Assembly (NCBI RefSeq): GCF_030028105.1
Contig: NC_092374.1
Coordinates: 177,778,057-177,842,056, forward strand
DNA from: Mobula birostris
Lineage: Eukaryota
DNA length: 64,000 nucleotides
Reading direction: 5' to 3'
The notes under the pieces are model-generated. The model was not told where the DNA came from. It did not search any database and saw nothing but the letters and a program-made list of their open reading frames with translations. The position numbers and the translations under genes are program-made. This document shows, one piece after another, positions 1 to 64,000 of the stretch. The first letter of the stretch is position 1, and every line of letters begins with the position of its first letter.

Positions 1-268
1 TAAAATAGAAAAGAAAGCTCCGTTTCAAAACGAAACTGCGTCATAACAAATACGCAGCATAACGGTGTAGCTAACGAAGCAAACAACAACTCAACTGAAA
101 CCAGACTAAATACTAACTGCGTCACACCAGGGGTCTCTGTTATATACCTGTTATGAACAGGTCATCATGTGACCTCACACTGGCGGGAAAATTACATCAT
201 GCGACCTCCACAGGACTATTACATCATGCTCATAAGACAGTCACAAGATACCCACGGGGAATCTAACA
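1..268 (-). mobile_element. Partial 5' LTR of the Gmr1-like Gypsy element belonging to the preceding unit
   Basis: Identical to 39461-39728; ends ...ggggaatctaaCA followed by the CTAC target-site copy. Confidence 0.8.
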
Positions 269-1291
269 CTACGCATTGATGGGAGACAGAAAGGATGACA
301 GATTGTTTGGATTACGTGACATTGGAAAACGATATCTTCATACCAGAGAGTAGTTGGCCACGCAACTGGAATATGAGGGGTTATGGAATTATTATTTTTT
401 TAAAACATCCTTGCACTTTTGCTCATTCTGATTCCTGGACTGCTTACTGAACTGCGAGGAAACACAATATCGGAATGAACAGCAATCCACATTTGAGAGG
501 CAACGTTAACGTTCCCGTGACCTTGCAGTTAAATTAAGAATTTCGCAATTCCATTTTTCTTCTCCTTTTGTTTTCATCCCAGCAACATCTTTTTCTGCTT
601 CAGATTTCCAGCGGTTCTTCTTTGGTCTAACAGAGGGATCTCATGGCCACAGCAAAGCTTTCGTTTTCCCTCCTCCTATTTTCAGTTACCTCATACTAAA
701 ATATCTGCGATCAACTATTTAATTTCTCTTAATTCTGAAGAATACAATCAATATGAAATATTAATTGTTCCTCTCTCCATAGAGGCACAGCACTAGATGT
801 ATTTTAACTATTCTTTCACTTCCAAATTTTTCTTTTTTTCTTTTAGCTAAATATAGTAGTCTTTATCTTAACATAACCTAAATATCTAATGACAGCATTG
901 GTGGGAGAGTTACTTTGTTCCCTGGACTGAGAAACAAGACTTTCATCAGAAGCGTCAAGCTGACACCCACCACATTTGCTTAAAAACCATCACGGTGAAT
1001 ACAAATTTTGATAATTCACCATAGAATTAGAAATATCAGTAATAATTGAATCGAATAAATATGCTATCGCTACCTGTTCTGTGTGCATGCAGTATTCCTG
1101 AGTCATAAGTGAATTTTTTCAATTCTGTGAAAACAAAAATGTTTGTTCAAGAAGCTATGAATAATTTTGTTGTTCTCTCACTCGCCGAATTCACTAGAGG
1201 ATTCGGTTTGCGCGTGTTTTAATGAAAATTTGTGCAGAGCTACTTGCTCATACTCTCCCAGGTTTGCAGCCCTTACTGCGATTCTTCTGGA

Positions 1292-3006
1292 ATGGGAAGG
1301 CCTCTAATTCTATACGTGAAGGAGATTTGCTATCCGATACTAGCGACGTTTGGCATCCCGGGTAAATTTGCCTATACCTTTCATTGGGTTGCTGCACTGT
1401 ATCAAGGTTATCAAGGGCTCTGTGATCTNNNNNNNNNNNNNNNNNNNNNNNNNNNNNNNNNNNNNNNNNNNNNNNNNNNNNNNNNNNNNNNNNNNNNNNN
1501 NNNNNNNNNNNNNNNNNNNNNNNNNNNNNNNNNNNNNNNNNNNNNNNNNNNNNNNNNNNNNNNNNNNNNNAGCGGTAAGGTTTAATAGAAACCTGATCAG
1601 CATATGCGAATAGATTGTTGCTGGATTCTTCTGAAGGGAGCCGAGTTTTTGCCTCGTATTAGAAGGCGGAAGGATATGTTTCTGCGCTGCATGACATTAT
1701 TTTTGGCAATGAATTTCTCACAATGCAGCCTGCTATGTTGTTATCAGAAGCCCTTTTATTAAGCTTTATTAGCTTTATTTGTTACGTGCATCGAATCATA
1801 CAGTGCATAGTGTCCTTTGAGTCAACGACCAACACAGTGCATGCAGAATGCTGCCCACAAGCGCTGCCATGCTTATTGCGCTCATAAGAGCTCATAACTT
1901 ACTAATCCTAACCCTTAATTCTTTTTCATGCTGCCTCATAATGAATGTTGTTACTTTCTTGAAAAACACTTCGACAGAATGCCTGCAGTAATTTGTCTCC
2001 ATATTTGTTAACGTGAAGCTAGCCTCGTTCACCACTGACACATTTGGCGGTTGTTTAATTGGTCATTATGTTGCTTACTTTCTTTCTGGTTCTTTCAGCG
2101 AACGTGGTGACGGCTGTGATACTCTACCGGGGAAAGTGCGGTCTCTCCAAAGGAATCACGCGGTACATGATGGCGATGGCGATCTCAGACCTGTTCGTGC
2201 TCATTGTTCACGTGTTACTCCGAGAAATCTACACTTACTATACACCTGGTTCTTTCCCCTCCCTCAGCGCAGTGTGCCGTTCATATGTACACTTGCGACT
2301 CCACAGCCTAGACTATTCCGTCTGGCTAACTGTGTCCTTTACCTTTGACCGTTTTGTCAGCATTTGCTGTCCAAAAGTGAGGCACAGATATTGCACGGAG
2401 AGGACGGCCACCGTGGTGATTGTGCTTTTGTGCATGCTGAGCTGCTTAAAATACATTCCCTTTCACTTCATGTACGAGCCTAGTTACACCATTGACAACG
2501 TGAACTGGGGGTGTCGGCCGAAATCCGTATACTTCACCTCCAACTGGTGGGTGGCTTTCACCTGGATGTGCAGCATATCTGTGTCGTTACTCCCCTTCGC
2601 TATCATTCTTCTCCTTAACGGACTGACGGTCAGACACATCATAGTAACCAGCAGGGTCCGACGTCGCCTAAAGGGCCAGGATGGTAAAGACAGCGAGACA
2701 GAAAGTCGGCGCAAGTCCATAGTTTTACTCTTCACAGTTTGCGGCACTTCAGTACTACTCTGGGCGACGGCATCGGTAACTAACATCTGTACTCGAGTCA
2801 CAATTAACTTTCAGGGCAAGGATCTCACAAGTCCCTCTACTGTAGCCAATGAAGTGGGAATACTGCTTATGCGTGTAGGCGTAGGAGCCAACACGTGTAT
2901 CTACGCAATGACCCAAAGTAAATTCAGACAGGAGCTGAAGAACGGGATTAAAAGTCTAAATTGTTTCAGCATTATACCTATGTATCGGACATGGCAGTCA
3001 GCCTAA
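1292..3006 (+). CDS. GPR139/GPR142-like class A orphan GPCR, gene A copy 1; exons 1292-1361 and 2099-3006; 325 aa
   Basis: Exon 1 encodes MGRPLILYVKEICYPILATFGIP with donor G|GTAAAT. Acceptor ttctttcAG|CG restores GIP-A-N (TM1) across a phase-1 intron. Motifs: MAISD (TM2), SVWLTVSFTFDRF (TM3), ECL2 WGC, LPF..LLN (TM5), LLWAT (TM6), NTCIY (TM7), helix 8 SKFRQE. No stops or frameshifts. Confidence 0.92.
1429..1570. other. 142-nt run of N in the gene A intron (copy 1)
   Basis: Directly visible; same length and flanks as 40888-41029. Confidence 0.99.
1762..1915 (-). mobile_element. Degenerate SINE-like 3' fragment in the gene A intron
   Basis: (AGCTTTATT)n tail followed by sequence I recall from elasmobranch SINE 3' regions; recognition from memory only. 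Confidence 0.4.
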
Positions 3007-3046
3007 AGCTGGAGACCGACTAGAAGACTGACACAGTTTATCGTAT

Positions 3047-3620
3047 TTCAAAGTCAAATAAATTGATTATCGAAGTACGTATGTCACCATATACCGCCCT
3101 GCGATACATTTTCTTGCAGTCAGTCACAATGGATCAAAGAAATACAGTGGAATTAATGAGAAACTGCACATAAAGAAAAACTGATAAACTCTGTAAATCC
3201 AAAAAAAGAAACAAGTATTAGTAATAATAAATAAATTTTAAAGAATGATATCGAGAACGTAAGTTGTAGAGACCTTGAAAATTAGTCCATAAGTTGCATT
3301 CAATGATTATTCTAGTGTTGTGGTGTGTGAGAATGTCTGTGCTGGTCCAGGGCTCTTTCTGTTCCTATAGTTTGTGGTGTGGTATCTAAGGCTCGTATAC
3401 ATTCCTCCTGATGGTAGCAGCAAGAAAGGAGTTTAACCCAGATGCCGGGTGTTTTTGATGAGCACTTGCTTGCTTGTGGCAGCACTCTTTGATCAACTGT
3501 GGTCATAGCTGTTTCCTGTGATGAATTGGCCTGCACCACCCAATTGCTGTATTTTGTTTCTCTTTAGGCATTGGTGTTTCCATATTAGAGAATGTTGCAA
3601 CCAGTTAGGATGCTCTGTCC
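3047..3620 (-). mobile_element. Old Rex1/Babar- or L2-like non-LTR 3' fragment
   Basis: The minus strand resembles the degenerate 'LLPSGRRYRSLRT' C-terminus plus a TTTGA(C/A)-type tail; it begins ~40 bp after the gene A stop. Confidence 0.55.
3057..3062 (+). promoter_or_regulatory. Candidate poly(A) signal of gene A
   Basis: First AATAAA, 51 nt after the TAA stop. Confidence 0.4.
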
Positions 3621-3629
3621 AGGAACCTT

Positions 3630-3762
3630 CCCCAGCCCTGACGAAGGGTCTCCGCCCGAAACATCGATTATACTCTTTTCCATAGATGCTACCTGCTGAG
3701 CTCCGCTAGAGTTTAAGTATGCTGCTTGGATTTTGAGCATCTACAGATTTTCTCTTGCTTGC
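3630..3762 (+). mobile_element. Penelope pLTR fragment with a degenerate hammerhead motif (3634-3669)
   Basis: CTGACGA-AGGGTCTCCGCCC-GAAACATC, followed by catagatgct...gagcatctacagattttc, similar to 14296-14432. Confidence 0.7.
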
Positions 3763-3974
3763 AAGTTCATCTACCTTTTTTTATATGTTGTGTGCATTCA
3801 GATGGGACACCTTTAGTCCTGTATTCACCCTTTTCTATTTTGACTGCCTTGTAACTCTTCGCAATTTCTTCTGTTGACTGCAATGTTGCACTATCAACTT
3901 TCTTCCTCACTTCACATTGCTCTGTTTGTAAACCAGCTACCTAATCTTCAGCGCTATGATCTGCCTTTCCTATG

Positions 3975-5277
3975 ATACTTTTTGATTTGAATATACAGAT
4001 TTTAATGGTAGATTTTTAATTATTAAAGGAGTAATCTGTAACAGAAAAGTTGTTCTGGTCAATTTGTACGGTCCTAACTTAGATGATCCTTCTATTTTAC
4101 GAAATGTATTTGCATTACTGCCTGATTTAAATGAATATATGTTGATAATGGGCGGAGATTTTAACTGTTGTTTAAATGCTTTGATTGACAAGAGCTCAAC
4201 CAAATCAGCGACTTCCAAATCGCTCCGCATCACTTATTAACTCCTTTTTAACCGATATTGGATTGATTGAACATGGAGATATTTATACCCTGATGACAGG
4301 GAATATTCTTTTTTTCACATGTTTGTAAAAATATTCGAGGATCGATATATTATAGTCGATCCTCGCTTCTTGCCTAGTGTTAAGAACTGTGAATATGACG
4401 CTATTGCAATATCTGATCATGCACCTCTGTGTTTGTCTTTCGAATTTGATGATGTCATTCTTGCCCGCCCACCATGGCGTCTGTGTCAGACACTACTGCA
4501 GAACACCGACTCTGTCAGCTTCATTGAAACCAAGATAAAAGTTTTTTTTCTTTCTAATGATATAGGGGGGACGTCTAACTTAATTATATGGGATATTTTT
4601 AAAGCATTTTTACGTGGTCAGATCATTTTTTATTTCTCTAAGCTTAAAAAACAGACTAAAGTAGAATTAGATAAGATTTCAAAACAAATTAAAGACTTAG
4701 ATAATATTAATACGAACCCCCCCCCCCAATAATGATTTATTCAAACAAAGGTTGGAACACCAATCACAATATAAGTTACTAAGCTAAAGAGACAATTTTA
4801 TATGTTTGGAGATAAAAATTAACAAACTGATTCCACTTCAATTAAAAACGGCCAGAGCCAAAAGACAAATTTTGAAAATCCGTAGGAAAGATGGTACCCT
4901 GCTTTGGAAATATGAAGAAATTAATAGGGTTTTTCAAGATTTTTATAATGAACATTATAAATCTCAATTTCCAGTAGATTCTTCTAAAATGAATGCTATC
5001 TTACGAAAGATTGCTTTTCCTCACGTTTCGGTTGAATATCAATAAAATATTGATGTCCAAATTACTGAAGCCGAAATTCATAAAGCTTTTTTTTCAATGC
5101 AATCTGTTAAGGCCCCTGGACTTGATGGCCACCCTGTAGAAATTTATAAAAAATTTGGAAAAATGCTTTCTTCGTATACGTTGGAAAAGTGTAAGGACTC
5201 TTTTGAGAAAGGTGATTTACCCTCTACTTTTTATGAGGCTTCTATTTCTTTAATTCCTAAAAAGGAAAAGGATCCTA
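3975..5277 (+). mobile_element. L1-clade LINE ORF2 fragment (APE endonuclease, linker, RT start), disrupted
   Basis: VNLYGPN, IMGGDFNC, ISDHAP, PWRL, IWDIFKAFLRGQII, KAPGLDG, ISLIPKKEKDP; several stops and frameshifts; truncated at the CR1 junction. Confidence 0.88.
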
Positions 5278-8200
5278 CGTGCTACGTGCCAGTGAGGGTA
5301 GGAATAGGATGCTCTGGAGGATGAACAAGTGGCTGAGGAACTGGTGTAGGGAGCAGGGTTTCAGATTTCAGGATAATTGGGACTTCTTCTGGGGCAGGTG
5401 GGACCTATACAAGAGAGACGGGTTACACTTGAACTACAGGGGGACCAATATCCTTTCAGAGAAGTTTGTTAATGCTATTGGGGGGGCTTTAAACCAGATT
5501 TGCAGGGGGATGGGAACCACAGTACCAGAGATGACAGTGTGGCTGGGGTGAAAATAAATGATGTTAAAAGTTCAAGCAAATCCGCTAATAGAAAGGTTGT
5601 GACTGGTGGTAAAATTCTTCTGAGGTGTATATATTTCAATGCAAGCAGTATTGCGGGGAAGGCGGATGAGTTGAGCGCGTGGATTGACACGTGGAATTAT
5701 GACGTTGTAGCAATTAGTGAAACTTGGCTACAGGAGGGGCAGGACTGGCAGCTTAATATTCCAGGCTTCCGATGTTTCAGATGTGATCGAGGCAGAGGAA
5801 TGAAAGGTGGGGGAGTGGCATTGCTTGTTAGGGAAAATATTACAGCAGTGCTCAGGCAGGACAGATTAGAGGGCTCGTCTACTGAGTCCTTGTGGGTGGA
5901 GCTGAGAAACAGGAAAGGTATGGCCACAGTAGTGGGATTGTATTACAGACCACCCATTAGTCAAAGAGGATTGGAAGTGCAAATCTGCAGAGAGATAGCA
6001 GGCAACTGCAGGAAACATAAAGTTGTGGTGGTAGGGTATTTTAATTTTCCATACATTGATTGGGTCTTCCATACTGTTAGGGGCCTAGATGGTTTAGAGT
6101 TTGTAAAATGTGTTCAGGAAAGTTTTCTAAATCAATATATAGAGGGAACAACTAGAGGGGATGCAATATTGGATCTCCTGTTAGGAAATGAGTTAGGACA
6201 AGTGACAGAAGTCTGTGTAAGGGAGCACTTTGGTTCCAGTGATCATAACACCATTAGTTTCAACTTGATCATGGACACCGATAGATCTGGTCCTAGGGTT
6301 GGAAAAAGGCCATTTTTGAAGAAATGAGAAAGGATCTAAAAAGCATGGATTGGGACAGGTTGTTCTCTGGTATGGATGTGATCGGTAGGTGGGAAGCCTT
6401 CAAAGCAGAAATTTTGAGAGTGCAGAATTTGTATGTTCCTGTCAGGATTAAAGGCAAGGTGAAGAGGAATAAGGAACCTTGGTTCTCAAGGGATATTGCA
6501 ACTCTGATAAAGAAGAAGAGGGAGTTGTATAATTTGTATAGGAAGCAGGGAGTAAATAAGGTGCTTGAGGAGTATAAGAAGTGCAAGAAAATACTTAAGG
6601 AAGAAATCAGGAGGGCTAAAAGAAGACATGACGTTGCCTTGGCAGTCAAAGTGAAGGATAATCCAAAGAGCTTTTACAGGTATATTAAGAGCAAAAGGAT
6701 TGGAAGGGAGAAAATTGGTCCTCTTGAAGATCAGAGTGGTCGGCTATGTGCGGAACCAAAGGAAATGGGGGAGATCTTAAATAAGTTTTTTGCGTCTGTG
6801 TTTACTAAGGAAACTGGCATGAAGTCCATGGAATTAAGGGAAACAATTAGTCAGATCATGGAAACTGTACAGATCGAAAAGGAGGAGGTCCTTGCTGTCT
6901 TGAGGAAAATTAAAGTGGATAAATCCCCGGGACCTGACAGGGTGGTCCCTCGGACCTTGAAGGAGACTAGTGCTGAAATTGCAGGGGCCCTTGCTGAAAT
7001 ATTTAAAATGTCGCTGTCTACAGGTGAGGTGCCGGAGGATTGGAGAGTGGCTCATATTGTTCTGTTGTTTAAAAAATGATCGAAAAGTAATCCGGGAATT
7101 TATAGGCCAGTAAGTTTAACGTCGGTAGTAGGTAAGTTATTGGAGGGAGTACTAAGAGACAGAAGCTACAAGCATTTGGATAGACTGCGACCTATTAGGG
7201 AGAGTCAACATGGTTTTGTGCGTGGTAGGTCATGTTTGACCAATCTATTGGAGTTTTTCGAGGAGGTTACCAGGAAAGTGGATGAAGGGAAGGCAGTGGA
7301 TATTGTCTACATGGACTTCAGTAAGGCCTTTGACAAGGTCCCGCATGGGAGGTTAGTTACGAAAATGCAGTCGCTAGGTATACATGGAGAGGTGGTAAAT
7401 TGGATTAGACATTGGCTCAATGGAAGAAACCAGAGAGTGGGGGTAGAGAATTGCTTCTCTGAGTGGAGGCCTGTGACTAGTGGTGTGCCACAGAGATCAG
7501 TGCTGGGTCCATTGTTATTTATCATCTATATCAATGATCTGGATGTTAATGTGGTAAATTGGATCAGCAAATTTGCTGATGATACAAAGATTGGAGGTGT
7601 AGTAGACAGTGAGGAAGGTTTTCAGAGCCTGCAGAGGGACTTGCACCAGCTGGGAAAATGGGCTGCAAAATGCAAATGGAGTTTAATACAGACGAGTGTG
7701 AGATATTGCACGTTGGAAGGACAAACCAAGGTAAAACATACAGGGTTAATAGTAAGGCACTGAGGAGTGCAGTAGAACAGAGGGATCTGAGAATACAGAT
7801 ACAAAATTCCCTAAAAGTGGCGTCACAGGTAGATAGAGTCGTAAAGAGAGCTTTTGGTACATTGGCCTTTATTTATCAAAGTATTGAGTATAAGAGCTGG
7901 AATGTTATGATGAAGTTATATAAGGCATTGGTGAGGCCGAAACCAGAGTATTGTGTTCAGTTTTGGTCACCAAATTACAGGAAAGATATAAATAAGGTTG
8001 AAAGAGTGCAGAGAAGATCTACAAGGATGTTACCGGGACTTTAGAAACTCAGTTACAGAGAAAGGTTGAATAGGTTAGGACTTTATTCCCTGGAGCGTAG
8101 AAGAATGAGGGGAGATTTGATAGAGGTATATAAAACTATGATGGGTATAGATAGAGTGAATGCAAGCAGGCTATTTCCACTGAGGCAAGGGGAGAAAAAA

Positions 8201-8497
8201 ACCAGAGGACATGGGTTAAGGGTGGGTGGGGGGAAAGTTTAAAGGAAATATTACGGGGGGCTTCTTCACACAGAGAGTGGTGGGAGTGTGGAATGAGCTG
8301 CCAGACATGGTGGTAAATGCGGGTTCTTTTTTTAACATTTAAGAATAAATTGGACAGATACATGGATGGGAGGTGTATGGAGGAATATGGTCCGTGTGCA
8401 GGTCAGGTGGACTAGGCAGAAAACGGTTCGGCACAGCCAAGAAGGGCCAAAAGGCCTGTTTCTGTGCTGTAGTTTTTCTATGGTTTCTATGGTCTCT
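5278..8497 (+). mobile_element. CR1 LINE, 5'-truncated (ORF1 esterase C-terminus plus disrupted ORF2 APE-RT)
   Basis: DGLHLN (ORF1); ISETW, SSDHN, KSPGPD, DFSKAFDKVPH, SGVPQ, FADDTK (ORF2); (TTCTATGGT)n 3' tail; stops at 7077 and 8042 plus frameshifts. Confidence 0.95.
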
Positions 8498-9023
8498 AAC
8501 CTTTCATTTGAAGCATCTTAACTTCAGCGTATTTATTTTTCAAGGCCTCAAGTTGTAGCAGTGTTACAAACTGTAACAATAAACACAGAAGCGGAAATCG
8601 ATAACTCATTATTAATGAACCAGACTTAAATCAGACACTCGGTACCTTGTCGTTGGGCATTGGTTCCACACCATCGGCATTGCACATGGCCCATAGGCAG
8701 AGTATACCTCTCCTTAACCGCCCAGAAACATGACGTCCCTTCTATATAAGTGGACACGATATTAACTCTGTTTCCTATATTTCCTGTACAATTGCCCGCC
8801 AAGTACTTTAGCAGGAATGACAGAGGAACCCTGGAGTAAAGCCATCGACCATTCCATCCACCTTCAGATCGAATAGATCATCCATCACAATAACCGCTGT
8901 TTGCAATCAAAATCCGCCAACAAACAAAACTTTCTATTTTCTCTCGGATCAGCCTTACAAGGAGATTTATTTCTTTGTCATTTCGTGTTCGGCCCTGCCA
9001 GCTACAACATGCATAATGCCATA
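8498..9023 (+). repeat. Unclassified ~525-bp non-coding dispersed repeat X, copy 1
   Basis: Aligns in the same orientation with 30103-30625; the core 8629-8715 is ~90% identical. Confidence 0.85.
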
Positions 9024-10150
9024 GATTTCCGTAGGTTCACCACCATCCGGCTAAAGAAACCCACCCTCATCTCCGATCTAAAATGACGCACATCTATGTT
9101 GACGCTCCGTCCACTGGTCCTCGTTTTCTTTCCATAAGAATTATCCTCTCCACATCCACTCTATCAAGGTCGTTTACCTGGTGTTCTTCTGAATGCAGTC
9201 GCGGAGCTACCAAAAGGTCTTCATATGACAAGTCATTCTCACTTGGAATCATTTTCCTGAACCTCCTTTGAAACATCTCCGGTTTCAGCACATTGTTTCT
9301 AAAATAAGTAACTTAAAATTGCTCTCAATACTCCAGGTGTGGCATCGTCTGTGCTTTATGAAGTCTCAACATTACGTCCTTGCTTTTGGATTCTATTCCT
9401 CTTGAACTCAACGGTAACATTGCATATACCCTCCTCACCACAGACTGAACCTGCATATTAACGTTTAGGAAATCCTACGCAAAGCCTCCCGTGTCCCGTT
9501 GCTCCTCGTTGTTTTCTGCATTTTCTCTCCATTTGGAAAATAATGAACCCTTGAATTTCTTCTACCAAAGTGCATGACCATACACGCCCAACAATGTATT
9601 CCATATGCCTTCTTTGCTCATTCTCCCGAAATGTCTACGTCCTTCTGTAACCTGTATACGACATCATATTTACCGCCTACTCCACCTATCTTATAGTCTG
9701 CACACATGCAATAAAGTCATCAATTCCATCATCCAATAAGTGGCATACAACGTAAAAAGAACCGGCCTCAACACAAACCCAACTGAATCACCACCAGTCA
9801 CAGGTAGCCAACCGGAAGTGGCTCCCTTTATTACCATTCTTTGCCACTTTCCAGTCAGATTGCAACTGGTTTATCATGCTGGAATCTTTCCTGTAAGAGC
9901 ATGGGCCGTAGCTTGTTAAGCAGCCCCATGTGTGGCACCTTGTCAAAGACCTTCTGAAAATCCAAGTACACGACATCAACTGATTCTCCTTTGTCTATCC
10001 TGGGTCTTATTTCTTCAAAGAATTCCAGCTGATTTCTCAGGTAAAATTTTTCCAAAGAGAAACTATACTGACTCTGACCTATTTAATATGTGGTTCTAAG
10101 TACCCTGAGACTTCATCTGCAATAACTGAATCGAACATCTTCCTTACCAT
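9024..10150 (-). mobile_element. Old CR1 RT/3' fragment
   Basis: LEFFEE, VDVVYLDFQKVFDKVPH and QRRFRKMIP on the minus strand. Confidence 0.85.
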
Positions 10151-10640
10151 CCAATCATCGACTACAGTCGTTATTACTCTTCCTTCGCACTTTGTCATGT
10201 CACAGGCAAGACAGAATATTTCGCTGCACCATCTCACCATCAATGACCCAAGCAGTACATAGATGAAGCAACGACTCACGTGTGTCTTTTCCAATATGTG
10301 TCAATGCAGTGGTTATTTACTTAGCGATCTCCACTACACAAGACAAAACAAGTACAGATTAAGGACTACTTAACAGATCACATTTGTGCCGTATACAGTT
10401 CCAAACAGGAGGACTGATGCACATCCCATCATTTCGCTTTAATTTCAAAAAAATTTCATTTCTTTCTCGGTTTGGAAGAACCCGGTGGTGGACCGTGATT
10501 CGAAGGAGCAAAATGCCGCAGTCGGCTGCGGATCGGTGAATATTACTTTCGGAAGAGTTGAACTCCAACTTGACCACATTTGGCTGTTCAAATATAATGG
10601 AATATTTTTGGGTCTTTTGGTCTTTCTATGAATAAGATAA

Positions 10641-10812
10641 AATCTGCAGATGCTGGAAATACAAGCGTCACACACAAAATGCTGGAGGAACTCAGTAGGC
10701 CAAGGCAGCATTGTACTGCCGACGGGTTTCTGCCCGAAACATCCACAATACTTTGTTCCATAGATGCTGCCTGGCCTGCTGAGTTCCTCCAGTACTTTCT
10801 GTCTGTTGCTTG
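10641..10812. mobile_element. Miniature palindromic Penelope pLTR-derived element
   Basis: Inverted arms tgctggaggaactcagtaggcca-ggcagcat (10680-10711) and atgctgcctggcctgctgagttcctccagta (10764-10794) flank a decayed hammerhead core (..cccgaaacatc). Confidence 0.75.
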
Positions 10813-12278
10813 CTATTTTTTTTTACCTTTTGTTCCTTTACAAACCCTTCAGTTAAGTTCAAATTCATGAATATAATTCCTTTAATCATATGCAGTGTGA
10901 TGCCTCTTATTTCATGGCACTGATTTGTAACAGGGTAGCAAATGAAATGGTATCCACACAAACGGAGGATTGGGGTGGAGGAACCGTTTCAATCTCACGG
11001 TTTTAGCAGAACCGGAGTGTGTATTCCCTGGACATGCGCAGCCAGGGACACCACCGGGGTTTCACCCAGATTGGATGGGAGGAGTAAATTGCTAAATGTG
11101 GAAACGTACTATTTGTCCATTGTGTGACTGTCAACAAGTGTCAGGTATTTATGAACACTTGTAAAGCATTATGAGCGGAGGCGGTTTACCTTCAAATTTA
11201 GACCATTCTTAAATGCTGTCAGCGACTGCTTCCACCGCACGGTCGATTTGGGCATTCTGCTTACGCAGCACTGTCTGGATGAAAACCCCACAGTTATATC
11301 CAAACGATATCGCGTAACACTAATCCTAAATATGTGTCCTCCATCTGTATAAACCCACAACGAAATATATCGTACATTCCACACTGTCTATAACCTTACT
11401 GAATGTACAGTATACAACGTAGTCATGCCTTCTGAATGTTATTTCTTTTTCTGCTGTATTGCTCTGAAAAGAGAAAGGGTGTCAGCTTAGATTAAATTAA
11501 AGCCAACGACACGATGCTGTGTGAGGTCTATTGGTTTACCTCCAGTACATAGTCTTCTGTGTGCTCAGTAAGGTTTTGGGAAATTACTGGAGGACCGAGT
11601 AGGGGAAGGTGAGCGGAGCTAAACACAGAAATACTTTTTTCAAGATCGGGAACAGATATATTTTACCCGAGTATCGGTGAGTGTGACATGCAAGGTCGCC
11701 TCGGAAATGGACTGGTATTTATGTTTCATGCGCCATGTTAACAATTTTCTAGTCGGGAGGGATATTTTTTATTACAACATATTCATTGATTTCTGAGAAT
11801 AAAATCAGGCCTATGAGGTGTTATGTAGTTAAACCAGTTTTCCCAGTCTGAATCAAATTGTTCCAGTTTATGGTTAACAGATGCTGTTATCTTCTGCATT
11901 TTGTAAATGTCCATTTGAATTCCCATCCATGCATTTAAAGTTGGGCTCTCCTGTGATAGCCATTTCCTGGAAAGAGTCTTTTTTGCTGGTCACCAGCCAC
12001 ATATTCATTGCTTATTTATCACTTTTCAGCTATTCTTGAGGTACTGCATATACCCAAAATATATGGTCTTACTTTCTAAGGGCATTTTACACTTAAAGAT
12101 ATCTTGATAGGGCATTGTGTATCCCACTCCAATAATCTTTGATAACGGGGAATTCCCAGAAAATATGATAATCGTTTGCATTTTGATTTCCACAATTACT
12201 CCAGCAAACAGGGAGCTTACTATCATCCAAGTTGCTGGTGAACGCAGCAGGCCAGGCAGCATCTCTAGGAAGAGGTAC

Positions 12279-12314
12279 AGTCGACGTTTCGGGCCGAGAC
12301 CCTTCGTCAGGACT
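12279..12314 (-). ncRNA. Minimal type I hammerhead ribozyme in the Penelope pLTR
   Basis: Minus strand reads AGUC-CUGACGA-A-GGG(UCUCGG)CCC-GAAA-CG-UC/GACU: intact core, stem I AGUC/GACU, stem II GGG/CCC, palindromic ACGU stem III. Confidence 0.8.
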
Positions 12315-14295
12315 AACTGAAGGAAGAGCTAATAAGAGATTTGAAAGTGGGAGCAGGAGGGGGAGATCCAAAACGATAGGAGTAGACAGGAGGGGGAGGG
12401 ATGGAGCCAAGAGCTGGACAGGCGATTGGCAAAAGGGATATGACAGGATCATGGGACAGGAGGCCCAGGAAGAAGGAACAGCGGGAGTGGGGGAAACACA
12501 GAGGATTGGCAAGTGGTATAGTCAGAGGGACAGAGGGAGAAAAAGGAGAGAGAAAGAGAGAGAATGTGTGTATATAAAGAAATAACGGATGGGGTATGAG
12601 GGGGAGGTGGGGTATTAGCGGAAGTTAGTGAAGAATGTTCATGCCATCAGGTTTGAGGCTACCCAGACGGAATATGAGGTGTCGTTCCTCCAACCTGAGT
12701 GTGGCTTCATCGTTACAGTAGAGGAGGCCGTGAATAGACATATCAGAATGGGAATGGGATGTGGAATTAAAATGTGTGGCCGCTGGAAGATTCTCCTTTC
12801 TCTGTTGGAGAGAGCGTAGGTGCACAGCGAAACGATCTCCCAGTCTGCGTCGGGTCTAGCCAATATATATAAGGCCACATCGGGAACACCGGACGCAGTA
12901 TATCACCCCAGCCAACTCACAGATGAAGTGTCGCCTCACCTGGAAGGACCGTCCGGGGCCCTGAATGGCGGTAAGGGAGGAAGTGTAAGGGCATGTGTAG
13001 CACTTGTTCCGCTTACAAGGATAAGTGCCAGGAGGGAGATCAGTGGGGAGGGATGGGGGGGACGAATGGACAAGGGAGTCTCGTACGGAGCGATCCCTGC
13101 GGAAAGCGGGGGTGCGGGGAGGGAAAGATGTGCTTAGTGGTAGGATCCCGTTGGACGAGGCGGAAATTACGGAGAATAATATGTTGGACCCGGAGGCTGG
13201 TGGGGTGGTAGGTGAGGACAAGGGGAACCCTATTCCTAGTGGGGTGACGGGAGGATGGAGTGAGAGCAGATGTGTGTGAAATGGGGGAGATGCGTTGAGA
13301 GCAGAGTTGATGGTGGAGGAAGGGAAGCCCCTTTCTTTAAAAAAGGAGGACATCTCCCACGTCCTGGAATGAAAAGTCTGCTCCTGAGAGCAGATGCGGC
13401 GGAGACGGAGGCATTGCGAGAAGGGGATGGCATTTTTGCAAGAGACACGGTGAGAAGAGGAATAGTCCAGATAGCTGCAAAGAGTCAGTAGGCTTATAGT
13501 AGACATCAGTAGATAAGCTGTCTCCAGAGATAGAGACAGAAAGATCTAGAAAGGGGAGGGAGGTGTCGGAAATGAACCAGGTAAACTTGCGAGCAGGGTG
13601 AAAGTTGGAGGCAAAGTTAACAAAGTCAACGAGATCAGCATGCGTGCAGGAAGCAGCGCCAATGCAGTCGTCGAGGAAGCGAAGGAAAAGTGGGGCACCG
13701 ATACCAGAATAGGTTTGGAACATAGATTGTTCCACAAAGCCAACAAAAAGACAGGCATAGCTAGGACACATACGGGTGCCCATAGCTACACCTTTAGTTT
13801 GGAGGAAGTGGGAGGAGCCAAAGGAGAAATTATTAAGAGTAAGGACTAATTCTGCTAGACGGAGCAGAGTGGTGGTAGAGAGGAACTGATTAGGTGTGGA
13901 ATCCAAAAAGTAGCCGAAAGCTTTGAGACCTTCCTGATGGGGGATGGAAGTATATAGGGACTGGACATACATGGTTATAATAAAGCGGTGGGGGCCAGGG
14001 AACTTAAAATCATCAAAAACTTTAACAGCGTGAGAAGTGTCACTTTCTCTCTCACTCCTTTTTCTCCCTCTGTCCCTCTCACTATCCCCCTTGGCCATCC
14101 TCTGGGTCCCCCCACCCCCAACTTTTCCTTCTCCCTGGGCCTCCTGTCCCATGATCCATGATCCGCACATATCCCTTTTGCCAATCACCTGTCCAGCTCT
14201 TGGCTCCATCCCTCCCCTTCCTCTCTTCTCCTATCATTTTGGAACCCTACTTCCCCCTCCCACTTTCAAATCTCTTACTAGCTCTTCTTTCAGTT

Positions 14296-14331
14296 AGTCC
14301 TGACGAAGGGTCTCGTCTTGAAACGTCGACT
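14296..14331 (+). ncRNA. Second hammerhead motif in the inverted pLTR, with weakened stem II
   Basis: AGTC-CTGACGA-AGGGTCTCGTCTT-GAAACGTC-GACT; stem II GGG/CUU relies on G-U pairs. Confidence 0.65.
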
Positions 14332-15649
14332 GTACCTCTTCCTAGAAATGCTGCCTGGCCTACTGCGTTCACCAGCAACTTTGATGTGTGTTGCTGGAAT
14401 TTCCAGCATCTGCAGAATTCCTCCTGTTTAGATTACTATCATAATGGGATTTCTGACAGGGTGCAATAAAATACCTTATCAAGTTTTTCCATCCGAACTC
14501 CCTCTATTTCTGTGAGCTGGTAAACTTCCATTGATACTTCCATATTATTTTCCATTCTTCCTCAGATATAATTATTCCTCCTTCCTTCTCCCATTTTGTT
14601 TTAATGTATGAAGACGAACATATTTTAAGATTTGACCAACCCTTATACACGCTTGAAATGATTCTACTACCGTTATCTGAATTATATACTTTTCTAAATA
14701 ATGCTATCAAACATGTACTTGCCTTGGTTACATTTTAATCGTCCTACTAACATACTGTCGCAACTGTAAAAACCGATAAAAGTCTTGTTTTCCTAATAAG
14801 TGTTTCTCTTTAAGCATTTTAAAACTGAACAGTGTTCCATCTTTCATTATATTGCAAGAGCTGTTATTCCATTGGCTGCCCAGTCTTTAAATATAGCATC
14901 CAGCTTATTCGGCGTAAAAACCGAGTCATAAGCACACCATTTAAGAATTACAATATCTCCCTCTAGTATATAATCTTTTATAACAATTTCCCATATTTTA
15001 ACAGTCCATTTGACCCATGGGTTATCAATGGTATTTGTGTACTTTTGTAGATTGTTATCAGCCAACATTGTCTGTATGAGGATGGAAGTATCCCCTCATC
15101 AATGGTATTCCATTGAGCCTCATGTGATGGGTTGCACCAACGTATAACAGCTCTCAACTGTGCTGCAAAATAGTAATCTCTAAGAGAAGGTAGGTCCCAT
15201 CCCCCCACCCCTGTCCCTGGCAAATTGGAATGTTTTGAGCCGTACTCTAGGCCTTTTTTCTTGCCATATATAACTTAATAACATTTTGTTCCATTCATTG
15301 AATTGATTTTGATTAATCTCTATTAGTAGGGTCTGAAAAAGATATAATAGTCTGGGAAGTTTATTCATTTTAATTGATTCAATCCTTGAACTGAGACTAA
15401 AAAAGATTAGGTTCCATCTTGTTATATCTTCCTTAATTTTCTTATATATATGCTGGTAATTGCATTCTGATTATTTTGCCAAATCTTTAGGTATAATGAT
15501 GCCCAAATTTTTAAAAGACTCTGTCATGCCCAGGGATATCTACTTTCAATTTCTGTACAACTAGGGTTTGTCTCCAGTTGCTACCGGGTAAGGTTATGGA
15601 ATACTAAAAATAGAAAGACTGCTGCCTCTATTTTAGGATTTCTACCCGC

Positions 15650-16660
15650 GCTGACTCAATAGACAATCGCTCCAAGACGACCTCTCTGTCTGCATTTCTC
15701 TTTATCCCTTATTAGCAACGGCTGCCTCTTCATCTTTTGATCCTTTCCCCAACCGTATGGGAACATTAACACTCTGGAAAATCAAGAAGCCAATCCAAAA
15801 CTTCCGACGACCGCGACAACCATATCCTTGTAATAGAAATAACATCGTAATTTCTTGCAATGATCCATGCTCTGTGTACATCATCCTCATTCGTAATACT
15901 GCTCAAATTGATGCAAACATACTTCCATCCATCTGACTGACGAACGTTCTACCCTATCCTGTCCCAAAAGTCACTCTGCACATTGTCTCTACCTTTGCAC
16001 CAACTTCAACGTCATCGAACTTAACACTCATCGTCCCATCTTTCTGCCAACCAAGAGTAAGCCTTCCCCATCATCTCTAGCAAACGTGTCCTTAAGGGCA
16101 GTGGTCGCTCGGGAGATTAGTAGTAAGGGATCTATTTTATGCAGAACATACCTTACTCACAAGAGGCCGCAAATGATTAACAAATCTGAAAAACTACCTG
16201 TGGCTCTCACTTCTGCAACACCATGTTTCCAACACTGCCACCGCCTTCACTTATGAGCCAGTAACCTTTCAAGTAACAGAAAATCAATCTCACCTAACAG
16301 CTATTAGAGAAGTTCCTGCAGTTCTTGACCAGAGCCAGGAAAGTAAAATGCCGGAAGTTGTATCTGTCTGAGAAGGTCCGTTGTATATTAGGATAAGAAC
16401 ATATAGGTGCCTTGTGCGAAGCAAGAGTAGGAAGTAAAATGAAAGGTCTGTGGATGAACATTGCTGGATATTTCAACGGGCAGTTCGAAAACAGAATTAA
16501 AATATGTTCAGTCCCAGATATGCATCAGAGGTATGGAAATTATTGAATAGGATGCTAATGGAAGGTATCAATTCGCATCTGGAAAGAAAACCAGCACGGC
16601 ATGGTGTAGCGGAAGACTTAACAGAAAACTCCGTTTGAGTTCTTTGAAAAACTAATGGAG
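15650..16660. mobile_element. Very old CR1 remnants (minus-strand ORF1/ORF2 junction, then a plus-strand RT piece)
   Basis: Weak similarity only, e.g. ENQHGM..FEFFEK near 16590-16655. Confidence 0.4.
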
Positions 16661-17120
16661 GAGGAAGAGGATCGTAGGAGGATCAATGGCGCCTGATGAC
16701 GACTCCTTTACTTGCTTCTTCGCAAACAGCTTGATTTCCATTTTTACTATCTCTATTTTTCTCTTTCAGGGCTCTTTTCAAAACCCTGACCTGGAGTTAC
16801 ACTCTGACTACGGTTCTTTGCGGAAGTAGGACTAGCTCTCGGGGTTACAGGACTGGGTGTTATTCGGCACGCCAAGTGCGCGGGCTAAGAGCCAGCTCGC
16901 CTTCGGAAGGCCGAGAGCTCATGGCTCTGCAGACGGGCGGATCGAAGGCCGTTATCCAGGCAGAAGATCGGTGTGTCATGGGAGATGGAAAATCTAAGTT
17001 TGTGTGCCCAGCGACCCGAGATCTTTGGGCACAGCGCTCGGAAAAAGCGACGCTACGGACTTCTAACATCATAAACCAGTGAGTTGTCTGTTATGTTTCC
17101 CCTCTCGCTGTGTAACAGAG

Positions 17121-20100
17121 GAGAAAGGAGTCTGAGAATCGGAGCCGGAGTGCGGCGGGAGCCATTTTGATTTTTTCTACTTATCATCTGAGTTAACAAA
17201 GGCGGCACCGCGCAGGCGTGTGACGTCTGGCAGTGAAGCGCGAAAGATTTAAAAGGAACACAGCCTTATACAGCGGGCAGCGCAATGAGCCGGGAGCAGA
17301 GAGAAGGCTTATGGACGTTGGCTCAACGGGATTAGGAGGAGACGGGAGAGGCAAAGTAGGCTTAGTTTTCTTTTTTTTCTGTTATTTGAAGAAAGGGGGA
17401 GAAATGATTATGAGCATTTAAACCCTGCCTTGACTAGCATTCTCTGCCAGTTCGTCCCAGATTCTGACCTGTGTCGTTGAACCCTATCATTGTGACTTCT
17501 GCCACCCGATTTTTGCCTGATTCTGCGTTTTGGATTTTGCCTGTTCCTGGACCTGATTTTTGCCTGCGCGCTCTGGATTGTCTGCCCTGGCCTAACTGCT
17601 TTTCCTGGTAAGACCTCAGCCTGCCATTTCGGATTCGTGTCTGCCTTCTGCTTTTGAATGACTGTTGTCTTTGTGCTCCCTAAAATACCCTGGTGAAAAA
17701 GTATTCGTTGCTCTGCACTTGAGTCCTGCCGAAACCCGACAGTTTCTGATTGCGTCCAAGGTATCCTGAAGTGGGAGGGTGAGCAGTCAGAGGCCGTGGT
17801 ACATATAGGTACTAATGACATAGATAAGAAAAGGGAAGAGGTCCTGAAAGGAGAACATAGGGAGTTAGGAAAGAAGTTGAGAAGAAGGACCGCAAAGGTA
17901 GTAATCTCGGGATTACTGCCTGTGCCACACTACAGTGAGAGTAGGAATGCAATGAGGTGGAGGATAAATGCGTGGCTGACGGATTGGAGCAGGAGACAGA
18001 GATTCAAGTTTCTGGATCATTGGGAAGTCTTTTGGCGCAGGTCTGACCTGTACAAAAAGGACGGGTTGCACTTGAATCCTAGGGGGGCAAATATCCTGGC
18101 GGGGAGATTTGCGAAGGCTGCTGGAGAGACTTTAAACTACAATGGCTGGCGGGGAGGGTCGGTGGGAATCAAATTGAAGAAACTAGGATACAGGAGGTTA
18201 GTTCACAAATAGAGAAAGCTAGCAGACCGTGTTTGAGGGAGGATAGGCAGGGGATGGAGAACGGGAGCGCTCAGACCGATGATGTAGGGGAGAAGGAAGA
18301 AAAAGTTAACAAAGTTCTTTGCAACATTAGAGATAATCAAAGAGTAAAAGGTGGAGAGTTTCTTAAATGCATCTATTTTAATGCTGGGAGCATTGTAAGA
18401 AAGGTGGACGAGCTTAGAGCGTGGATTGATACCTGGAAATATGATGTTGTAGCTATTAGTGAAACATGGTTGCAGGAGGGGTGTGATCGGCAACTAAATA
18501 TTCCTGGATTTAGTTGTGTCAGCTATGATAGAATCGAAGGGGCAAGCAAGAGCGGGAGGTGCTGCATTGCTTGTGAGAGAAAATATTACAACGGTGCTTT
18601 GGCAGGACAGATTAGTGGACTCGTCTAGGGAGGCTATTTGGGTGTAATTAATGAATGGGAAAAGTGTAGAAACGCTTATAGGGGTGTATTATAGACCACC
18701 TAATGGGGAGCGAGAACTGGAGGAGCAAATTTGTAAGGAGATAGCAGATGATTGTAGTGAGCACAAGGTTGTGATTGTGGGAGATTTTAATTTTCCACAC
18801 ATAGACTGGGAAACCCAATTTGTAAAAGAGCTGGATGGATTGGAGTTTGTAAAATGTGTGAAAAATAGTTTTTTTGCAGCAATACATAGAGGTACCAGCA
18901 AGAGAATTGGCAGTGTTGGATCAACTGTTAGGGAATGAGATAGGTCAGGTGACGGAGGTATGTGTTGGGGAGCACTTCGGGTCCAGTCAACACAATGCCA
19001 TTAGTTTCAATATAATTATGGACAAGGATAGGACTGGACCCAAGTTTGGGATTTTTGATTGGAGAAAGGGTAACTTTGAGGAGATGCGAAAGGATTTAAA
19101 AGGAGTGGATTGGGACAATTTGTTTTATAGGAAGGATGTGATAGAGAAATGGAGGTCTTTTCAAGGTGAAATTTTGAGGGTACAGAATCTTTATGTTCCT
19201 GTTAGGTTGAAAGGAAAGGTTAAAACGTTTGAGAGAGTCATGGTTTCCAGGGGATATTGGAAACTTGGTTCGGAAAAAGAGAGAGATCTACAACAGAAAT
19301 ACGCAGCTTGGAGTAAATGACGTGCTCGAGGAATATAAAGAGTGTAAAACGAATCTGAAGAAAGAATTAGAAATGCTAAAAGAAGCCATGAGGTTGCTTT
19401 GTCAAATAAGGTGAAAATGAATCCAAAGGGTTTCTACTGTTATATTAATAGCAAAAGGGTAGTGAGGAATAAAATTGGTCCCTTAGAAAGTCAGAGTGGA
19501 CGGCTATGTGCGGAGCCAAAAGAGATGGGGGAGTTTTTGAACAATTTCTTTTCTTTGGTTTTCACTGAGGAGAAGGATATTGAATTCTATAAGGTAATGG
19601 AAACAGGCAGAGAAGTTATACAAACTAGGATGATTGAGGAAGAGGGAGTACTGGCGCTTTTAAGGAATATAAACGTGCATTAGTATCCGGGTCCTGTCAG
19701 GATATTCACTTGGAACTTGGGGGAAGTCAATGTGGAAAATAGCAGGGAGTCTGACAGACATGTTTCAAATGTCATTAGAAACTGGATGGTGCCAGAGAAT
19801 TGGCGTATTGCTCATGTTGTTCCATTCTTCAAAAAGTGTTCTAAGAGTAAACCTAGCAATTATCGGCCTGTGACTTTGACATCAGTGGTGGGTAAATTGA
19901 TAGAAAGTATTCGTAGACATGGTATGTATAATTATCTGAATAGACAGGGTCTGATTAGGAACAGTCAACATGGATTTGTTTCGTGGAAAATCATATTTGA
20001 CAAATCTTATTGAATTCTTTTGAAGAGGTTACCAGGTAAATTGGCGAGGGTAAAGCGGTAAACGTTGTCTATATGGACTTCATTAGGGCCTTTGACAAGG

Positions 20101-21260
20101 TCCCACATAGAAGTATAGTTAGGAAGGTTCAATCATTAGGTATTAATATTGAAGTAGTAAAATGGATTCAGCAGTGGCTGGATGCGAAACGCCAGACAGC
20201 AGCAGTGGATAACTGTTTGTCAGACTGGAGGCTGGTGACTAGTGGTGTGTCTTAGGAATCTGTACTGGTTCAATATTGTTTGTCATATATATTAATGATC
20301 TGGATGATATGGTGGTAAATTGGATTGATAAGTATGCAGATGGTACGATGATAGATGGAGCTGTGGATAATGACTTAGGTTTTCAAAGCTTGCAGAAAGA
20401 TTTAGTCCAGTTAGAAGAATGGACTGAAAGATGGCAGATGGAGTTTAATGCTACTAAATGTGAGGTGCTACATTTCGGTAGGACTAATCAAAATAGGACA
20501 TACCTGGTAAATGGCAGGGCTTTGAAGAATGCAGTAGAACAGAGGGATCTAGGAAAAATGGTGCATAGTTCCCTGAAGGTGGAATCTCATGTGCATAGGG
20601 TATTGAAGAAAGCTTTTGGTATGCTGGCCTTCATAAATCAGAGCATTGAGTATGGTAGTTGGGAGGTAATGTTGAAATTGTATAAGGCATTGGTAAAGCC
20701 AAATTTGGAGTATTGTGTACAGTTCTGTTCACCGAATTATAAGGAAGCCGTCAACAAAATGGAGAGAGTGCAGAGAAGGCTTACTAAAATGTTACCTGGG
20801 TTTCATCTCCTAAGTTACAGAGAAAGGTTGAACAAGTTGCGTCTTTATTCTTAGGAGCCCAGAAGGTTGATAGGGGACTTGTTAGACGTACTTAAAATTA
20901 TGAGAGGGATAGATAGAGTTGCCGTGGATAGGATTTTTCCATTGAGAGTAGGGGAGATTCTAACAAGAGGACATGAGTTGCGAGTTAAAGGGCAAAAGTT
21001 TAGGAGTAACAGGAGGGGGGACTTATTTACTCAGAGAGTGGTAGCTGTGTCGAACGAGCTTCCAGCAGGAGTGGTTGAGGCAGGTTCGATGTTGTTATTT
21101 AAAGTTAACTTGGATAGCTATATGGACTGGAAAGGAATGCAGGGTTATGGGCTGAGTGCAGGTCCGTGGGACTAGGTGAGAGTAAGAGTTCGGCACGGAT
21201 TAGAAGAGCCGAGATGGTCTGTTTCCGTACTGTAATTGTTATATGTTATATGGTTATATG
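17121..21260 (+). mobile_element. Near-full-length degenerate CR1 LINE (5'UTR, partial ORF1 SGNH esterase, ORF2 APE-RT)
   Basis: VHIGTND...DGLHLN (ORF1); ISETW, GDFNFP, NYRPVTLTS, AFDKVPH, YAD (ORF2); (GTTATATG)n tail; imperfect TSD GTAACAGAG (17112-17120) / GTAACGGAG (21261-21269). Confidence 0.92.
17410..17740 (+). mobile_element. Probable LTR fragment replacing the 5' half of CR1 ORF1
   Basis: Non-CR1, pyrimidine-rich insert ending ...ctgcacttgagtcctgccgaaacccgaCA; CR1 ORF1 resumes directly after it. Confidence 0.45.
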
Positions 21261-21989
21261 GTAACGGAGACGCATCTTTTTTCCCTTATTATGGAGAAAG
21301 AGAGCCTGTGGTATGTCGAATAACGGATGAACGAGCAGTTTTTGGAGTGCTGCAAGTCTGCGTCTTTGCTGTTGCTTTGGTCACGTTTGAGTACTCGGTG
21401 GCGGGTACCGATTTTTTGTTTTGCCGGTAGGGGGAGGTATGATCGTTGAATGCTGCCGCTTATACGCGGGAGAGAGTGGAGTTTGCGGCATTTTAGGTTT
21501 CCAATTAACTGTCATTCATTCTGTGGGCATTACCCTGCTTTCGTGGATGGTTGTGAAGAAAAACCACTTCAGGATGTACATTGTAGACAATTGTCTGACT
21601 TTAAATATACCTTTGAAAACCTTGAAAATAATTAATGAGGCTCAGTCATTGGATGATATATACATGGACGATTGGCAAAGTGCCTATTACAAGGGACTAT
21701 CATAATGCGTTCATTTGAAAATTCACAGATTCGATTCAGAGTCTGTTTTTCCATAATGACAACGGATAATGGTGGAAGAGTATTATTCTGACTAAGTGTT
21801 CCGTCATGATCAGCGTTGTGGCCTCTGTAATTTGTGATGCATGTACGTCGCATGGACGAAATTTTAATTTGGGTTGATTCGTAAGTTTGAAGAAAGTATG
21901 GTTAGTAAGAAATGAATTGTCTGTAATGATTTGCTTCAGAGTGCTACCGTAAAGCCCCATCTAAGATGCCTCCAGTGTGCTTAAAAACA

Positions 21990-23700
21990 TGGTGCACATA
22001 CCGAGGATGGAGGGTTAAACCGAAATAACGGAAGGTTGATGACAATACCTTCAATATGCAGATAAAATCAGGCTGCTGTTGAATCCCAAGGGAGGAATTT
22101 CTAGACCTAGGAGATGTCTTTTAGAGAACCTTCAGGTTGAGCCCAGCAGGGGATTCCCGATTCTGGATTGAGTGTTGTGCAATGGACCAGAATTTATTAA
22201 AGAGTTTACGGTAAAAGAACCTTTAGGGCAAGTGATCCTTAATCGAATTCACACTTAAATCTCAGAAGGACGTATCAGATTTACGGTGGAATAAATAGAA
22301 TCACGGAGGTATGAGAGAGGGGGTGGCCAAAATTAGTTCCAAATGGACAATGACAGTGATTACAGCTGAGCAATAATGGTTGGAATTTCTGGATGCAATT
22401 CGGAAGGCACAGGATGTGTACACCGCAAAGAGAAAGAAGACCGTTAAAGGCAATGTGACACAATGCTCACTAGCAAGAGCAGTCAAAGCCAACATATAAA
22501 CCAAAGAGATGGCATAAAATAAAGAAAATGTTCATGGGAAGTTAGAGGATTGGAAAGGTTTTTAAAAAACAACAAAGAGAAAGTAAAAAGGCATTAAGAA
22601 GAAAAAATGGAAAACGAAATTAAGCGAGATAATACTACGACAAAGGATATCAAACGCTCCTTCAGAAAAATAGAATGTAAAAGAGAGGCGAGGGGATATA
22701 TCTGGCCACTTGAAAATGGTGCTCGAGGGCTAGTAATGGGGGTGGAAGAAACGAGCAGATTGGTCAACGTTATAGAGTGTCACGGGTAAACAGAGTGTGA
22801 AGCTGCCATTACTCGGGAGAAGGTGACAGGGAACTTGAAAGGTCAGAATGTAGATAGGTCACCAGGACCATAGGTGTACATCGCAGGGTTCTGAAAGCGT
22901 TTGCAGAAGAGATTGAGGAGGCATCAGTAATAATCTTTCAATAATAACTAGATTCCTCAATGGTACCGGAAGAGTGAAAGATTGTAAATGTCTCCCCACA
23001 CTCTAAGACGGGAAAGAGACAGAAGAAAGTTAATTGCAAACCAATTGGTCTGCCCTCAGCTGTGCAGAACATGGTGGAGTTGAATGTTAAGGATATAGTT
23101 TCGGGGTACCTAGAGACACACAATAAATTTGACCATAGTCAGCATTGTTGACTGACTGGAAACTCTTGCCTGACAAACTTGTGGGAATATTTTGAAAAAA
23201 AAGTAACAACCAGGATAGACAAAGGAGGATTGCCTGATGGTGTGTACTTCTATTTTCAGAAGACACTTCACAAAGTGGCACATATGAGTGCGTTTAAGAA
23301 GTTAAGAGCCAATTTTATTACAGGAAAGATAACAGCGTGGATAAAGGTAGTGACTGAATGGCAGGAGGGAATAAAGGGAACATTTTCTGAGTGGGAATCA
23401 AGGGGTCCTTTTCTGATTGGCTGCTGATGACTAGTGGTGAACCACTAGTCTCACTGTGAGTACCTTTCGCCTTTATCTTAGGAAGGATGTGCAGACACTA
23501 GAGACGGTTCAAAGGATGCTCAGGAAAATGATGCCTGGCTTGAGTTGCTTGTCATATGAAGAGCTAATAGTGGCACTGTTCCTGTATTCACTGCAGTTCA
23601 GCAGAATGAGAGGTGTCTTCACTGGAAACTATCGAATGCTGAAAGGCCTTGATCGGGTGGATATGGAGAGTATGTTTACTATGGTGGGATGGTGTAAGTT
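21990..23700 (+). mobile_element. Old, heavily degenerate CR1 ORF2
   Basis: LWEYFEK, YFQKTLHKVAH and LETVQRMLRKMMPGL remnants. Confidence 0.8.
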
Positions 23701-24302
23701 AGAAGTTCACATTGCAGTGCTAATTGTGGGGAATATTCCAGTGCTGCAGGGAGAGGAGGTTCTGAGTCAGTAAGGGAATGAATCTGTCGATCTAGGCAGA
23801 ACACAATGCATGAGTGATCCCAGCAAAGACTATTATTTAGGCCTGTAATTAGTGTGAAGGATATTGAAGTAAATGTTTGCAGCAATCCCGAAGATGGGTA
23901 TAGTAATTGTAATCGGCGAATTTATTAATATAAACATGCGATCTGACGGCAGTAACATCTGGTGCAATAAGGGGGAGACTCTGTAATGTGTTCCGGATAA
24001 AAAAAAACCTTGATTATCATTTCTTTCTTCAACGTGCAAGTGAAGATTACTACGCTGTTTTTCTGGCAAATGATCCAAGCCACGAAGATTCAATGTGAAT
24101 GGGAGCACCTGGAAACAGGGGTGAATTTCTCAAGAAGTGCTGAGATTATTATAAGGTGGGTAAAGAAATAACCGATTTAGTCTTGTAATAGACACATCGA
24201 AGATTGGGACAATCCAGTTAAATGCGATGAGCCAATTGCAGACATGTCAGATTCATCGCGAACAGGTTTAGAAAAGAAAGGTGCACGGCACCTATCTTTT
24301 AA

Positions 24303-24308
24303 TTTATT
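24303..24308 (-). promoter_or_regulatory. Candidate poly(A) signal of gene B
   Basis: AATAAA on the minus strand ~230 nt past the stop codon. Confidence 0.4.
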
Positions 24309-24537
24309 GCAACATATAAAACACCAATAACGAAATAATGCTTTCAGGTGTTGAATAACAAAGAGGAAGAAGGTCCAAAACGTGTAAGATCTGTTTCCAC
24401 GAAGAATCCTCTTCAATTCATGGTCTGTGCTACGACGAAAAGCGCAGACTGGCGGCAACTTGTGAAGCATTTATGCGAACGACAACGTCATATTCGTCCT
24501 CCGGTTCAAGCTCCACTGCCACGTCCGTGGCATCGGA

Positions 24538-26605
24538 TCAGCAACAAACAAGATTTAAGCAAGTAAGCGTGTTCTTCACCTCCTGCCTGAACTTGCTCTG
24601 GGTCATTCCATAGATCCACGTGTTTGCGCAGGAGCTGAAGAGCATCAGTAAGACCCCTACCTCATTGGCGATGAAAGAGGGGCTTGTGAGATCCTTGTCC
24701 GAGAAATTGACTGTGACTCGAGTGCAGATGAAGGTTACAGTTTGCGTTGTCCACATCAGTATGTAAGTACCGGACACGGTGAAGAGTAAGATGATGGACT
24801 TACGCCGACTCTCCATCTCACTGTCATTTCCATCATGTCCCTTCAGGCGCCGTCGAACCCTACTGAACACTACAATGTTCCGGACCGTCAGCCCGTTCAG
24901 GACTACGATCAGTACGAATGGAATTAAGGACAGAGAGCTGCTACAAATCCAGGAGTAAACCACCCACCAAATGTAGGTGAAATACGCGACTATAGGCTGA
25001 CACCCATAGTTCACGTTATCCATAACGTAGCGTGGCTCGTACATGAAGTGAAAAGGGATGTATTTTAAGCAGCTCAGCACGCATAACAACACAACAACCA
25101 CGACGGCCGTCCTCTCCGTACAATATCTGAGTCTCAGTTTCGGACAGGAAATGCTGACAAAGCGGTCAAAGGTAAAAGAAACGGTTAACCAGACGGAATA
25201 ATCCAACGTAACGATTCGCAGGTAAATATCAGATGGACACACTGTGCTGCGGGTCAGGAAGGAATGAGGGTGATAGCAAGTGTAGATCTTTTGCAGTAAC
25301 ACGTGGAGTATGAGAACGAACAGGTCGGAGATCGTCATCGCCATCATGTAACGCGTCATTCCTCCAGTCAGACCACACTTTCCCCGGTACAGAATCGTTG
25401 CGGTGAGCAGACCTACTGTTCAATACAGAAAGACACAGGAAATTAATGTGTAGACAGAAGTACCATATACATTAAGGCTGGATATTCTGTTGGCAGTGAT
25501 GGAGACATACCACATTATTTAGACAGATAATGATTAAATAGAATTCAAAGAGCTCAGCCCCTCCATCACACTGGCCTACCGGTTCTATTAGCAGAGTCGT
25601 GCTCAGTTCAACGGATTATATAAGGATTTCATACTTGGAAATATGAATTTATGATTCAAATTGTTCTTTCTGTAACATTAAAGATAATTCTGTTCCCTAC
25701 AAAAACGTGACTGGTACGTCCTGGAAAAACGCATCAAGCAAGGCAGCATCCATGCAATGTTTTCATGTTTCAGGATCATTAGTTTCCAACAAAGTTGATG
25801 ATGAACTTCAAAGACTCCATAAGCGATCCTAGTCCTGAAACAACTTCCATATATACCGTTTGATTGTGTTTTGGAATATGTTTCAGTTATCACAATTAGA
25901 GCATTAGTAAGAAATATTTCGTATTGATTCAATTCAAAAACGATCGTGCAATGTTCTAAGTGTCCATTAATCTTATCGGTTCAGGGTAAGATTCCCTCTA
26001 ACTCCCACAGCTGGCCCCATCATTTTCGTGTTCTTCAGTCTCGTATGGCAGCAACCACCTCCCTGATCATCCCGTCCCCACCTCTGCAACGAATATATGC
26101 CTGATACATAGTAGTTTTCTCTCTGTTATTGAAAAATCCCTCTTTATCTTTAACTATCTCCATCATTTCCCCCGACGCTGCTGATATCAGATCCCCATTC
26201 TTTCAATATAGTATCGCCATTATCAAACTAATTTAATTACATTAATATTCATTACTCATTTCACAATGACCAATATTAATTCCTCCTTTTCAATGCTTTT
26301 TAAAATTCCATTTAATTCCACCTATAGTTACCCAAACTTCGGCATCTATGTAAATTACCTTCAAATTTGTTTCCTGTCAGTTTAGTTGTGTATTGTCACG
26401 TTCCCGTAATGGATTTTGAATATTCTTGCATTATTAATTGCAATTCACGTTGCTGCTAGAAGAAAGAGAAAGAAATCACCATCGCAAAGAATTGTTGGAA
26501 CTGATCAAAAAGACATTAGTCTAATTAAGACTTACCGGGGATACCAAACGCCGCCAGAATCGGATAAATCATTTCATTGACATACAGAATTGGAGCACGT
26601 CCCAT
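24538..26605 (-). CDS. GPR139/GPR142-like class A orphan GPCR, gene B; exons 26605-26536 and 25415-24538; 315 aa
   Basis: The 70-nt exon 1 encodes MGRAPILYVNEMIYPILAAFGIP with donor G|GTAAGT (not in the ORF track). Acceptor gtattgaaCAG|TAG. Same phase-1 intron position as gene A; motifs TISD, DRF, YGC, LMWTT, NTWIY; ORF intact. Confidence 0.92.
25940..26400 (-). mobile_element. Ancient CR1 remnant in the gene B intron
   Basis: Weak minus-strand similarity to the CR1 ORF2 linker/RT region. Confidence 0.4.
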
Positions 26606-27842
26606 GCTTGAAAAGCCGCAGTACTGACAACAAACTGTCAGTCCGAGTGGAGTTTGAGCAAGCAGCCCGACTCGGATCACATTAATACCCATGCCTATCC
26701 TCCTGTGGGTTCATATTAGTCACGGTGTTTTTAAAAACAATTTTTAGTACTGCAAAGTGAAGTGGTTACACCTATTTCTCCACGGAATACTCGTGGCAAA
26801 AATATGAAAAGTTGTAGTTCCGTTGCTGCATCTGAATCCGAGCTGCAGTTTTCTGGGCTTCATAATGCCAGCGAGTGGTTTCACAGACACAGCGGTCGAC
26901 ATAGATGAACTTTATGAATTTAACACAGGGAAATCTGAAATAGAATCTTTTAATCACATTTGCATGAACAGATAGGGGATTGCGACATTTCGCAGTGATT
27001 TGTTTAAATGCTGTTTCGATTTCAAAGGCGAATTTTTAACGTCAACTCAATGGGGTAAACTGTGCACTACTAGTGATGGGCGCGGGGTTGCTCAATTCTA
27101 TGTCATCTTTCGGTGATATCTCTCAAGTATTCAGCTGAGCAATAACTTCTGTATAGTCGCTTTACTACACTTATATCCCGCGTATATTTGTTCAAAAAAG
27201 CAAAATTTAAGAACTGTGATATTGGAGCAACAGAGAAAAAAAGTCAAAAATAGTCAACAGATCAGGTGGCGTCTCTGAAAATGATGAGGTTTTAAGTGTA
27301 TAACGGTCCATTCGATAGAATAGAAAGTACAAGTACTGGATTTTCAATTACAGATAACGTGGAACAACGTAAAACGTGTGAGGATTTGGAGATGAAATAA
27401 ATCTGAATGATACACGCGGTGTGGTGTCAGTGAAGAGAATGCTGCAAGGCACTGTTCAGCTCAGATGCATAATCGGTTTAATCGATCACTGAGGAAGTCG
27501 AAGCTCTGCAGAGGGTATTTTTGATGCAAGAGTTCAGGACATTAAGTGTTTTTTAAAAATATCCTACAGGCATTTAAAATGTTGGTTCCATTTATAGTAG
27601 AATCGAAGATATTTTAAATATCATATCAATGTTCTTTGTTGGTTAATTAGTTAAAGTTGACGAAAGTAAAAGTATCGCTGAGCGCCCCTTGCAATAAAAA
27701 AAGGCATGTCACTTAGCACGACAAGCAAAATGCTGTCTCCGGACACTCCCGGGCAATTTATCCGGCGCTTTACATGTTGCACATTTAGATGGACCAAAGT
27801 GACCTGCTTCCAAACTTTTTCACCTGCCACCACTGATATGTT

Positions 27843-28640
27843 ATAGTCATAGTCATATTTTATTGAGCCCGGGGGAAACTGGTTTTCCCCATAAATAATA
27901 AATAAATAGTTGCACCATAAATAATAAATAGTAATAGAACCATAAATAGTTAAATAGTAATATGTAAATTATGCCAGTAAATTATGAAATAACTCCAGGA
28001 CCAGCCTATCGGCTCAAGGTGACTGACCCTCCAAGGGAGGAGTTGTAAAGTTTGATGGCCACAGGCAGGAATGACTTCCTATGATGCTCTGTGCTGCATC
28101 TCGGTGGACTGAGTCTCTGGCTGAATGTACTCCTGTGCCCACCCAGTACATTATGTATTGGATGGGAGGCATTGACCAAGATGGGATGCAACTTAGACAG
28201 CATCCTCTTTTCAGACACCACCGTCAGAGAGTCTAGTTCCATCCCAACAACATCACAGGCCTTACGAATGAGTTTGTTGATTCTGTTGGTGTCTGCTACA
28301 CTCAGCCTGCTGCCCCAGCACACAACAGCAAACATAATAGCACTGGCCACCACAGACTCATAGAACTTTCTCAGCATCATTCGGCAGATGTTAAAGGACC
28401 TCAGTCCCTCAGGAAATAGAGTCGGTTCCGACCCTTCCTGTAGACAGCCGCAGTGTTTTTTGACCAGTCCAGTTTATTGTCAATTCGTATCCACAGGTAT
28501 TTGTAATCCTCCACCACGTCCACACTGACCCCCTGGATGGAAACAGGGATCACCGATACCTTAGCTCTCCTCAGGTCTACCACCAGCTCCTTAGCCTTTT
28601 TCACATTAAGCAGCAGATAATTCTGCTCACACCATGTTGC
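27843..28640 (-). mobile_element. Rex1/Babar-type non-LTR retrotransposon 3' fragment
   Basis: KAKELVVDLRR, YKYL.IRIDNKLDW, RLYFLR, FYESVVASAIMFAVVCWG, RKSFLPVAIKLYN; AATAAA followed by a (TATGAC)n tail. Confidence 0.85.
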
Positions 28641-29249
28641 ACCTGCATTGGATTCTCTGATCAGGAACTCTGGTTTATTTGTTTCTCAACGAAATATTGC
28701 CTTCACGATTGTCACTGCTTGAACTCTGACGAAGGACAATCCTACCTCGTCCGTACTTTTCCTGAACTACACTGGTCTGGTATCCGTGCCTATTAGATCA
28801 AAGCTTCTTTTCATTAAAAATTTGAAGAGCAAATCCATTTCTCTCGCACAACTTCCCCCATTTCTCACCTGTCCAAGGCTAAGTCAGATTATTTATTACA
28901 TGAACGCCGTGTCTGCCCCAGAGAAAACATATCAGGATTTGCGGCCTATTACCCATTGCTCAATATGTTTCGATATATGATATCTAAATGATAACTTCTT
29001 GTGAGACATAGAGACCATCGGCTGGGTGCAGAAAGATACTTGAAAGGTGTAGAGGCGACAGGGTTATATCGTGTATAATGTTTAAATTCTCAATGTGATT
29101 GCGACTCCTTTCGTGGAAAGGGTCTCAATGGGGAAGAATTTGACTGGTATATCCAGAAGCCTTACTTGCTACAATATGGAAATAGTCCAGCCAAGACTAA
29201 TGATACAAACACTTATGTGTGGAAATGAACATTTGCAGTTGATCAAAAT

Positions 29250-29710
29250 TTTCATTGATGGAACAAACAGGTCTCGCAAGACTAACGGATGCCTTAAAAA
29301 AATTGAACTGTTGTGTTCAACTCTGGTCGTCTCATTACCGGAAAGAAGTGCAAAATTTAGAGAGGGTACAGACTTGTTTTATCAGGCCACTGCCTATAGA
29401 TCATGTCTTTTGTGGTAAGGGTCAGCAACCTGTTGCTTTTTTTTGGAGCAAAAAGGGTGAGAGGCAACTGAATAAAGGTGAATAAGATGGTAAGATGCAC
29501 ATATTAGGTAAACAACGTCTTTTACAATTGCAGCAATAGATAATACAAGAGGGCATACTTTTATGACAGTGGTGGAAGGTATACGGTGATTTTAGATTGG
29601 CAAAATCGATTAAAGGAAATCGTCGGGCTGAGTGGCTAGGAACTTAAAATTTAGACATAACAACGAAGGTTGAAGCGCCTGTACTCTGCTATCTTGCTCT
29701 GTGTTCTATT
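29250..29710 (+). mobile_element. Old CR1 3' fragment
   Basis: CCVQLWSSHYRKEVQNLERVQ and a CR1-like 3'UTR. Confidence 0.7.
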
Positions 29711-30102
29711 TTTATATAGAGTGGATATTGCGATTCACTTTTGCACAGCATCTAAACGACGTATATTATTTAATTCAAATACTTAAGTACAAACTAACAG
29801 GACAGATGACAAGCAACATTGACAGAAAGTTTCTGAAATGTTTTCATGAGACCGCACCTGATTAGTATGAGTCAGGTAACGGATAATGCTGTATTTTCAC
29901 AAAGATCTTTTGAAGTCATGCTAAGAGGCATGCTCCCTTCTAAGTAGAGTAGCACGTAGTAACTGAAATGGTCTTACGCGCCTTGCCTTTCTTCCGATGC
30001 AGCTGGAATCTTCTTGCATATAAATTTAATATACTTTGAAATTATGTTAGTGTAATGTGGAAATATAGCTAACCCATCAGTTGGTTAAATTATACTTTAC
30101 AC

Positions 30103-30625
30103 AACGTTTCAATTGAAGCATCTTAGAGCTTCAGCGTATTTACTTTTTCAGAGCTTCAAGTTACAGCTCTATTACAAATTGTAGCAATAAACACAGAGAT
30201 GGAAATCGGTAACTCATTAGTAATCAACCAGACTTAATCAGACACTCGATAACTTGTCGTTGGGCATTGTTCCACACCATCGGCATTGCGCATGGCCCAT
30301 ATGCACAGCACACCTCTCCTTCACCCCCGAGAAACAGGACGTCCCTTCTATGTAAGTAGACATGATATTAACCATGTTTCCTATAGCTCCTGTACAATTG
30401 CACACCAAATTTTTTCGCATCAACACAGAGCAAACCTGAGTTCCAGCCATCGGCCACTCCATCCGCCAACATATCCAAGGTCAGCCATCATAATAAGCAC
30501 CGTTTGTCATCAGAATTCGCCAAAAGACTCAACTTTCATTTCCTCTCCGATCAGCTTTACAAGGAGACTTAGTTCTTTGTCATTCCGTATTCGGCCCTGC
30601 CATCAACAGCATCCATAACGCCATA
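30103..30625 (+). repeat. Unclassified dispersed repeat X, diverged paralogous copy
   Basis: Aligns to 8498-9023. Confidence 0.85.
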
Positions 30626-31280
30626 AACCATACGATAAGGGAGTTGGGTAGGAGGCTCAAAAGCAGGACCTCCAAGGTAGTAGGCCTTGCTGCGTTTGCC
30701 ACGTAATAACGAGAGCAAGAATCGCATGATCAGAGCTTCGGGTTCCTGGATCATTGGAGCCTCTTTTGAGAGAGGAACCACCTGTACAAAAAGGTCAGGT
30801 TACACCTGAAACCAAAGGAGTCTAATATCCAAGCAAGCAGGTTTAATAGAGCTGTTCTGGAGGGTTTAAACTAATTTGGCAGGGAGACGGGAACAGGAGT
30901 GATGGGGCCGAGGAAGGTGAAGGCAGCAGTAGATCAAAGATAGCGTGCAACAGAAATGATAGAAATGACAGGCTGGAGAGTAGGCATAGTCACAGCTAGT
31001 AGGATGATTTACAAGACAATAGAGGCGTGGTGCAGCAAGAACAGAAAGCACCAAATACTGGACTGAAAATGTTATATCGGAATGCACGCAGCATTAGAAA
31101 TAAAAAGGACGACCTTAAAATTCAGCTACAGATTGGCAAGTATGACGCTGTGGCCATCTCTGAATCCTGGCTAAAAGATGGCTGTCATAGGGAGTAGAAC
31201 GTCGAAGAATGTACGGTGTATCGAAAAGATAGCTTTGTAGGCAGTGGGTTGTTGTGTCCCTGTGTGTAAGAAATACTATT

Positions 31281-32049
31281 AGACCATAAGACCATAAGAC
31301 AAAGGAGCAGAAGTAGGCCATTCGGCCCATCGAGTCCGCTCCGCCTTTTTATCATGAGCTGATCCATTCTCCTATTTAGTCCCACTCCCCCGCCTTCTCA
31401 CCATAACTGTTGATTCCCTGGCTACTCAGATACCTATCAATCTCTGCCTTAAATACACCCAATGGCTTGGCCTCCACTGCTGCCCGTGGCAACAAATTCC
31501 ATAGATTCACCACCCTCTGGCTAAAAAAATTTCTTTGCATCTCTGTTCTGAAAGGGTGCCCTTCAATCCTTTAGTCATGCCCTCTCGTACCAGACTCCCC
31601 CATCATGGGAAACAACTTTGCCACATCCACTCTGTCCATACCTTTTAAAATTCGAAATGTTTCTATGAGGTCTCCCCTCATTCTTCTGAACTCCAAGGAA
31701 TACAGTCCAAGAGCGGACAAGCGTTCCTCATATGTTAACCCTCTTACTCCCGGAATTATTCTAGTGAATCTTCTCTGTACCCTCTCCAACGTTAGCACAT
31801 CCTTTCTTAAATAAGATCAAAACTGCCCACAGTATTCCAAGTGAGGTCTCACCATCGCCTTATAGAGCCTCAGCATCACATCCCTGCTCCTATACTCTAT
31901 TCCTCTAGAAATGAATGCCAACATTGCATTGGCCTTCTTCACTACTGACTCAACCTGGAGGTTAACTTTAACGGTATCCTGTACGAGGACTCCCAAGTCC
32001 CGTTGCATCTCAGAACTTTGAATTCTTTCCCTATTTAAATAATAGTCTG
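31281..32049 (-). mobile_element. Younger 5'-truncated CR1 inserted antisense into the old CR1
   Basis: QRDLGVLV, RPHLEYC, LERVQRRFTRIIPG; (GGTCTTAT)n tail at 31281-31300. Confidence 0.9.
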
Positions 32050-32897
32050 AAAGCATTAGAAAGGCTTGACATAAGATCGGGAGGTGTAGAGTCTCGATGT
32101 ATTACGTTAAGAAAAGACAAGGGTAAAAGGACTCCAAAGGCAGCTCTATACAGACCTCTAAATAGCATCCCAGATGTGGTTTGCAAATTAAAGAATGATA
32201 TAGAAAAGTCATGTCAGAACGGCAATGTCATGATAATTGTTGGGGATTTTAACATTAAAGTGAATTGGGAAAACTAGGTCAGTCCTGGACCTTCAAGAGA
32301 GAGAACTTGTAGAAAGTCTAACGGATAGCTTTTCAGACATATTGTTGCTGAGCCCACTAAGGGATCGGCTGTGCTGGATTGCGTGTTGTCCAATAATTCG
32401 GAGGTGATAAGTGAGCTTAAGGTTAAGAAAGCCTTAGGCAACAGTGATCACAATATGATCGAGTTTACTTTGAAATTTGAGAAGGAGGAACTAAATTCCA
32501 ATGTGTCGATATTTCCCTGGAGTAAAGGACATTACAATGGCATGAGATGGGATCTGGCCAAGGTTGAATAGAAAGAAACACTAGCAGGAAGCACAGCGCA
32601 GCAGCAATGGCAAGAGTTTCTGCGAAAAATGAGGGAAGTGCAAGACAGATATATCCTAAATAAGGAGAAATTTTAGAACGGATGGACACTGCCGTGGCTG
32701 ACAATTGAAATCAGAGCCAAAGTAAAAGCTGAAGAGAGTGCAGACAAAGAAGGCAACACTAGTAGGAAGATGGAAAATTGCGGAGCTTTTAAAAACTTGC
32801 AGAAGGATACTAAGGAGGTCATTTGGAAGGAAAGATGAATTGTGAAAGGAAACTAGCAAGGGACCAATATTAAAGAAGATACTAAAAGCTTTTTGAA

Positions 32898-33830
32898 ATG
32901 GTGGTGGCTTCCGTTAGTCTCGCGAGACCATGAATCTGCAACTGGAAAGTCTTGCTTCAGTCTGTGTTAGAGCAGCGTCTGCTTTGGCTGTAGAGTCCTA
33001 CACGGGAGTGACAGTCTTGGCTGCAGCGAATGCACTTGAGGGCACTGTCCTCCAGTGTTGTCTTGGTCCTGTTTTTCCGATGAGTGCCCTTTTCATCAGC
33101 AGCAAGCCTCACTTTTTCTTCTCCTCTTTTTTAGATCTCTGCGTAGTTCTAGCCTCCAGTGAGAGCGATCGCTTGCGATGTCCTCCCACAGCTCGACGTT
33201 CATTTTCAGTGACTTCATGTCTCTCTTGCAAACGTCATTCCAACGAAGATGGGGCCACCCTTGTGCTCCCTTGCCGGAGGGCAGTTCCCCGTACAGCAGG
33301 TCTTTCGGGATCCTCCCGTCTGACATGCGGTGTACGTAACCCAGCCAGCGGAGACGGCATTGTTGGAGCAGGGTGAAGAGGCTGGGTATCCGGGCGCGGG
33401 CCAGGACCTCATTGTTGGTGACTCGATCAGTCCACGTGATATCCATGATGCGTCTCAGGCTGCGAAGGTGGAAAGCGTTGAGACACCGCTCTTGTCTGTA
33501 GTAGAGGCTCCAGGTCTATCTGCCGTAAAGCAGTGTGCTGAGAAGGCAGGCCCTGTAGACTGCAACTCTGTTGACAGTCGTCAGTTCTCTGTTCTCCCAG
33601 ACTCTCTCTGAGGCTGCCCGTCCGATCCTTCTATTGATCTCGGGGTCTAGGGAGAGGCTGTCCGTGATGGTGGAGCCAAAGTATGTAAACTCGTGAACTA
33701 CCTCCAGCTCGTAGTTGTTGATGGTAATGGCAGGGGAGTGCACAACGCTTTGGCCCAACACGTTGGTTTTCTTCAGGCTAATGGTCAAGCTGAGGTCCTG
33801 GTAGGCTCCTGAGCAGCTGTCTATGAGGCG
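32898..33830 (-). mobile_element. RTE-clade LINE 3' fragment nested in the old CR1
   Basis: LTISLKKT, FTYFGSTI, RRIGRA, STLLYG, ITWTDRVTNNEVL, RLRWLGYVHRMSDGRIPKDLLYGEL; candidate TSD TTGAA (32893-32897 and 33831-33835). Confidence 0.9.
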
Positions 33831-35749
33831 TTGAAGTAATTCAACTGTAAAAGAGAGTTAGGGGTAGAAATAGGACAAATAGAATATTGCTACGAGATAT
33901 TGTAATCAGAGACGCAGAGATGGCAAAGGAAATGAATGCGTATTTTTCATCAGTCTTCACAAACGAAAGCATCTGCCGTATACCGGATATTTAGGAGTGT
34001 GAGAGAAGTGAAGTATGTGCAGTGAAAATTACGACTGAGAAGGATTTTGAGAACCTTAATGGTCTAAGTGTGGATAAATCTCCTGGACCTGATGGAACGC
34101 ACCCTCGGGTTCTGAAGGAAGTTGCTGGGGAGACTGCGAAAGCATTAACAATGATCTTTCAAGAATCAGTAGATTCTGGCATTGTATTGGATGGTTGGAA
34201 AGTTGTAAATGCTGCTCCGCTATTTAGAATTTGTGGCAGCAGAAAGAAAACTGTAGACCTGTTAGTCTGATATCAGTGGTTCGGAAGTTGTTGGAATCGA
34301 CTGTACGGGATGAGGTTTCGGAGTATCTGGAGGCATATGACAATAAAGGCCAAAGCCAGCATGGTTTCCTGAAAGGGAGATCCTAACTGACTAACCCATT
34401 GCAATTTTTTTGAGGAACTTACAAGCAGGATAGACGAAAGAGATGTTATAGATGTGGTGTACTTGGATTTTCAGAATTTGACAAGGTGCTGCACGTCAGG
34501 TGGTTAGCATGATAAGGTCCCGTGGAATTACTGAATAATTATCGGAATGGATGCAGCATTGGTTGTTCGGCACAAAACAGAGTGGGAATAAATGGATCCT
34601 ATCCTGGCTGGCTGTCAGTTACCAGTGGAGTTCCACAGAGGTCGGTGATGGGAATGCTGCTTTTTACGATGTATTTCAATCATTTGGAGTACGGGATCAA
34701 AGGGTTTGTGGCTGAATTTGACGATGCTACAAAGATAGTTGGAGGAGCGGATAGTGTTCAGGAAACGGAGAGTCTGCAGTGAGACTTAGATAGTTCAGGA
34801 GAATGGGCAAAGAAGTGGCAAATGAAATAAAATGTTGGAAGATGTATGACATGTACTCTGGTGGAAGAAATAAACGAGCATGCTATTACTTAGATGGGGA
34901 GAGAATTCAAAATGCAGAGATGCAAAGAGACTTGGGACCCCTTGTGCATGGTAAAACGGTTTTCTCCAGGTTGCATCAGTAGATAAGAAGACAAATGTAA
35001 TGTTGCTATTCATTTCTAGATGTACAGAATATAAGATCAGGGATGTGATGTTGAGGCTCTATAAGGCACACGTGAGACTACACTTAGAATATTGTGTGCA
35101 GGTTTGGGCTCATTATTTTAGAAAGGAGATACTGACATTGGAGAGGGCTCAGAGAAGATTCACGAAAATGATTCCAAGAATGAAAGGGTTACCGTTTGAG
35201 AAATCTGGCGGCTCTTGGGCTGTATTCCCTGTAGTTCAAAAGAATGAGGTGGGTGGGGAGGATTCTCATAGAAGCATTCAGAATGTTAAAAGGCCTGAAC
35301 AAATTAGATATGGCAAAGTTATTTCCCATGGTATGGGACTCCAGGACGAGAACCGCTTTTAAGACGAAGAAGAGAATTCAGACAAGCTGAAACCATTCAT
35401 TTCAACTGTTCATATGCTTTAAAATGGAACTTCAAAGAATCCTGCTGCATGCCGAAAAATGAGTGCTCCAGAAGTTGATGAACGTTAAGTGACTCTCATT
35501 TGTATACTGAACTCTGTATACTTACTTACTCAGCAACAGGTTGAAAGGTGAAGGCGGGTGCTGTACGGAGTCAAACTGACCAAAACAGCACCAAGCTGCA
35601 CACGTAGCTTACATTGATTCAGATGTTCTCTACCCGGGTTGAAAGGATCCCGCCAAGACGATGGGCTCTAAGGCAAAAAACAACTTGCTTGTCGTGATCA
35701 GGGATTATAATGCCCGTAATTGCGTTTCCTGAGGGGTAAAACGCAGGTG

Positions 35750-36590
35750 AATTGGTGGAGGGTCAGGTGGTGTTGAAGGACTTAAACAAATCAAAAGAAC
35801 GGGCAAGAAATTGGTAAATGAAATACAATGTTCGAAAATGCATGATCATGCACTTTGGTAGTAGAAATAAATTTCCAGACTATTTGCTAAACGTGGAGAA
35901 AATCCAAATACCAAAAGAACTTGGAAATCTTTATGCAGAATACGGTAAAATGCGACTTGCAGTTGAGTGCGAGATGAGGAAGGCAGATGTAATGTCGGCA
36001 TTCATTTCAAGAAGTTTTAAATGCAAGAGCGAGGATGTAATGCTGAGGGTTTATAAGGCACTGATGAGGCCGCACCGTGAGTATTTTCATCAGTTATTGC
36101 CTCCTCATCTAAGATAAGGTAGGCTGGCATTGCAGAGACTCTAGAGGCGGTTTATAGGGATGATTCTGGAAACGAACAGGTTTTCATACGAGGAACGATT
36201 GATGGCTCTGTGACTCTACTTACTGGAATTTACAAATATGATGAGAATAGGATGTTTCCCATGGCCGGTGAGTCTAATACAAGAGGGCACAGACTCAGGA
36301 TAGAGGGGCGATCATTTCAGAGTGAAGCGGAGAAATCTTTATTTAGCCAGAGTCTGGTATATTTGTGGTATTTGATACGACAGGCAGCTGTGGAAGCCAG
36401 GTCGTTGAGTGTATTTAAGGCAGAGATTGATTAGTTCTTGTTTGGACATGGTATCCAAGGTGAGGGGGAGACGGCCGAGAAATGGTGTTGAGGACAGGAA
36501 GAAAAGGATCAGACATGATTAAGTGTCATTGCAGACACGATGGACCCAATGGCCTAATTCTGCTCCGATGTTTTATGGTCCTCTGAATAC
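35750..36590 (+). mobile_element. Old CR1 3' fragment
   Basis: MKYNVRKCMIMHFG, VMLRVYKALMRPH, TRGHRLRI; CR1-like 3'UTR. Confidence 0.85.
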
Positions 36591-36694
36591 CTATGAGAAT
36601 AATGAAGAAATGAGCTAATATAATTGATAGAGTGTCTATGTAACTAGGATAATGCATGGGAAAGGCGAGGAGAAAAGAGAGAAAGACTATCTAC

Positions 36695-39600
36695 TGTAAC
36701 GTGATCGGCAACAATGAATTATCAATTGAAGCAGGTTTTATAAACAAACATAAACGTTTATTAAACTCTGCTCAACAAATAGCGAAAAGTATTCCGTGAT
36801 TAACTTCCCATTCCTCACTTGCAGGAACTGTAGGTGATCGCCACTTCCTCATTAATAATTCCTTTTCAAAATAATATCCTAATGGCACCTTCTCAATTTC
36901 ACTATCTGGAAGAGCTTGGTCGTTTAATTTGATAATATCAGGGTATCTACTCTGATCTGCTATAATATCCTTCCGAGATAAAGATAAATCTTCATGTCAG
37001 ACTTACTACAATAATCTTGTCAAACAATGAAGGTAAGAAAGTTTCTGACACATCCTTAAAATTTGAACCCCGAGTTGAACAGTCATGGGTAACAGACCCA
37101 TCCTGCACATCAATCTTTTTAACCATAGATTGGGTTACAACACAGGAAGAAATTGTGTTAGAATCCATCTTTGTTTTCTCGGAAATGGGCTTTATTGTCA
37201 AATGCACTGCAGGAAAAACGTGTCCATCTGCTATGTTATTTCCTAACAACAGAAAAACATCATTCACGGGCAAACTGGGTTGTAGTCCTACTTTAACAGG
37301 CCCTGTAATTAACCCTGACCTTAAATTTACTTTATGCCAATGTACCGGCATAAGGGCACTCCCAACTGCTCGTATATAGCTTACCGCACCAATGTCAGAC
37401 TCATCACTAAACTTTAGAACACTGTCTAATATTTGTGATTGAGAAGCTCCAGTATCTCTGAGTATTTTTATTGACACAGGAGTGGATCCCTCTTGCAAGG
37501 ATACAAATCCCTCCATTATAAAATGTTCATATGCCCTCTTAACCTGGTCAGACTCTAACGAAACTTCATTTGTATTTATCGAACTCTGTGGATTTACAGG
37601 AGTTTCAATCTGCTGCACACAAGCATCCGGGTCTGCTTCCTTCTCTTTGTTTTTCAATCAATAGCAGTTAGCTATTACATGCCCAGGTTTATTACAATAA
37701 TTACAAATAGGACCAGAATATCTTTCCTTCACGTGACTCCCTTCATTCCTACCTTTCTCACTAATTTCTGATCTAATTTCTGGTTTACCTTGACTCTCTG
37801 TGCTATTATTCCTTTTAAAAGTTCTACCTGGAGAATATTTACTCTTATGAATTCAAGCATACTCATCAGCTAATTTAGCAGACTCCTGTAATGTATCAGT
37901 GTCCCTCTCATTTAAGTATGCCCTTACTTCAGCAGGATTGTTCCTTTTAAATTCCTCCAGTAAAATCAACTCTTTTAATTTATTATACTCCCCATTCACA
38001 TTTTTAGAGGAAACTCATCTCTCAAAACGCACAGATTTATCGTAGGTAAATTCCACGTAAGTTTTGTCCACGGATTTCTTCAAATTTCTAAATCTTTCTC
38101 TATAAGCTTCTGAACCAGTTCATACCCTTTCCGTATATGCTGCTTCACAATATCATAATCAAGTGCCTGTTCAGCAGTTAAAGCTGTACACACTTGTTGT
38201 GCCTTACCTCTAATTATACTTTGTAACATCACTGGCCGTTGATCTTTCGGCCACCCTGAACTCAAAGCATCAATTTCAAAATGTTGGAAATATTTGTCTA
38301 CTTCTATCTCATTAAACGGAGGAGGCAAAATAACTTCTCGACAAGCAAAAAACTGTTTGATAGAAACAGAGGACTGATTTTCCATCCTTAATTTCTCCAC
38401 CTCCAACTCAAAATTCCTCTGCTTATTAGCTTCTGTTTCTTTAAATTCCGTTACTTTATTTGCCTCTCTTTCGGCAATTTCCGCTTTAAATTGTTCAAAA
38501 TTTATCTGTTCAAGATGTAACTGCATTTCCAGTTTACTCATTGGAAACCTCCCTAAGACCTCATCCTCAACCTTTCCCGAAATTTCCCTTGCTCCGCGAT
38601 TTTCTCTGAATTTCGGGTTTCGTTGTAACCTTCGTATTTACTTTAAGATTCCAACTTTCTAGCAATCTCGGATACATCACTCTTTCTCGCCTTCGCACAT
38701 AACTCGGGGTCCGGAGATTCCATAAAGTCGTCAATATTCATTGCTGCCGAATATCACCCACAGACCAATCAAACAAAAGAACTGGGTATTTCCCTTTTCC
38801 AAATCAAATGATAATTAAACAAGCACTTAAGCTCAAAATCGGAAGATCCCGGGCGAGCTCCCAGTTTATGTCACTTGATCGGAATCAATGAATATAAATT
38901 GAGGCATGTTTTATAAACAAACATAAACATTTATTAAACTCTGTTCAACAAATAGGGAAAAGTATTCAAGCGACTAACTTAACCGGAAGTTAACTGCTAT
39001 ACAGAAACTCTCGAACAGCTCTTTAAAGGGTAAATACGAAAACAGTTCTTAAAGTGGTAAATTCGAATGTCCAAGCAATCCACACAGTCAATAAGGATGG
39101 ACTTCTCTGGAAACAGATTTATTCAAACACGTGACGTTACTGCTGATTCTCCAAAGGATTCATGATGAAGGAAATAATACGTGTTAAAGGAACTGACCTT
39201 TTCCTGGCAAGCAGACACTGCAGAACTTCCCTGCTCTTGCAGGAGGTATCTCAGATGCAGGTCGCTATATTGTGAACGAATCCTCAATAAGGTCGATCCT
39301 TTATAAAGACGCCGAACGACTCAAACTTTATTCCGATCCTTCAGGTTCCCGTCCTTTAATAAAGTCTTCTCTCTCCAATACTACAGTCAAGGGAAGATTA
39401 TAGATGCAACACGCAAACCTGGCAGCAATTGGCGAACTGCCAGCACCAATCTTTGCACCTTAAAATAGAAAAGAAAGCTCCGTTTCAAAACGAAACTGCG
39501 TCATAACAAATACGCAGCATAACGGTGTAGCTAACGAAGCAAACAACAACTCAACTGAAACCAGACTAAATACTAACTGCGTCACACCAGGGGTCTCTGT

Positions 39601-39728
39601 TATATACCTGTTATGAACAGGTCATCATGTGACCTCACACTGGCGGGAAAATTACATCATGCGACCTCCACAGGACTATTACATCATGCTCATAAGACAG
39701 TCACAAGATACCCACGGGGAATCTAACA
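36695..39728 (-). mobile_element. Internally deleted Gmr1-like Gypsy LTR retrotransposon (5' LTR 38869-39728; gag, CCHC knuckle, protease; 3' LTR remnant 36695-36806)
   Basis: TG...CA termini; 4-bp TSD CTAC (36691-36694 and 39729-39732); the LTR remnant aligns with 38869-38980; gag PPFNEIEVDKYFQHFE, knuckle CNYCNKPGHVIANC, protease ILRDTGASQS, then LMRKWRSP..EEWEV. Confidence 0.9.
38846..38863 (-). promoter_or_regulatory. Primer-binding site complementary to tRNA-Pro
   Basis: TGGGAGCTCGCCCGGGAT, 5 nt from the LTR end; 16/18 match to the canonical tRNA-Pro PBS TGGGGGCTCGTCCGGGAT. Confidence 0.88.
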
Positions 39729-40750
39729 CTACGCATTGATGGGAGACAGAAAGGATGACAGATTGTTTGGATTACGTGACATTGGAAAACGATATCTTCA
39801 TACCAGAGAGTAGTTGGCCACGCAACTGGAATATGAGGGGTTATGGAATTATTATTTTTTTAAAACATCCTTGCACTTTTGCTCATTCTGATTCCTGGAC
39901 TGCTTACTGAACTGCGAGGAAACACAATATCGGAATGAACAGCAATCCACATTTGAGAGGCAACGTTAACGTTCCCGTGACCTTGCAGTTAAATTAAGAA
40001 TTTCGCAATTCCATTTTTCTTCTCCTTTTGTTTTCATCCCAGCAACATCTTTTTCTGCTTCAGATTTCCAGCGGTTCTTCTTTGGTCTAACAGAGGGATC
40101 TCATGGCCACAGCAAAGCTTTCGTTTTCCCTCCTCCTATTTTCAGTTACCTCATACTAAAATATCTGCGATCAACTATTTAATTTCTCTTAATTCTGAAG
40201 AATACAATCAATATGAAATATTAATTGTTCCTCTCTCCATAGAGGCACAGCACTAGATGTATTTTAACTATTCTTTCACTTCCAAATTTTTCTTTTTTTC
40301 TTTTAGCTAAATATAGTAGTCTTTATCTTAACATAACCTAAATATCTAATGACAGCATTGGTGGGAGAGTTACTTTGTTCCCTGGACTGAGAAACAAGAC
40401 TTTCATCAGAAGCGTCAAGCTGACACCCACCACATTTGCTTAAAAACCATCACGGTGAATACAAATTTTGATAATTCACCATAGAATTAGAAATATCAGT
40501 AATAATTGAATCGAATAAATATGCTATCGCTACCTGTTCTGTGTGCATGCAGTATTCCTGAGTCATAAGTGAATTTTTTCAATTCTGTGAAACAAAAATG
40601 TTTGTTCAAGAAGCTATGAATAATTTTGTTGTTCTCTCACTCGCCGAATTCACTAGAGGATTCGGTTTGCGCGTGTTTTAATGAAAATTTGTGCAGAGCT
40701 ACTTGCTCATACTCTCCCAGGTTTGCAGCCCTTACTGCGATTCTTCTGGA

Positions 40751-42465
40751 ATGGGAAGGCCTCTAATTCTATACGTGAAGGAGATTTGCTATCCGATACT
40801 AGCGACGTTTGGCATCCCGGGTAAATTTGCCTATACCTTTCATTGGGTTGCTGCACTGTATCAAGGTTATCAAGGGCTCTGTGATCTNNNNNNNNNNNNN
40901 NNNNNNNNNNNNNNNNNNNNNNNNNNNNNNNNNNNNNNNNNNNNNNNNNNNNNNNNNNNNNNNNNNNNNNNNNNNNNNNNNNNNNNNNNNNNNNNNNNNN
41001 NNNNNNNNNNNNNNNNNNNNNNNNNNNNNAGCGGTAAGGTTTAATAGAAACCTGATCAGCATATGCGAATAGATTGTTGCTGGATTCTTCTGAAGGGAGC
41101 CGAGTTTTTGCCTCGTATTAGAAGGCGGAAGGATATGTTTCTGCGCTGCATGACATTATTTTTGGCAATGAATTTCTCACAATGCAGCCTGCTATGTTGT
41201 TATCAGAAGCCCTTTTATTAAGCTTTATTAGCTTTATTTGTTACGTGCATCGAATCATACAGTGCATAGTGTCCTTTGAGTCAACGACCAACACAGTGCA
41301 TGCAGAATGCTGCCCACAAGCGCTGCCATGTTTATTGCGCTCATAAGAGCTCATAACTTACTAATCCTAACCCTTAATTCTTTTTCATGCTGCCTCATAA
41401 TGAATGTTGTTGCTTTCTTGAAAAACACTTCGACAGAATGCCTGCAGTAATTTGTCTCCATATTTGTTAACGTGAAGCTAGCCTCGTTCACCACTGACAC
41501 ATTTGGCGGTTGTTTAATTGGTCATTATGTTGCTTACTTTCTTTCTGGTTCTTTCAGCGAACGTGGTGACGGCTGTGATACTCTACCGGGGAAAGTGCGG
41601 TCTCTCCAAAGGAATCACGCGGTACATGATGGCGATGGCGATCTCAGACCTGTTCGTGCTCATTGTTCACGTGTTACTCCGAGAAATCTACACTTACTAT
41701 ACACCTGGTTCTTTCCCCTCCCTCAGCGCAGTGTGCCGTTCATATGTACACTTGCGACTCCACAGCCTAGACTATTCCGTCTGGCTAACTGTGTCCTTTA
41801 CCTTTGACCGTTTTGTCAGCATTTGCTGTCCAAAAGTGAGGCACAGATATTGCACGGAGAGGACGGCCACCGTGGTGATTGTGCTTTTGTGCATGCTGAG
41901 CTGCTTAAAATACATTCCCTTTCACTTCATGTACGAGCCTAGTTACACCATTGACAACGTGAACTGGGGGTGTCGGCCGAAATCCGTATACTTCACCTCC
42001 AACTGGTGGGTGGCTTTCACCTGGATGTGCAGCATATCTGTGTCGTTACTCCCCTTCGCTATCATTCTTCTCCTTAACGGACTGACGGTCAGACACATCA
42101 TAGTAACCAGCAGGGTCCGACGTCGCCTAAAGGGCCAGGATGGTAAAGACAGCGAGACAGAAAGTCGGCGCAAGTCCATAGTTTTACTCTTCACAGTTTG
42201 CGGCACTTCAGTACTACTCTGGGCGACGGCATCGGTAACTAACATCTGTACTCGAGTCACAATTAACTTTCAGGGCAAGGATCTCACAAGTCCCTCTACT
42301 GTAGCCAATGAAGTGGGAATACTGCTTATGCGTGTAGGCGTAGGAGCCAACACGTGTATCTACGCAATGACCCAAAGTAAATTCAGACAGGAGCTGAAGA
42401 ACGGGATTAAAAGTCTAAATTGTTTCAGCATTATACCTATGTATCGGACATGGCAGTCAGCCTAA
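40751..42465 (+). CDS. GPR139/GPR142-like GPCR, gene A copy 2; exons 40751-40820 and 41558-42465; 325 aa
   Basis: Same splice sites as copy 1; translated protein identical in the ORF track. Confidence 0.92.
40888..41029. other. 142-nt run of N in the gene A intron (copy 2)
   Basis: Directly visible. Confidence 0.99.
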
Positions 42466-42505
42466 AGCTGGAGACCGACTAGAAGACTGACACAGTTTAT
42501 CGTAT

Positions 42506-43221
42506 TTCAAAGTCAAATAAATTGATTATCGAAGTACGTATGTCACCATATACCGCCCTGCGATACATTTTCTTGCAGTCAGTCACAATGGATCAAAGAA
42601 ATACAGTGGAATTAATGAGAAACTGCACATAAAGAAAAACTGATAAACTCTGTAAATCCAAAAAAAGAAACAAGTATTAGTAATAATAAATAAATTTTAA
42701 AGAATGATATCGAGAACGTAAGTTGTAGACACCTTGAAAATTAGTCCATAAGTTGCATTCAATGATTATTCTAGTGTTGTGGTGTGTGAGAATGTCTGTG
42801 CTGGTCCAGGGCTCTTTCTGTTCCTATAGTTTGTGGTGTGGTATCTAAGGCTCGTATACATTCCTCCTGATGGTAGCAGCAAGAAAGGAGTTTAACCCAG
42901 ATGCCGGGTGTTTTTGATGAGCACTTGCTTGCTTGTGGCAGCACTCTTTGATCAACTGTGGTCATAGCTGTTTCCTGTGATGAATTGGCCTGCACCACCC
43001 AATTGCTGTATTTTGTTTCTCTTTAGGCATTGGTGTTTCCATATTAGAGAATGTTGCAACCAGTTAGGATGCTCTGTCCAGGAACCTTCCCCAGCCCTGA
43101 CGAAGGGTCTCCGCCCGAAACATCGATTATACTCTTTTCCATAGATGCTACCTGCTGAGCTCCGCTAGAGTTTAAGTATGCTGCTTGGATTTTGAGCATC
43201 TACAGATTTTCTCTTGCTTGC
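42506..43221. mobile_element. Copy 2 of the Rex/L2-like 3' fragment and the adjacent Penelope pLTR fragment
   Basis: Duplicate of 3047-3762. Confidence 0.55.
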
Positions 43222-43433
43222 AAGTTCATCTACCTTTTTTTATATGTTGTGTGCATTCAGATGGGACACCTTTAGTCCTGTATTCACCCTTTTCTATTTT
43301 GACTGCCTTGTAACTCTTCGCAATTTCTTCTGTTGACTGCAATGTTGCACTATCAACTTTCTTCCTCACTTCACATTGCTCTGTTTGTAAACCAGCTACC
43401 TAATCTTCAGCGCTATGATCTGCCTTTCCTATG

Positions 43434-44738
43434 ATACTTTTTGATTTGAATATACAGATTTTAATGGTAGATTTTTAATTATTAAAGGAGTAATCTGTAA
43501 CAGAAAAGTTGTTCTGGTCAATTTGTACGGTCCTAACTTAGATGATCCTTCTATTTTACGAAATGTATTTGCATTACTGCCTGATTTAAATGAATATATG
43601 TTGATAATGGGCGGAGATTTTAACTGTTGTTTAAATGCTTTGATTGACAAGAGCTCAACCAAATCAGCGACTTCCAAATCGCTCCGCATCACTTATTAAC
43701 TCCTTTTTAACCGATATTGGATTGATTGAACATGGAGATATTTATACCCTGATGACAGGGAATATTCTTTTTTTCACATGTTTGTAAAAATATTCGAGGA
43801 TCGATATATTATAGTCGATCCTCGCTTCTTGCCTAGTGTTAAGAACTGTGAATATGACGCTATTGCAATATCTGATCATGCACCTCTGTGTTTGTCTTTC
43901 GAATTTGATGATGTCATTCTTGCCCGCCCACCATGGCGTCTGTGTCAGACACTACTGCAGAACACCGACTCTGTCAGCTTCATTGAAACCAAGATAAAAG
44001 TTTTTTTTCTTTCTAATGATATAGGGGGGACGTCTAACTTAATTATATGGGATATTTTTAAAGCATTTTTACGTGGTCAGATCATTTTTTATTTCTCTAA
44101 GCTTAAAAAACAGACTAAAGTAGAATTAGATAAGATTTCAAAACAAATTAAAGACTTAGATAATATTAATACGAACCCCCCCCCCCCCAATAATGATTTA
44201 TTCAAACAAAGGTTGGAACACCAATCACAATATAAGTTACTAAGCTAAAGAGACAATTTTATATGTTTGGAGATAAAAATTAACAAACTGATTCCACTTC
44301 AATTAAAAACGGCCAGAGCCAAAAGACAAATTTTGAAAATCCGTAGGAAAGATGGTACCCTGCTTTGGAAATATGAAGAAATTAATAGGGTTTTTCAAGA
44401 TTTTTATAATGAACATTATAAATCTCAATTTCCAGTAGATTCTTCTAAAATGAATGCTATCTTACGAAAGATTGCTTTTCCTCACGTTTCGGTTGAATAT
44501 CAATAAAATATTGATGTCCAAATTACTGAAGCCGAAATTCATAAAGCTTTTTTTTCAATGCAATCTGTTAAGGCCCCTGGACTTGATGGCCACCCTGTAG
44601 AAATTTATAAAAAATTTGGAAAAATGCTTTCTTCGTATACGTTGGAAAAGTGTAAGGACTCTTTTGAGAAAGGTGATTTACCCTCTACTTTTTATGAGGC
44701 TTCTATTTCTTTAATTCCTAAAAAGGAAAAGGATCCTA
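43434..44738 (+). mobile_element. L1-clade ORF2 fragment, copy 2
   Basis: Duplicate of 3975-5277 (poly-C tract 13 vs 11). Confidence 0.88.
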
Positions 44739-47700
44739 CGTGCTACGTGCCAGTGAGGGTAGGAATAGGATGCTCTGGAGGATGAACAAGTGGCTGAGGA
44801 ACTGGTGTAGGGAGCAGGGTTTCAGATTTCAGGATAATTGGGACTTCTTCTGGGGCAGGTGGGACCTATACAAGAGAGACGGGTTACACTTGAACTACAG
44901 GGGGACCAATATCCTTTCAGAGAAGTTTGTTAATGCTATTGGGGGGGCTTTAAACCAGATTTGCAGGGGGATGGGAACCACAGTACCAGAGATGACAGTG
45001 TGGCTGGGGTGAAAATAAATGATGTTAAAAGTTCAAGCAAATCCGCTAATAGAAAGGTTGTGACTGGTGGTAAAATTCTTCTGAGGTGTATATATTTCAA
45101 TGCAAGCAGTATTGCGGGGAAGGCGGATGAGTTGAGCGCGTGGATTGACACGTGGAATTATGACGTTGTAGCAATTAGTGAAACTTGGCTACAGGAGGGG
45201 CAGGACTGGCAGCTTAATATTCCAGGCTTCCGATGTTTCAGATGTGATCGAGGCAGAGGAATGAAAGGTGGGGGAGTGGCATTGCTTGTTAGGGAAAATA
45301 TTACAGCAGTGCTCAGGCAGGACAGATTAGAGGGCTCGTCTACTGAGTCCTTGTGGGTGGAGCTGAGAAACAGGAAAGGTATGGCCACAGTAGTGGGATT
45401 GTATTACAGACCACCCATTAGTCAAAGAGGATTGGAAGTGCAAATCTGCAGAGAGATAGCAGGCAACTGCAGGAAACATAAAGTTGTGGTGGTAGGGTAT
45501 TTTAATTTTCCATACATTGATTGGGTCTTCCATACTGTTAGGGGCCTAGATGGTTTAGAGTTTGTAAAATGTGTTCAGGAAAGTTTTCTAAATCAATATA
45601 TAGAGGGAACAACTAGAGGGGATGCAATATTGGATCTCCTGTTAGGAAATGAGTTAGGACAAGTGACAGAAGTCTGTGTAAGGGAGCACTTTGGTTCCAG
45701 TGATCATAACACCATTAGTTTCAACTTGATCATGGACACCGATAGATCTGGTCCTAGGGTTGGAAAAAGGCCATTTTTGAAGAAATGAGAAAGGATCTAA
45801 AAAGCATGGATTGGGACAGGTTGTTCTCTGGTATGGATGTGATCGGTAGGTGGGAAGCCTTCAAAGCAGAAATTTTGAGAGTGCAGAATTTGTATGTTCC
45901 TGTCAGGATTAAAGGCAAGGTGAAGAGGAATAAGGAACCTTGGTTCTCAAGGGATATTGCAACTCTGATAAAGAAGAAGAGGGAGTTGTATAATTTGTAT
46001 AGGAAGCAGGGAGTAAATAAGGTGCTTGAGGAGTATAAGAAGTGCAAGAAAATACTTAAGGAAGAAATCAGGAGGGCTAAAAGAAGACATGACGTTGCCT
46101 TGGCAGTCAAAGTGAAGGATAATCCAAAGAGCTTTTACAGGTATATTAAGAGCAAAAGGATTGGAAGGGAGAAAATTGGTCCTCTTGAAGATCAGAGTGG
46201 TCGGCTATGTGCGGAACCAAAGGAAATGGGGGAGATCTTAAATAAGTTTTTTGCGTCTGTGTTTACTAAGGAAACTGGCATGAAGTCCATGGAATTAAGG
46301 GAAACAATTAGTCAGATCATGGAAACTGTACAGATCGAAAAGGAGGAGGTCCTTGCTGTCTTGAGGAAAATTAAAGTGGATAAATCCCCGGGACCTGACA
46401 GGGTGGTCCCTCGGACCTTGAAGGAGACTAGTGCTGAAATTGCAGGGGCCCTTGCTGAAATATTTAAAATGTCGCTGTCTACAGGTGAGGTGCCGGAGGA
46501 TTGGAGAGTGGCTCATATTGTTCTGTTGTTTAAAAAATGATCGAAAAGTAATCCGGGAATTTATAGGCCAGTAAGTTTAACGTCGGTAGTAGGTAAGTTA
46601 TTGGAGGGAGTACTAAGAGACAGAAGCTACAAGCATTTGGATAGACTGCGACCTATTAGGGAGAGTCAACATGGTTTTGTGCGTGGTAGGTCATGTTTGA
46701 CCAATCTATTGGAGTTTTTCGAGGAGGTTACCAGGAAAGTGGATGAAGGGAAGGCAGTGGATATTGTCTACATGGACTTCAGTAAGGCCTTTGACAAGGT
46801 CCCGCATGGGAGGTTAGTTACGAAAATGCAGTCGCTAGGTATACATGGAGAGGTGGTAAATTGGATTAGACATTGGCTCAATGGAAGAAACCAGAGAGTG
46901 GGGGTAGAGAATTGCTTCTCTGAGTGGAGGCCTGTGACTAGTGGTGTGCCACAGAGATCAGTGCTGGGTCCATTGTTATTTATCATCTATATCAATGATC
47001 TGGATGTTAATGTGGTAAATTGGATCAGCAAATTTGCTGATGATACAAAGATTGGAGGTGTAGTAGACAGTGAGGAAGGTTTTCAGAGCCTGCAGAGGGA
47101 CTTGCACCAGCTGGGAAAATGGGCTGCAAAATGCAAATGGAGTTTAATACAGACGAGTGTGAGATATTGCACGTTGGAAGGACAAACCAAGGTAAAACAT
47201 ACAGGGTTAATAGTAAGGCACTGAGGAGTGCAGTAGAACAGAGGGATCTGAGAATACAGATACAAAATTCCCTAAAAGTGGCGTCACAGGTAGATAGAGT
47301 CGTAAAGAGAGCTTTTGGTACATTGGCCTTTATTTATCAAAGTATTGAGTATAAGAGCTGGAATGTTATGATGAAGTTATATAAGGCATTGGTGAGGCCG
47401 AAACCAGAGTATTGTGTTCAGTTTTGGTCACCAAATTACAGGAAAGATATAAATAAGGTTGAAAGAGTGCAGAGAAGATTTACAAGGATGTTACCGGGAC
47501 TTTAGAAACTCAGTTACAGAGAAAGGTTGAATAGGTTAGGACTTTATTCCCTGGAGCGTAGAAGAATGAGGGGAGATTTGATAGAGGTATATAAAACTAT
47601 GATGGGTATAGATAGAGTGAATGCAAGCAGGCTATTTCCACTGAGGCAAGGGGAGAAAAAAACCAGAGGACATGGGTTAAGGGTGGGTGGGGGGAAAGTT

Positions 47701-47958
47701 TAAAGGAAATATTACGGGGGGCTTCTTCACACAGAGAGTGGTGGGAGTGTGGAATGAGCTGCCAGACATGGTGGTAAATGCGGGTTCTTTTTTTAACATT
47801 TAAGAATAAATTGGACAGATACATGGATGGGAGGTGTATGGAGGAATATGGTCCGTGTGCAGGTCAGGTGGACTAGGCAGAAAACGGTTCGGCACAGCCA
47901 AGAAGGGCCAAAAGGCCTGTTTCTGTGCTGTAGTTTTTCTATGGTTTCTATGGTCTCT
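44739..47958 (+). mobile_element. CR1 LINE, copy 2
   Basis: Duplicate of 5278-8497. Confidence 0.95.
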
Positions 47959-48484
47959 AACCTTTCATTTGAAGCATCTTAACTTCAGCGTATTTATTTT
48001 TCAAGGCCTCAAGTTGTAGCAGTGTTACAAACTGTAACAATAAACACAGAAGCGGAAATCGATAACTCATTATTAATGAACCAGACTTAAATCAGACACT
48101 CGGTACCTTGTCGTTGGGCATTGGTTCCACACCATCGGCATTGCACATGGCCCATAGGCAGAGTATACCTCTCCTTAACCGCCCAGAAACATGACGTCCC
48201 TTCTATATAAGTGGACACGATATTAACTCTGTTTCCTATATTTCCTGTACAATTGCCCGCCAAGTACTTTAGCAGGAATGACAGAGGAACCCTGGAGTAA
48301 AGCCATCGACCATTCCATCCACCTTCAGATCGAATAGATCATCCATCACAATAACCGCTGTTTGCAATCAAAATCCGCCAACAAACAAAACTTTCTATTT
48401 TCTCTCGGATCAGCCTTACAAGGAGATTTATTTCTTTGTCATTTCGTGTTCGGCCCTGCCAGCTACAACATGCATAATGCCATA
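47959..48484 (+). repeat. Dispersed repeat X in unit copy 2
   Basis: Duplicate of 8498-9023. Confidence 0.85.
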
Positions 48485-49611
48485 GATTTCCGTAGGTTCA
48501 CCACCATCCGGCTAAAGAAACCCACCCTCATCTCCGATCTAAAATGACGCACATCTATGTTGACGCTCCGTCCACTGGTCCTCGTTTTCTTTCCATAAGA
48601 ATTATCCTCTCCACATCCACTCTATCAAGGTCGTTTACCTGGTGTTCTTCTGAATGCAGTCGCGGAGCTACCAAAAGGTCTTCATATGACAAGTCATTCT
48701 CACTTGGAATCATTTTCCTGAACCTCCTTTGAAACATCTCCGGTTTCAGCACATTGTTTCTAAAATAAGTAACTTAAAATTGCTCTCAATACTCCAGGTG
48801 TGGCATCGTCTGTGCTTTATGAAGTCTCAACATTACGTCCTTGCTTTTGGATTCTATTCCTCTTGAACTCAACGGTAACATTGCATATACCCTCCTCACC
48901 ACAGACTGAACCTGCATATTAACGTTTAGGAAATCCTACGCAAAGCCTCCCGTGTCCCGTTGCTCCTCGTTGTTTTCTGCATTTTCTCTCCATTTGGAAA
49001 ATAATGAACCCTTGAATTTCTTCTACCAAAGTGCATGACCATACACGCCCAACAATGTATTCCATATGCCTTCTTTGCTCATTCTCCCGAAATGTCTACG
49101 TCCTTCTGTAACCTGTATACGACATCATATTTACCGCCTACTCCACCTATCTTATAGTCTGCACACATGCAATAAAGTCATCAATTCCACCATCCAATAA
49201 GTGGCATACAACGTAAAAAGAACCGGCCTCAACACAAACCCAACTGAATCACCACCAGTCACAGGTAGCCAACCGGAAGTGGCTCCCTTTATTACCATTC
49301 TTTGCCACTTTCCAGTCAGATTGCAACTGGTTTATCATGCTGGAATCTTTCCTGTAAGAGCATGGGCCGTAGCTTGTTAAGCAGCCCCATCTGTGGCACC
49401 TTGTCAAAGACCTTCTGAAAATCCAAGTACACGACATCAACTGATTCTCCTTTGTCTATCCTGGGTCTTATTTCTTCAAAGAATTCCAGCTGATTTCTCA
49501 GGTAAAATTTTTCCAAAGAGAAACTATACTGACTCTGACCTATTTAATATGTGGTTCTAAGTACCCTGAGACTTCATCTGCAATAACTGAATCGAACATC
49601 TTCCTTACCAT
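48485..49611 (-). mobile_element. Old CR1 fragment, copy 2
   Basis: Duplicate of 9024-10150. Confidence 0.85.
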
Positions 49612-50101
49612 CCAATCATCGACTACAGTCGTTATTACTCTTCCTTCGCACTTTGTCATGTCACAGGCAAGACAGAATATTTCGCTGCACCATCTCACCA
49701 TCAATGACCCAAGCAGTACATAGATGAAGCAACGACTCACGTGTGTCTTTTCCAATATGTGTCAATGCAGTGGTTATTTACTTAGCGATCTCCACTACAC
49801 AAGACAAAACAAGTACAGATTAAGGACTACTTAACAGATCACATTTGTGCCGTATACAGTTCCAAACAGGAGGACTGATGCACATCCCATCATTTCGCTT
49901 TAATTTCAAAAAAATTTCATTTCTTTCTCGGTTTGGAAGAACCCGGTGGTGGACCGTGATTCGAAGGAGCAAAATGCCGCAGTCGGCTGCGGATCGGTGA
50001 ATATTACTTTCGGAAGAGTTGAACTCCAACTTGACCACATTTGGCTGTTCAAATATAATGGAATATTTTTGGGTCTTTTGGTCTTTCTATGAATAAGATA
50101 A

Positions 50102-50273
50102 AATCTGCAGATGCTGGAAATACAAGCGTCACACACAAAATGCTGGAGGAACTCAGTAGGCCAAGGCAGCATTGTACTGCCGACGGGTTTCTGCCCGAAA
50201 CATCCACAATACTTTGTTCCATAGATGCTGCCTGGCCTGCTGAGTTCCTCCAGTACTTTCTGTCTGTTGCTTG
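50102..50273. mobile_element. Miniature palindromic pLTR-derived element, copy 2
   Basis: Duplicate of 10641-10812. Confidence 0.75.
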
Positions 50274-51739
50274 CTATTTTTTTTTACCTTTTGTTCCTTT
50301 ACAAACCCTTCAGTTAAGTTCAAATTCATGAATATAATTCCTTTAATCATATGCAGTGTGATGCCTCTTATTTCATGGCACTGATTTGTAACAGGGTAGC
50401 AAATGAAATGGTATCCACACAAACGGAGGATTGGGGTGGAGGAACCGTTTCAATCTCACGGTTTTAGCAGAACCGGAGTGTGTATTCCCTGGACATGCGC
50501 AGCCAGGGACACCACCGGGGTTTCACCTAGATTGGATGGGAGGAGTAAATTGCTAAATGTGGAAACGTACTATTTGTCCATTGTGTGACTGTCAACAAGT
50601 GTCATGTATTTATGAACACTTGTAAAGCATTATGAGCGGAGGCGGTTTACCTTCAAATTTAGACCATTCTTAAATGCTGTCAGCGACTGCTTCCACCGCA
50701 CGGTCGAGTTGGGCATTCTACTTACGCAGCACTGTCTGGATGAAAACCCCACAGTTATATCCAAACGATATCGCGTAACACTAATCCTAAATATGTGTCC
50801 TCCATCTGTATAAACCCACAACGAAATATATCGTACATTCCACACTGTCTATAACCTTACTGAATGTACAGTATACAACGTAGTCATGCCTTCTGAATGT
50901 TATTTCTTTTTCTGCTGTATTGCTCTGAAAAGAGAAAGGGTGTCAGCTTAGATTAAATTAAAGCCAACGACACGATGCTGTGTGAGGTCTATTGGTTTAC
51001 CTCCAGTACATAGTCTTCTGTGTGCTCAGTAAGGTTTTGGGAAATTACTGGAGGACCGAGTAGGGGAAGGTGAGCGGAGCTAAACACAGAAATACTTTTT
51101 TCAAGATCGGGAACAGATATATTTTACCCGAGTATCGGTGAGTGTGACATGCAAGGTCGCCTCGGAAATGGACTGGTATTTATGTTTCATGCGCCATGTT
51201 AACAATTTTCTAGTCGGGAGGGATATTTTTTATTACAACATATTCATTGATTTCTGAGAATAAAATCAGGCCTATGAGGTGTTATGTAGTTAAACCAGTT
51301 TTCCCAGTCTGAATCACATTGTTCCAGTTTATGGTTAACAGATGCTGTTATCTTCTGCATTTTGTAAATGTCCATTTGAATTCCCATCCATGCATTTAAA
51401 GTTGGGCTCTCCTGTGATAGCCATTTCCTGGAAAGAGTCTTTTTTGCTGGTCACCAGCCACATATTCATTGCTTATTTATCACTTTTCAGCTATTCTTGA
51501 GGTACTGCATATACCCAAAATATATGGTCTTACTTTCTAAGGGCATTTTACACTTAAAGATATCTTGATAGGGCATTGTGTATCCCACTCCAATAATCTT
51601 TGATAACGGGGAATTCCCAGAAAATATGATAATCGTTTGCATTTTGATTTCCACAATTACTCCAGCAAACAGGGAGCTTACTATCATCCAAGTTGCTGGT
51701 GAACGCAGCAGGCCAGGCAGCATCTCTAGGAAGAGGTAC

Positions 51740-51775
51740 AGTCGACGTTTCGGGCCGAGACCCTTCGTCAGGACT
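51740..51775 (-). ncRNA. Minimal hammerhead ribozyme, copy 2
   Basis: Identical to 12279-12314. Confidence 0.8.
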
Positions 51776-53756
51776 AACTGAAGGAAGAGCTAATAAGAGA
51801 TTTGAAAGTGGGAGCAGGAGGGGGAGATCCAAAACGATAGGAGTAGACAGGAGGGGGAGGGATGGAGCCAAGAGCTGGACAGGCGATTGGCAAAAGGGAT
51901 ATGACAGGATCATGGGACAGGAGGCCCAGGAAGAAGGAACAGCGGGAGGGGGGGAAACACAGAGGATTGGCAAGTGGTATAGTCAGAGGGACAGAGGGAG
52001 AAAAAGGAGAGAGAAAGAGAGAGAATGTGTGTATATAAAGAAATAACGGATGGGGTATGAGGGGGAGGTGGGGTATTAGCGGAAGTTAGTGAAGAATGTT
52101 CATGCCATCAGGTTTGAGGCTACCCAGACGGAATATGAGGTGTCGTTCCTCCAACCTGAGTGTGGCTTCATCGTTACAGTAGAGGAGGCCGTGAATAGAC
52201 ATATCAGAATGGGAATGGGATGTGGAATTAAAATGTGTGGCCGCTGGAAGATTCTCCTTTCTCTGTTGGAGAGAGCGTAGGTGCACAGCGAAACGATCTC
52301 CCAGTCTGCGTCGGGTCTAGCCAATATATATAAGGCCACATCGGGAACACCGGACGCAGTATATCACCCCAGCCAACTCACAGATGAAGTGTCGCCTCAC
52401 CTGGAAGGACCGTCCGGGGCCCTGAATGGCGGTAAGGGAGGAAGTGTAAGGGCATGTGTAGCACTTGTTCCGCTTACAAGGATAAGTGCCAGGAGGGAGA
52501 TCAGTGGGGAGGGATGGGGGGGACGAATGGACAAGGGAGTCTCGTACGGAGCGATCCCTGCGGAAAGCGGGGGTGCGGGGAGGGAAAGATGTGCTTAGTG
52601 GTAGGATCCCGTTGGACGAGGCGGAAATTACGGAGAATAATATGTTGGACCCGGAGGCTGGTGGGGTGGTAGGTGAGGACAAGGGGAACCCTATTCCTAG
52701 TGGGGTGACGGGAGGATGGAGTGAGAGCAGATGTGTGTGAAATGGGGGAGATGCGTTGAGAGCAGAGTTGATGGTGGAGGAAGGGAAGCCCCTTTCTTTA
52801 AAAAAGGAGGACATCTCCCACGTCCTGGAATGAAAAGTCTGCTCCTGAGAGCAGATGCGGCGGAGACGGAGGCATTGCGAGAAGGGGATGGCATTTTTGC
52901 AAGAGACACGGTGAGAAGAGGAATAGTCCAGATAGCTGCAAAGAGTCAGTAGGCTTATAGTAGACATCAGTAGATAAGCTGTCTCCAGAGATAGAGACAG
53001 AAAGATCTAGAAAGGGGAGGGAGGTGTCGGAAATGAACCAGGTAAACTTGCGAGCAGGGTGAAAGTTGGAGGCAAAGTTAACAAAGTCAACGAGATCAGC
53101 ATGCGTGCAGGAAGCAGCGCCAATGGAGTCGTCGAGGAAGCGAAGGAAAAGTGGGGCACCGATACCAGAATAGGTTTGGAACATAGATTGTTCCACAAAG
53201 CCAACAAAAAGACAGGCATAGCTAGGACACATACGGGTGCCCATAGCTACACCTTTAGTTTGGAGGAAGTGGGAGGAGCCAAAGGAGAAATTATTAAGAG
53301 TAAGGACTAATTCTGCTAGACGGAGCAGAGTGGTGGTAGAGAGGAACTGATTAGGTGTGGAATCCAAAAAGTAGCCGAAAGCTTTGAGACCTTCCTGATG
53401 GGGGATGGAAGTATATAGGGACTGGACATACATGGTTATAATAAAGCGGTGGGGGCCAGGGAACTTAAAATCATCAGAAACTTTAACAGCGTGAGAAGTG
53501 TCACTTTCTCTCTCACTCCTTTTTCTCCCTCTGTCCCTCTCACTATCCCCCTTGGCCATCCTCTGGGTCCCCCCACCCCCAACTTTTCCTTCTCCCTGGG
53601 CCTCCTGTCCCATGATCCATGATCCGCACATATCCCTTTTGCCAATCACCTGTCCAGCTCTTGGCTCCATCCCTCCCCTTCCTCTCTTCTCCTATCATTT
53701 TGGAACCCTACTTCCCCCTCCCACTTTCAAATCTCTTACTAGCTCTTCTTTCAGTT

Positions 53757-53792
53757 AGTCCTGACGAAGGGTCTCGTCTTGAAACGTCGACT
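53757..53792 (+). ncRNA. Hammerhead motif with weakened stem II, copy 2
   Basis: Identical to 14296-14331. Confidence 0.65.
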
Positions 53793-56582
53793 GTACCTCT
53801 TCCTAGAAATGCTGCCTGGCCTACTGCGTTCACCAGCAACTTTGATGTGTGTTGCTGGAATTTCCAGCATCTGCAGAATTCCTCCTGTTTAGATTACTAT
53901 CATAATGGGATTTCTGACAGGGTGCAATAAAATACCTTATCAAGTTTTTCCATCCGAACTCCCTCTATTTCTGTGAGCTGGTAAACTTCCATTGATACTT
54001 CCATATTATTTTCCATTCTTCCTCAGATATAATTATTCCTCCTTCCTTCTCCCATTTTGTTTTAATGTATGAAGACGAACATATTTTAAGATTTGACCAA
54101 CCCTTATACACGCTTGAAATGATTCTACTACCGTTATCTGAATTATATACTTTTCTAAATAATGCTATCAAACATGTACTTGCCTTGGTTACATTTTAAT
54201 CGTCCTACTAACATACTGTCGCAACTGTAAAAACCGATAAAAGTCTTGTTTTCCTAATAAGTGTTTCTCTTTAAGCATTTTAAAACTGAACAGTGTTCCA
54301 TCTTTCATTATATTGCAAGAGCTGTTATTCCATTGGCTGCCCAGTCTTTAAATATAGCATCCAGCTTATTCGGCGTAAAAACCGAGTCATAAGCACACCA
54401 TTTAAGAATTACAATATCTCCCTCTAGTATATAATCTTTTATAACAATTTCCCATATTTTAACAGTCCATTTGACCCATGGGTTATCAATGGTATTTGTG
54501 TACTTTTGTAGATTGTTATCAGCCAACATTGTCTGTATGAGGATGGAAGTATCCCCTCATCAATGGTATTCCATTGAGCCTCATGTGATGGGTTGCACCA
54601 ACGTATAACAGCTCTCAACTGTGCTGCAAAATAGTAATCTCTAAGAGAAGGTAGGTCCCATCCCCCCACCCCTGTCCCTGGCAAATTGGAATGTTTTGAG
54701 CCGTACTCTAGGCCTTTTTTCTTGCCATATATAACTTAATAACATTTTGTTCCATTCATTGAATTGATTTTGATTAATCTCTATTAGTAGGGTCTGAAAA
54801 AGATATAATAGTCTGGGAAGTTTATTCATTTTAATTGATTCAATCCTTGAACTGAGACTAAAAAAGATTAGGTTCCATCTTGTTATATCTTCCTTAATTT
54901 TCTTATATATATGCTGGTAATTGCATTCTGATTATTTTGCCAAATCTTTAGGTATAATGATGCCCAAATTTTTGAAAGACTCTGTCATGCCCAGGGATAT
55001 CTACTTTCAATTTCTGTACAACTAGGGTTTGTCTCCAGTTGCTACCGGGGAAGGTTATGGAATACTAAAAATAGAACGACTGCTACCTCTATTTTAGGAT
55101 TTCTACCCGCGCTGACTCAATAGACAATCGCTCCAAGACGACCTCTCTGTCTGCATTTCTCTTTATCCCTTATTAGCAACGGCTGCCTCTTCATCTTTTG
55201 ATCCTTTCCCCAACCGTATGGGAACATTAACACTCTGGAAAATCAAGAAGCCAATCCAAAACTTCCGACGACCGCGACAACCATATCCTTGTAATAGAAA
55301 TAACATCGTAATTTCTTGCAATGATCCATGCTCTAATGTACATCATCCTCATTCGTAATACTACTCAAATTGATGCAAACATACTTCCATCCATCTGACT
55401 GACGAACGTTCTACCCTATCCTATCCCAAAAGTCACTCTGCACATTGTCTCTACCTTTGCACCAACTTCAACGTCATCGAACTTAACACTCATCGTCCCA
55501 TCTTTCTGCCAACCAAGAGTAAGCCTTCCCCATCATCTCTAGCAAACGTGTCCTTAAGGGCAGTGGTCGCTCGGGAGATTAGTAGTAAGGGATCTATTTT
55601 ATGCAGAACATACCTTACTCACAAGAGGCCGCAAATGATTAACAAATCTGAAAAACTACCTGTGGCTCTCACTTCTGCAACACCATGTTTCAAACACTGC
55701 CACCGCCTTCACTTATGAGCCAGTAACCTTTCAAGTAACAGAAAATCAATCTCACCTAACAGCTATTAGAGAAGTTCCTGCAGTTCTTGACCAGAGCCAG
55801 GAAAGTAAAATGCCGGAAGTTGTATCTGTCTGAGAAGGTCCGTTGTATATTAGGATAAGAACATATAGGTGCCTTGTGCGAAGCAAGAGTAGGAAGTAAA
55901 ATGAAAGGTCTGTGGATGAACATTGCTGGATGTTTCAACGGGCAGTTCGAAAACAGAATTAAAATATGTTCAGTCCCAGATATGCATCAGAGGTATGGAA
56001 ATTATTGAATAGGATGCTAATGGAAGGTATCAATTCGCATCTGGAAAGAAAACCAGCACGGCATGGTGTAGCGGAAGACTTAACAGAAAACTCCGTTTGA
56101 GTTCTTTGAAAAACTAATGGAGGAGGAAGAGGATCGTAGGAGGATCAATGGCGCCTGATGACGACTCCTTTACTTGCTTCTTCGCAAACAGCTTGATTTC
56201 CATTTTTACTATCTCTATTTTTCTCTTTCAGGGCTCTTTTGAAAACCCTGACCTGGAGTTACACTCTGACTACGGTTCTTTGCGGAAGTAGGACTAGCTC
56301 TCGGGGTTACAGGACTGGGTGTTATTCGGCACGCCAAGTGCGCGGGCTAAGAGCCAGCTCGCCTTCGGAAGGCCGAGAGCTCATGGCTCTGCAGACGGGC
56401 GGATCTAAGGCCGTTATCCAGGCAGAAGATCGGTGTGTCATGGGAGATGGAAAATCTAAGTTTGTGTGCCCAGCGACCCGAGATCTTTGGGCACAGCGCT
56501 CGGAAAAAGCGACGCTACGGACTTCTAACATCATAAACCAGTGAGTTGTCTGTTATGTTTCCCCTCTCGCTGTGTAACAGAG

Positions 56583-59500
56583 GAGAAAGGAGTCTGAGAA
56601 TCGGAGCAGGAGTGCGGCGGGAGCCATTTTGATTTTTTCTACTTATGATCTGAGTTAACAAAGGCGGCACCGCGCAAGCGTGTGACGTCTGGCAGTGAAG
56701 CGCGAAAGATTTAAAAGGAACACAGCCTTATACAGCGGGCAGCGCAATGAGCCGGGAGCAGAGTGAAGGCTTATGGACGTTGGCTCAACGGGATTAGGAG
56801 GAGACGGGAGAGGCAAAGTAGGCTTAGTTTTCTTTTTTTTCTGTTATTTGAAGAAAGGGGGAGAAATGATTATGAGCATTTAAACCCTGCCTTGACTAGC
56901 ATTCTCTGCCAGTTCGTCCCAGATTCTGACCTGTGTCGTTCAACCCTGTCATTGTGACTTCTGCCACCCGATTTTTGCCTGATTCTGCGTTTTGGATTTT
57001 GCCTGTTCCTGGACCTGATTTTTGCCTGCGCGCTCTGGATTGTCTGCCCTGGCCTAACTGCTTTTCCTGGTAAGACCTCAGCCTGCCATTTCGGATTCGT
57101 GTCTGCCTTCTGCTTTTGAATGACTGTTGTCTTTGTGCTCCCTAAAATACCCTGGTGAAAAAGTATTCGTTGCTCTGCACTTGAGTCCTGCCGAAACCCG
57201 ACAGTTTCTGATTGCGTCCAAGGTATCCTGAAGTGGGAGGGTGAGCAGTCAGAGGCCGTGGTACATATAGGTACTAATGACATAGATAAGAAAAGGGAAG
57301 AGGTCCTGAAAGGAGAACATAGGGAGTTAGGAAAGAAGTTGAGAAGAAGGACCGCAAAGGTAGTAATCTCGGGATTACTGCCTGTGCCACACTACAGTGA
57401 GAGTAGGAATGCAATGAGGTGGAGGATAAATGCGTGGCTGACGGATTGGAGCAGGAGACAGAGATTCAAGTTTCTGGATCATTGGGAAGTCTTTTGGCGC
57501 AGGTCTGACCTGTACAAAAAGGACGGGTTGCACTTGAATCCTAGGGGGGCAAATATCCTGGCGGGGAGATTTGCGAAGGCTGCTGGAGAGACTTTAAACT
57601 ACAATGGCTGGCGGGGAGGGTCGGTGGGAATCAAATTGAAGAAACTAGGATACAGGAGGTTAGTTCACAAATAGAGAAAGCTAGCAGACCGTGTTTGAGG
57701 GAGGATAGGCAGGGGATGGAGAACGGGAGCGCTCAGACCGATGATGTAGGGGAGAAGGAAGAAAAAGTTAACAAAGTTCTTTGCAACATTAGAGATAATC
57801 AAAGAGTAAAAGGTGGAGAGTTTCTTAAATGCATCTATTTTAATGCTGGGAGCATTGTAAGAAAGGTGGACGAGCTTAGAGCGTGGATTGATACCTGGAA
57901 ATATGATGTTGTAGCTATTAGTGAAACATGGTTGCAGGAGGGGTGTGATCGGCAACTAAATATTCCTGGATTTAGTTGTGTCAGCTATGATAGAATCGAA
58001 GGGGCAAGCAAGAGCGGGAGGTGCTGCATTGCTTGTGAGAGAAAATATTACAACGGTGCTTTGGCAGGATAGATTAGTGGACTCGTCTAGGGAGGCTATT
58101 TGGGTGTAATTAATGAATGGGAAAAGTGTAGAAACGCTTATAGGGGTGTATTATAGACCACCTAATGGGGAGCGAGAACTGGAGGAGCAAATTTGTAAGG
58201 AGATAGCAGATGATTGTAGTGAGCACAAGGTTGTGATTGTGGGAGATTTTAATTTTCCACACATAGACTGGGAAACCCAATTTGTAAAAGAGCTGGATGG
58301 ATTGGAGTTTGTAAAATGTGTGAAAAATAGTTTTTTTGCAGCAATACATAGAGGTACCAGCAAGAGAATTGGCAGTGTTGGATCAACTGTTAGGGAATGA
58401 GATAGGTCAGGTGACGGAGATAGGTGTTGGGGAGCACTTCGGGTCCAGTCAACACAATGCCATTAGTTTCAATATAATTATGGACAAGGATAGGACTGGA
58501 CCCAAGTTTGGGATTTTTGATTGGAGAAAGGGTAACTTTGAGGAGATGCGAAAGGATTTAAAAGGAGTGGATTGGGACAATTTGTTTTATAGGAAGGATG
58601 TGATAGAGAAATGGAGGTCTTTTCAAGGTGAAATTTTGAGGGTACAGAATCTTTATGTTCCTGTTAGGTTGAAAGGAAAGGTTAAAACGTTTGAGAGAGT
58701 CATGGTTTCCAGGGGATATTGGAAACTTGGTTCGGAAAAAGAGAGAGATCTACAACAGAAATACGCAGCTTGGAGTAAATGACGTGCTCGAGGAATATAA
58801 AGAGTGTAAAACGAATCTGAAGAAAGAATTAGAAATGCTAAAAGAAGCCATGAGGTTGCTTTGTCAAATAAGGTGAAAATGAATCCAAAGGGTTTCTACT
58901 GTTATATTAATAGCAAAAGGGTAGTGAGGAATAAAATTGGTCCCTTAGAAAGTCAGAGTGGACGGCTATGTGCGGAGCCAAAAGAGATGGGGGAGTTTTT
59001 GAACAATTTCTTTTCTTTGGTTTTCACTGAGGAGAAGGATATTGAATTCTATAAGGTAATGGAAACAGGCAGAGAAGTTATACAAACTAGGATGATTGAG
59101 GAAGAGGGAGTACTGGCGCTTTTAAGGAATATAAACGTGCATTAGTATCCGGGTCCTGTCAGGATATTCACTTGGAACTTGGGGGAAGTCAATGTGGAAA
59201 ATAGCAGGGAGTCTGACAGACATGTTTCAAATGTCATTAGAAACTGGATGGTGCCAGAGAATTGGCGTATTGCTCATGTTGTTCCATTCTTCAAAAAGTG
59301 TTCTAAGAGTAAACCTAGCAATTATCGGCCTGTGACTTTGACATCAGTGGTGGGTAAATTGATAGAAAGTATTCGTAGACATGGTATGTATAATTATCTG
59401 AATAGACAGGGTCTGATTAGGAACAGTCAACATGGATTTGTTTCGTGGAAAATCATATTTGACAAATCTTATTGAATTCTTTTGAAGAGGTTACCAGGTA

Positions 59501-60722
59501 AATTGGCGAGGGTAAAGCGGTAAACGTTGTCTATATGGACTTCATTAGGGCCTTTGACAAGGTCCCACATAGAAGTATAGTTAGGAAGGTTCAATCATTA
59601 GGTATTAATATTGAAGTAGTAAAATGGATTCAGCAGTGGCTGGATGCGAAACGCCAGACAGCAGCAGTGGATAACTGTTTGTCAGACTGGAGGCTGGTGA
59701 CTAGTGGTGTGTCTTAGGAATCTGTACTGGTTCAATATTGTTTGTCATATATATTAATGATCTGGATGATATGGTGGTAAATTGGATTGATAAGTATGCA
59801 GATGGTACGATGATAGATGGAGCTGTGGATAATGACTTAGGTTTTCAAAGCTTGCAGAAAGATTTAGTCCAGTTAGAAGAATGGACTGAAAGATGGCAGA
59901 TGGAGTTTAATGCTACTAAATGTGAGGTGCTACATTTCGGTAGGACTAATCAAAATAGGACATACCTGGTAAATGGCAGGGCTTTGAAGAATGCAGTAGA
60001 ACAGAGGGATCTAGGAAAAATGGTGCATAGTTCCCTGAAGGTGGAATCTCATGTGCATAGGGTATTGAAGAAAGCTTTTGGTATGCTGGCCTTCATAAAT
60101 CAGAGCATTGAGTATGGTAGTTGGGAGGTAATGTTGAAATTGTATAAGGCATTGGTAAAGCCAAATTTGGAGTATTGTGTACAGTTCTGTTCACCGAATT
60201 ATAAGGAAGCCGTCAACAAAATGGAGAGAGTGCAGAGAAGGCTTACTAAAATGTTACCTGGGTTTCATCTCCTAAGTTACAGAGAAAGGTTGAACAAGTT
60301 GCGTCTTTATTCTTAGGAGCCCAGAAGGTTGATAGGGGACTTGTTAGACGTACTTAAAATTATGAGAGGGATAGATAGAGTTGCCGTGGATAGGATTTTT
60401 CCATTGAGAGTAGGGGAGATTCTAACAAGAGGACATGAGTTGCGAGTTAAAGGGCAAAAGTTTAGGAGTAACAGGAGGGGGGACTTATTTACTCAGAGAG
60501 TGGTAGCTGTGTCGAACGAGCTTCCAGCAGGAGTGGTTGAGGCAGGTTCGATGTTGTTATTTAAAGTTAACTTGGATAGCTATATGGACTGGAAAGGAAT
60601 GCAGGGTTATGGGCTGAGTGCAGGTCCGTGGGACTAGGTGAGAGTAAGAGTTCGGCACGGATTAGAAGAGCCGAGATGGTCTGTTTCCGTTCTGTAATTG
60701 TTATATGTTATATGGTTATATG
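56583..60722 (+). mobile_element. Near-full-length degenerate CR1, copy 2
   Basis: Duplicate of 17121-21260. Confidence 0.92.
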
Positions 60723-61452
60723 GTAACGGAGACGCATCTTTTTTCCCTTATTATGGAGAAAGAGAGCCTGTGGTATGTCGAATAACGGATGAACGAGCAG
60801 TTTTTGGAGTGCTGCAAGTCTGCGTCTTTGCTGTTGCTTTGGTCACGTTGGAGTACTCGGTGGCGGGTACCGATTTTTTTGTTTTGCCGGTAGGGGGAGG
60901 TATGATCGTTGAATGCTGCCGCTTATACGCGGGAGAGAGTGGAGTTTGCGGCATTTTAGGTTTCCAATTAACTGTCATTCATTCTGTGGGCATTACCCTG
61001 CTTTCGTGGATGGTTGTGAAGAAAAACCACTTCAGGATGTACATTGTAGACAATTGTCTGACTTTAAATATACCTTTGAAAACCTTGAAAATAATTAATG
61101 AGGCTCAGTCATTGGATGATATATACATGGACGATTGGCAAAGTGCCTATTACAAGGGACTATCATAATGCGTTCATTTGAAAATTCACAGATTCGATTC
61201 AGAGTCTGTTTTTCCATAATGACAACGGATAATGGTGGAAGAGTATTATTCTGACTAAGTGTTCCGTCATGATCAGCGTTGTGGCCTCTGTAATTTGTGA
61301 TGCATGTACGTCGCATGGACGAAATTTTAATTTGGGTTGATTCGTAAGTTTGAAGAAAGTATGGTTAGTAAGAAATGAATTGTCTGTAATGATTTGCTTC
61401 AGAGTGCTACCGTAAAGCCCCATCTAAGATGCCTCCAGTGTGCTTAAAAACA

Positions 61453-63163
61453 TGGTGCACATACCGAGGATGGAGGATTAAACCGAAATAACGGAAGGTT
61501 GATGACAATACCTTCAATATGCAGATAAAATCAGGCTGCTGTTGAATCCCAAGGGAGGAATTTCTAGACCTAGGAGATGTCTTTTAGAGAACCTTCAGGT
61601 TGAGCCCAGCAGGGGATTCCCGATTCTGGATTGAGTGTTGTGCAATGGACCAGAATTTATTAAAGAGTTTACGGTAAAAGAACCTTTAGGGCAAGTGATC
61701 CTTAATCGAATTCACACTTAAATCTCAGAAGGACGTATCAGATTTACGGTGGAATAAATAGAATCACGGAGGTATGAGAGAGGGGGTGGCCAAAATTAGT
61801 TCCAAATGGACAATGACAGTGATTACAGCTGAGCAATAATGGTTGGAATTTCTGGATGCAATTCGGAAGGCACAGGATGTGTACACCGCAAAGAGAAAGA
61901 AGACCGTTAAAGGCAATGTGACACAATGCTCACTAGCAAGAGCAGTCAAAGCCAACATATAAACCAAAGAGATGGCATAAAATAAAGAAAATGTTCATGG
62001 GAAGTTAGAGGATTGGAAAGGTTTTTAAAAAACAACAAAGAGAAAGTAAAAAGGCATTAAGAAGAAAAAATGGAAAACGAAATTAAGCGAGATAATACTA
62101 CGACAAAGGATATCAAACGCTCCTTCAGAAAAATAGAATGTAAAAGAGAGGCGAGGGGATATATCTGGCCACTTGAAAATGGTGCTCGAGGGCTAGTAAT
62201 GGGGGTGGAAGAAACGAGCAGATTGGTCAACGTTATAGAGTGTCACGGGTAAACAGAGTGTGAAGCTGCCATTACTCGGGAGAAGGTGACAGGGAACTTG
62301 AAAGGTCAGAATGTAGATAGGTCACCAGGACCATAGGTGTACATCGCAGGGTTCTGAAAGCGTTTGCAGAAGAGATTGAGGAGGCATCAGTAATAATCTT
62401 TCAATAATAACTAGATTCCTCAATGGTACCGGAAGAGTGAAAGATTGTAAATGTCTCCCCACACTCTAAGACGGGAAAGAGACAGAAGAAAGTTAATTGC
62501 AAACCAATTGGTCTGCCCTCAGCTGTGCAGAACATGGTGGAGTTGAATGTTAAGGATATAGTTTCGGGGTACCTAGAGACACACAATAAATTTGACCATA
62601 GTCAGCATTGTTGACTGACTGGAAACTCTTGCCTGACAAACTTGTGGGAATATTTTGAAAAAAAAGTAACAACCAGGATAGACAAAGGAGGATTGCCTGA
62701 TGGTGTGTACTTCTATTTTCAGAAGACACTTCACAAAGTGGCACATATGAGTGCGTTTAAGAAGTTAAGAGCCAATTTTATTACAGGAAAGATAACAGCG
62801 TGGATAAAGGTAGTGACTGAATGGCAGGAGGGAATAAAGGGAACATTTTCTGAGTGGGAATCAAGGGGTCCTTTTCTGATTGGCTGCTGATGACTAGTGG
62901 TGAACCACTAGTCTCACTGTGAGTACCTTTCGCCTTCATCTTAGGAAGGATGTGCAGACACTAGAGACGGTTCAAAGGATGCTCAGGAAAATGATGCCTG
63001 GCTTGAGTTGCTTGTCATATGAAGAGCTAATAGTGGCACTGTTCCTGTATTCACTGCAGTTCAGCAGAATGAGAGGTGTCTTCACTGGAAACTATCGAAT
63101 GCTGAAAGGCCTTGATCGGGTGGATATGGAGAGTATGTTTACTATGGTGGGATGGTGTAAGTT
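61453..63163 (+). mobile_element. Old degenerate CR1, copy 2
   Basis: Duplicate of 21990-23700. Confidence 0.8.
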
Positions 63164-64000
63164 AGAAGTTCACATTGCAGTGCTAATTGTGGGGAATATT
63201 CCAGTGCTGCAGGGAGAGGAGGTTCTGAGTCAGTAAGGGAATGAATCTGTCGATCTAGGCAGAACACAATGCATGAGTGATCACAGCAAAGACTATTATT
63301 TAGGCCTGTAATTAGTGTGAAGGATATTGAAGTAAATGTTTGCAGCAATCCCGAAGATGGGTATAGTAATTGTAATCGGCGAATTTATTAATATAAACAT
63401 GCGATCTGACGGCAGTAACATCTGGTGCAATAAGGGGGAGACTCTGTAATGTGTTCCGGATAAAAAAAAAACCTTGATTATCATTTCTTTCTTCAACGTG
63501 CAAGTCAAGATTACTACGCTGTTTTTCTGGCAAATGATCCAAGCCACGAAGATTCAATGTGGATGGGAGCACCTGGAAACAGGGGTGAATTTCTCAAGAA
63601 GTGCTGAGATTATTATAAGGTGGGTAAAGAAATAACCTATTTAGTCTTGTAATAGACACATCGAAGATTGGGACAATCTAGTTAAATGCGATGAGCCAAT
63701 TGCAGACATGTCAGATTCATCGCGAACAGGTTTAGAAAAGAAAGGTGCACGGCACCTTTCTTTTAATTTATTGCAACATATATAAAACACCAATAACGAA
63801 ATAATGCTTTCAGGTGTTGAATAACAAAGAGGAAGAAGGTCCAAAACGTGTAAGATCTGTTTCCACGAAGAATCCTCTTCAATTCATGGTCTGTGCTACG
63901 ACGAAAAGCGCAGACTGGCGGCAACTTGTGAAGCATTTATGCGAACGACAACGTCATATTCGTCCTCCGGTTCAAGCTCCACTGCCACGTCCGTGGCATC

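Follow-up and report, generated by a model that had tools for sequence, protein, structure and literature searches.

The closest described relatives of the genes reported here appear to lie in the branch of class A (rhodopsin-like) G protein-coupled receptors (GPCRs) containing GPR139 and GPR142, which are single-copy, in contrast to the dozens of copies found in the elasmobranch family. True GPR139 orthologues retain 70% identity from human to zebrafish (PMC7318219). In the literature, protostome FMRFamide, sex-peptide (MIP) and proctolin receptors and nematode Srw receptors are grouped with GPR139/142 (PMC12208981). Srw-type and FMRFamide-receptor-like clusters resemble the elasmobranch family by model features only, and invertebrate chemoreceptor blooms may have arisen from the same GPR139/142 branch.

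Cartilaginous fishes have large olfactory organs. Their olfactory receptor repertoire has been reported as the smallest among vertebrates, with a mean of 43.8 genes (20-62) across the four canonical families of olfactory receptors (PMC10869828), and GPCRs in the group have been said to show "relative paucity" (PMC8455134). The chemoreceptor surveys consulted considered canonical families only (e.g. PMC10869828).

The window analysed here, a 64-kb stretch of the Mobula birostris genome, carries three two-exon genes, A, B and A', whose structure agrees with the initial annotation, including a first coding exon of 70 nt:

Gene A, coding exon 1: positions 1292 to 1361, forward strand; 70 nt with a GT donor, encoding the N-terminus and the first half of TM1.
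Gene A, coding exon 2: positions 2099 to 3006, forward strand; AG acceptor, encoding the remainder of the 7TM domain; total 325 aa.
Gene B, coding exon 1: positions 26536 to 26605, reverse strand (26605-26536).
Gene B, coding exon 2: positions 24538 to 25415, reverse strand (25415-24538); total 315 aa.
Gene A', coding exon 1: positions 40751 to 40820, forward strand; same sequence as A.
Gene A', coding exon 2: positions 41558 to 42465, forward strand; same sequence as A.

The intron of gene A is in phase 1 and falls inside the codon immediately before position 1.50; its only stop codon is terminal, and its orthologue in Mobula hypostoma (P0001) is 96% identical. A' is A displaced by 39,459 nt, with an identical CDS. 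For gene B, the 70-nt length of exon 1 depends on the choice of start, since an in-frame ATG at 26692, 87 nt upstream, begins the RefSeq model; this long form is the RefSeq Mobula birostris protein P0021, named "probable GPR139". GPR139 too has two exons (PMC7318219), a likeness in exon number. The earlier estimate that A and B are about 70% identical was reproduced exactly on recounting, with 96 of 315 ungapped positions differing (69.5% identity).

Assignment to class A rests on concordant features: A and B both match Pfam 7tm_1, helix 8 follows seven long helices in an AlphaFold2 model of B (mean pLDDT 85), and the DRF motif, the C3.25-ECL2 pair and NTxxY are present, B being without N1.50. 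Sequence and model together show that the family shares a very short N-terminus, seven helices, DRF, W6.48 and NTxxY, and that the cysteine at 3.25 and another in ECL2, which presumably form a disulphide, are invariant.

These three genes are almost certainly members of a class A family that has expanded in elasmobranchs, as judged from sequence comparisons. Of 2235 candidates, up to 1364, clustered at 90% identity, matched at E<=1e-5. Among the best 120 of the 1364 matches, 119 were named, and all 119 came from sharks or rays, representing 19 species; one of the 120 listed matches (P0105) was left out of the analysis. Horn shark contributed at least 41 proteins among the matches listed, on 17 scaffolds and with pairwise identities of 40-96% (median 59%), and sawfish contributed 10, all on a single 19.9-Mb scaffold. 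At 50% clustering, 95 representatives had E<=1e-30. A family profile (A1) built from 84 of the 123 named members fitted 129 of 135 representatives better than the profile of either low-copy relative described below; these 135 were taken from 147 new unnamed 50%-cluster representatives, the 12 most distant being omitted, which deprived the trees of an outgroup. Growth has proceeded by tandem duplication into clusters on many scaffolds, where old conserved members, some of them one-to-one orthologues with short branches across sharks and rays, stand beside species-specific blooms. The lineage-expanded cartilaginous-fish family initially proposed is therefore upheld by its many paralogues, its blooms and its diversified pockets; neither a mere handful of paralogues nor one-to-one orthology with a known receptor was found.

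The relation to GPR139 is more distant than the automatic label on family genes implies, and that label is misleading. GPR139 is the best PDB match of A and of the family profile (74 bits for the profile, versus 55 for the next PDB chain), and GPR142 is absent from the PDB profile matches. Profile scores thus support placement of the family in the wider GPR139/GPR142 branch, with GPR139 as its nearest characterised receptor. A fold search with the B model recovered generic peptide-type class A receptors without singling out GPR139, which ranked 39th at 18% identity. Gene A scores just 31 bits against human GPR139, and the four residues of the Trp/Phe site (F3x33, H5x43, W6x48 and N7x38) occur together in 0 of 124 members, three of them in 3 of 124. 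At these positions A reads L/C/W/I and B reads I/C/W/V, so that only the tryptophan is kept in either; P6.50 and R6x51 are likewise absent. Given these losses, the low score and identity, and the dozens of paralogues, orthology with GPR139 was rejected. The description "GPR139-like" holds for the wider branch and fails in the stricter sense of orthology, the likeness consisting of the class A fold, the short N-terminus and W6.48. Sensing of Trp or Phe by homology was also rejected, because the activation residues are not kept, and the broader suggestion of amino-acid sensing by analogy with GPR139 loses its support with the pocket.

The closest relatives found are instead two low-copy, non-mammalian gene groups, designated X and Y. 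Group X (P0216) comprises low-copy "probable GPR139" genes in coelacanth, sharks, ray-finned fishes, amphibians and reptiles, and may correspond to a GPR210A/B subtype described by Rinne et al. 2019 (PMC6504862). It resembles the elasmobranch family in length and in the TM1, ICL1 and TM7 motifs (profile-profile score 369; about 28% identity to family members), but has about one gene per species and a conserved pocket. The X gene that sharks themselves carry falls outside the expanded clade. Some group X records are read-throughs filed under the name TMEM183A. Group Y (P0221), found as low-copy "probable GPR139" in amphibians and sturgeon, scores slightly higher than X (379) and has a similar ICL3-TM6 stretch; it differs in having one gene per species and a near-invariant pocket, and falls outside the elasmobranch clade (0.91 support, aLRT 82; unrooted). 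Sequence comparisons make Y the most likely bony-vertebrate counterpart, by a small margin over X. The trees were unrooted and without an outgroup, with 20 X and 8 Y proteins in one and 8 X and 4 Y in another, drawn from more than 100 X matches and 21 Y matches; unnamed matches from the search behind group X were left out. Neither group is accepted as orthologous to A and B, which do not nest with either in the trees and do not share their pockets.

Variation within the family is concentrated in the predicted ligand pocket. With 22 pocket positions, 19 taken from the GPR139 site (PMC5430874) and 3 added, the ratio of pocket to intracellular diversity is 2.03 over all 124 members; taken singly, horn shark gives 2.55, Heptranchias 2.59 and sawfish 2.38; permutation P values range from 0.0002 to 0.02 and are optimistic, since family members are not independent. 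By comparison, orthologues of group X, whose overall divergence is comparable (0.41 vs 0.39-0.45), give a ratio of 0.69, and group Y gives 0.29. A and B themselves differ at 9 of 22 pocket positions versus 17 of 101 intracellular ones. One shark-to-ray orthologue set retains 18-20 of 20 pocket residues, versus just 6 of 20 in common between two horn-shark paralogues of one clade, both sets being chosen from the tree by eye and counted by hand. Among paralogues, then, the cytoplasmic face is near-constant and the pocket differs, whereas orthologues keep the same pocket. This pattern makes it probable that the family is a functional receptor repertoire diversified for ligands.

The alternative of neutral copy-number growth in repeat-rich regions, with most copies redundant or decaying, draws on the density of broken retroelements at the locus and on the departures of A and B from conserved sites. 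Out of 80 near-invariant columns each deviates at 5, where the family median is 2 and 26 of 124 members deviate at five or more. B has an open reading frame but carries Gly at 1.50, where 108 of 111 members with a residue have Asn, and a frameshift after helix 8 shortens its tail by about 10 residues; its Hemitrygon orthologue has neither change. Upstream of A lies an out-of-frame ATG which, if it is transcribed, would start a frame of 129 codons. Because of these departures, A and B in particular may be decaying. For the family as a whole, however, neutral growth is very improbable: A and B diverge with an omega of 0.23 (dS 0.87, dN 0.20; bootstrap 0.16-0.31), the 80 near-invariant columns persist over 124 members, variation is placed non-randomly, and orthologues are conserved across sharks and rays.

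Variability of the pocket combined with constancy of the cytoplasmic face is also seen in the OR, TAAR, V1R, T2R and FPR/MRGPR families. These resemble the elasmobranch receptors in their clusters, species-specific blooms and compact genes as well, but the elasmobranch family is part of none of them and stands on a different branch of class A. Membership of the OR, TAAR, V1R or T2R families was rejected, Pfam giving 7tm_1 plus weak Srx/PRA1 matches only (Srx in A, E 1.8e-5); Srw (PF10324) had no match in A or B. The pocket pattern marks any multi-ligand paralogue set, immune and somatosensory ones included.

With many clustered, lineage-expanded paralogues whose pockets vary among paralogues and are kept in orthologues, a chemosensory use of the family is plausible, at slightly under an even chance. 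The repertoire would most likely detect small molecules or short peptides from the surroundings, and do so in epithelia of a sensory or surface kind, such as chemosensory cells of the nose, taste organs, skin, gill or gut. The transmembrane pocket of each member would bind a different ligand, while signalling would run through one G protein common to all, conceivably Gq/11 by analogy with GPR139, with a PLC/Ca2+/TRP response as output. Shark olfactory neurons are all Go- and TRPC2-positive, and Go would be the alternative should the receptors sit there. In a catshark organ atlas, which takes V2Rs as the chief odour receptors, the 50 leading genes listed for the "brain and olfactory epithelium" library include no GPCR (PMC11979771); this list lends the family no support, though sparsely expressed receptors would escape it.

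A repertoire for immunity or barrier defence, in which peptides from microbes or damage are detected by receptors on leukocytes, mast-like cells or nociceptors, much as by mammalian FPRs or MRGPRs, would show an identical pocket and cluster pattern. It would fill the functional gap left by MAS1 and related receptors, reported absent from cartilaginous fishes (PMC8455134), and known relatives of the GPR139/142 branch are peptide receptors (PMC12208981). It is nevertheless considered unlikely, as pockets kept between shark and ray orthologues suit stable ligands more than a pathogen arms race. A role in which brain, gut or reproductive tissue uses the family to sense endogenous peptides or metabolites, subdivided by duplication and comparable to that of GPR139, GPR142, X and Y, is consistent with the CNS role of GPR139 as nearest solved relative, with the activity of GPR142 in gut and pancreas (PMC7318219), and with the one-to-one conservation of some members. 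Yet receptors for endogenous ligands retain their pocket, as X and Y do, the Trp/Phe residues are lost here, and dozens of divergent pockets per genome with species-specific blooms are hard to fit to a fixed set of hormones, which renders this explanation distinctly doubtful.

On the chemosensory reading, a more far-reaching proposal can be advanced only tentatively: sharks and rays may own a chemoreceptor family derived from a GPR139-like ancestor that is still low-copy in bony vertebrates, equal to or larger than the canonical olfactory receptors combined, and hidden under the "probable GPR139" label. If so, much of the receptor diversity that is missing for shark smell, taste or chemosensation by the skin would come from this family; even with an immune or endocrine role, so large a GPCR expansion in elasmobranchs would be new. 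A description of so large a set in one shark, with pockets diversified like those of a sensory repertoire, was not found in the literature searched. A full-text search of main articles, chiefly from outside the subscription journals, found no paper on an elasmobranch "GPR139" expansion; the searchable parts of the skate genome, whale shark and nurse shark spleen supplements (the last short and uninformative) hold no mention of the family, and the main text of a mobulid genome preprint has no GPCR passage.

The local duplication of A adds little to the importance of these findings. It belongs to a long direct repeat whose period is about 39.46 kb and whose two copies have at least 24.5 kb in common:

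Repeat copy 1: positions 1 to 24534, forward strand.
Repeat copy 2: positions 39461 to 64000, forward strand; 99.8% identical to copy 1, ending with the window.

The copies differ by 44 substitutions (0.18%) and 6 internal indel events. The window ends 3 bases short of the place of B's stop codon in copy 2, so that the fourth gene, B', would lie beyond it and is inferred. Either a recent duplication or an artefact of assembly may have produced the repeat. A false duplication, with two haplotypes or misassembled reads placed in tandem, is a separate question from the role of the family and is a substantial possibility, somewhat short of even. A divergence of 0.18% over 24.5 kb lies within the allelic range of vertebrates, the A and A' coding sequences do not differ at all, no unique junction between the copies is visible within the window, and CpG transitions make up 0 of the 44 substitutions versus 24 of 233 in the window's old repeat pairs (Fisher p=0.019). 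Against this, no gap separates the copies, runs of N occurring only at matching places inside each; the transition/transversion ratio of 0.91 is indistinct from that of the old pairs (1.14; p=0.52); the differences are unevenly spread (p=0.017), which is compatible with gene conversion or allelic mosaics alike; and tandem arrays are usual in this family. The substitution spectrum gave no decision. In the tree, the A/B split is older than Mobula and common to other rays, and a Mobula-specific origin of the pair was rejected. The initially proposed very recent amplification of the pair is weakly founded, because the repeat is not separable from a false duplication, B' is beyond the window's end, and A and B separated long ago, in a split found in other rays too and not a local one.

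The remainder of the window consists largely of retroelement remains:

Broken LINE: positions 5261 to 8493, forward strand; GDSL-like ORF1 remains, endonuclease and RT.
LTR-retrotransposon-like remains: positions 36695 to 38980, reverse strand; flanked by two 112-nt direct repeats, 87% identical; no Pfam match.

The second element is presumed to be an LTR retrotransposon from the appearance of its ORFs, and a 70%-identical relative of the LINE lies at about 17697-21254. A tblastn search of the 64-kb window found no additional family gene, relic or pseudogene, its weak matches being retroelement pieces within mis-annotated ends of database proteins, and an Rfam search of positions 1-41000 gave no matches. 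Among 94 other ORFs scanned, none matched a host-gene family in Pfam, and the 7 that matched were all of retroelement type (RT, endonuclease, GDSL-like ORF1 and one ALKBH8_N fragment). Tandem repeats in the window are trivial.

Splicing of the reading frames in the window recovers three GPCR genes, A, B and A', each with the architecture described in the initial annotation: a 70-nt first exon with a GT donor, joined in phase 1 to a long exon.

1292-1361 and 2099-3006, + strand: gene A, 325 aa
26605-26536 and 25415-24538, - strand: gene B, 315 aa
Gene A shifted 39,459 bases downstream, + strand: gene A', identical to A

Between A and B, 96 of the 315 ungapped positions differ, exactly as an earlier hand count had it, with a dS of 0.87, a dN of 0.20 and an omega of 0.23. 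Both match Pfam 7tm_1, and an AlphaFold2 model of B, built on an alignment of 84 sequences, shows seven long helices plus helix 8 (pLDDT 85) and retrieves class A receptors in general in a structure search. RefSeq lists the genes under an automatically assigned name: when translation begins at an in-frame ATG lying 87 nt further upstream, B is letter for letter the 'probable G-protein coupled receptor 139' of Mobula birostris, and A is matched at 96% identity by a Mobula hypostoma protein that bears this name. No additional family gene or relic was found within the window; among 94 other ORFs scanned against Pfam, 7 match, all to retroelement-type domains only, and an Rfam scan of positions 1-41000 gave no match. 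Remains of Penelope-like appearance, with RT-like and GIY-YIG-like ORFs and no Pfam match, occupy 12224-14386 and are bounded by an inverted pair of 87% identity. Positions 36695-38980, between 112-nt direct repeats, hold a possible decayed LTR retrotransposon, and LINE fragments of RTE-like and Rex-like appearance lie near 33099-33857 and 28006-28685, respectively.

Positions 1-24534 and 39461-64000 form a direct repeat of 99.8% identity, whose unit boundary lies outside view. The window ends 3 bases before the expected stop codon of B', the putative fourth gene that the initial annotation places just past the window end; B' itself is not within the window. The repeat data fit both a real recent duplication and a false one. 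That A and A' reflect an assembly artefact is a serious possibility, somewhat short of even: their coding sequences are identical, the copies are just 0.18% apart (44 substitutions along with 6 internal indel events), a value within the range of allelic differences in vertebrates, and CpG transitions account for 0 of the 44 substitutions but for 24 of the 233 seen in old repeat pairs (p=0.019). However, the copies adjoin without a gap, the ts/tv ratio is ordinary, and tandem arrays are usual in the family. Differences between the copies cluster at 15500-17500 versus 54960-56960, with only 4 substitutions in the first 8 kb. The family-level result is independent of whether the repeat is real or false.

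At that level, the finding is real, sizeable and bigger than the window implies. A search with the long exon of A (E<=1e-5, 90% identity clusters) gave 1364 clusters among 2235 candidates, of which the top 120 were examined, 119 of them named; the other 1244 may include non-members. All 119 named matches among those listed are from sharks or rays, in 19 species. Clustering at 50% left 95 representatives at E<=1e-30, and 129 of 135 representatives examined fitted the family profile better than those of groups X (P0216) and Y (P0221), two sets of relatives also called 'probable GPR139'. Among the matches listed, the horn shark accounts for at least 38 of the 119 (at least 41 proteins with further search, spread over 17 scaffolds at a median identity of 59%), Heptranchias for at least 22, and the sawfish for at least 10, all on one scaffold. 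Phylogenetic trees resolve many deep lineages and conserved shark-ray orthologue sets, together with species-specific blooms in Pristiophorus, Heptranchias, horn shark and sawfish. The A/B subfamily, which also has shark members, has multiplied in batoids. Since A pairs with P0001 of M. hypostoma and B with P0025 of Hemitrygon, with sawfish genes adjoining each (internal support modest), the A/B split is older than Mobula and, as far as these sequences indicate, probably predates the sawfish split. In Heterodontus francisci, one scaffold of 74.47 Mb carries 12 proteins of the family that represent several deep lineages, the A/B subfamily among them, and is a candidate for the ancestral cluster. 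In a full-text literature search, with subscription journals and most supplements outside its scope, no published account of the expansion was found, and it is apparently undescribed so far.

Despite their names, A, B and the family are ruled out as GPR139 orthologues. Human GPR139 is the best relative of solved structure, clearly for the family profile (74 bits vs 55 for the next) and weakly for A (only 31 bits), and true orthologues are reported to keep 70% identity from human to zebrafish (PMC7318219). Both low-copy groups are nearer to the family than GPR139 is: X occurs in coelacanth, sharks, ray-finned fishes, amphibians and reptiles, and Y, among the matches listed, in amphibians and sturgeon only, with no mammal among the named matches listed for either. 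Profile-profile scores are 379 for family-Y, 369 for family-X and 288 for X-Y, and the elasmobranch family forms a single clade excluding both groups (support 0.91; aLRT 82) in trees built without an outgroup, so that no sister order is given. Our guess is that X or Y corresponds to GPR210A/B, fish and coelacanth subtypes near GPR139/142 named by Rinne et al., who make no mention of sharks (PMC6504862).

The ligand pocket was compared by mapping positions via offsets from helix anchors, with generic residue numbering (e.g., 1.50, 3x33). Across 124 members, none keeps all four residues F3x33, H5x43, W6x48 and N7x38; the residues are L, C, W and I in A, as against I, C, W and V in B. In a GPR139 mutagenesis study, these four are reported to be highly important in activation, the Trp/Phe site is that of the tested agonists, and F109L alone abolishes measurable Trp/Phe potency (PMC5430874). 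Amino-acid sensing, a possibility raised in the initial annotation, is therefore unsupported as far as sensing of aromatic amino acids by descent is concerned. Paralogue diversity at 22 pocket positions, whose placement derives from homology modelling of a distant receptor, is 0.35-0.62 vs 0.15-0.30 at the cytoplasmic face (ratio 2.0-2.6), an excess over random TM sites with permutation P values of 0.0002-0.02 that are optimistic because the sequences are related. The same ratio is 0.69 in X orthologues, whose overall divergence is similar to that of the family, and 0.29 in Y. Shark-ray orthologues share 18-20 of 20 pocket residues, and paralogues within one genome as few as 6 (hand count, sets chosen by eye). 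As an observation on their own account, X and Y are conserved low-copy GPR139-like genes, both mislabelled 'GPR139'; X spans sharks to snakes and is present in read-through models named TMEM183A. Invariant charged pocket residues are D3x29, R6x51 and D7x35 in X and K6x51, K6x55 and E6x58 in Y, which suggest that both may have fixed endogenous ligands. For the family itself, endogenous signalling appears rather improbable.

The picture is of compact two-exon class A receptors in which the G-protein face stays constant and the pocket changes; their genes duplicate in clusters and are under purifying selection. Neutral accumulation of copies is very improbable. Judged by its sequences, the family works like a receptor repertoire and not like a set of GPR139 orthologues. 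A variable pocket over a constant face marks multi-ligand repertoires generally, not smell specifically, and OR, FPR and MRGPR families all behave as repertoires. Each member would take one ligand class, and all would share one transducer, either Gq/11 as in GPR139 or Go if they reside in shark olfactory neurons, reported to be all Go- and TRPC2-positive (PMC10116579); signalling would end in Ca2+/TRP output. The chance that the family detects external chemicals, in sensory or surface epithelia, is close to even, although a catshark atlas names no GPCR among the 50 leading genes of its olfactory library and attributes the sensing of odours to V2Rs (PMC11979771). None of the sources searched gave an expression value for a family member. 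A role in immunity or nociception, comparable to that of FPRs or MRGPRs, with which the reported absence of MAS1 relatives from cartilaginous fishes (PMC8455134) would agree, seems unlikely but not negligibly so. The boldest form, a shark- and ray-specific chemoreceptor family at least as large as all canonical olfactory receptors together and derived from a GPR139-like ancestor, can be put forward only tentatively. A chemosensory role, if true, would raise the importance of the expansion.

The reading frames of A and B are open, yet not pristine. At 80 near-invariant columns, A and B each depart at 5, against a family median of 2. Position 1.50 of B (window 25413, - strand) is Gly in place of the Asn seen in 108 of 111 members. 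Beyond helix 8, a frameshift (24490-24560, - strand) leaves B ending in two Cys, whereas the orthologue tail runs on in a different frame. The Hemitrygon orthologue lacks both changes, which possibly represent early decay. Upstream of A, an out-of-frame ATG at 1222 would start a frame of 129 codons across the spliced mRNA; in several relatives the same stretch (1222-1291, + strand) codes for an N-terminal extension that is in frame, and it can be aligned with the sequence preceding B. For several family members, the database models appear to carry incorrect first exons drawn from retroelement remains. Positions 35661-35729, in a repeat-derived region, match the annotated N-terminus of P0001, the M. 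hypostoma orthologue of A. The introns of A and A' contain an N run of equal length at a matching place in each.

Follow-up and report, generated by a model that had tools for sequence, protein, structure and literature searches.

The five residues R-V-G-V-G in transmembrane helix 7 (TM7) of a receptor of Mobula birostris, here called gene A, almost certainly accumulated stepwise, in at least four steps, during the evolution of rays, as judged from the nested states of its relatives. A sequence-only reading had taken them for the product of one length-neutral template switch, which rewrote the LFSSC of the nearby gene B as RVGVG. What remains is a possible template switch, old and fixed, in a coding exon of a vertebrate, which would have altered functionally important positions of a G protein-coupled receptor (GPCR). 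The account favoured here, with a probability of about 0.55, is a stepwise series around an imperfect inverted repeat, in which the second step, Ser-Cys to Ala-Gly, would have been a short template switch. For this step taken singly our confidence, which is a judgement and not a computed value, lies slightly above an even chance. A smaller and older switch than the one first proposed thus has roughly even odds, and it would belong to a type of mutation that is already known. If true, it would show that template switches can persist over deep time and look like positive selection in families of receptors.

The window, which is the whole stretch of 64,000 nucleotides that was analysed, contains gene A in two copies and gene B, arranged as follows:

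1292 to 1361, forward strand: coding exon 1 of gene A, copy 1 (23 codons and 1 base, then a GT donor), located by tblastn with the N-termini of relatives
2099 to 3006, forward strand: coding exon 2 of gene A, copy 1, with the body of seven transmembrane helices
24538 to 25415, reverse strand: coding exon 2 of gene B, about 70% identical to A, with TM7 reading L-F-S-S-C-A-N-T
26536 to 26605, reverse strand: coding exon 1 of gene B
40751 to 42465, forward strand: gene A, copy 2, with exon 1 at 40751-40820, exon 2 at 41558-42465 and the TM7 tract at 42331-42354

Exon 1 spliced to position 2099 gives a frame of 325 amino acids with a terminal stop only, and the ATG at 2068 is intronic, together with the first 10 codons of the 312-residue open reading frame (ORF). 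Residue numbers in this paper count from that ORF, and those of the spliced protein are higher by 13. The database models P0122 and P0123 begin at the intronic ATG (2068-2098), while the true N-terminus is exon 1 (1292-1361), and first exons are mis-called in the database models of several relatives too. The RVGVG tract is present in both copies (2872-2895 and 42331-42354) and leaves the ORF of 312 codons intact, as had been claimed, and the ORF does not differ between the copies. Both copies sit in a tandem duplication of 39.46 kb (window positions 1-24534 and 39461-64000, 99.8% identity) and therefore represent one event. They were counted once, and their use as independent support was rejected.

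By their sequences, A and B are class A (rhodopsin-like) GPCRs, and A is an intact gene of two exons. The match to PF00001 scored 70.7 bits against a curated cut-off of 30.5, and gene A carries the motifs SDL (D2.50), DRF (DRY-like) and NTCIY (NxxxY). In a structure model of gene A (pLDDT 81.7) TM7 is a single helix through RVGVG, but such a model is blind to point changes and the intact helix is no evidence of function. The top matches of a fold search with this model were class A receptors. Sequence searches gave 931 relatives (clusters, E<=0.001), and the 120 listed were all from sharks or rays and mostly labelled 'probable GPR139', which points to a very large chondrichthyan expansion of receptors bearing this automatic label. 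No description of the expansion was found in a literature search mainly of papers outside subscription journals; it is possibly more interesting than the TM7 finding itself.

Human GPR139 is the best sequence match among solved structures, a weak one (E 1.5e-6), and it supplied the TM7 register: R269 is 7.43, V270 is 7.44, G271 is 7.45, V272 is 7.46, G273 is 7.47, N275 is 7.49 and Y279 is 7.53. The two proteins (PDB 7VUG and 9M42 for GPR139) share the class A fold and the absence of proline at 7.50, where GPR139 has F (PMC8807744) and A has T. They differ in sequence, with 20% identity in the fold match and L-L-N-T-A in GPR139 against R-V-G-V-G in A. The low similarity and the 931 paralogous matches speak against one-to-one orthology of A with vertebrate GPR139.

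The tract in question and its elements lie at the following positions:

2869 to 2877, forward strand: codons 7.42-7.44 (M268 R269 V270); 2872-2880 forms the left arm of the imperfect inverted repeat
2877 to 2878, forward strand: adjacent double change from C,A to A,G (Ser7.45Gly), relative to the orthologue of four other organisms
2881 to 2886, forward strand: spacer of 6 nt, codons 7.46-7.47, with the symmetry axis between 2883 and 2884
2887 to 2895, forward strand: right arm and putative template, codons A7.48 N7.49 T7.50, where the NTxxY motif begins
24619 to 24635, forward strand: antisense of TM7 of B; against A 2872-2888, 7 letters match the antisense only, 7 also match the forward reading and 3 are mismatches

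The codons for RVGVG in A and LFSSC in B are present as the sequence-only reading gave them, and so are the match of 14/17 between A 2872-2888 and the antisense of B and the hairpin in which the left arm pairs with 2887-2895 at 8/9. The right arm is nearly invariant, as N at 7.49 and T at 7.50 each occur in 119 of the 120 listed relatives. Only one of the 857 windows of 17 nt in A scores 14/17 against B antisense within 50 nt. By itself this score is unremarkable: when codon pairs were shuffled, 72 of 400 trials produced some window of at least 14/17. Seven of the 14 matches hold for the forward reading of B as well and thus reflect shared ancestral self-complementarity. An antisense-minus-forward excess of at least 7 was reached in only 2 of 400 codon-pair shuffles, and the antisense match thus coincides with the most divergent tract of A beyond chance expectation. 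A stretch of 36 nt in A folds at -7.3 kcal/mol (z -3.2; equalled in 3 of 200 shuffles), whereas the corresponding stretch of B shows no such folding (z +0.6); hairpin potential is therefore higher in A than in B, with B standing in for the ancestor.

A and B differ at 10 positions of the tract, a comparison between paralogues about 23% apart in which B is not the ancestor. Seven of these differences equal the antisense template, three in the Arg-Val codons and four in the spacer; the three that do not (2877, 2878 and 2882) are exactly the late steps described below. In Ala-Gly-type genes 15/17 letters match B antisense, and each of the 7 positions at which they differ from B agrees with the template. 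The antisense signal is therefore present as claimed, and what has to be given up is its assignment to one recent event: it would stem from earlier changes of smaller extent, Ser-Cys to Ala-Gly being the most plausible one.

The order of the steps was derived at the protein level, from residue counts in the 120 listed relatives of the 931 and from a tree. At 7.43 L occurs in 61/120 and R in 18/120, and V is found at 7.44 in 15/120. Position 7.45 has S in 109/120 and G in none; 7.46 has A in 4/120 and V in 1/120; 7.47 has C in 111/120 and G in 6/120. These counts for L, S and C support the polarity that had been expected, with L-x-S-S/C-C as the ancestral state. The tree comprised 48 proteins, namely the 43 closest matches minus P0021 plus A, B, P0121, P0122, P0127 and P0128; columns 7.42-7.48 were dropped for its construction, and nine shark rows served as the outgroup.

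The states are nested in this protein tree in the order L-x-SSC, RVSSC, RVSAG, RVSVG, RVGVG. M-L-x-S-S-C is the usual reading in sharks, in gene B and in the basal genes of rays, with M-H-x in some; B is basal in the batoid cluster. An I-R-V clade holds 24 of the 48 rows (support 99/97) and has Ser/Cys-Cys in skates, sawfish and stingrays. Within it, sawfish, stingray and Mobula genes form an Ala/Val-Gly clade of 9 rows, which appears as one change (91/82, a support under the starred level); the 15 I-R-V rows without Ala/Val-Gly, among them every skate gene, are paraphyletic to this clade. The orthologues of A in Hemitrygon and Mobula hypostoma read RVSVG (100/100). In the tree RVGVG is confined to the window copies and a M. 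birostris record; this named protein shares 99.7% identity with the ORF and likewise has RVGVG, so that the state is documented by the window and two database proteins, possibly from one assembly. Other paralogues of the window species are known as database proteins only. The tract thus changed on at least four branches (I-R-V, Ala-Gly, Val and Gly), with Arg7.43 old and Gly7.45 recent. The skate-ray and sawfish-stingray splits are more than 100 million years old. A TM7-only search with an RVSAG protein returned 13 proteins, none of them a new Ala-Gly gene, and a search for short protein fragments across TM7 gave no candidate. When viral, prokaryote and metagenome collections were scanned for DNA loci, an R-V-S-S-C protein serving as query, no relative turned up.

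A clade of A and B was rejected (AU p=1.6e-6), and with it B as the ancestor of A; on this phylogeny B is a distant paralogue. One switch from LFSSC to RVGVG in gene A, for which the 14/17 antisense match on its most divergent tract had spoken, is refuted: RVSVG is the state of the orthologues in Hemitrygon and Mobula hypostoma as well as in four sequencing runs, RVSAG and RVSSC are found in paralogues, the codons for Gly and Val mismatch the template, and the RVSSC/RVSCC, RVSAG and RVSVG intermediates in nested clades across skates, sawfish, stingrays and Mobula are the very observation that this reading had named as contrary evidence.

The DNA of relatives was taken from 4 of 24 runs (X6, X9, X13 and X18; four other organisms) over the region 2800-2960. 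The tract is spanned by 27 contigs, 26 listed and 1 deduced from a depth step; the listed rows run from 2832 to 2928, and 31 further rows are seemingly those near the ends. Phasing by depth sums was unique at 13/13 places in X6 and at 12/13 in X18, and ambiguous at several places in X9 and X13, for which solutions were chosen for consistency across runs. The contigs lean to A-like genes of about 7-9 gene lineages, Ser-Cys contigs being unaligned through the site. All 27 contigs have A at 2878 (Ser7.45), and the orthologue contig (one per run, 5-6 differences) encodes R-V-S-V-G with C at 2877; the change at 2877-2878 in the window creates a direct repeat of 5 nt (2875-2879 equals 2881-2885). 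Among the listed rows 2883 is unchanged and T at 2881 is absent, and codon 7.46 ends in A in 27/27. The third base of codon 7.47 is A in 9, C in 12 and T in 6 contigs under the chosen phasing solutions, and Cys is encoded there in 6/27 (Ala-Cys genes). The Val7.44 codon ends in C in 23/27, and CGC and CGG occur among the Arg codons. Most relatives have C at both 2877 and 2889, which reduces the pairing of the arms to 7/9, and the letters for perfect arms occur only in different genes.

Based on these data, the following course is proposed; the protein-level order and the codons of the Ala-Gly clade were observed, and the ancestral Ser codon and the mechanisms are deduced. The codons for Arg-Val-Ser and Ala-Asn-Thr form an imperfect inverted repeat about two central codons. 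Before the split of skates and rays, M-L-L changed to I-R-V (step 1). In the ancestor of a clade of sawfish, stingray and Mobula genes, Ser-Cys gave way to Ala-Gly, most likely through one switch inverting the central 2-6 bases (step 2). Ala then changed to Val in the orthologue line of A, by what would be a single transition at 2882 (step 3), and Ser to Gly by a double change in the window species only, for which the direct repeat lying 6 nt downstream may have served as template (step 4). For step 4, slippage on the 5-nt direct repeat is a guess; a template switch from the right arm was rejected, since it predicts T and not A at 2877.

The argument for a switch at step 2 starts from codon 7.46. 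Gene B and a loose end encoding M-L-L-N-S-C have TCC TGC, the reverse complement of which, GCA GGA, encodes Ala-Gly. The ancestral codon 7.46 would have ended in a pyrimidine, because the sister clade has Cys at this position, and Ala (GCA) then needs two changes, one of them silent; the ancestral Ser codon is taken here from B and the loose ends instead of sister genes. Positions 2883 and 2884 are neighbours astride the symmetry axis of the repeat, and the Ala-Gly branch is short (about 0.02 changes per column). For such a branch a single short inversion is a simpler account than a set of three or four transversions. The inversion fits at 2881-2884 in most contigs, at 2883 in 27/27 and at 2886 in 9/27. 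The product of a full 6-base inversion may not be ancestral, as 7.47 ends in A in 9/27.

The strongest rival, possible at distinctly less than even odds, holds that every step was an ordinary point substitution and that the antisense match is a coincidence. Coincidence would be aided by the code itself, as Ser/Ala and Arg-Val/Asn-Thr codons are mutually reverse complementary, and by the ancestral half of the 14 matches and the frequency with which shuffles reach that score. Ser-Cys to Ala-Gly changes both codons on one branch of the tree (the 9-row clade), but Ala-Cys contigs exist and a Narcine gene reads Ser-Gly, and these genes could be intermediates; the Ala-Cys contigs sit in an apparently derived subgroup. 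A loose-end consensus of X9 (4 contigs, agreement 0.71) reads I-R-L-S-A-G before 2889, with Ala and Gly codons ending in C, and if this is one real gene it is a possible independent origin of Ala-Gly. Microinversions, moreover, are orders of magnitude rarer, being far rarer than substitutions in birds (PMC3123225). Against this rival stands the need for a silent C-to-A transversion at 2883 beside T-to-G at 2884, at the axis and on a short branch, as well as for a chance match of all seven older differences (7/7) to the antisense template.

Step 1 might likewise have been a copy of the Asn-Thr arm, which fits at its changed bases, and this is put forward tentatively. A copy of the right arm predicts a T-ending Val codon, whereas the codon mostly ends in C, as noted above, and this and the CGC and CGG codons for Arg are points for point substitution. 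The skate genes with H-V, H-I or R-I may be intermediates of this step, and a placement of the skate H-V, H-I, R-I and Y-V genes as sister to I-R-V was compatible with the data (AU p=0.117), again in line with substitutions. That the repeat was a switch hotspot used twice, for I-R-V and then for Ala-Gly, with each event fixed and each founding a ray receptor subfamily, is unlikely. If true, it would mean that switching put an Arg into the ligand pocket, removed the sodium-pocket serine and the conserved Cys, and drove a lasting change of function in a receptor family of vertebrates.

An ancient single switch from L-L-S-S-C to R-V-S-A-G, after which the R-V-S-S-C paralogues regained Ser-Cys by conversion in a tandem cluster, is improbable. 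Tandem gene clusters do undergo conversion, and the 15/17 match of Ala-Gly-type letters, with 7/7 differences fitting, would be accounted for. The 15 paraphyletic I-R-V rows without Ala/Val-Gly, however, would require many independent reversions.

A short switch at step 2 has its closest known counterparts in yeast. Spacer inversion and arm homogenisation between the arms of inverted repeats were described there by Abraham and Hazkani-Covo (2021), and adjacent codons were likewise changed in frame. The spacer inversions in yeast genes involve 2-5 bases and change up to two residues, and yeast template switches altogether alter up to five neighbouring residues, five being reached in REG2 (PMC8604942). 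The yeast cases are recent and their parent is known, with arms of more than 9 bp that are usually perfect (PMC8604942); the supplementary tables of that paper may include cases with imperfect arms. The ray candidate, in contrast, would be ancient and fixed across several ray orders, with parent codons that are inferred and with imperfect arms, 8/9 in A and 7/9 in most relatives. The four-point model of short-range switches (Loytynoja and Goldman, 2017, PMC5453318; Walker et al., 2021, PMC7954356) also resembles the present case, in that a cluster of changes derives from a reverse-complement template within 100 nt and hairpin potential is raised. Its tests need a divergence of 1-2%, and at the roughly 23% between A and B the comparison merges several events, which serves as a caution that paralogues so far apart can fuse several events into one apparent inversion. 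The pair-HMM criterion is a log-probability ratio of at least 9 against a linear alignment (PMC7954356), and template-switch events of great apes are depleted in coding regions (PMC5453318, PMC7954356). No comparable vertebrate coding template switch was found in a literature search mainly of papers outside subscription journals.

In class A GPCRs, 7.43 is a listed ligand-site position, and 7.45 and 7.46 are sodium-pocket positions (PMC8038156). The Arg of TM7 had also been suspected of being a cryptic inactivating change; as an inactivating membrane charge it was rejected, for it is retained in 23 of the 48 tree rows, and rather than damage we infer a residue of the pocket that has long been retained and influences which ligand is chosen. 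In human GPR139, T278I lowered the potency of Phe 15-fold and that of Trp 23-fold (PMC6367278, Table 3), and T278 aligns with V272 of gene A. The loss of polar side chains at 7.45 and 7.46 would probably weaken the sodium pocket and shift potency or basal activity. The forms SSC, SAG, SVG and GVG make up a natural graded set for probing this pocket. At 7 positions gene A is unlike both orthologues, and at 5 of these (L64P, P71R, L104V, I229V and S271G) the residue replaced is conserved in 82-100% of 44 reference rows; 5 changes are private to the M. hypostoma orthologue. The window copy looks intact, and these changes suggest relaxed constraint in Mobula. The M. hypostoma orthologue (P0001) has Leu changed to Arg at ORF position 183 in TM5, where Leu occurs in 82% of the reference rows, which hints at relaxed constraint as well.

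Several minor observations were made on the relatives and on the window. The R-V-S-A-C paralogues (r18, r25, r31, three in X13), which are not among the 120 listed proteins, have codons that make up a perfect palindrome of 10 nt (2879-2888) about the axis of the inverted repeat and would be either reversions from Gly or intermediates. One X9/X13 paralogue lacks two single bases (equivalents of 2922 and 2924), which causes a frameshift just past TM7; it is probably a pseudogene and appears to have gained Val7.46 independently. A 210-Mb contig is given as the location of five accessions (four distinct proteins) near-identical to B, and these records together with the duplication suggest a recent array of an A+B unit or uncollapsed haplotypes. 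Broken ORFs at 4319-4732, 5800-8044, 12856-14209, 18254-20854 and 36992-38541, with their duplicates, resemble pieces of mobile elements, which by their translations would be endonuclease and reverse-transcriptase pieces (LINE, Penelope-type) and gag/protease-like pieces (LTR element).
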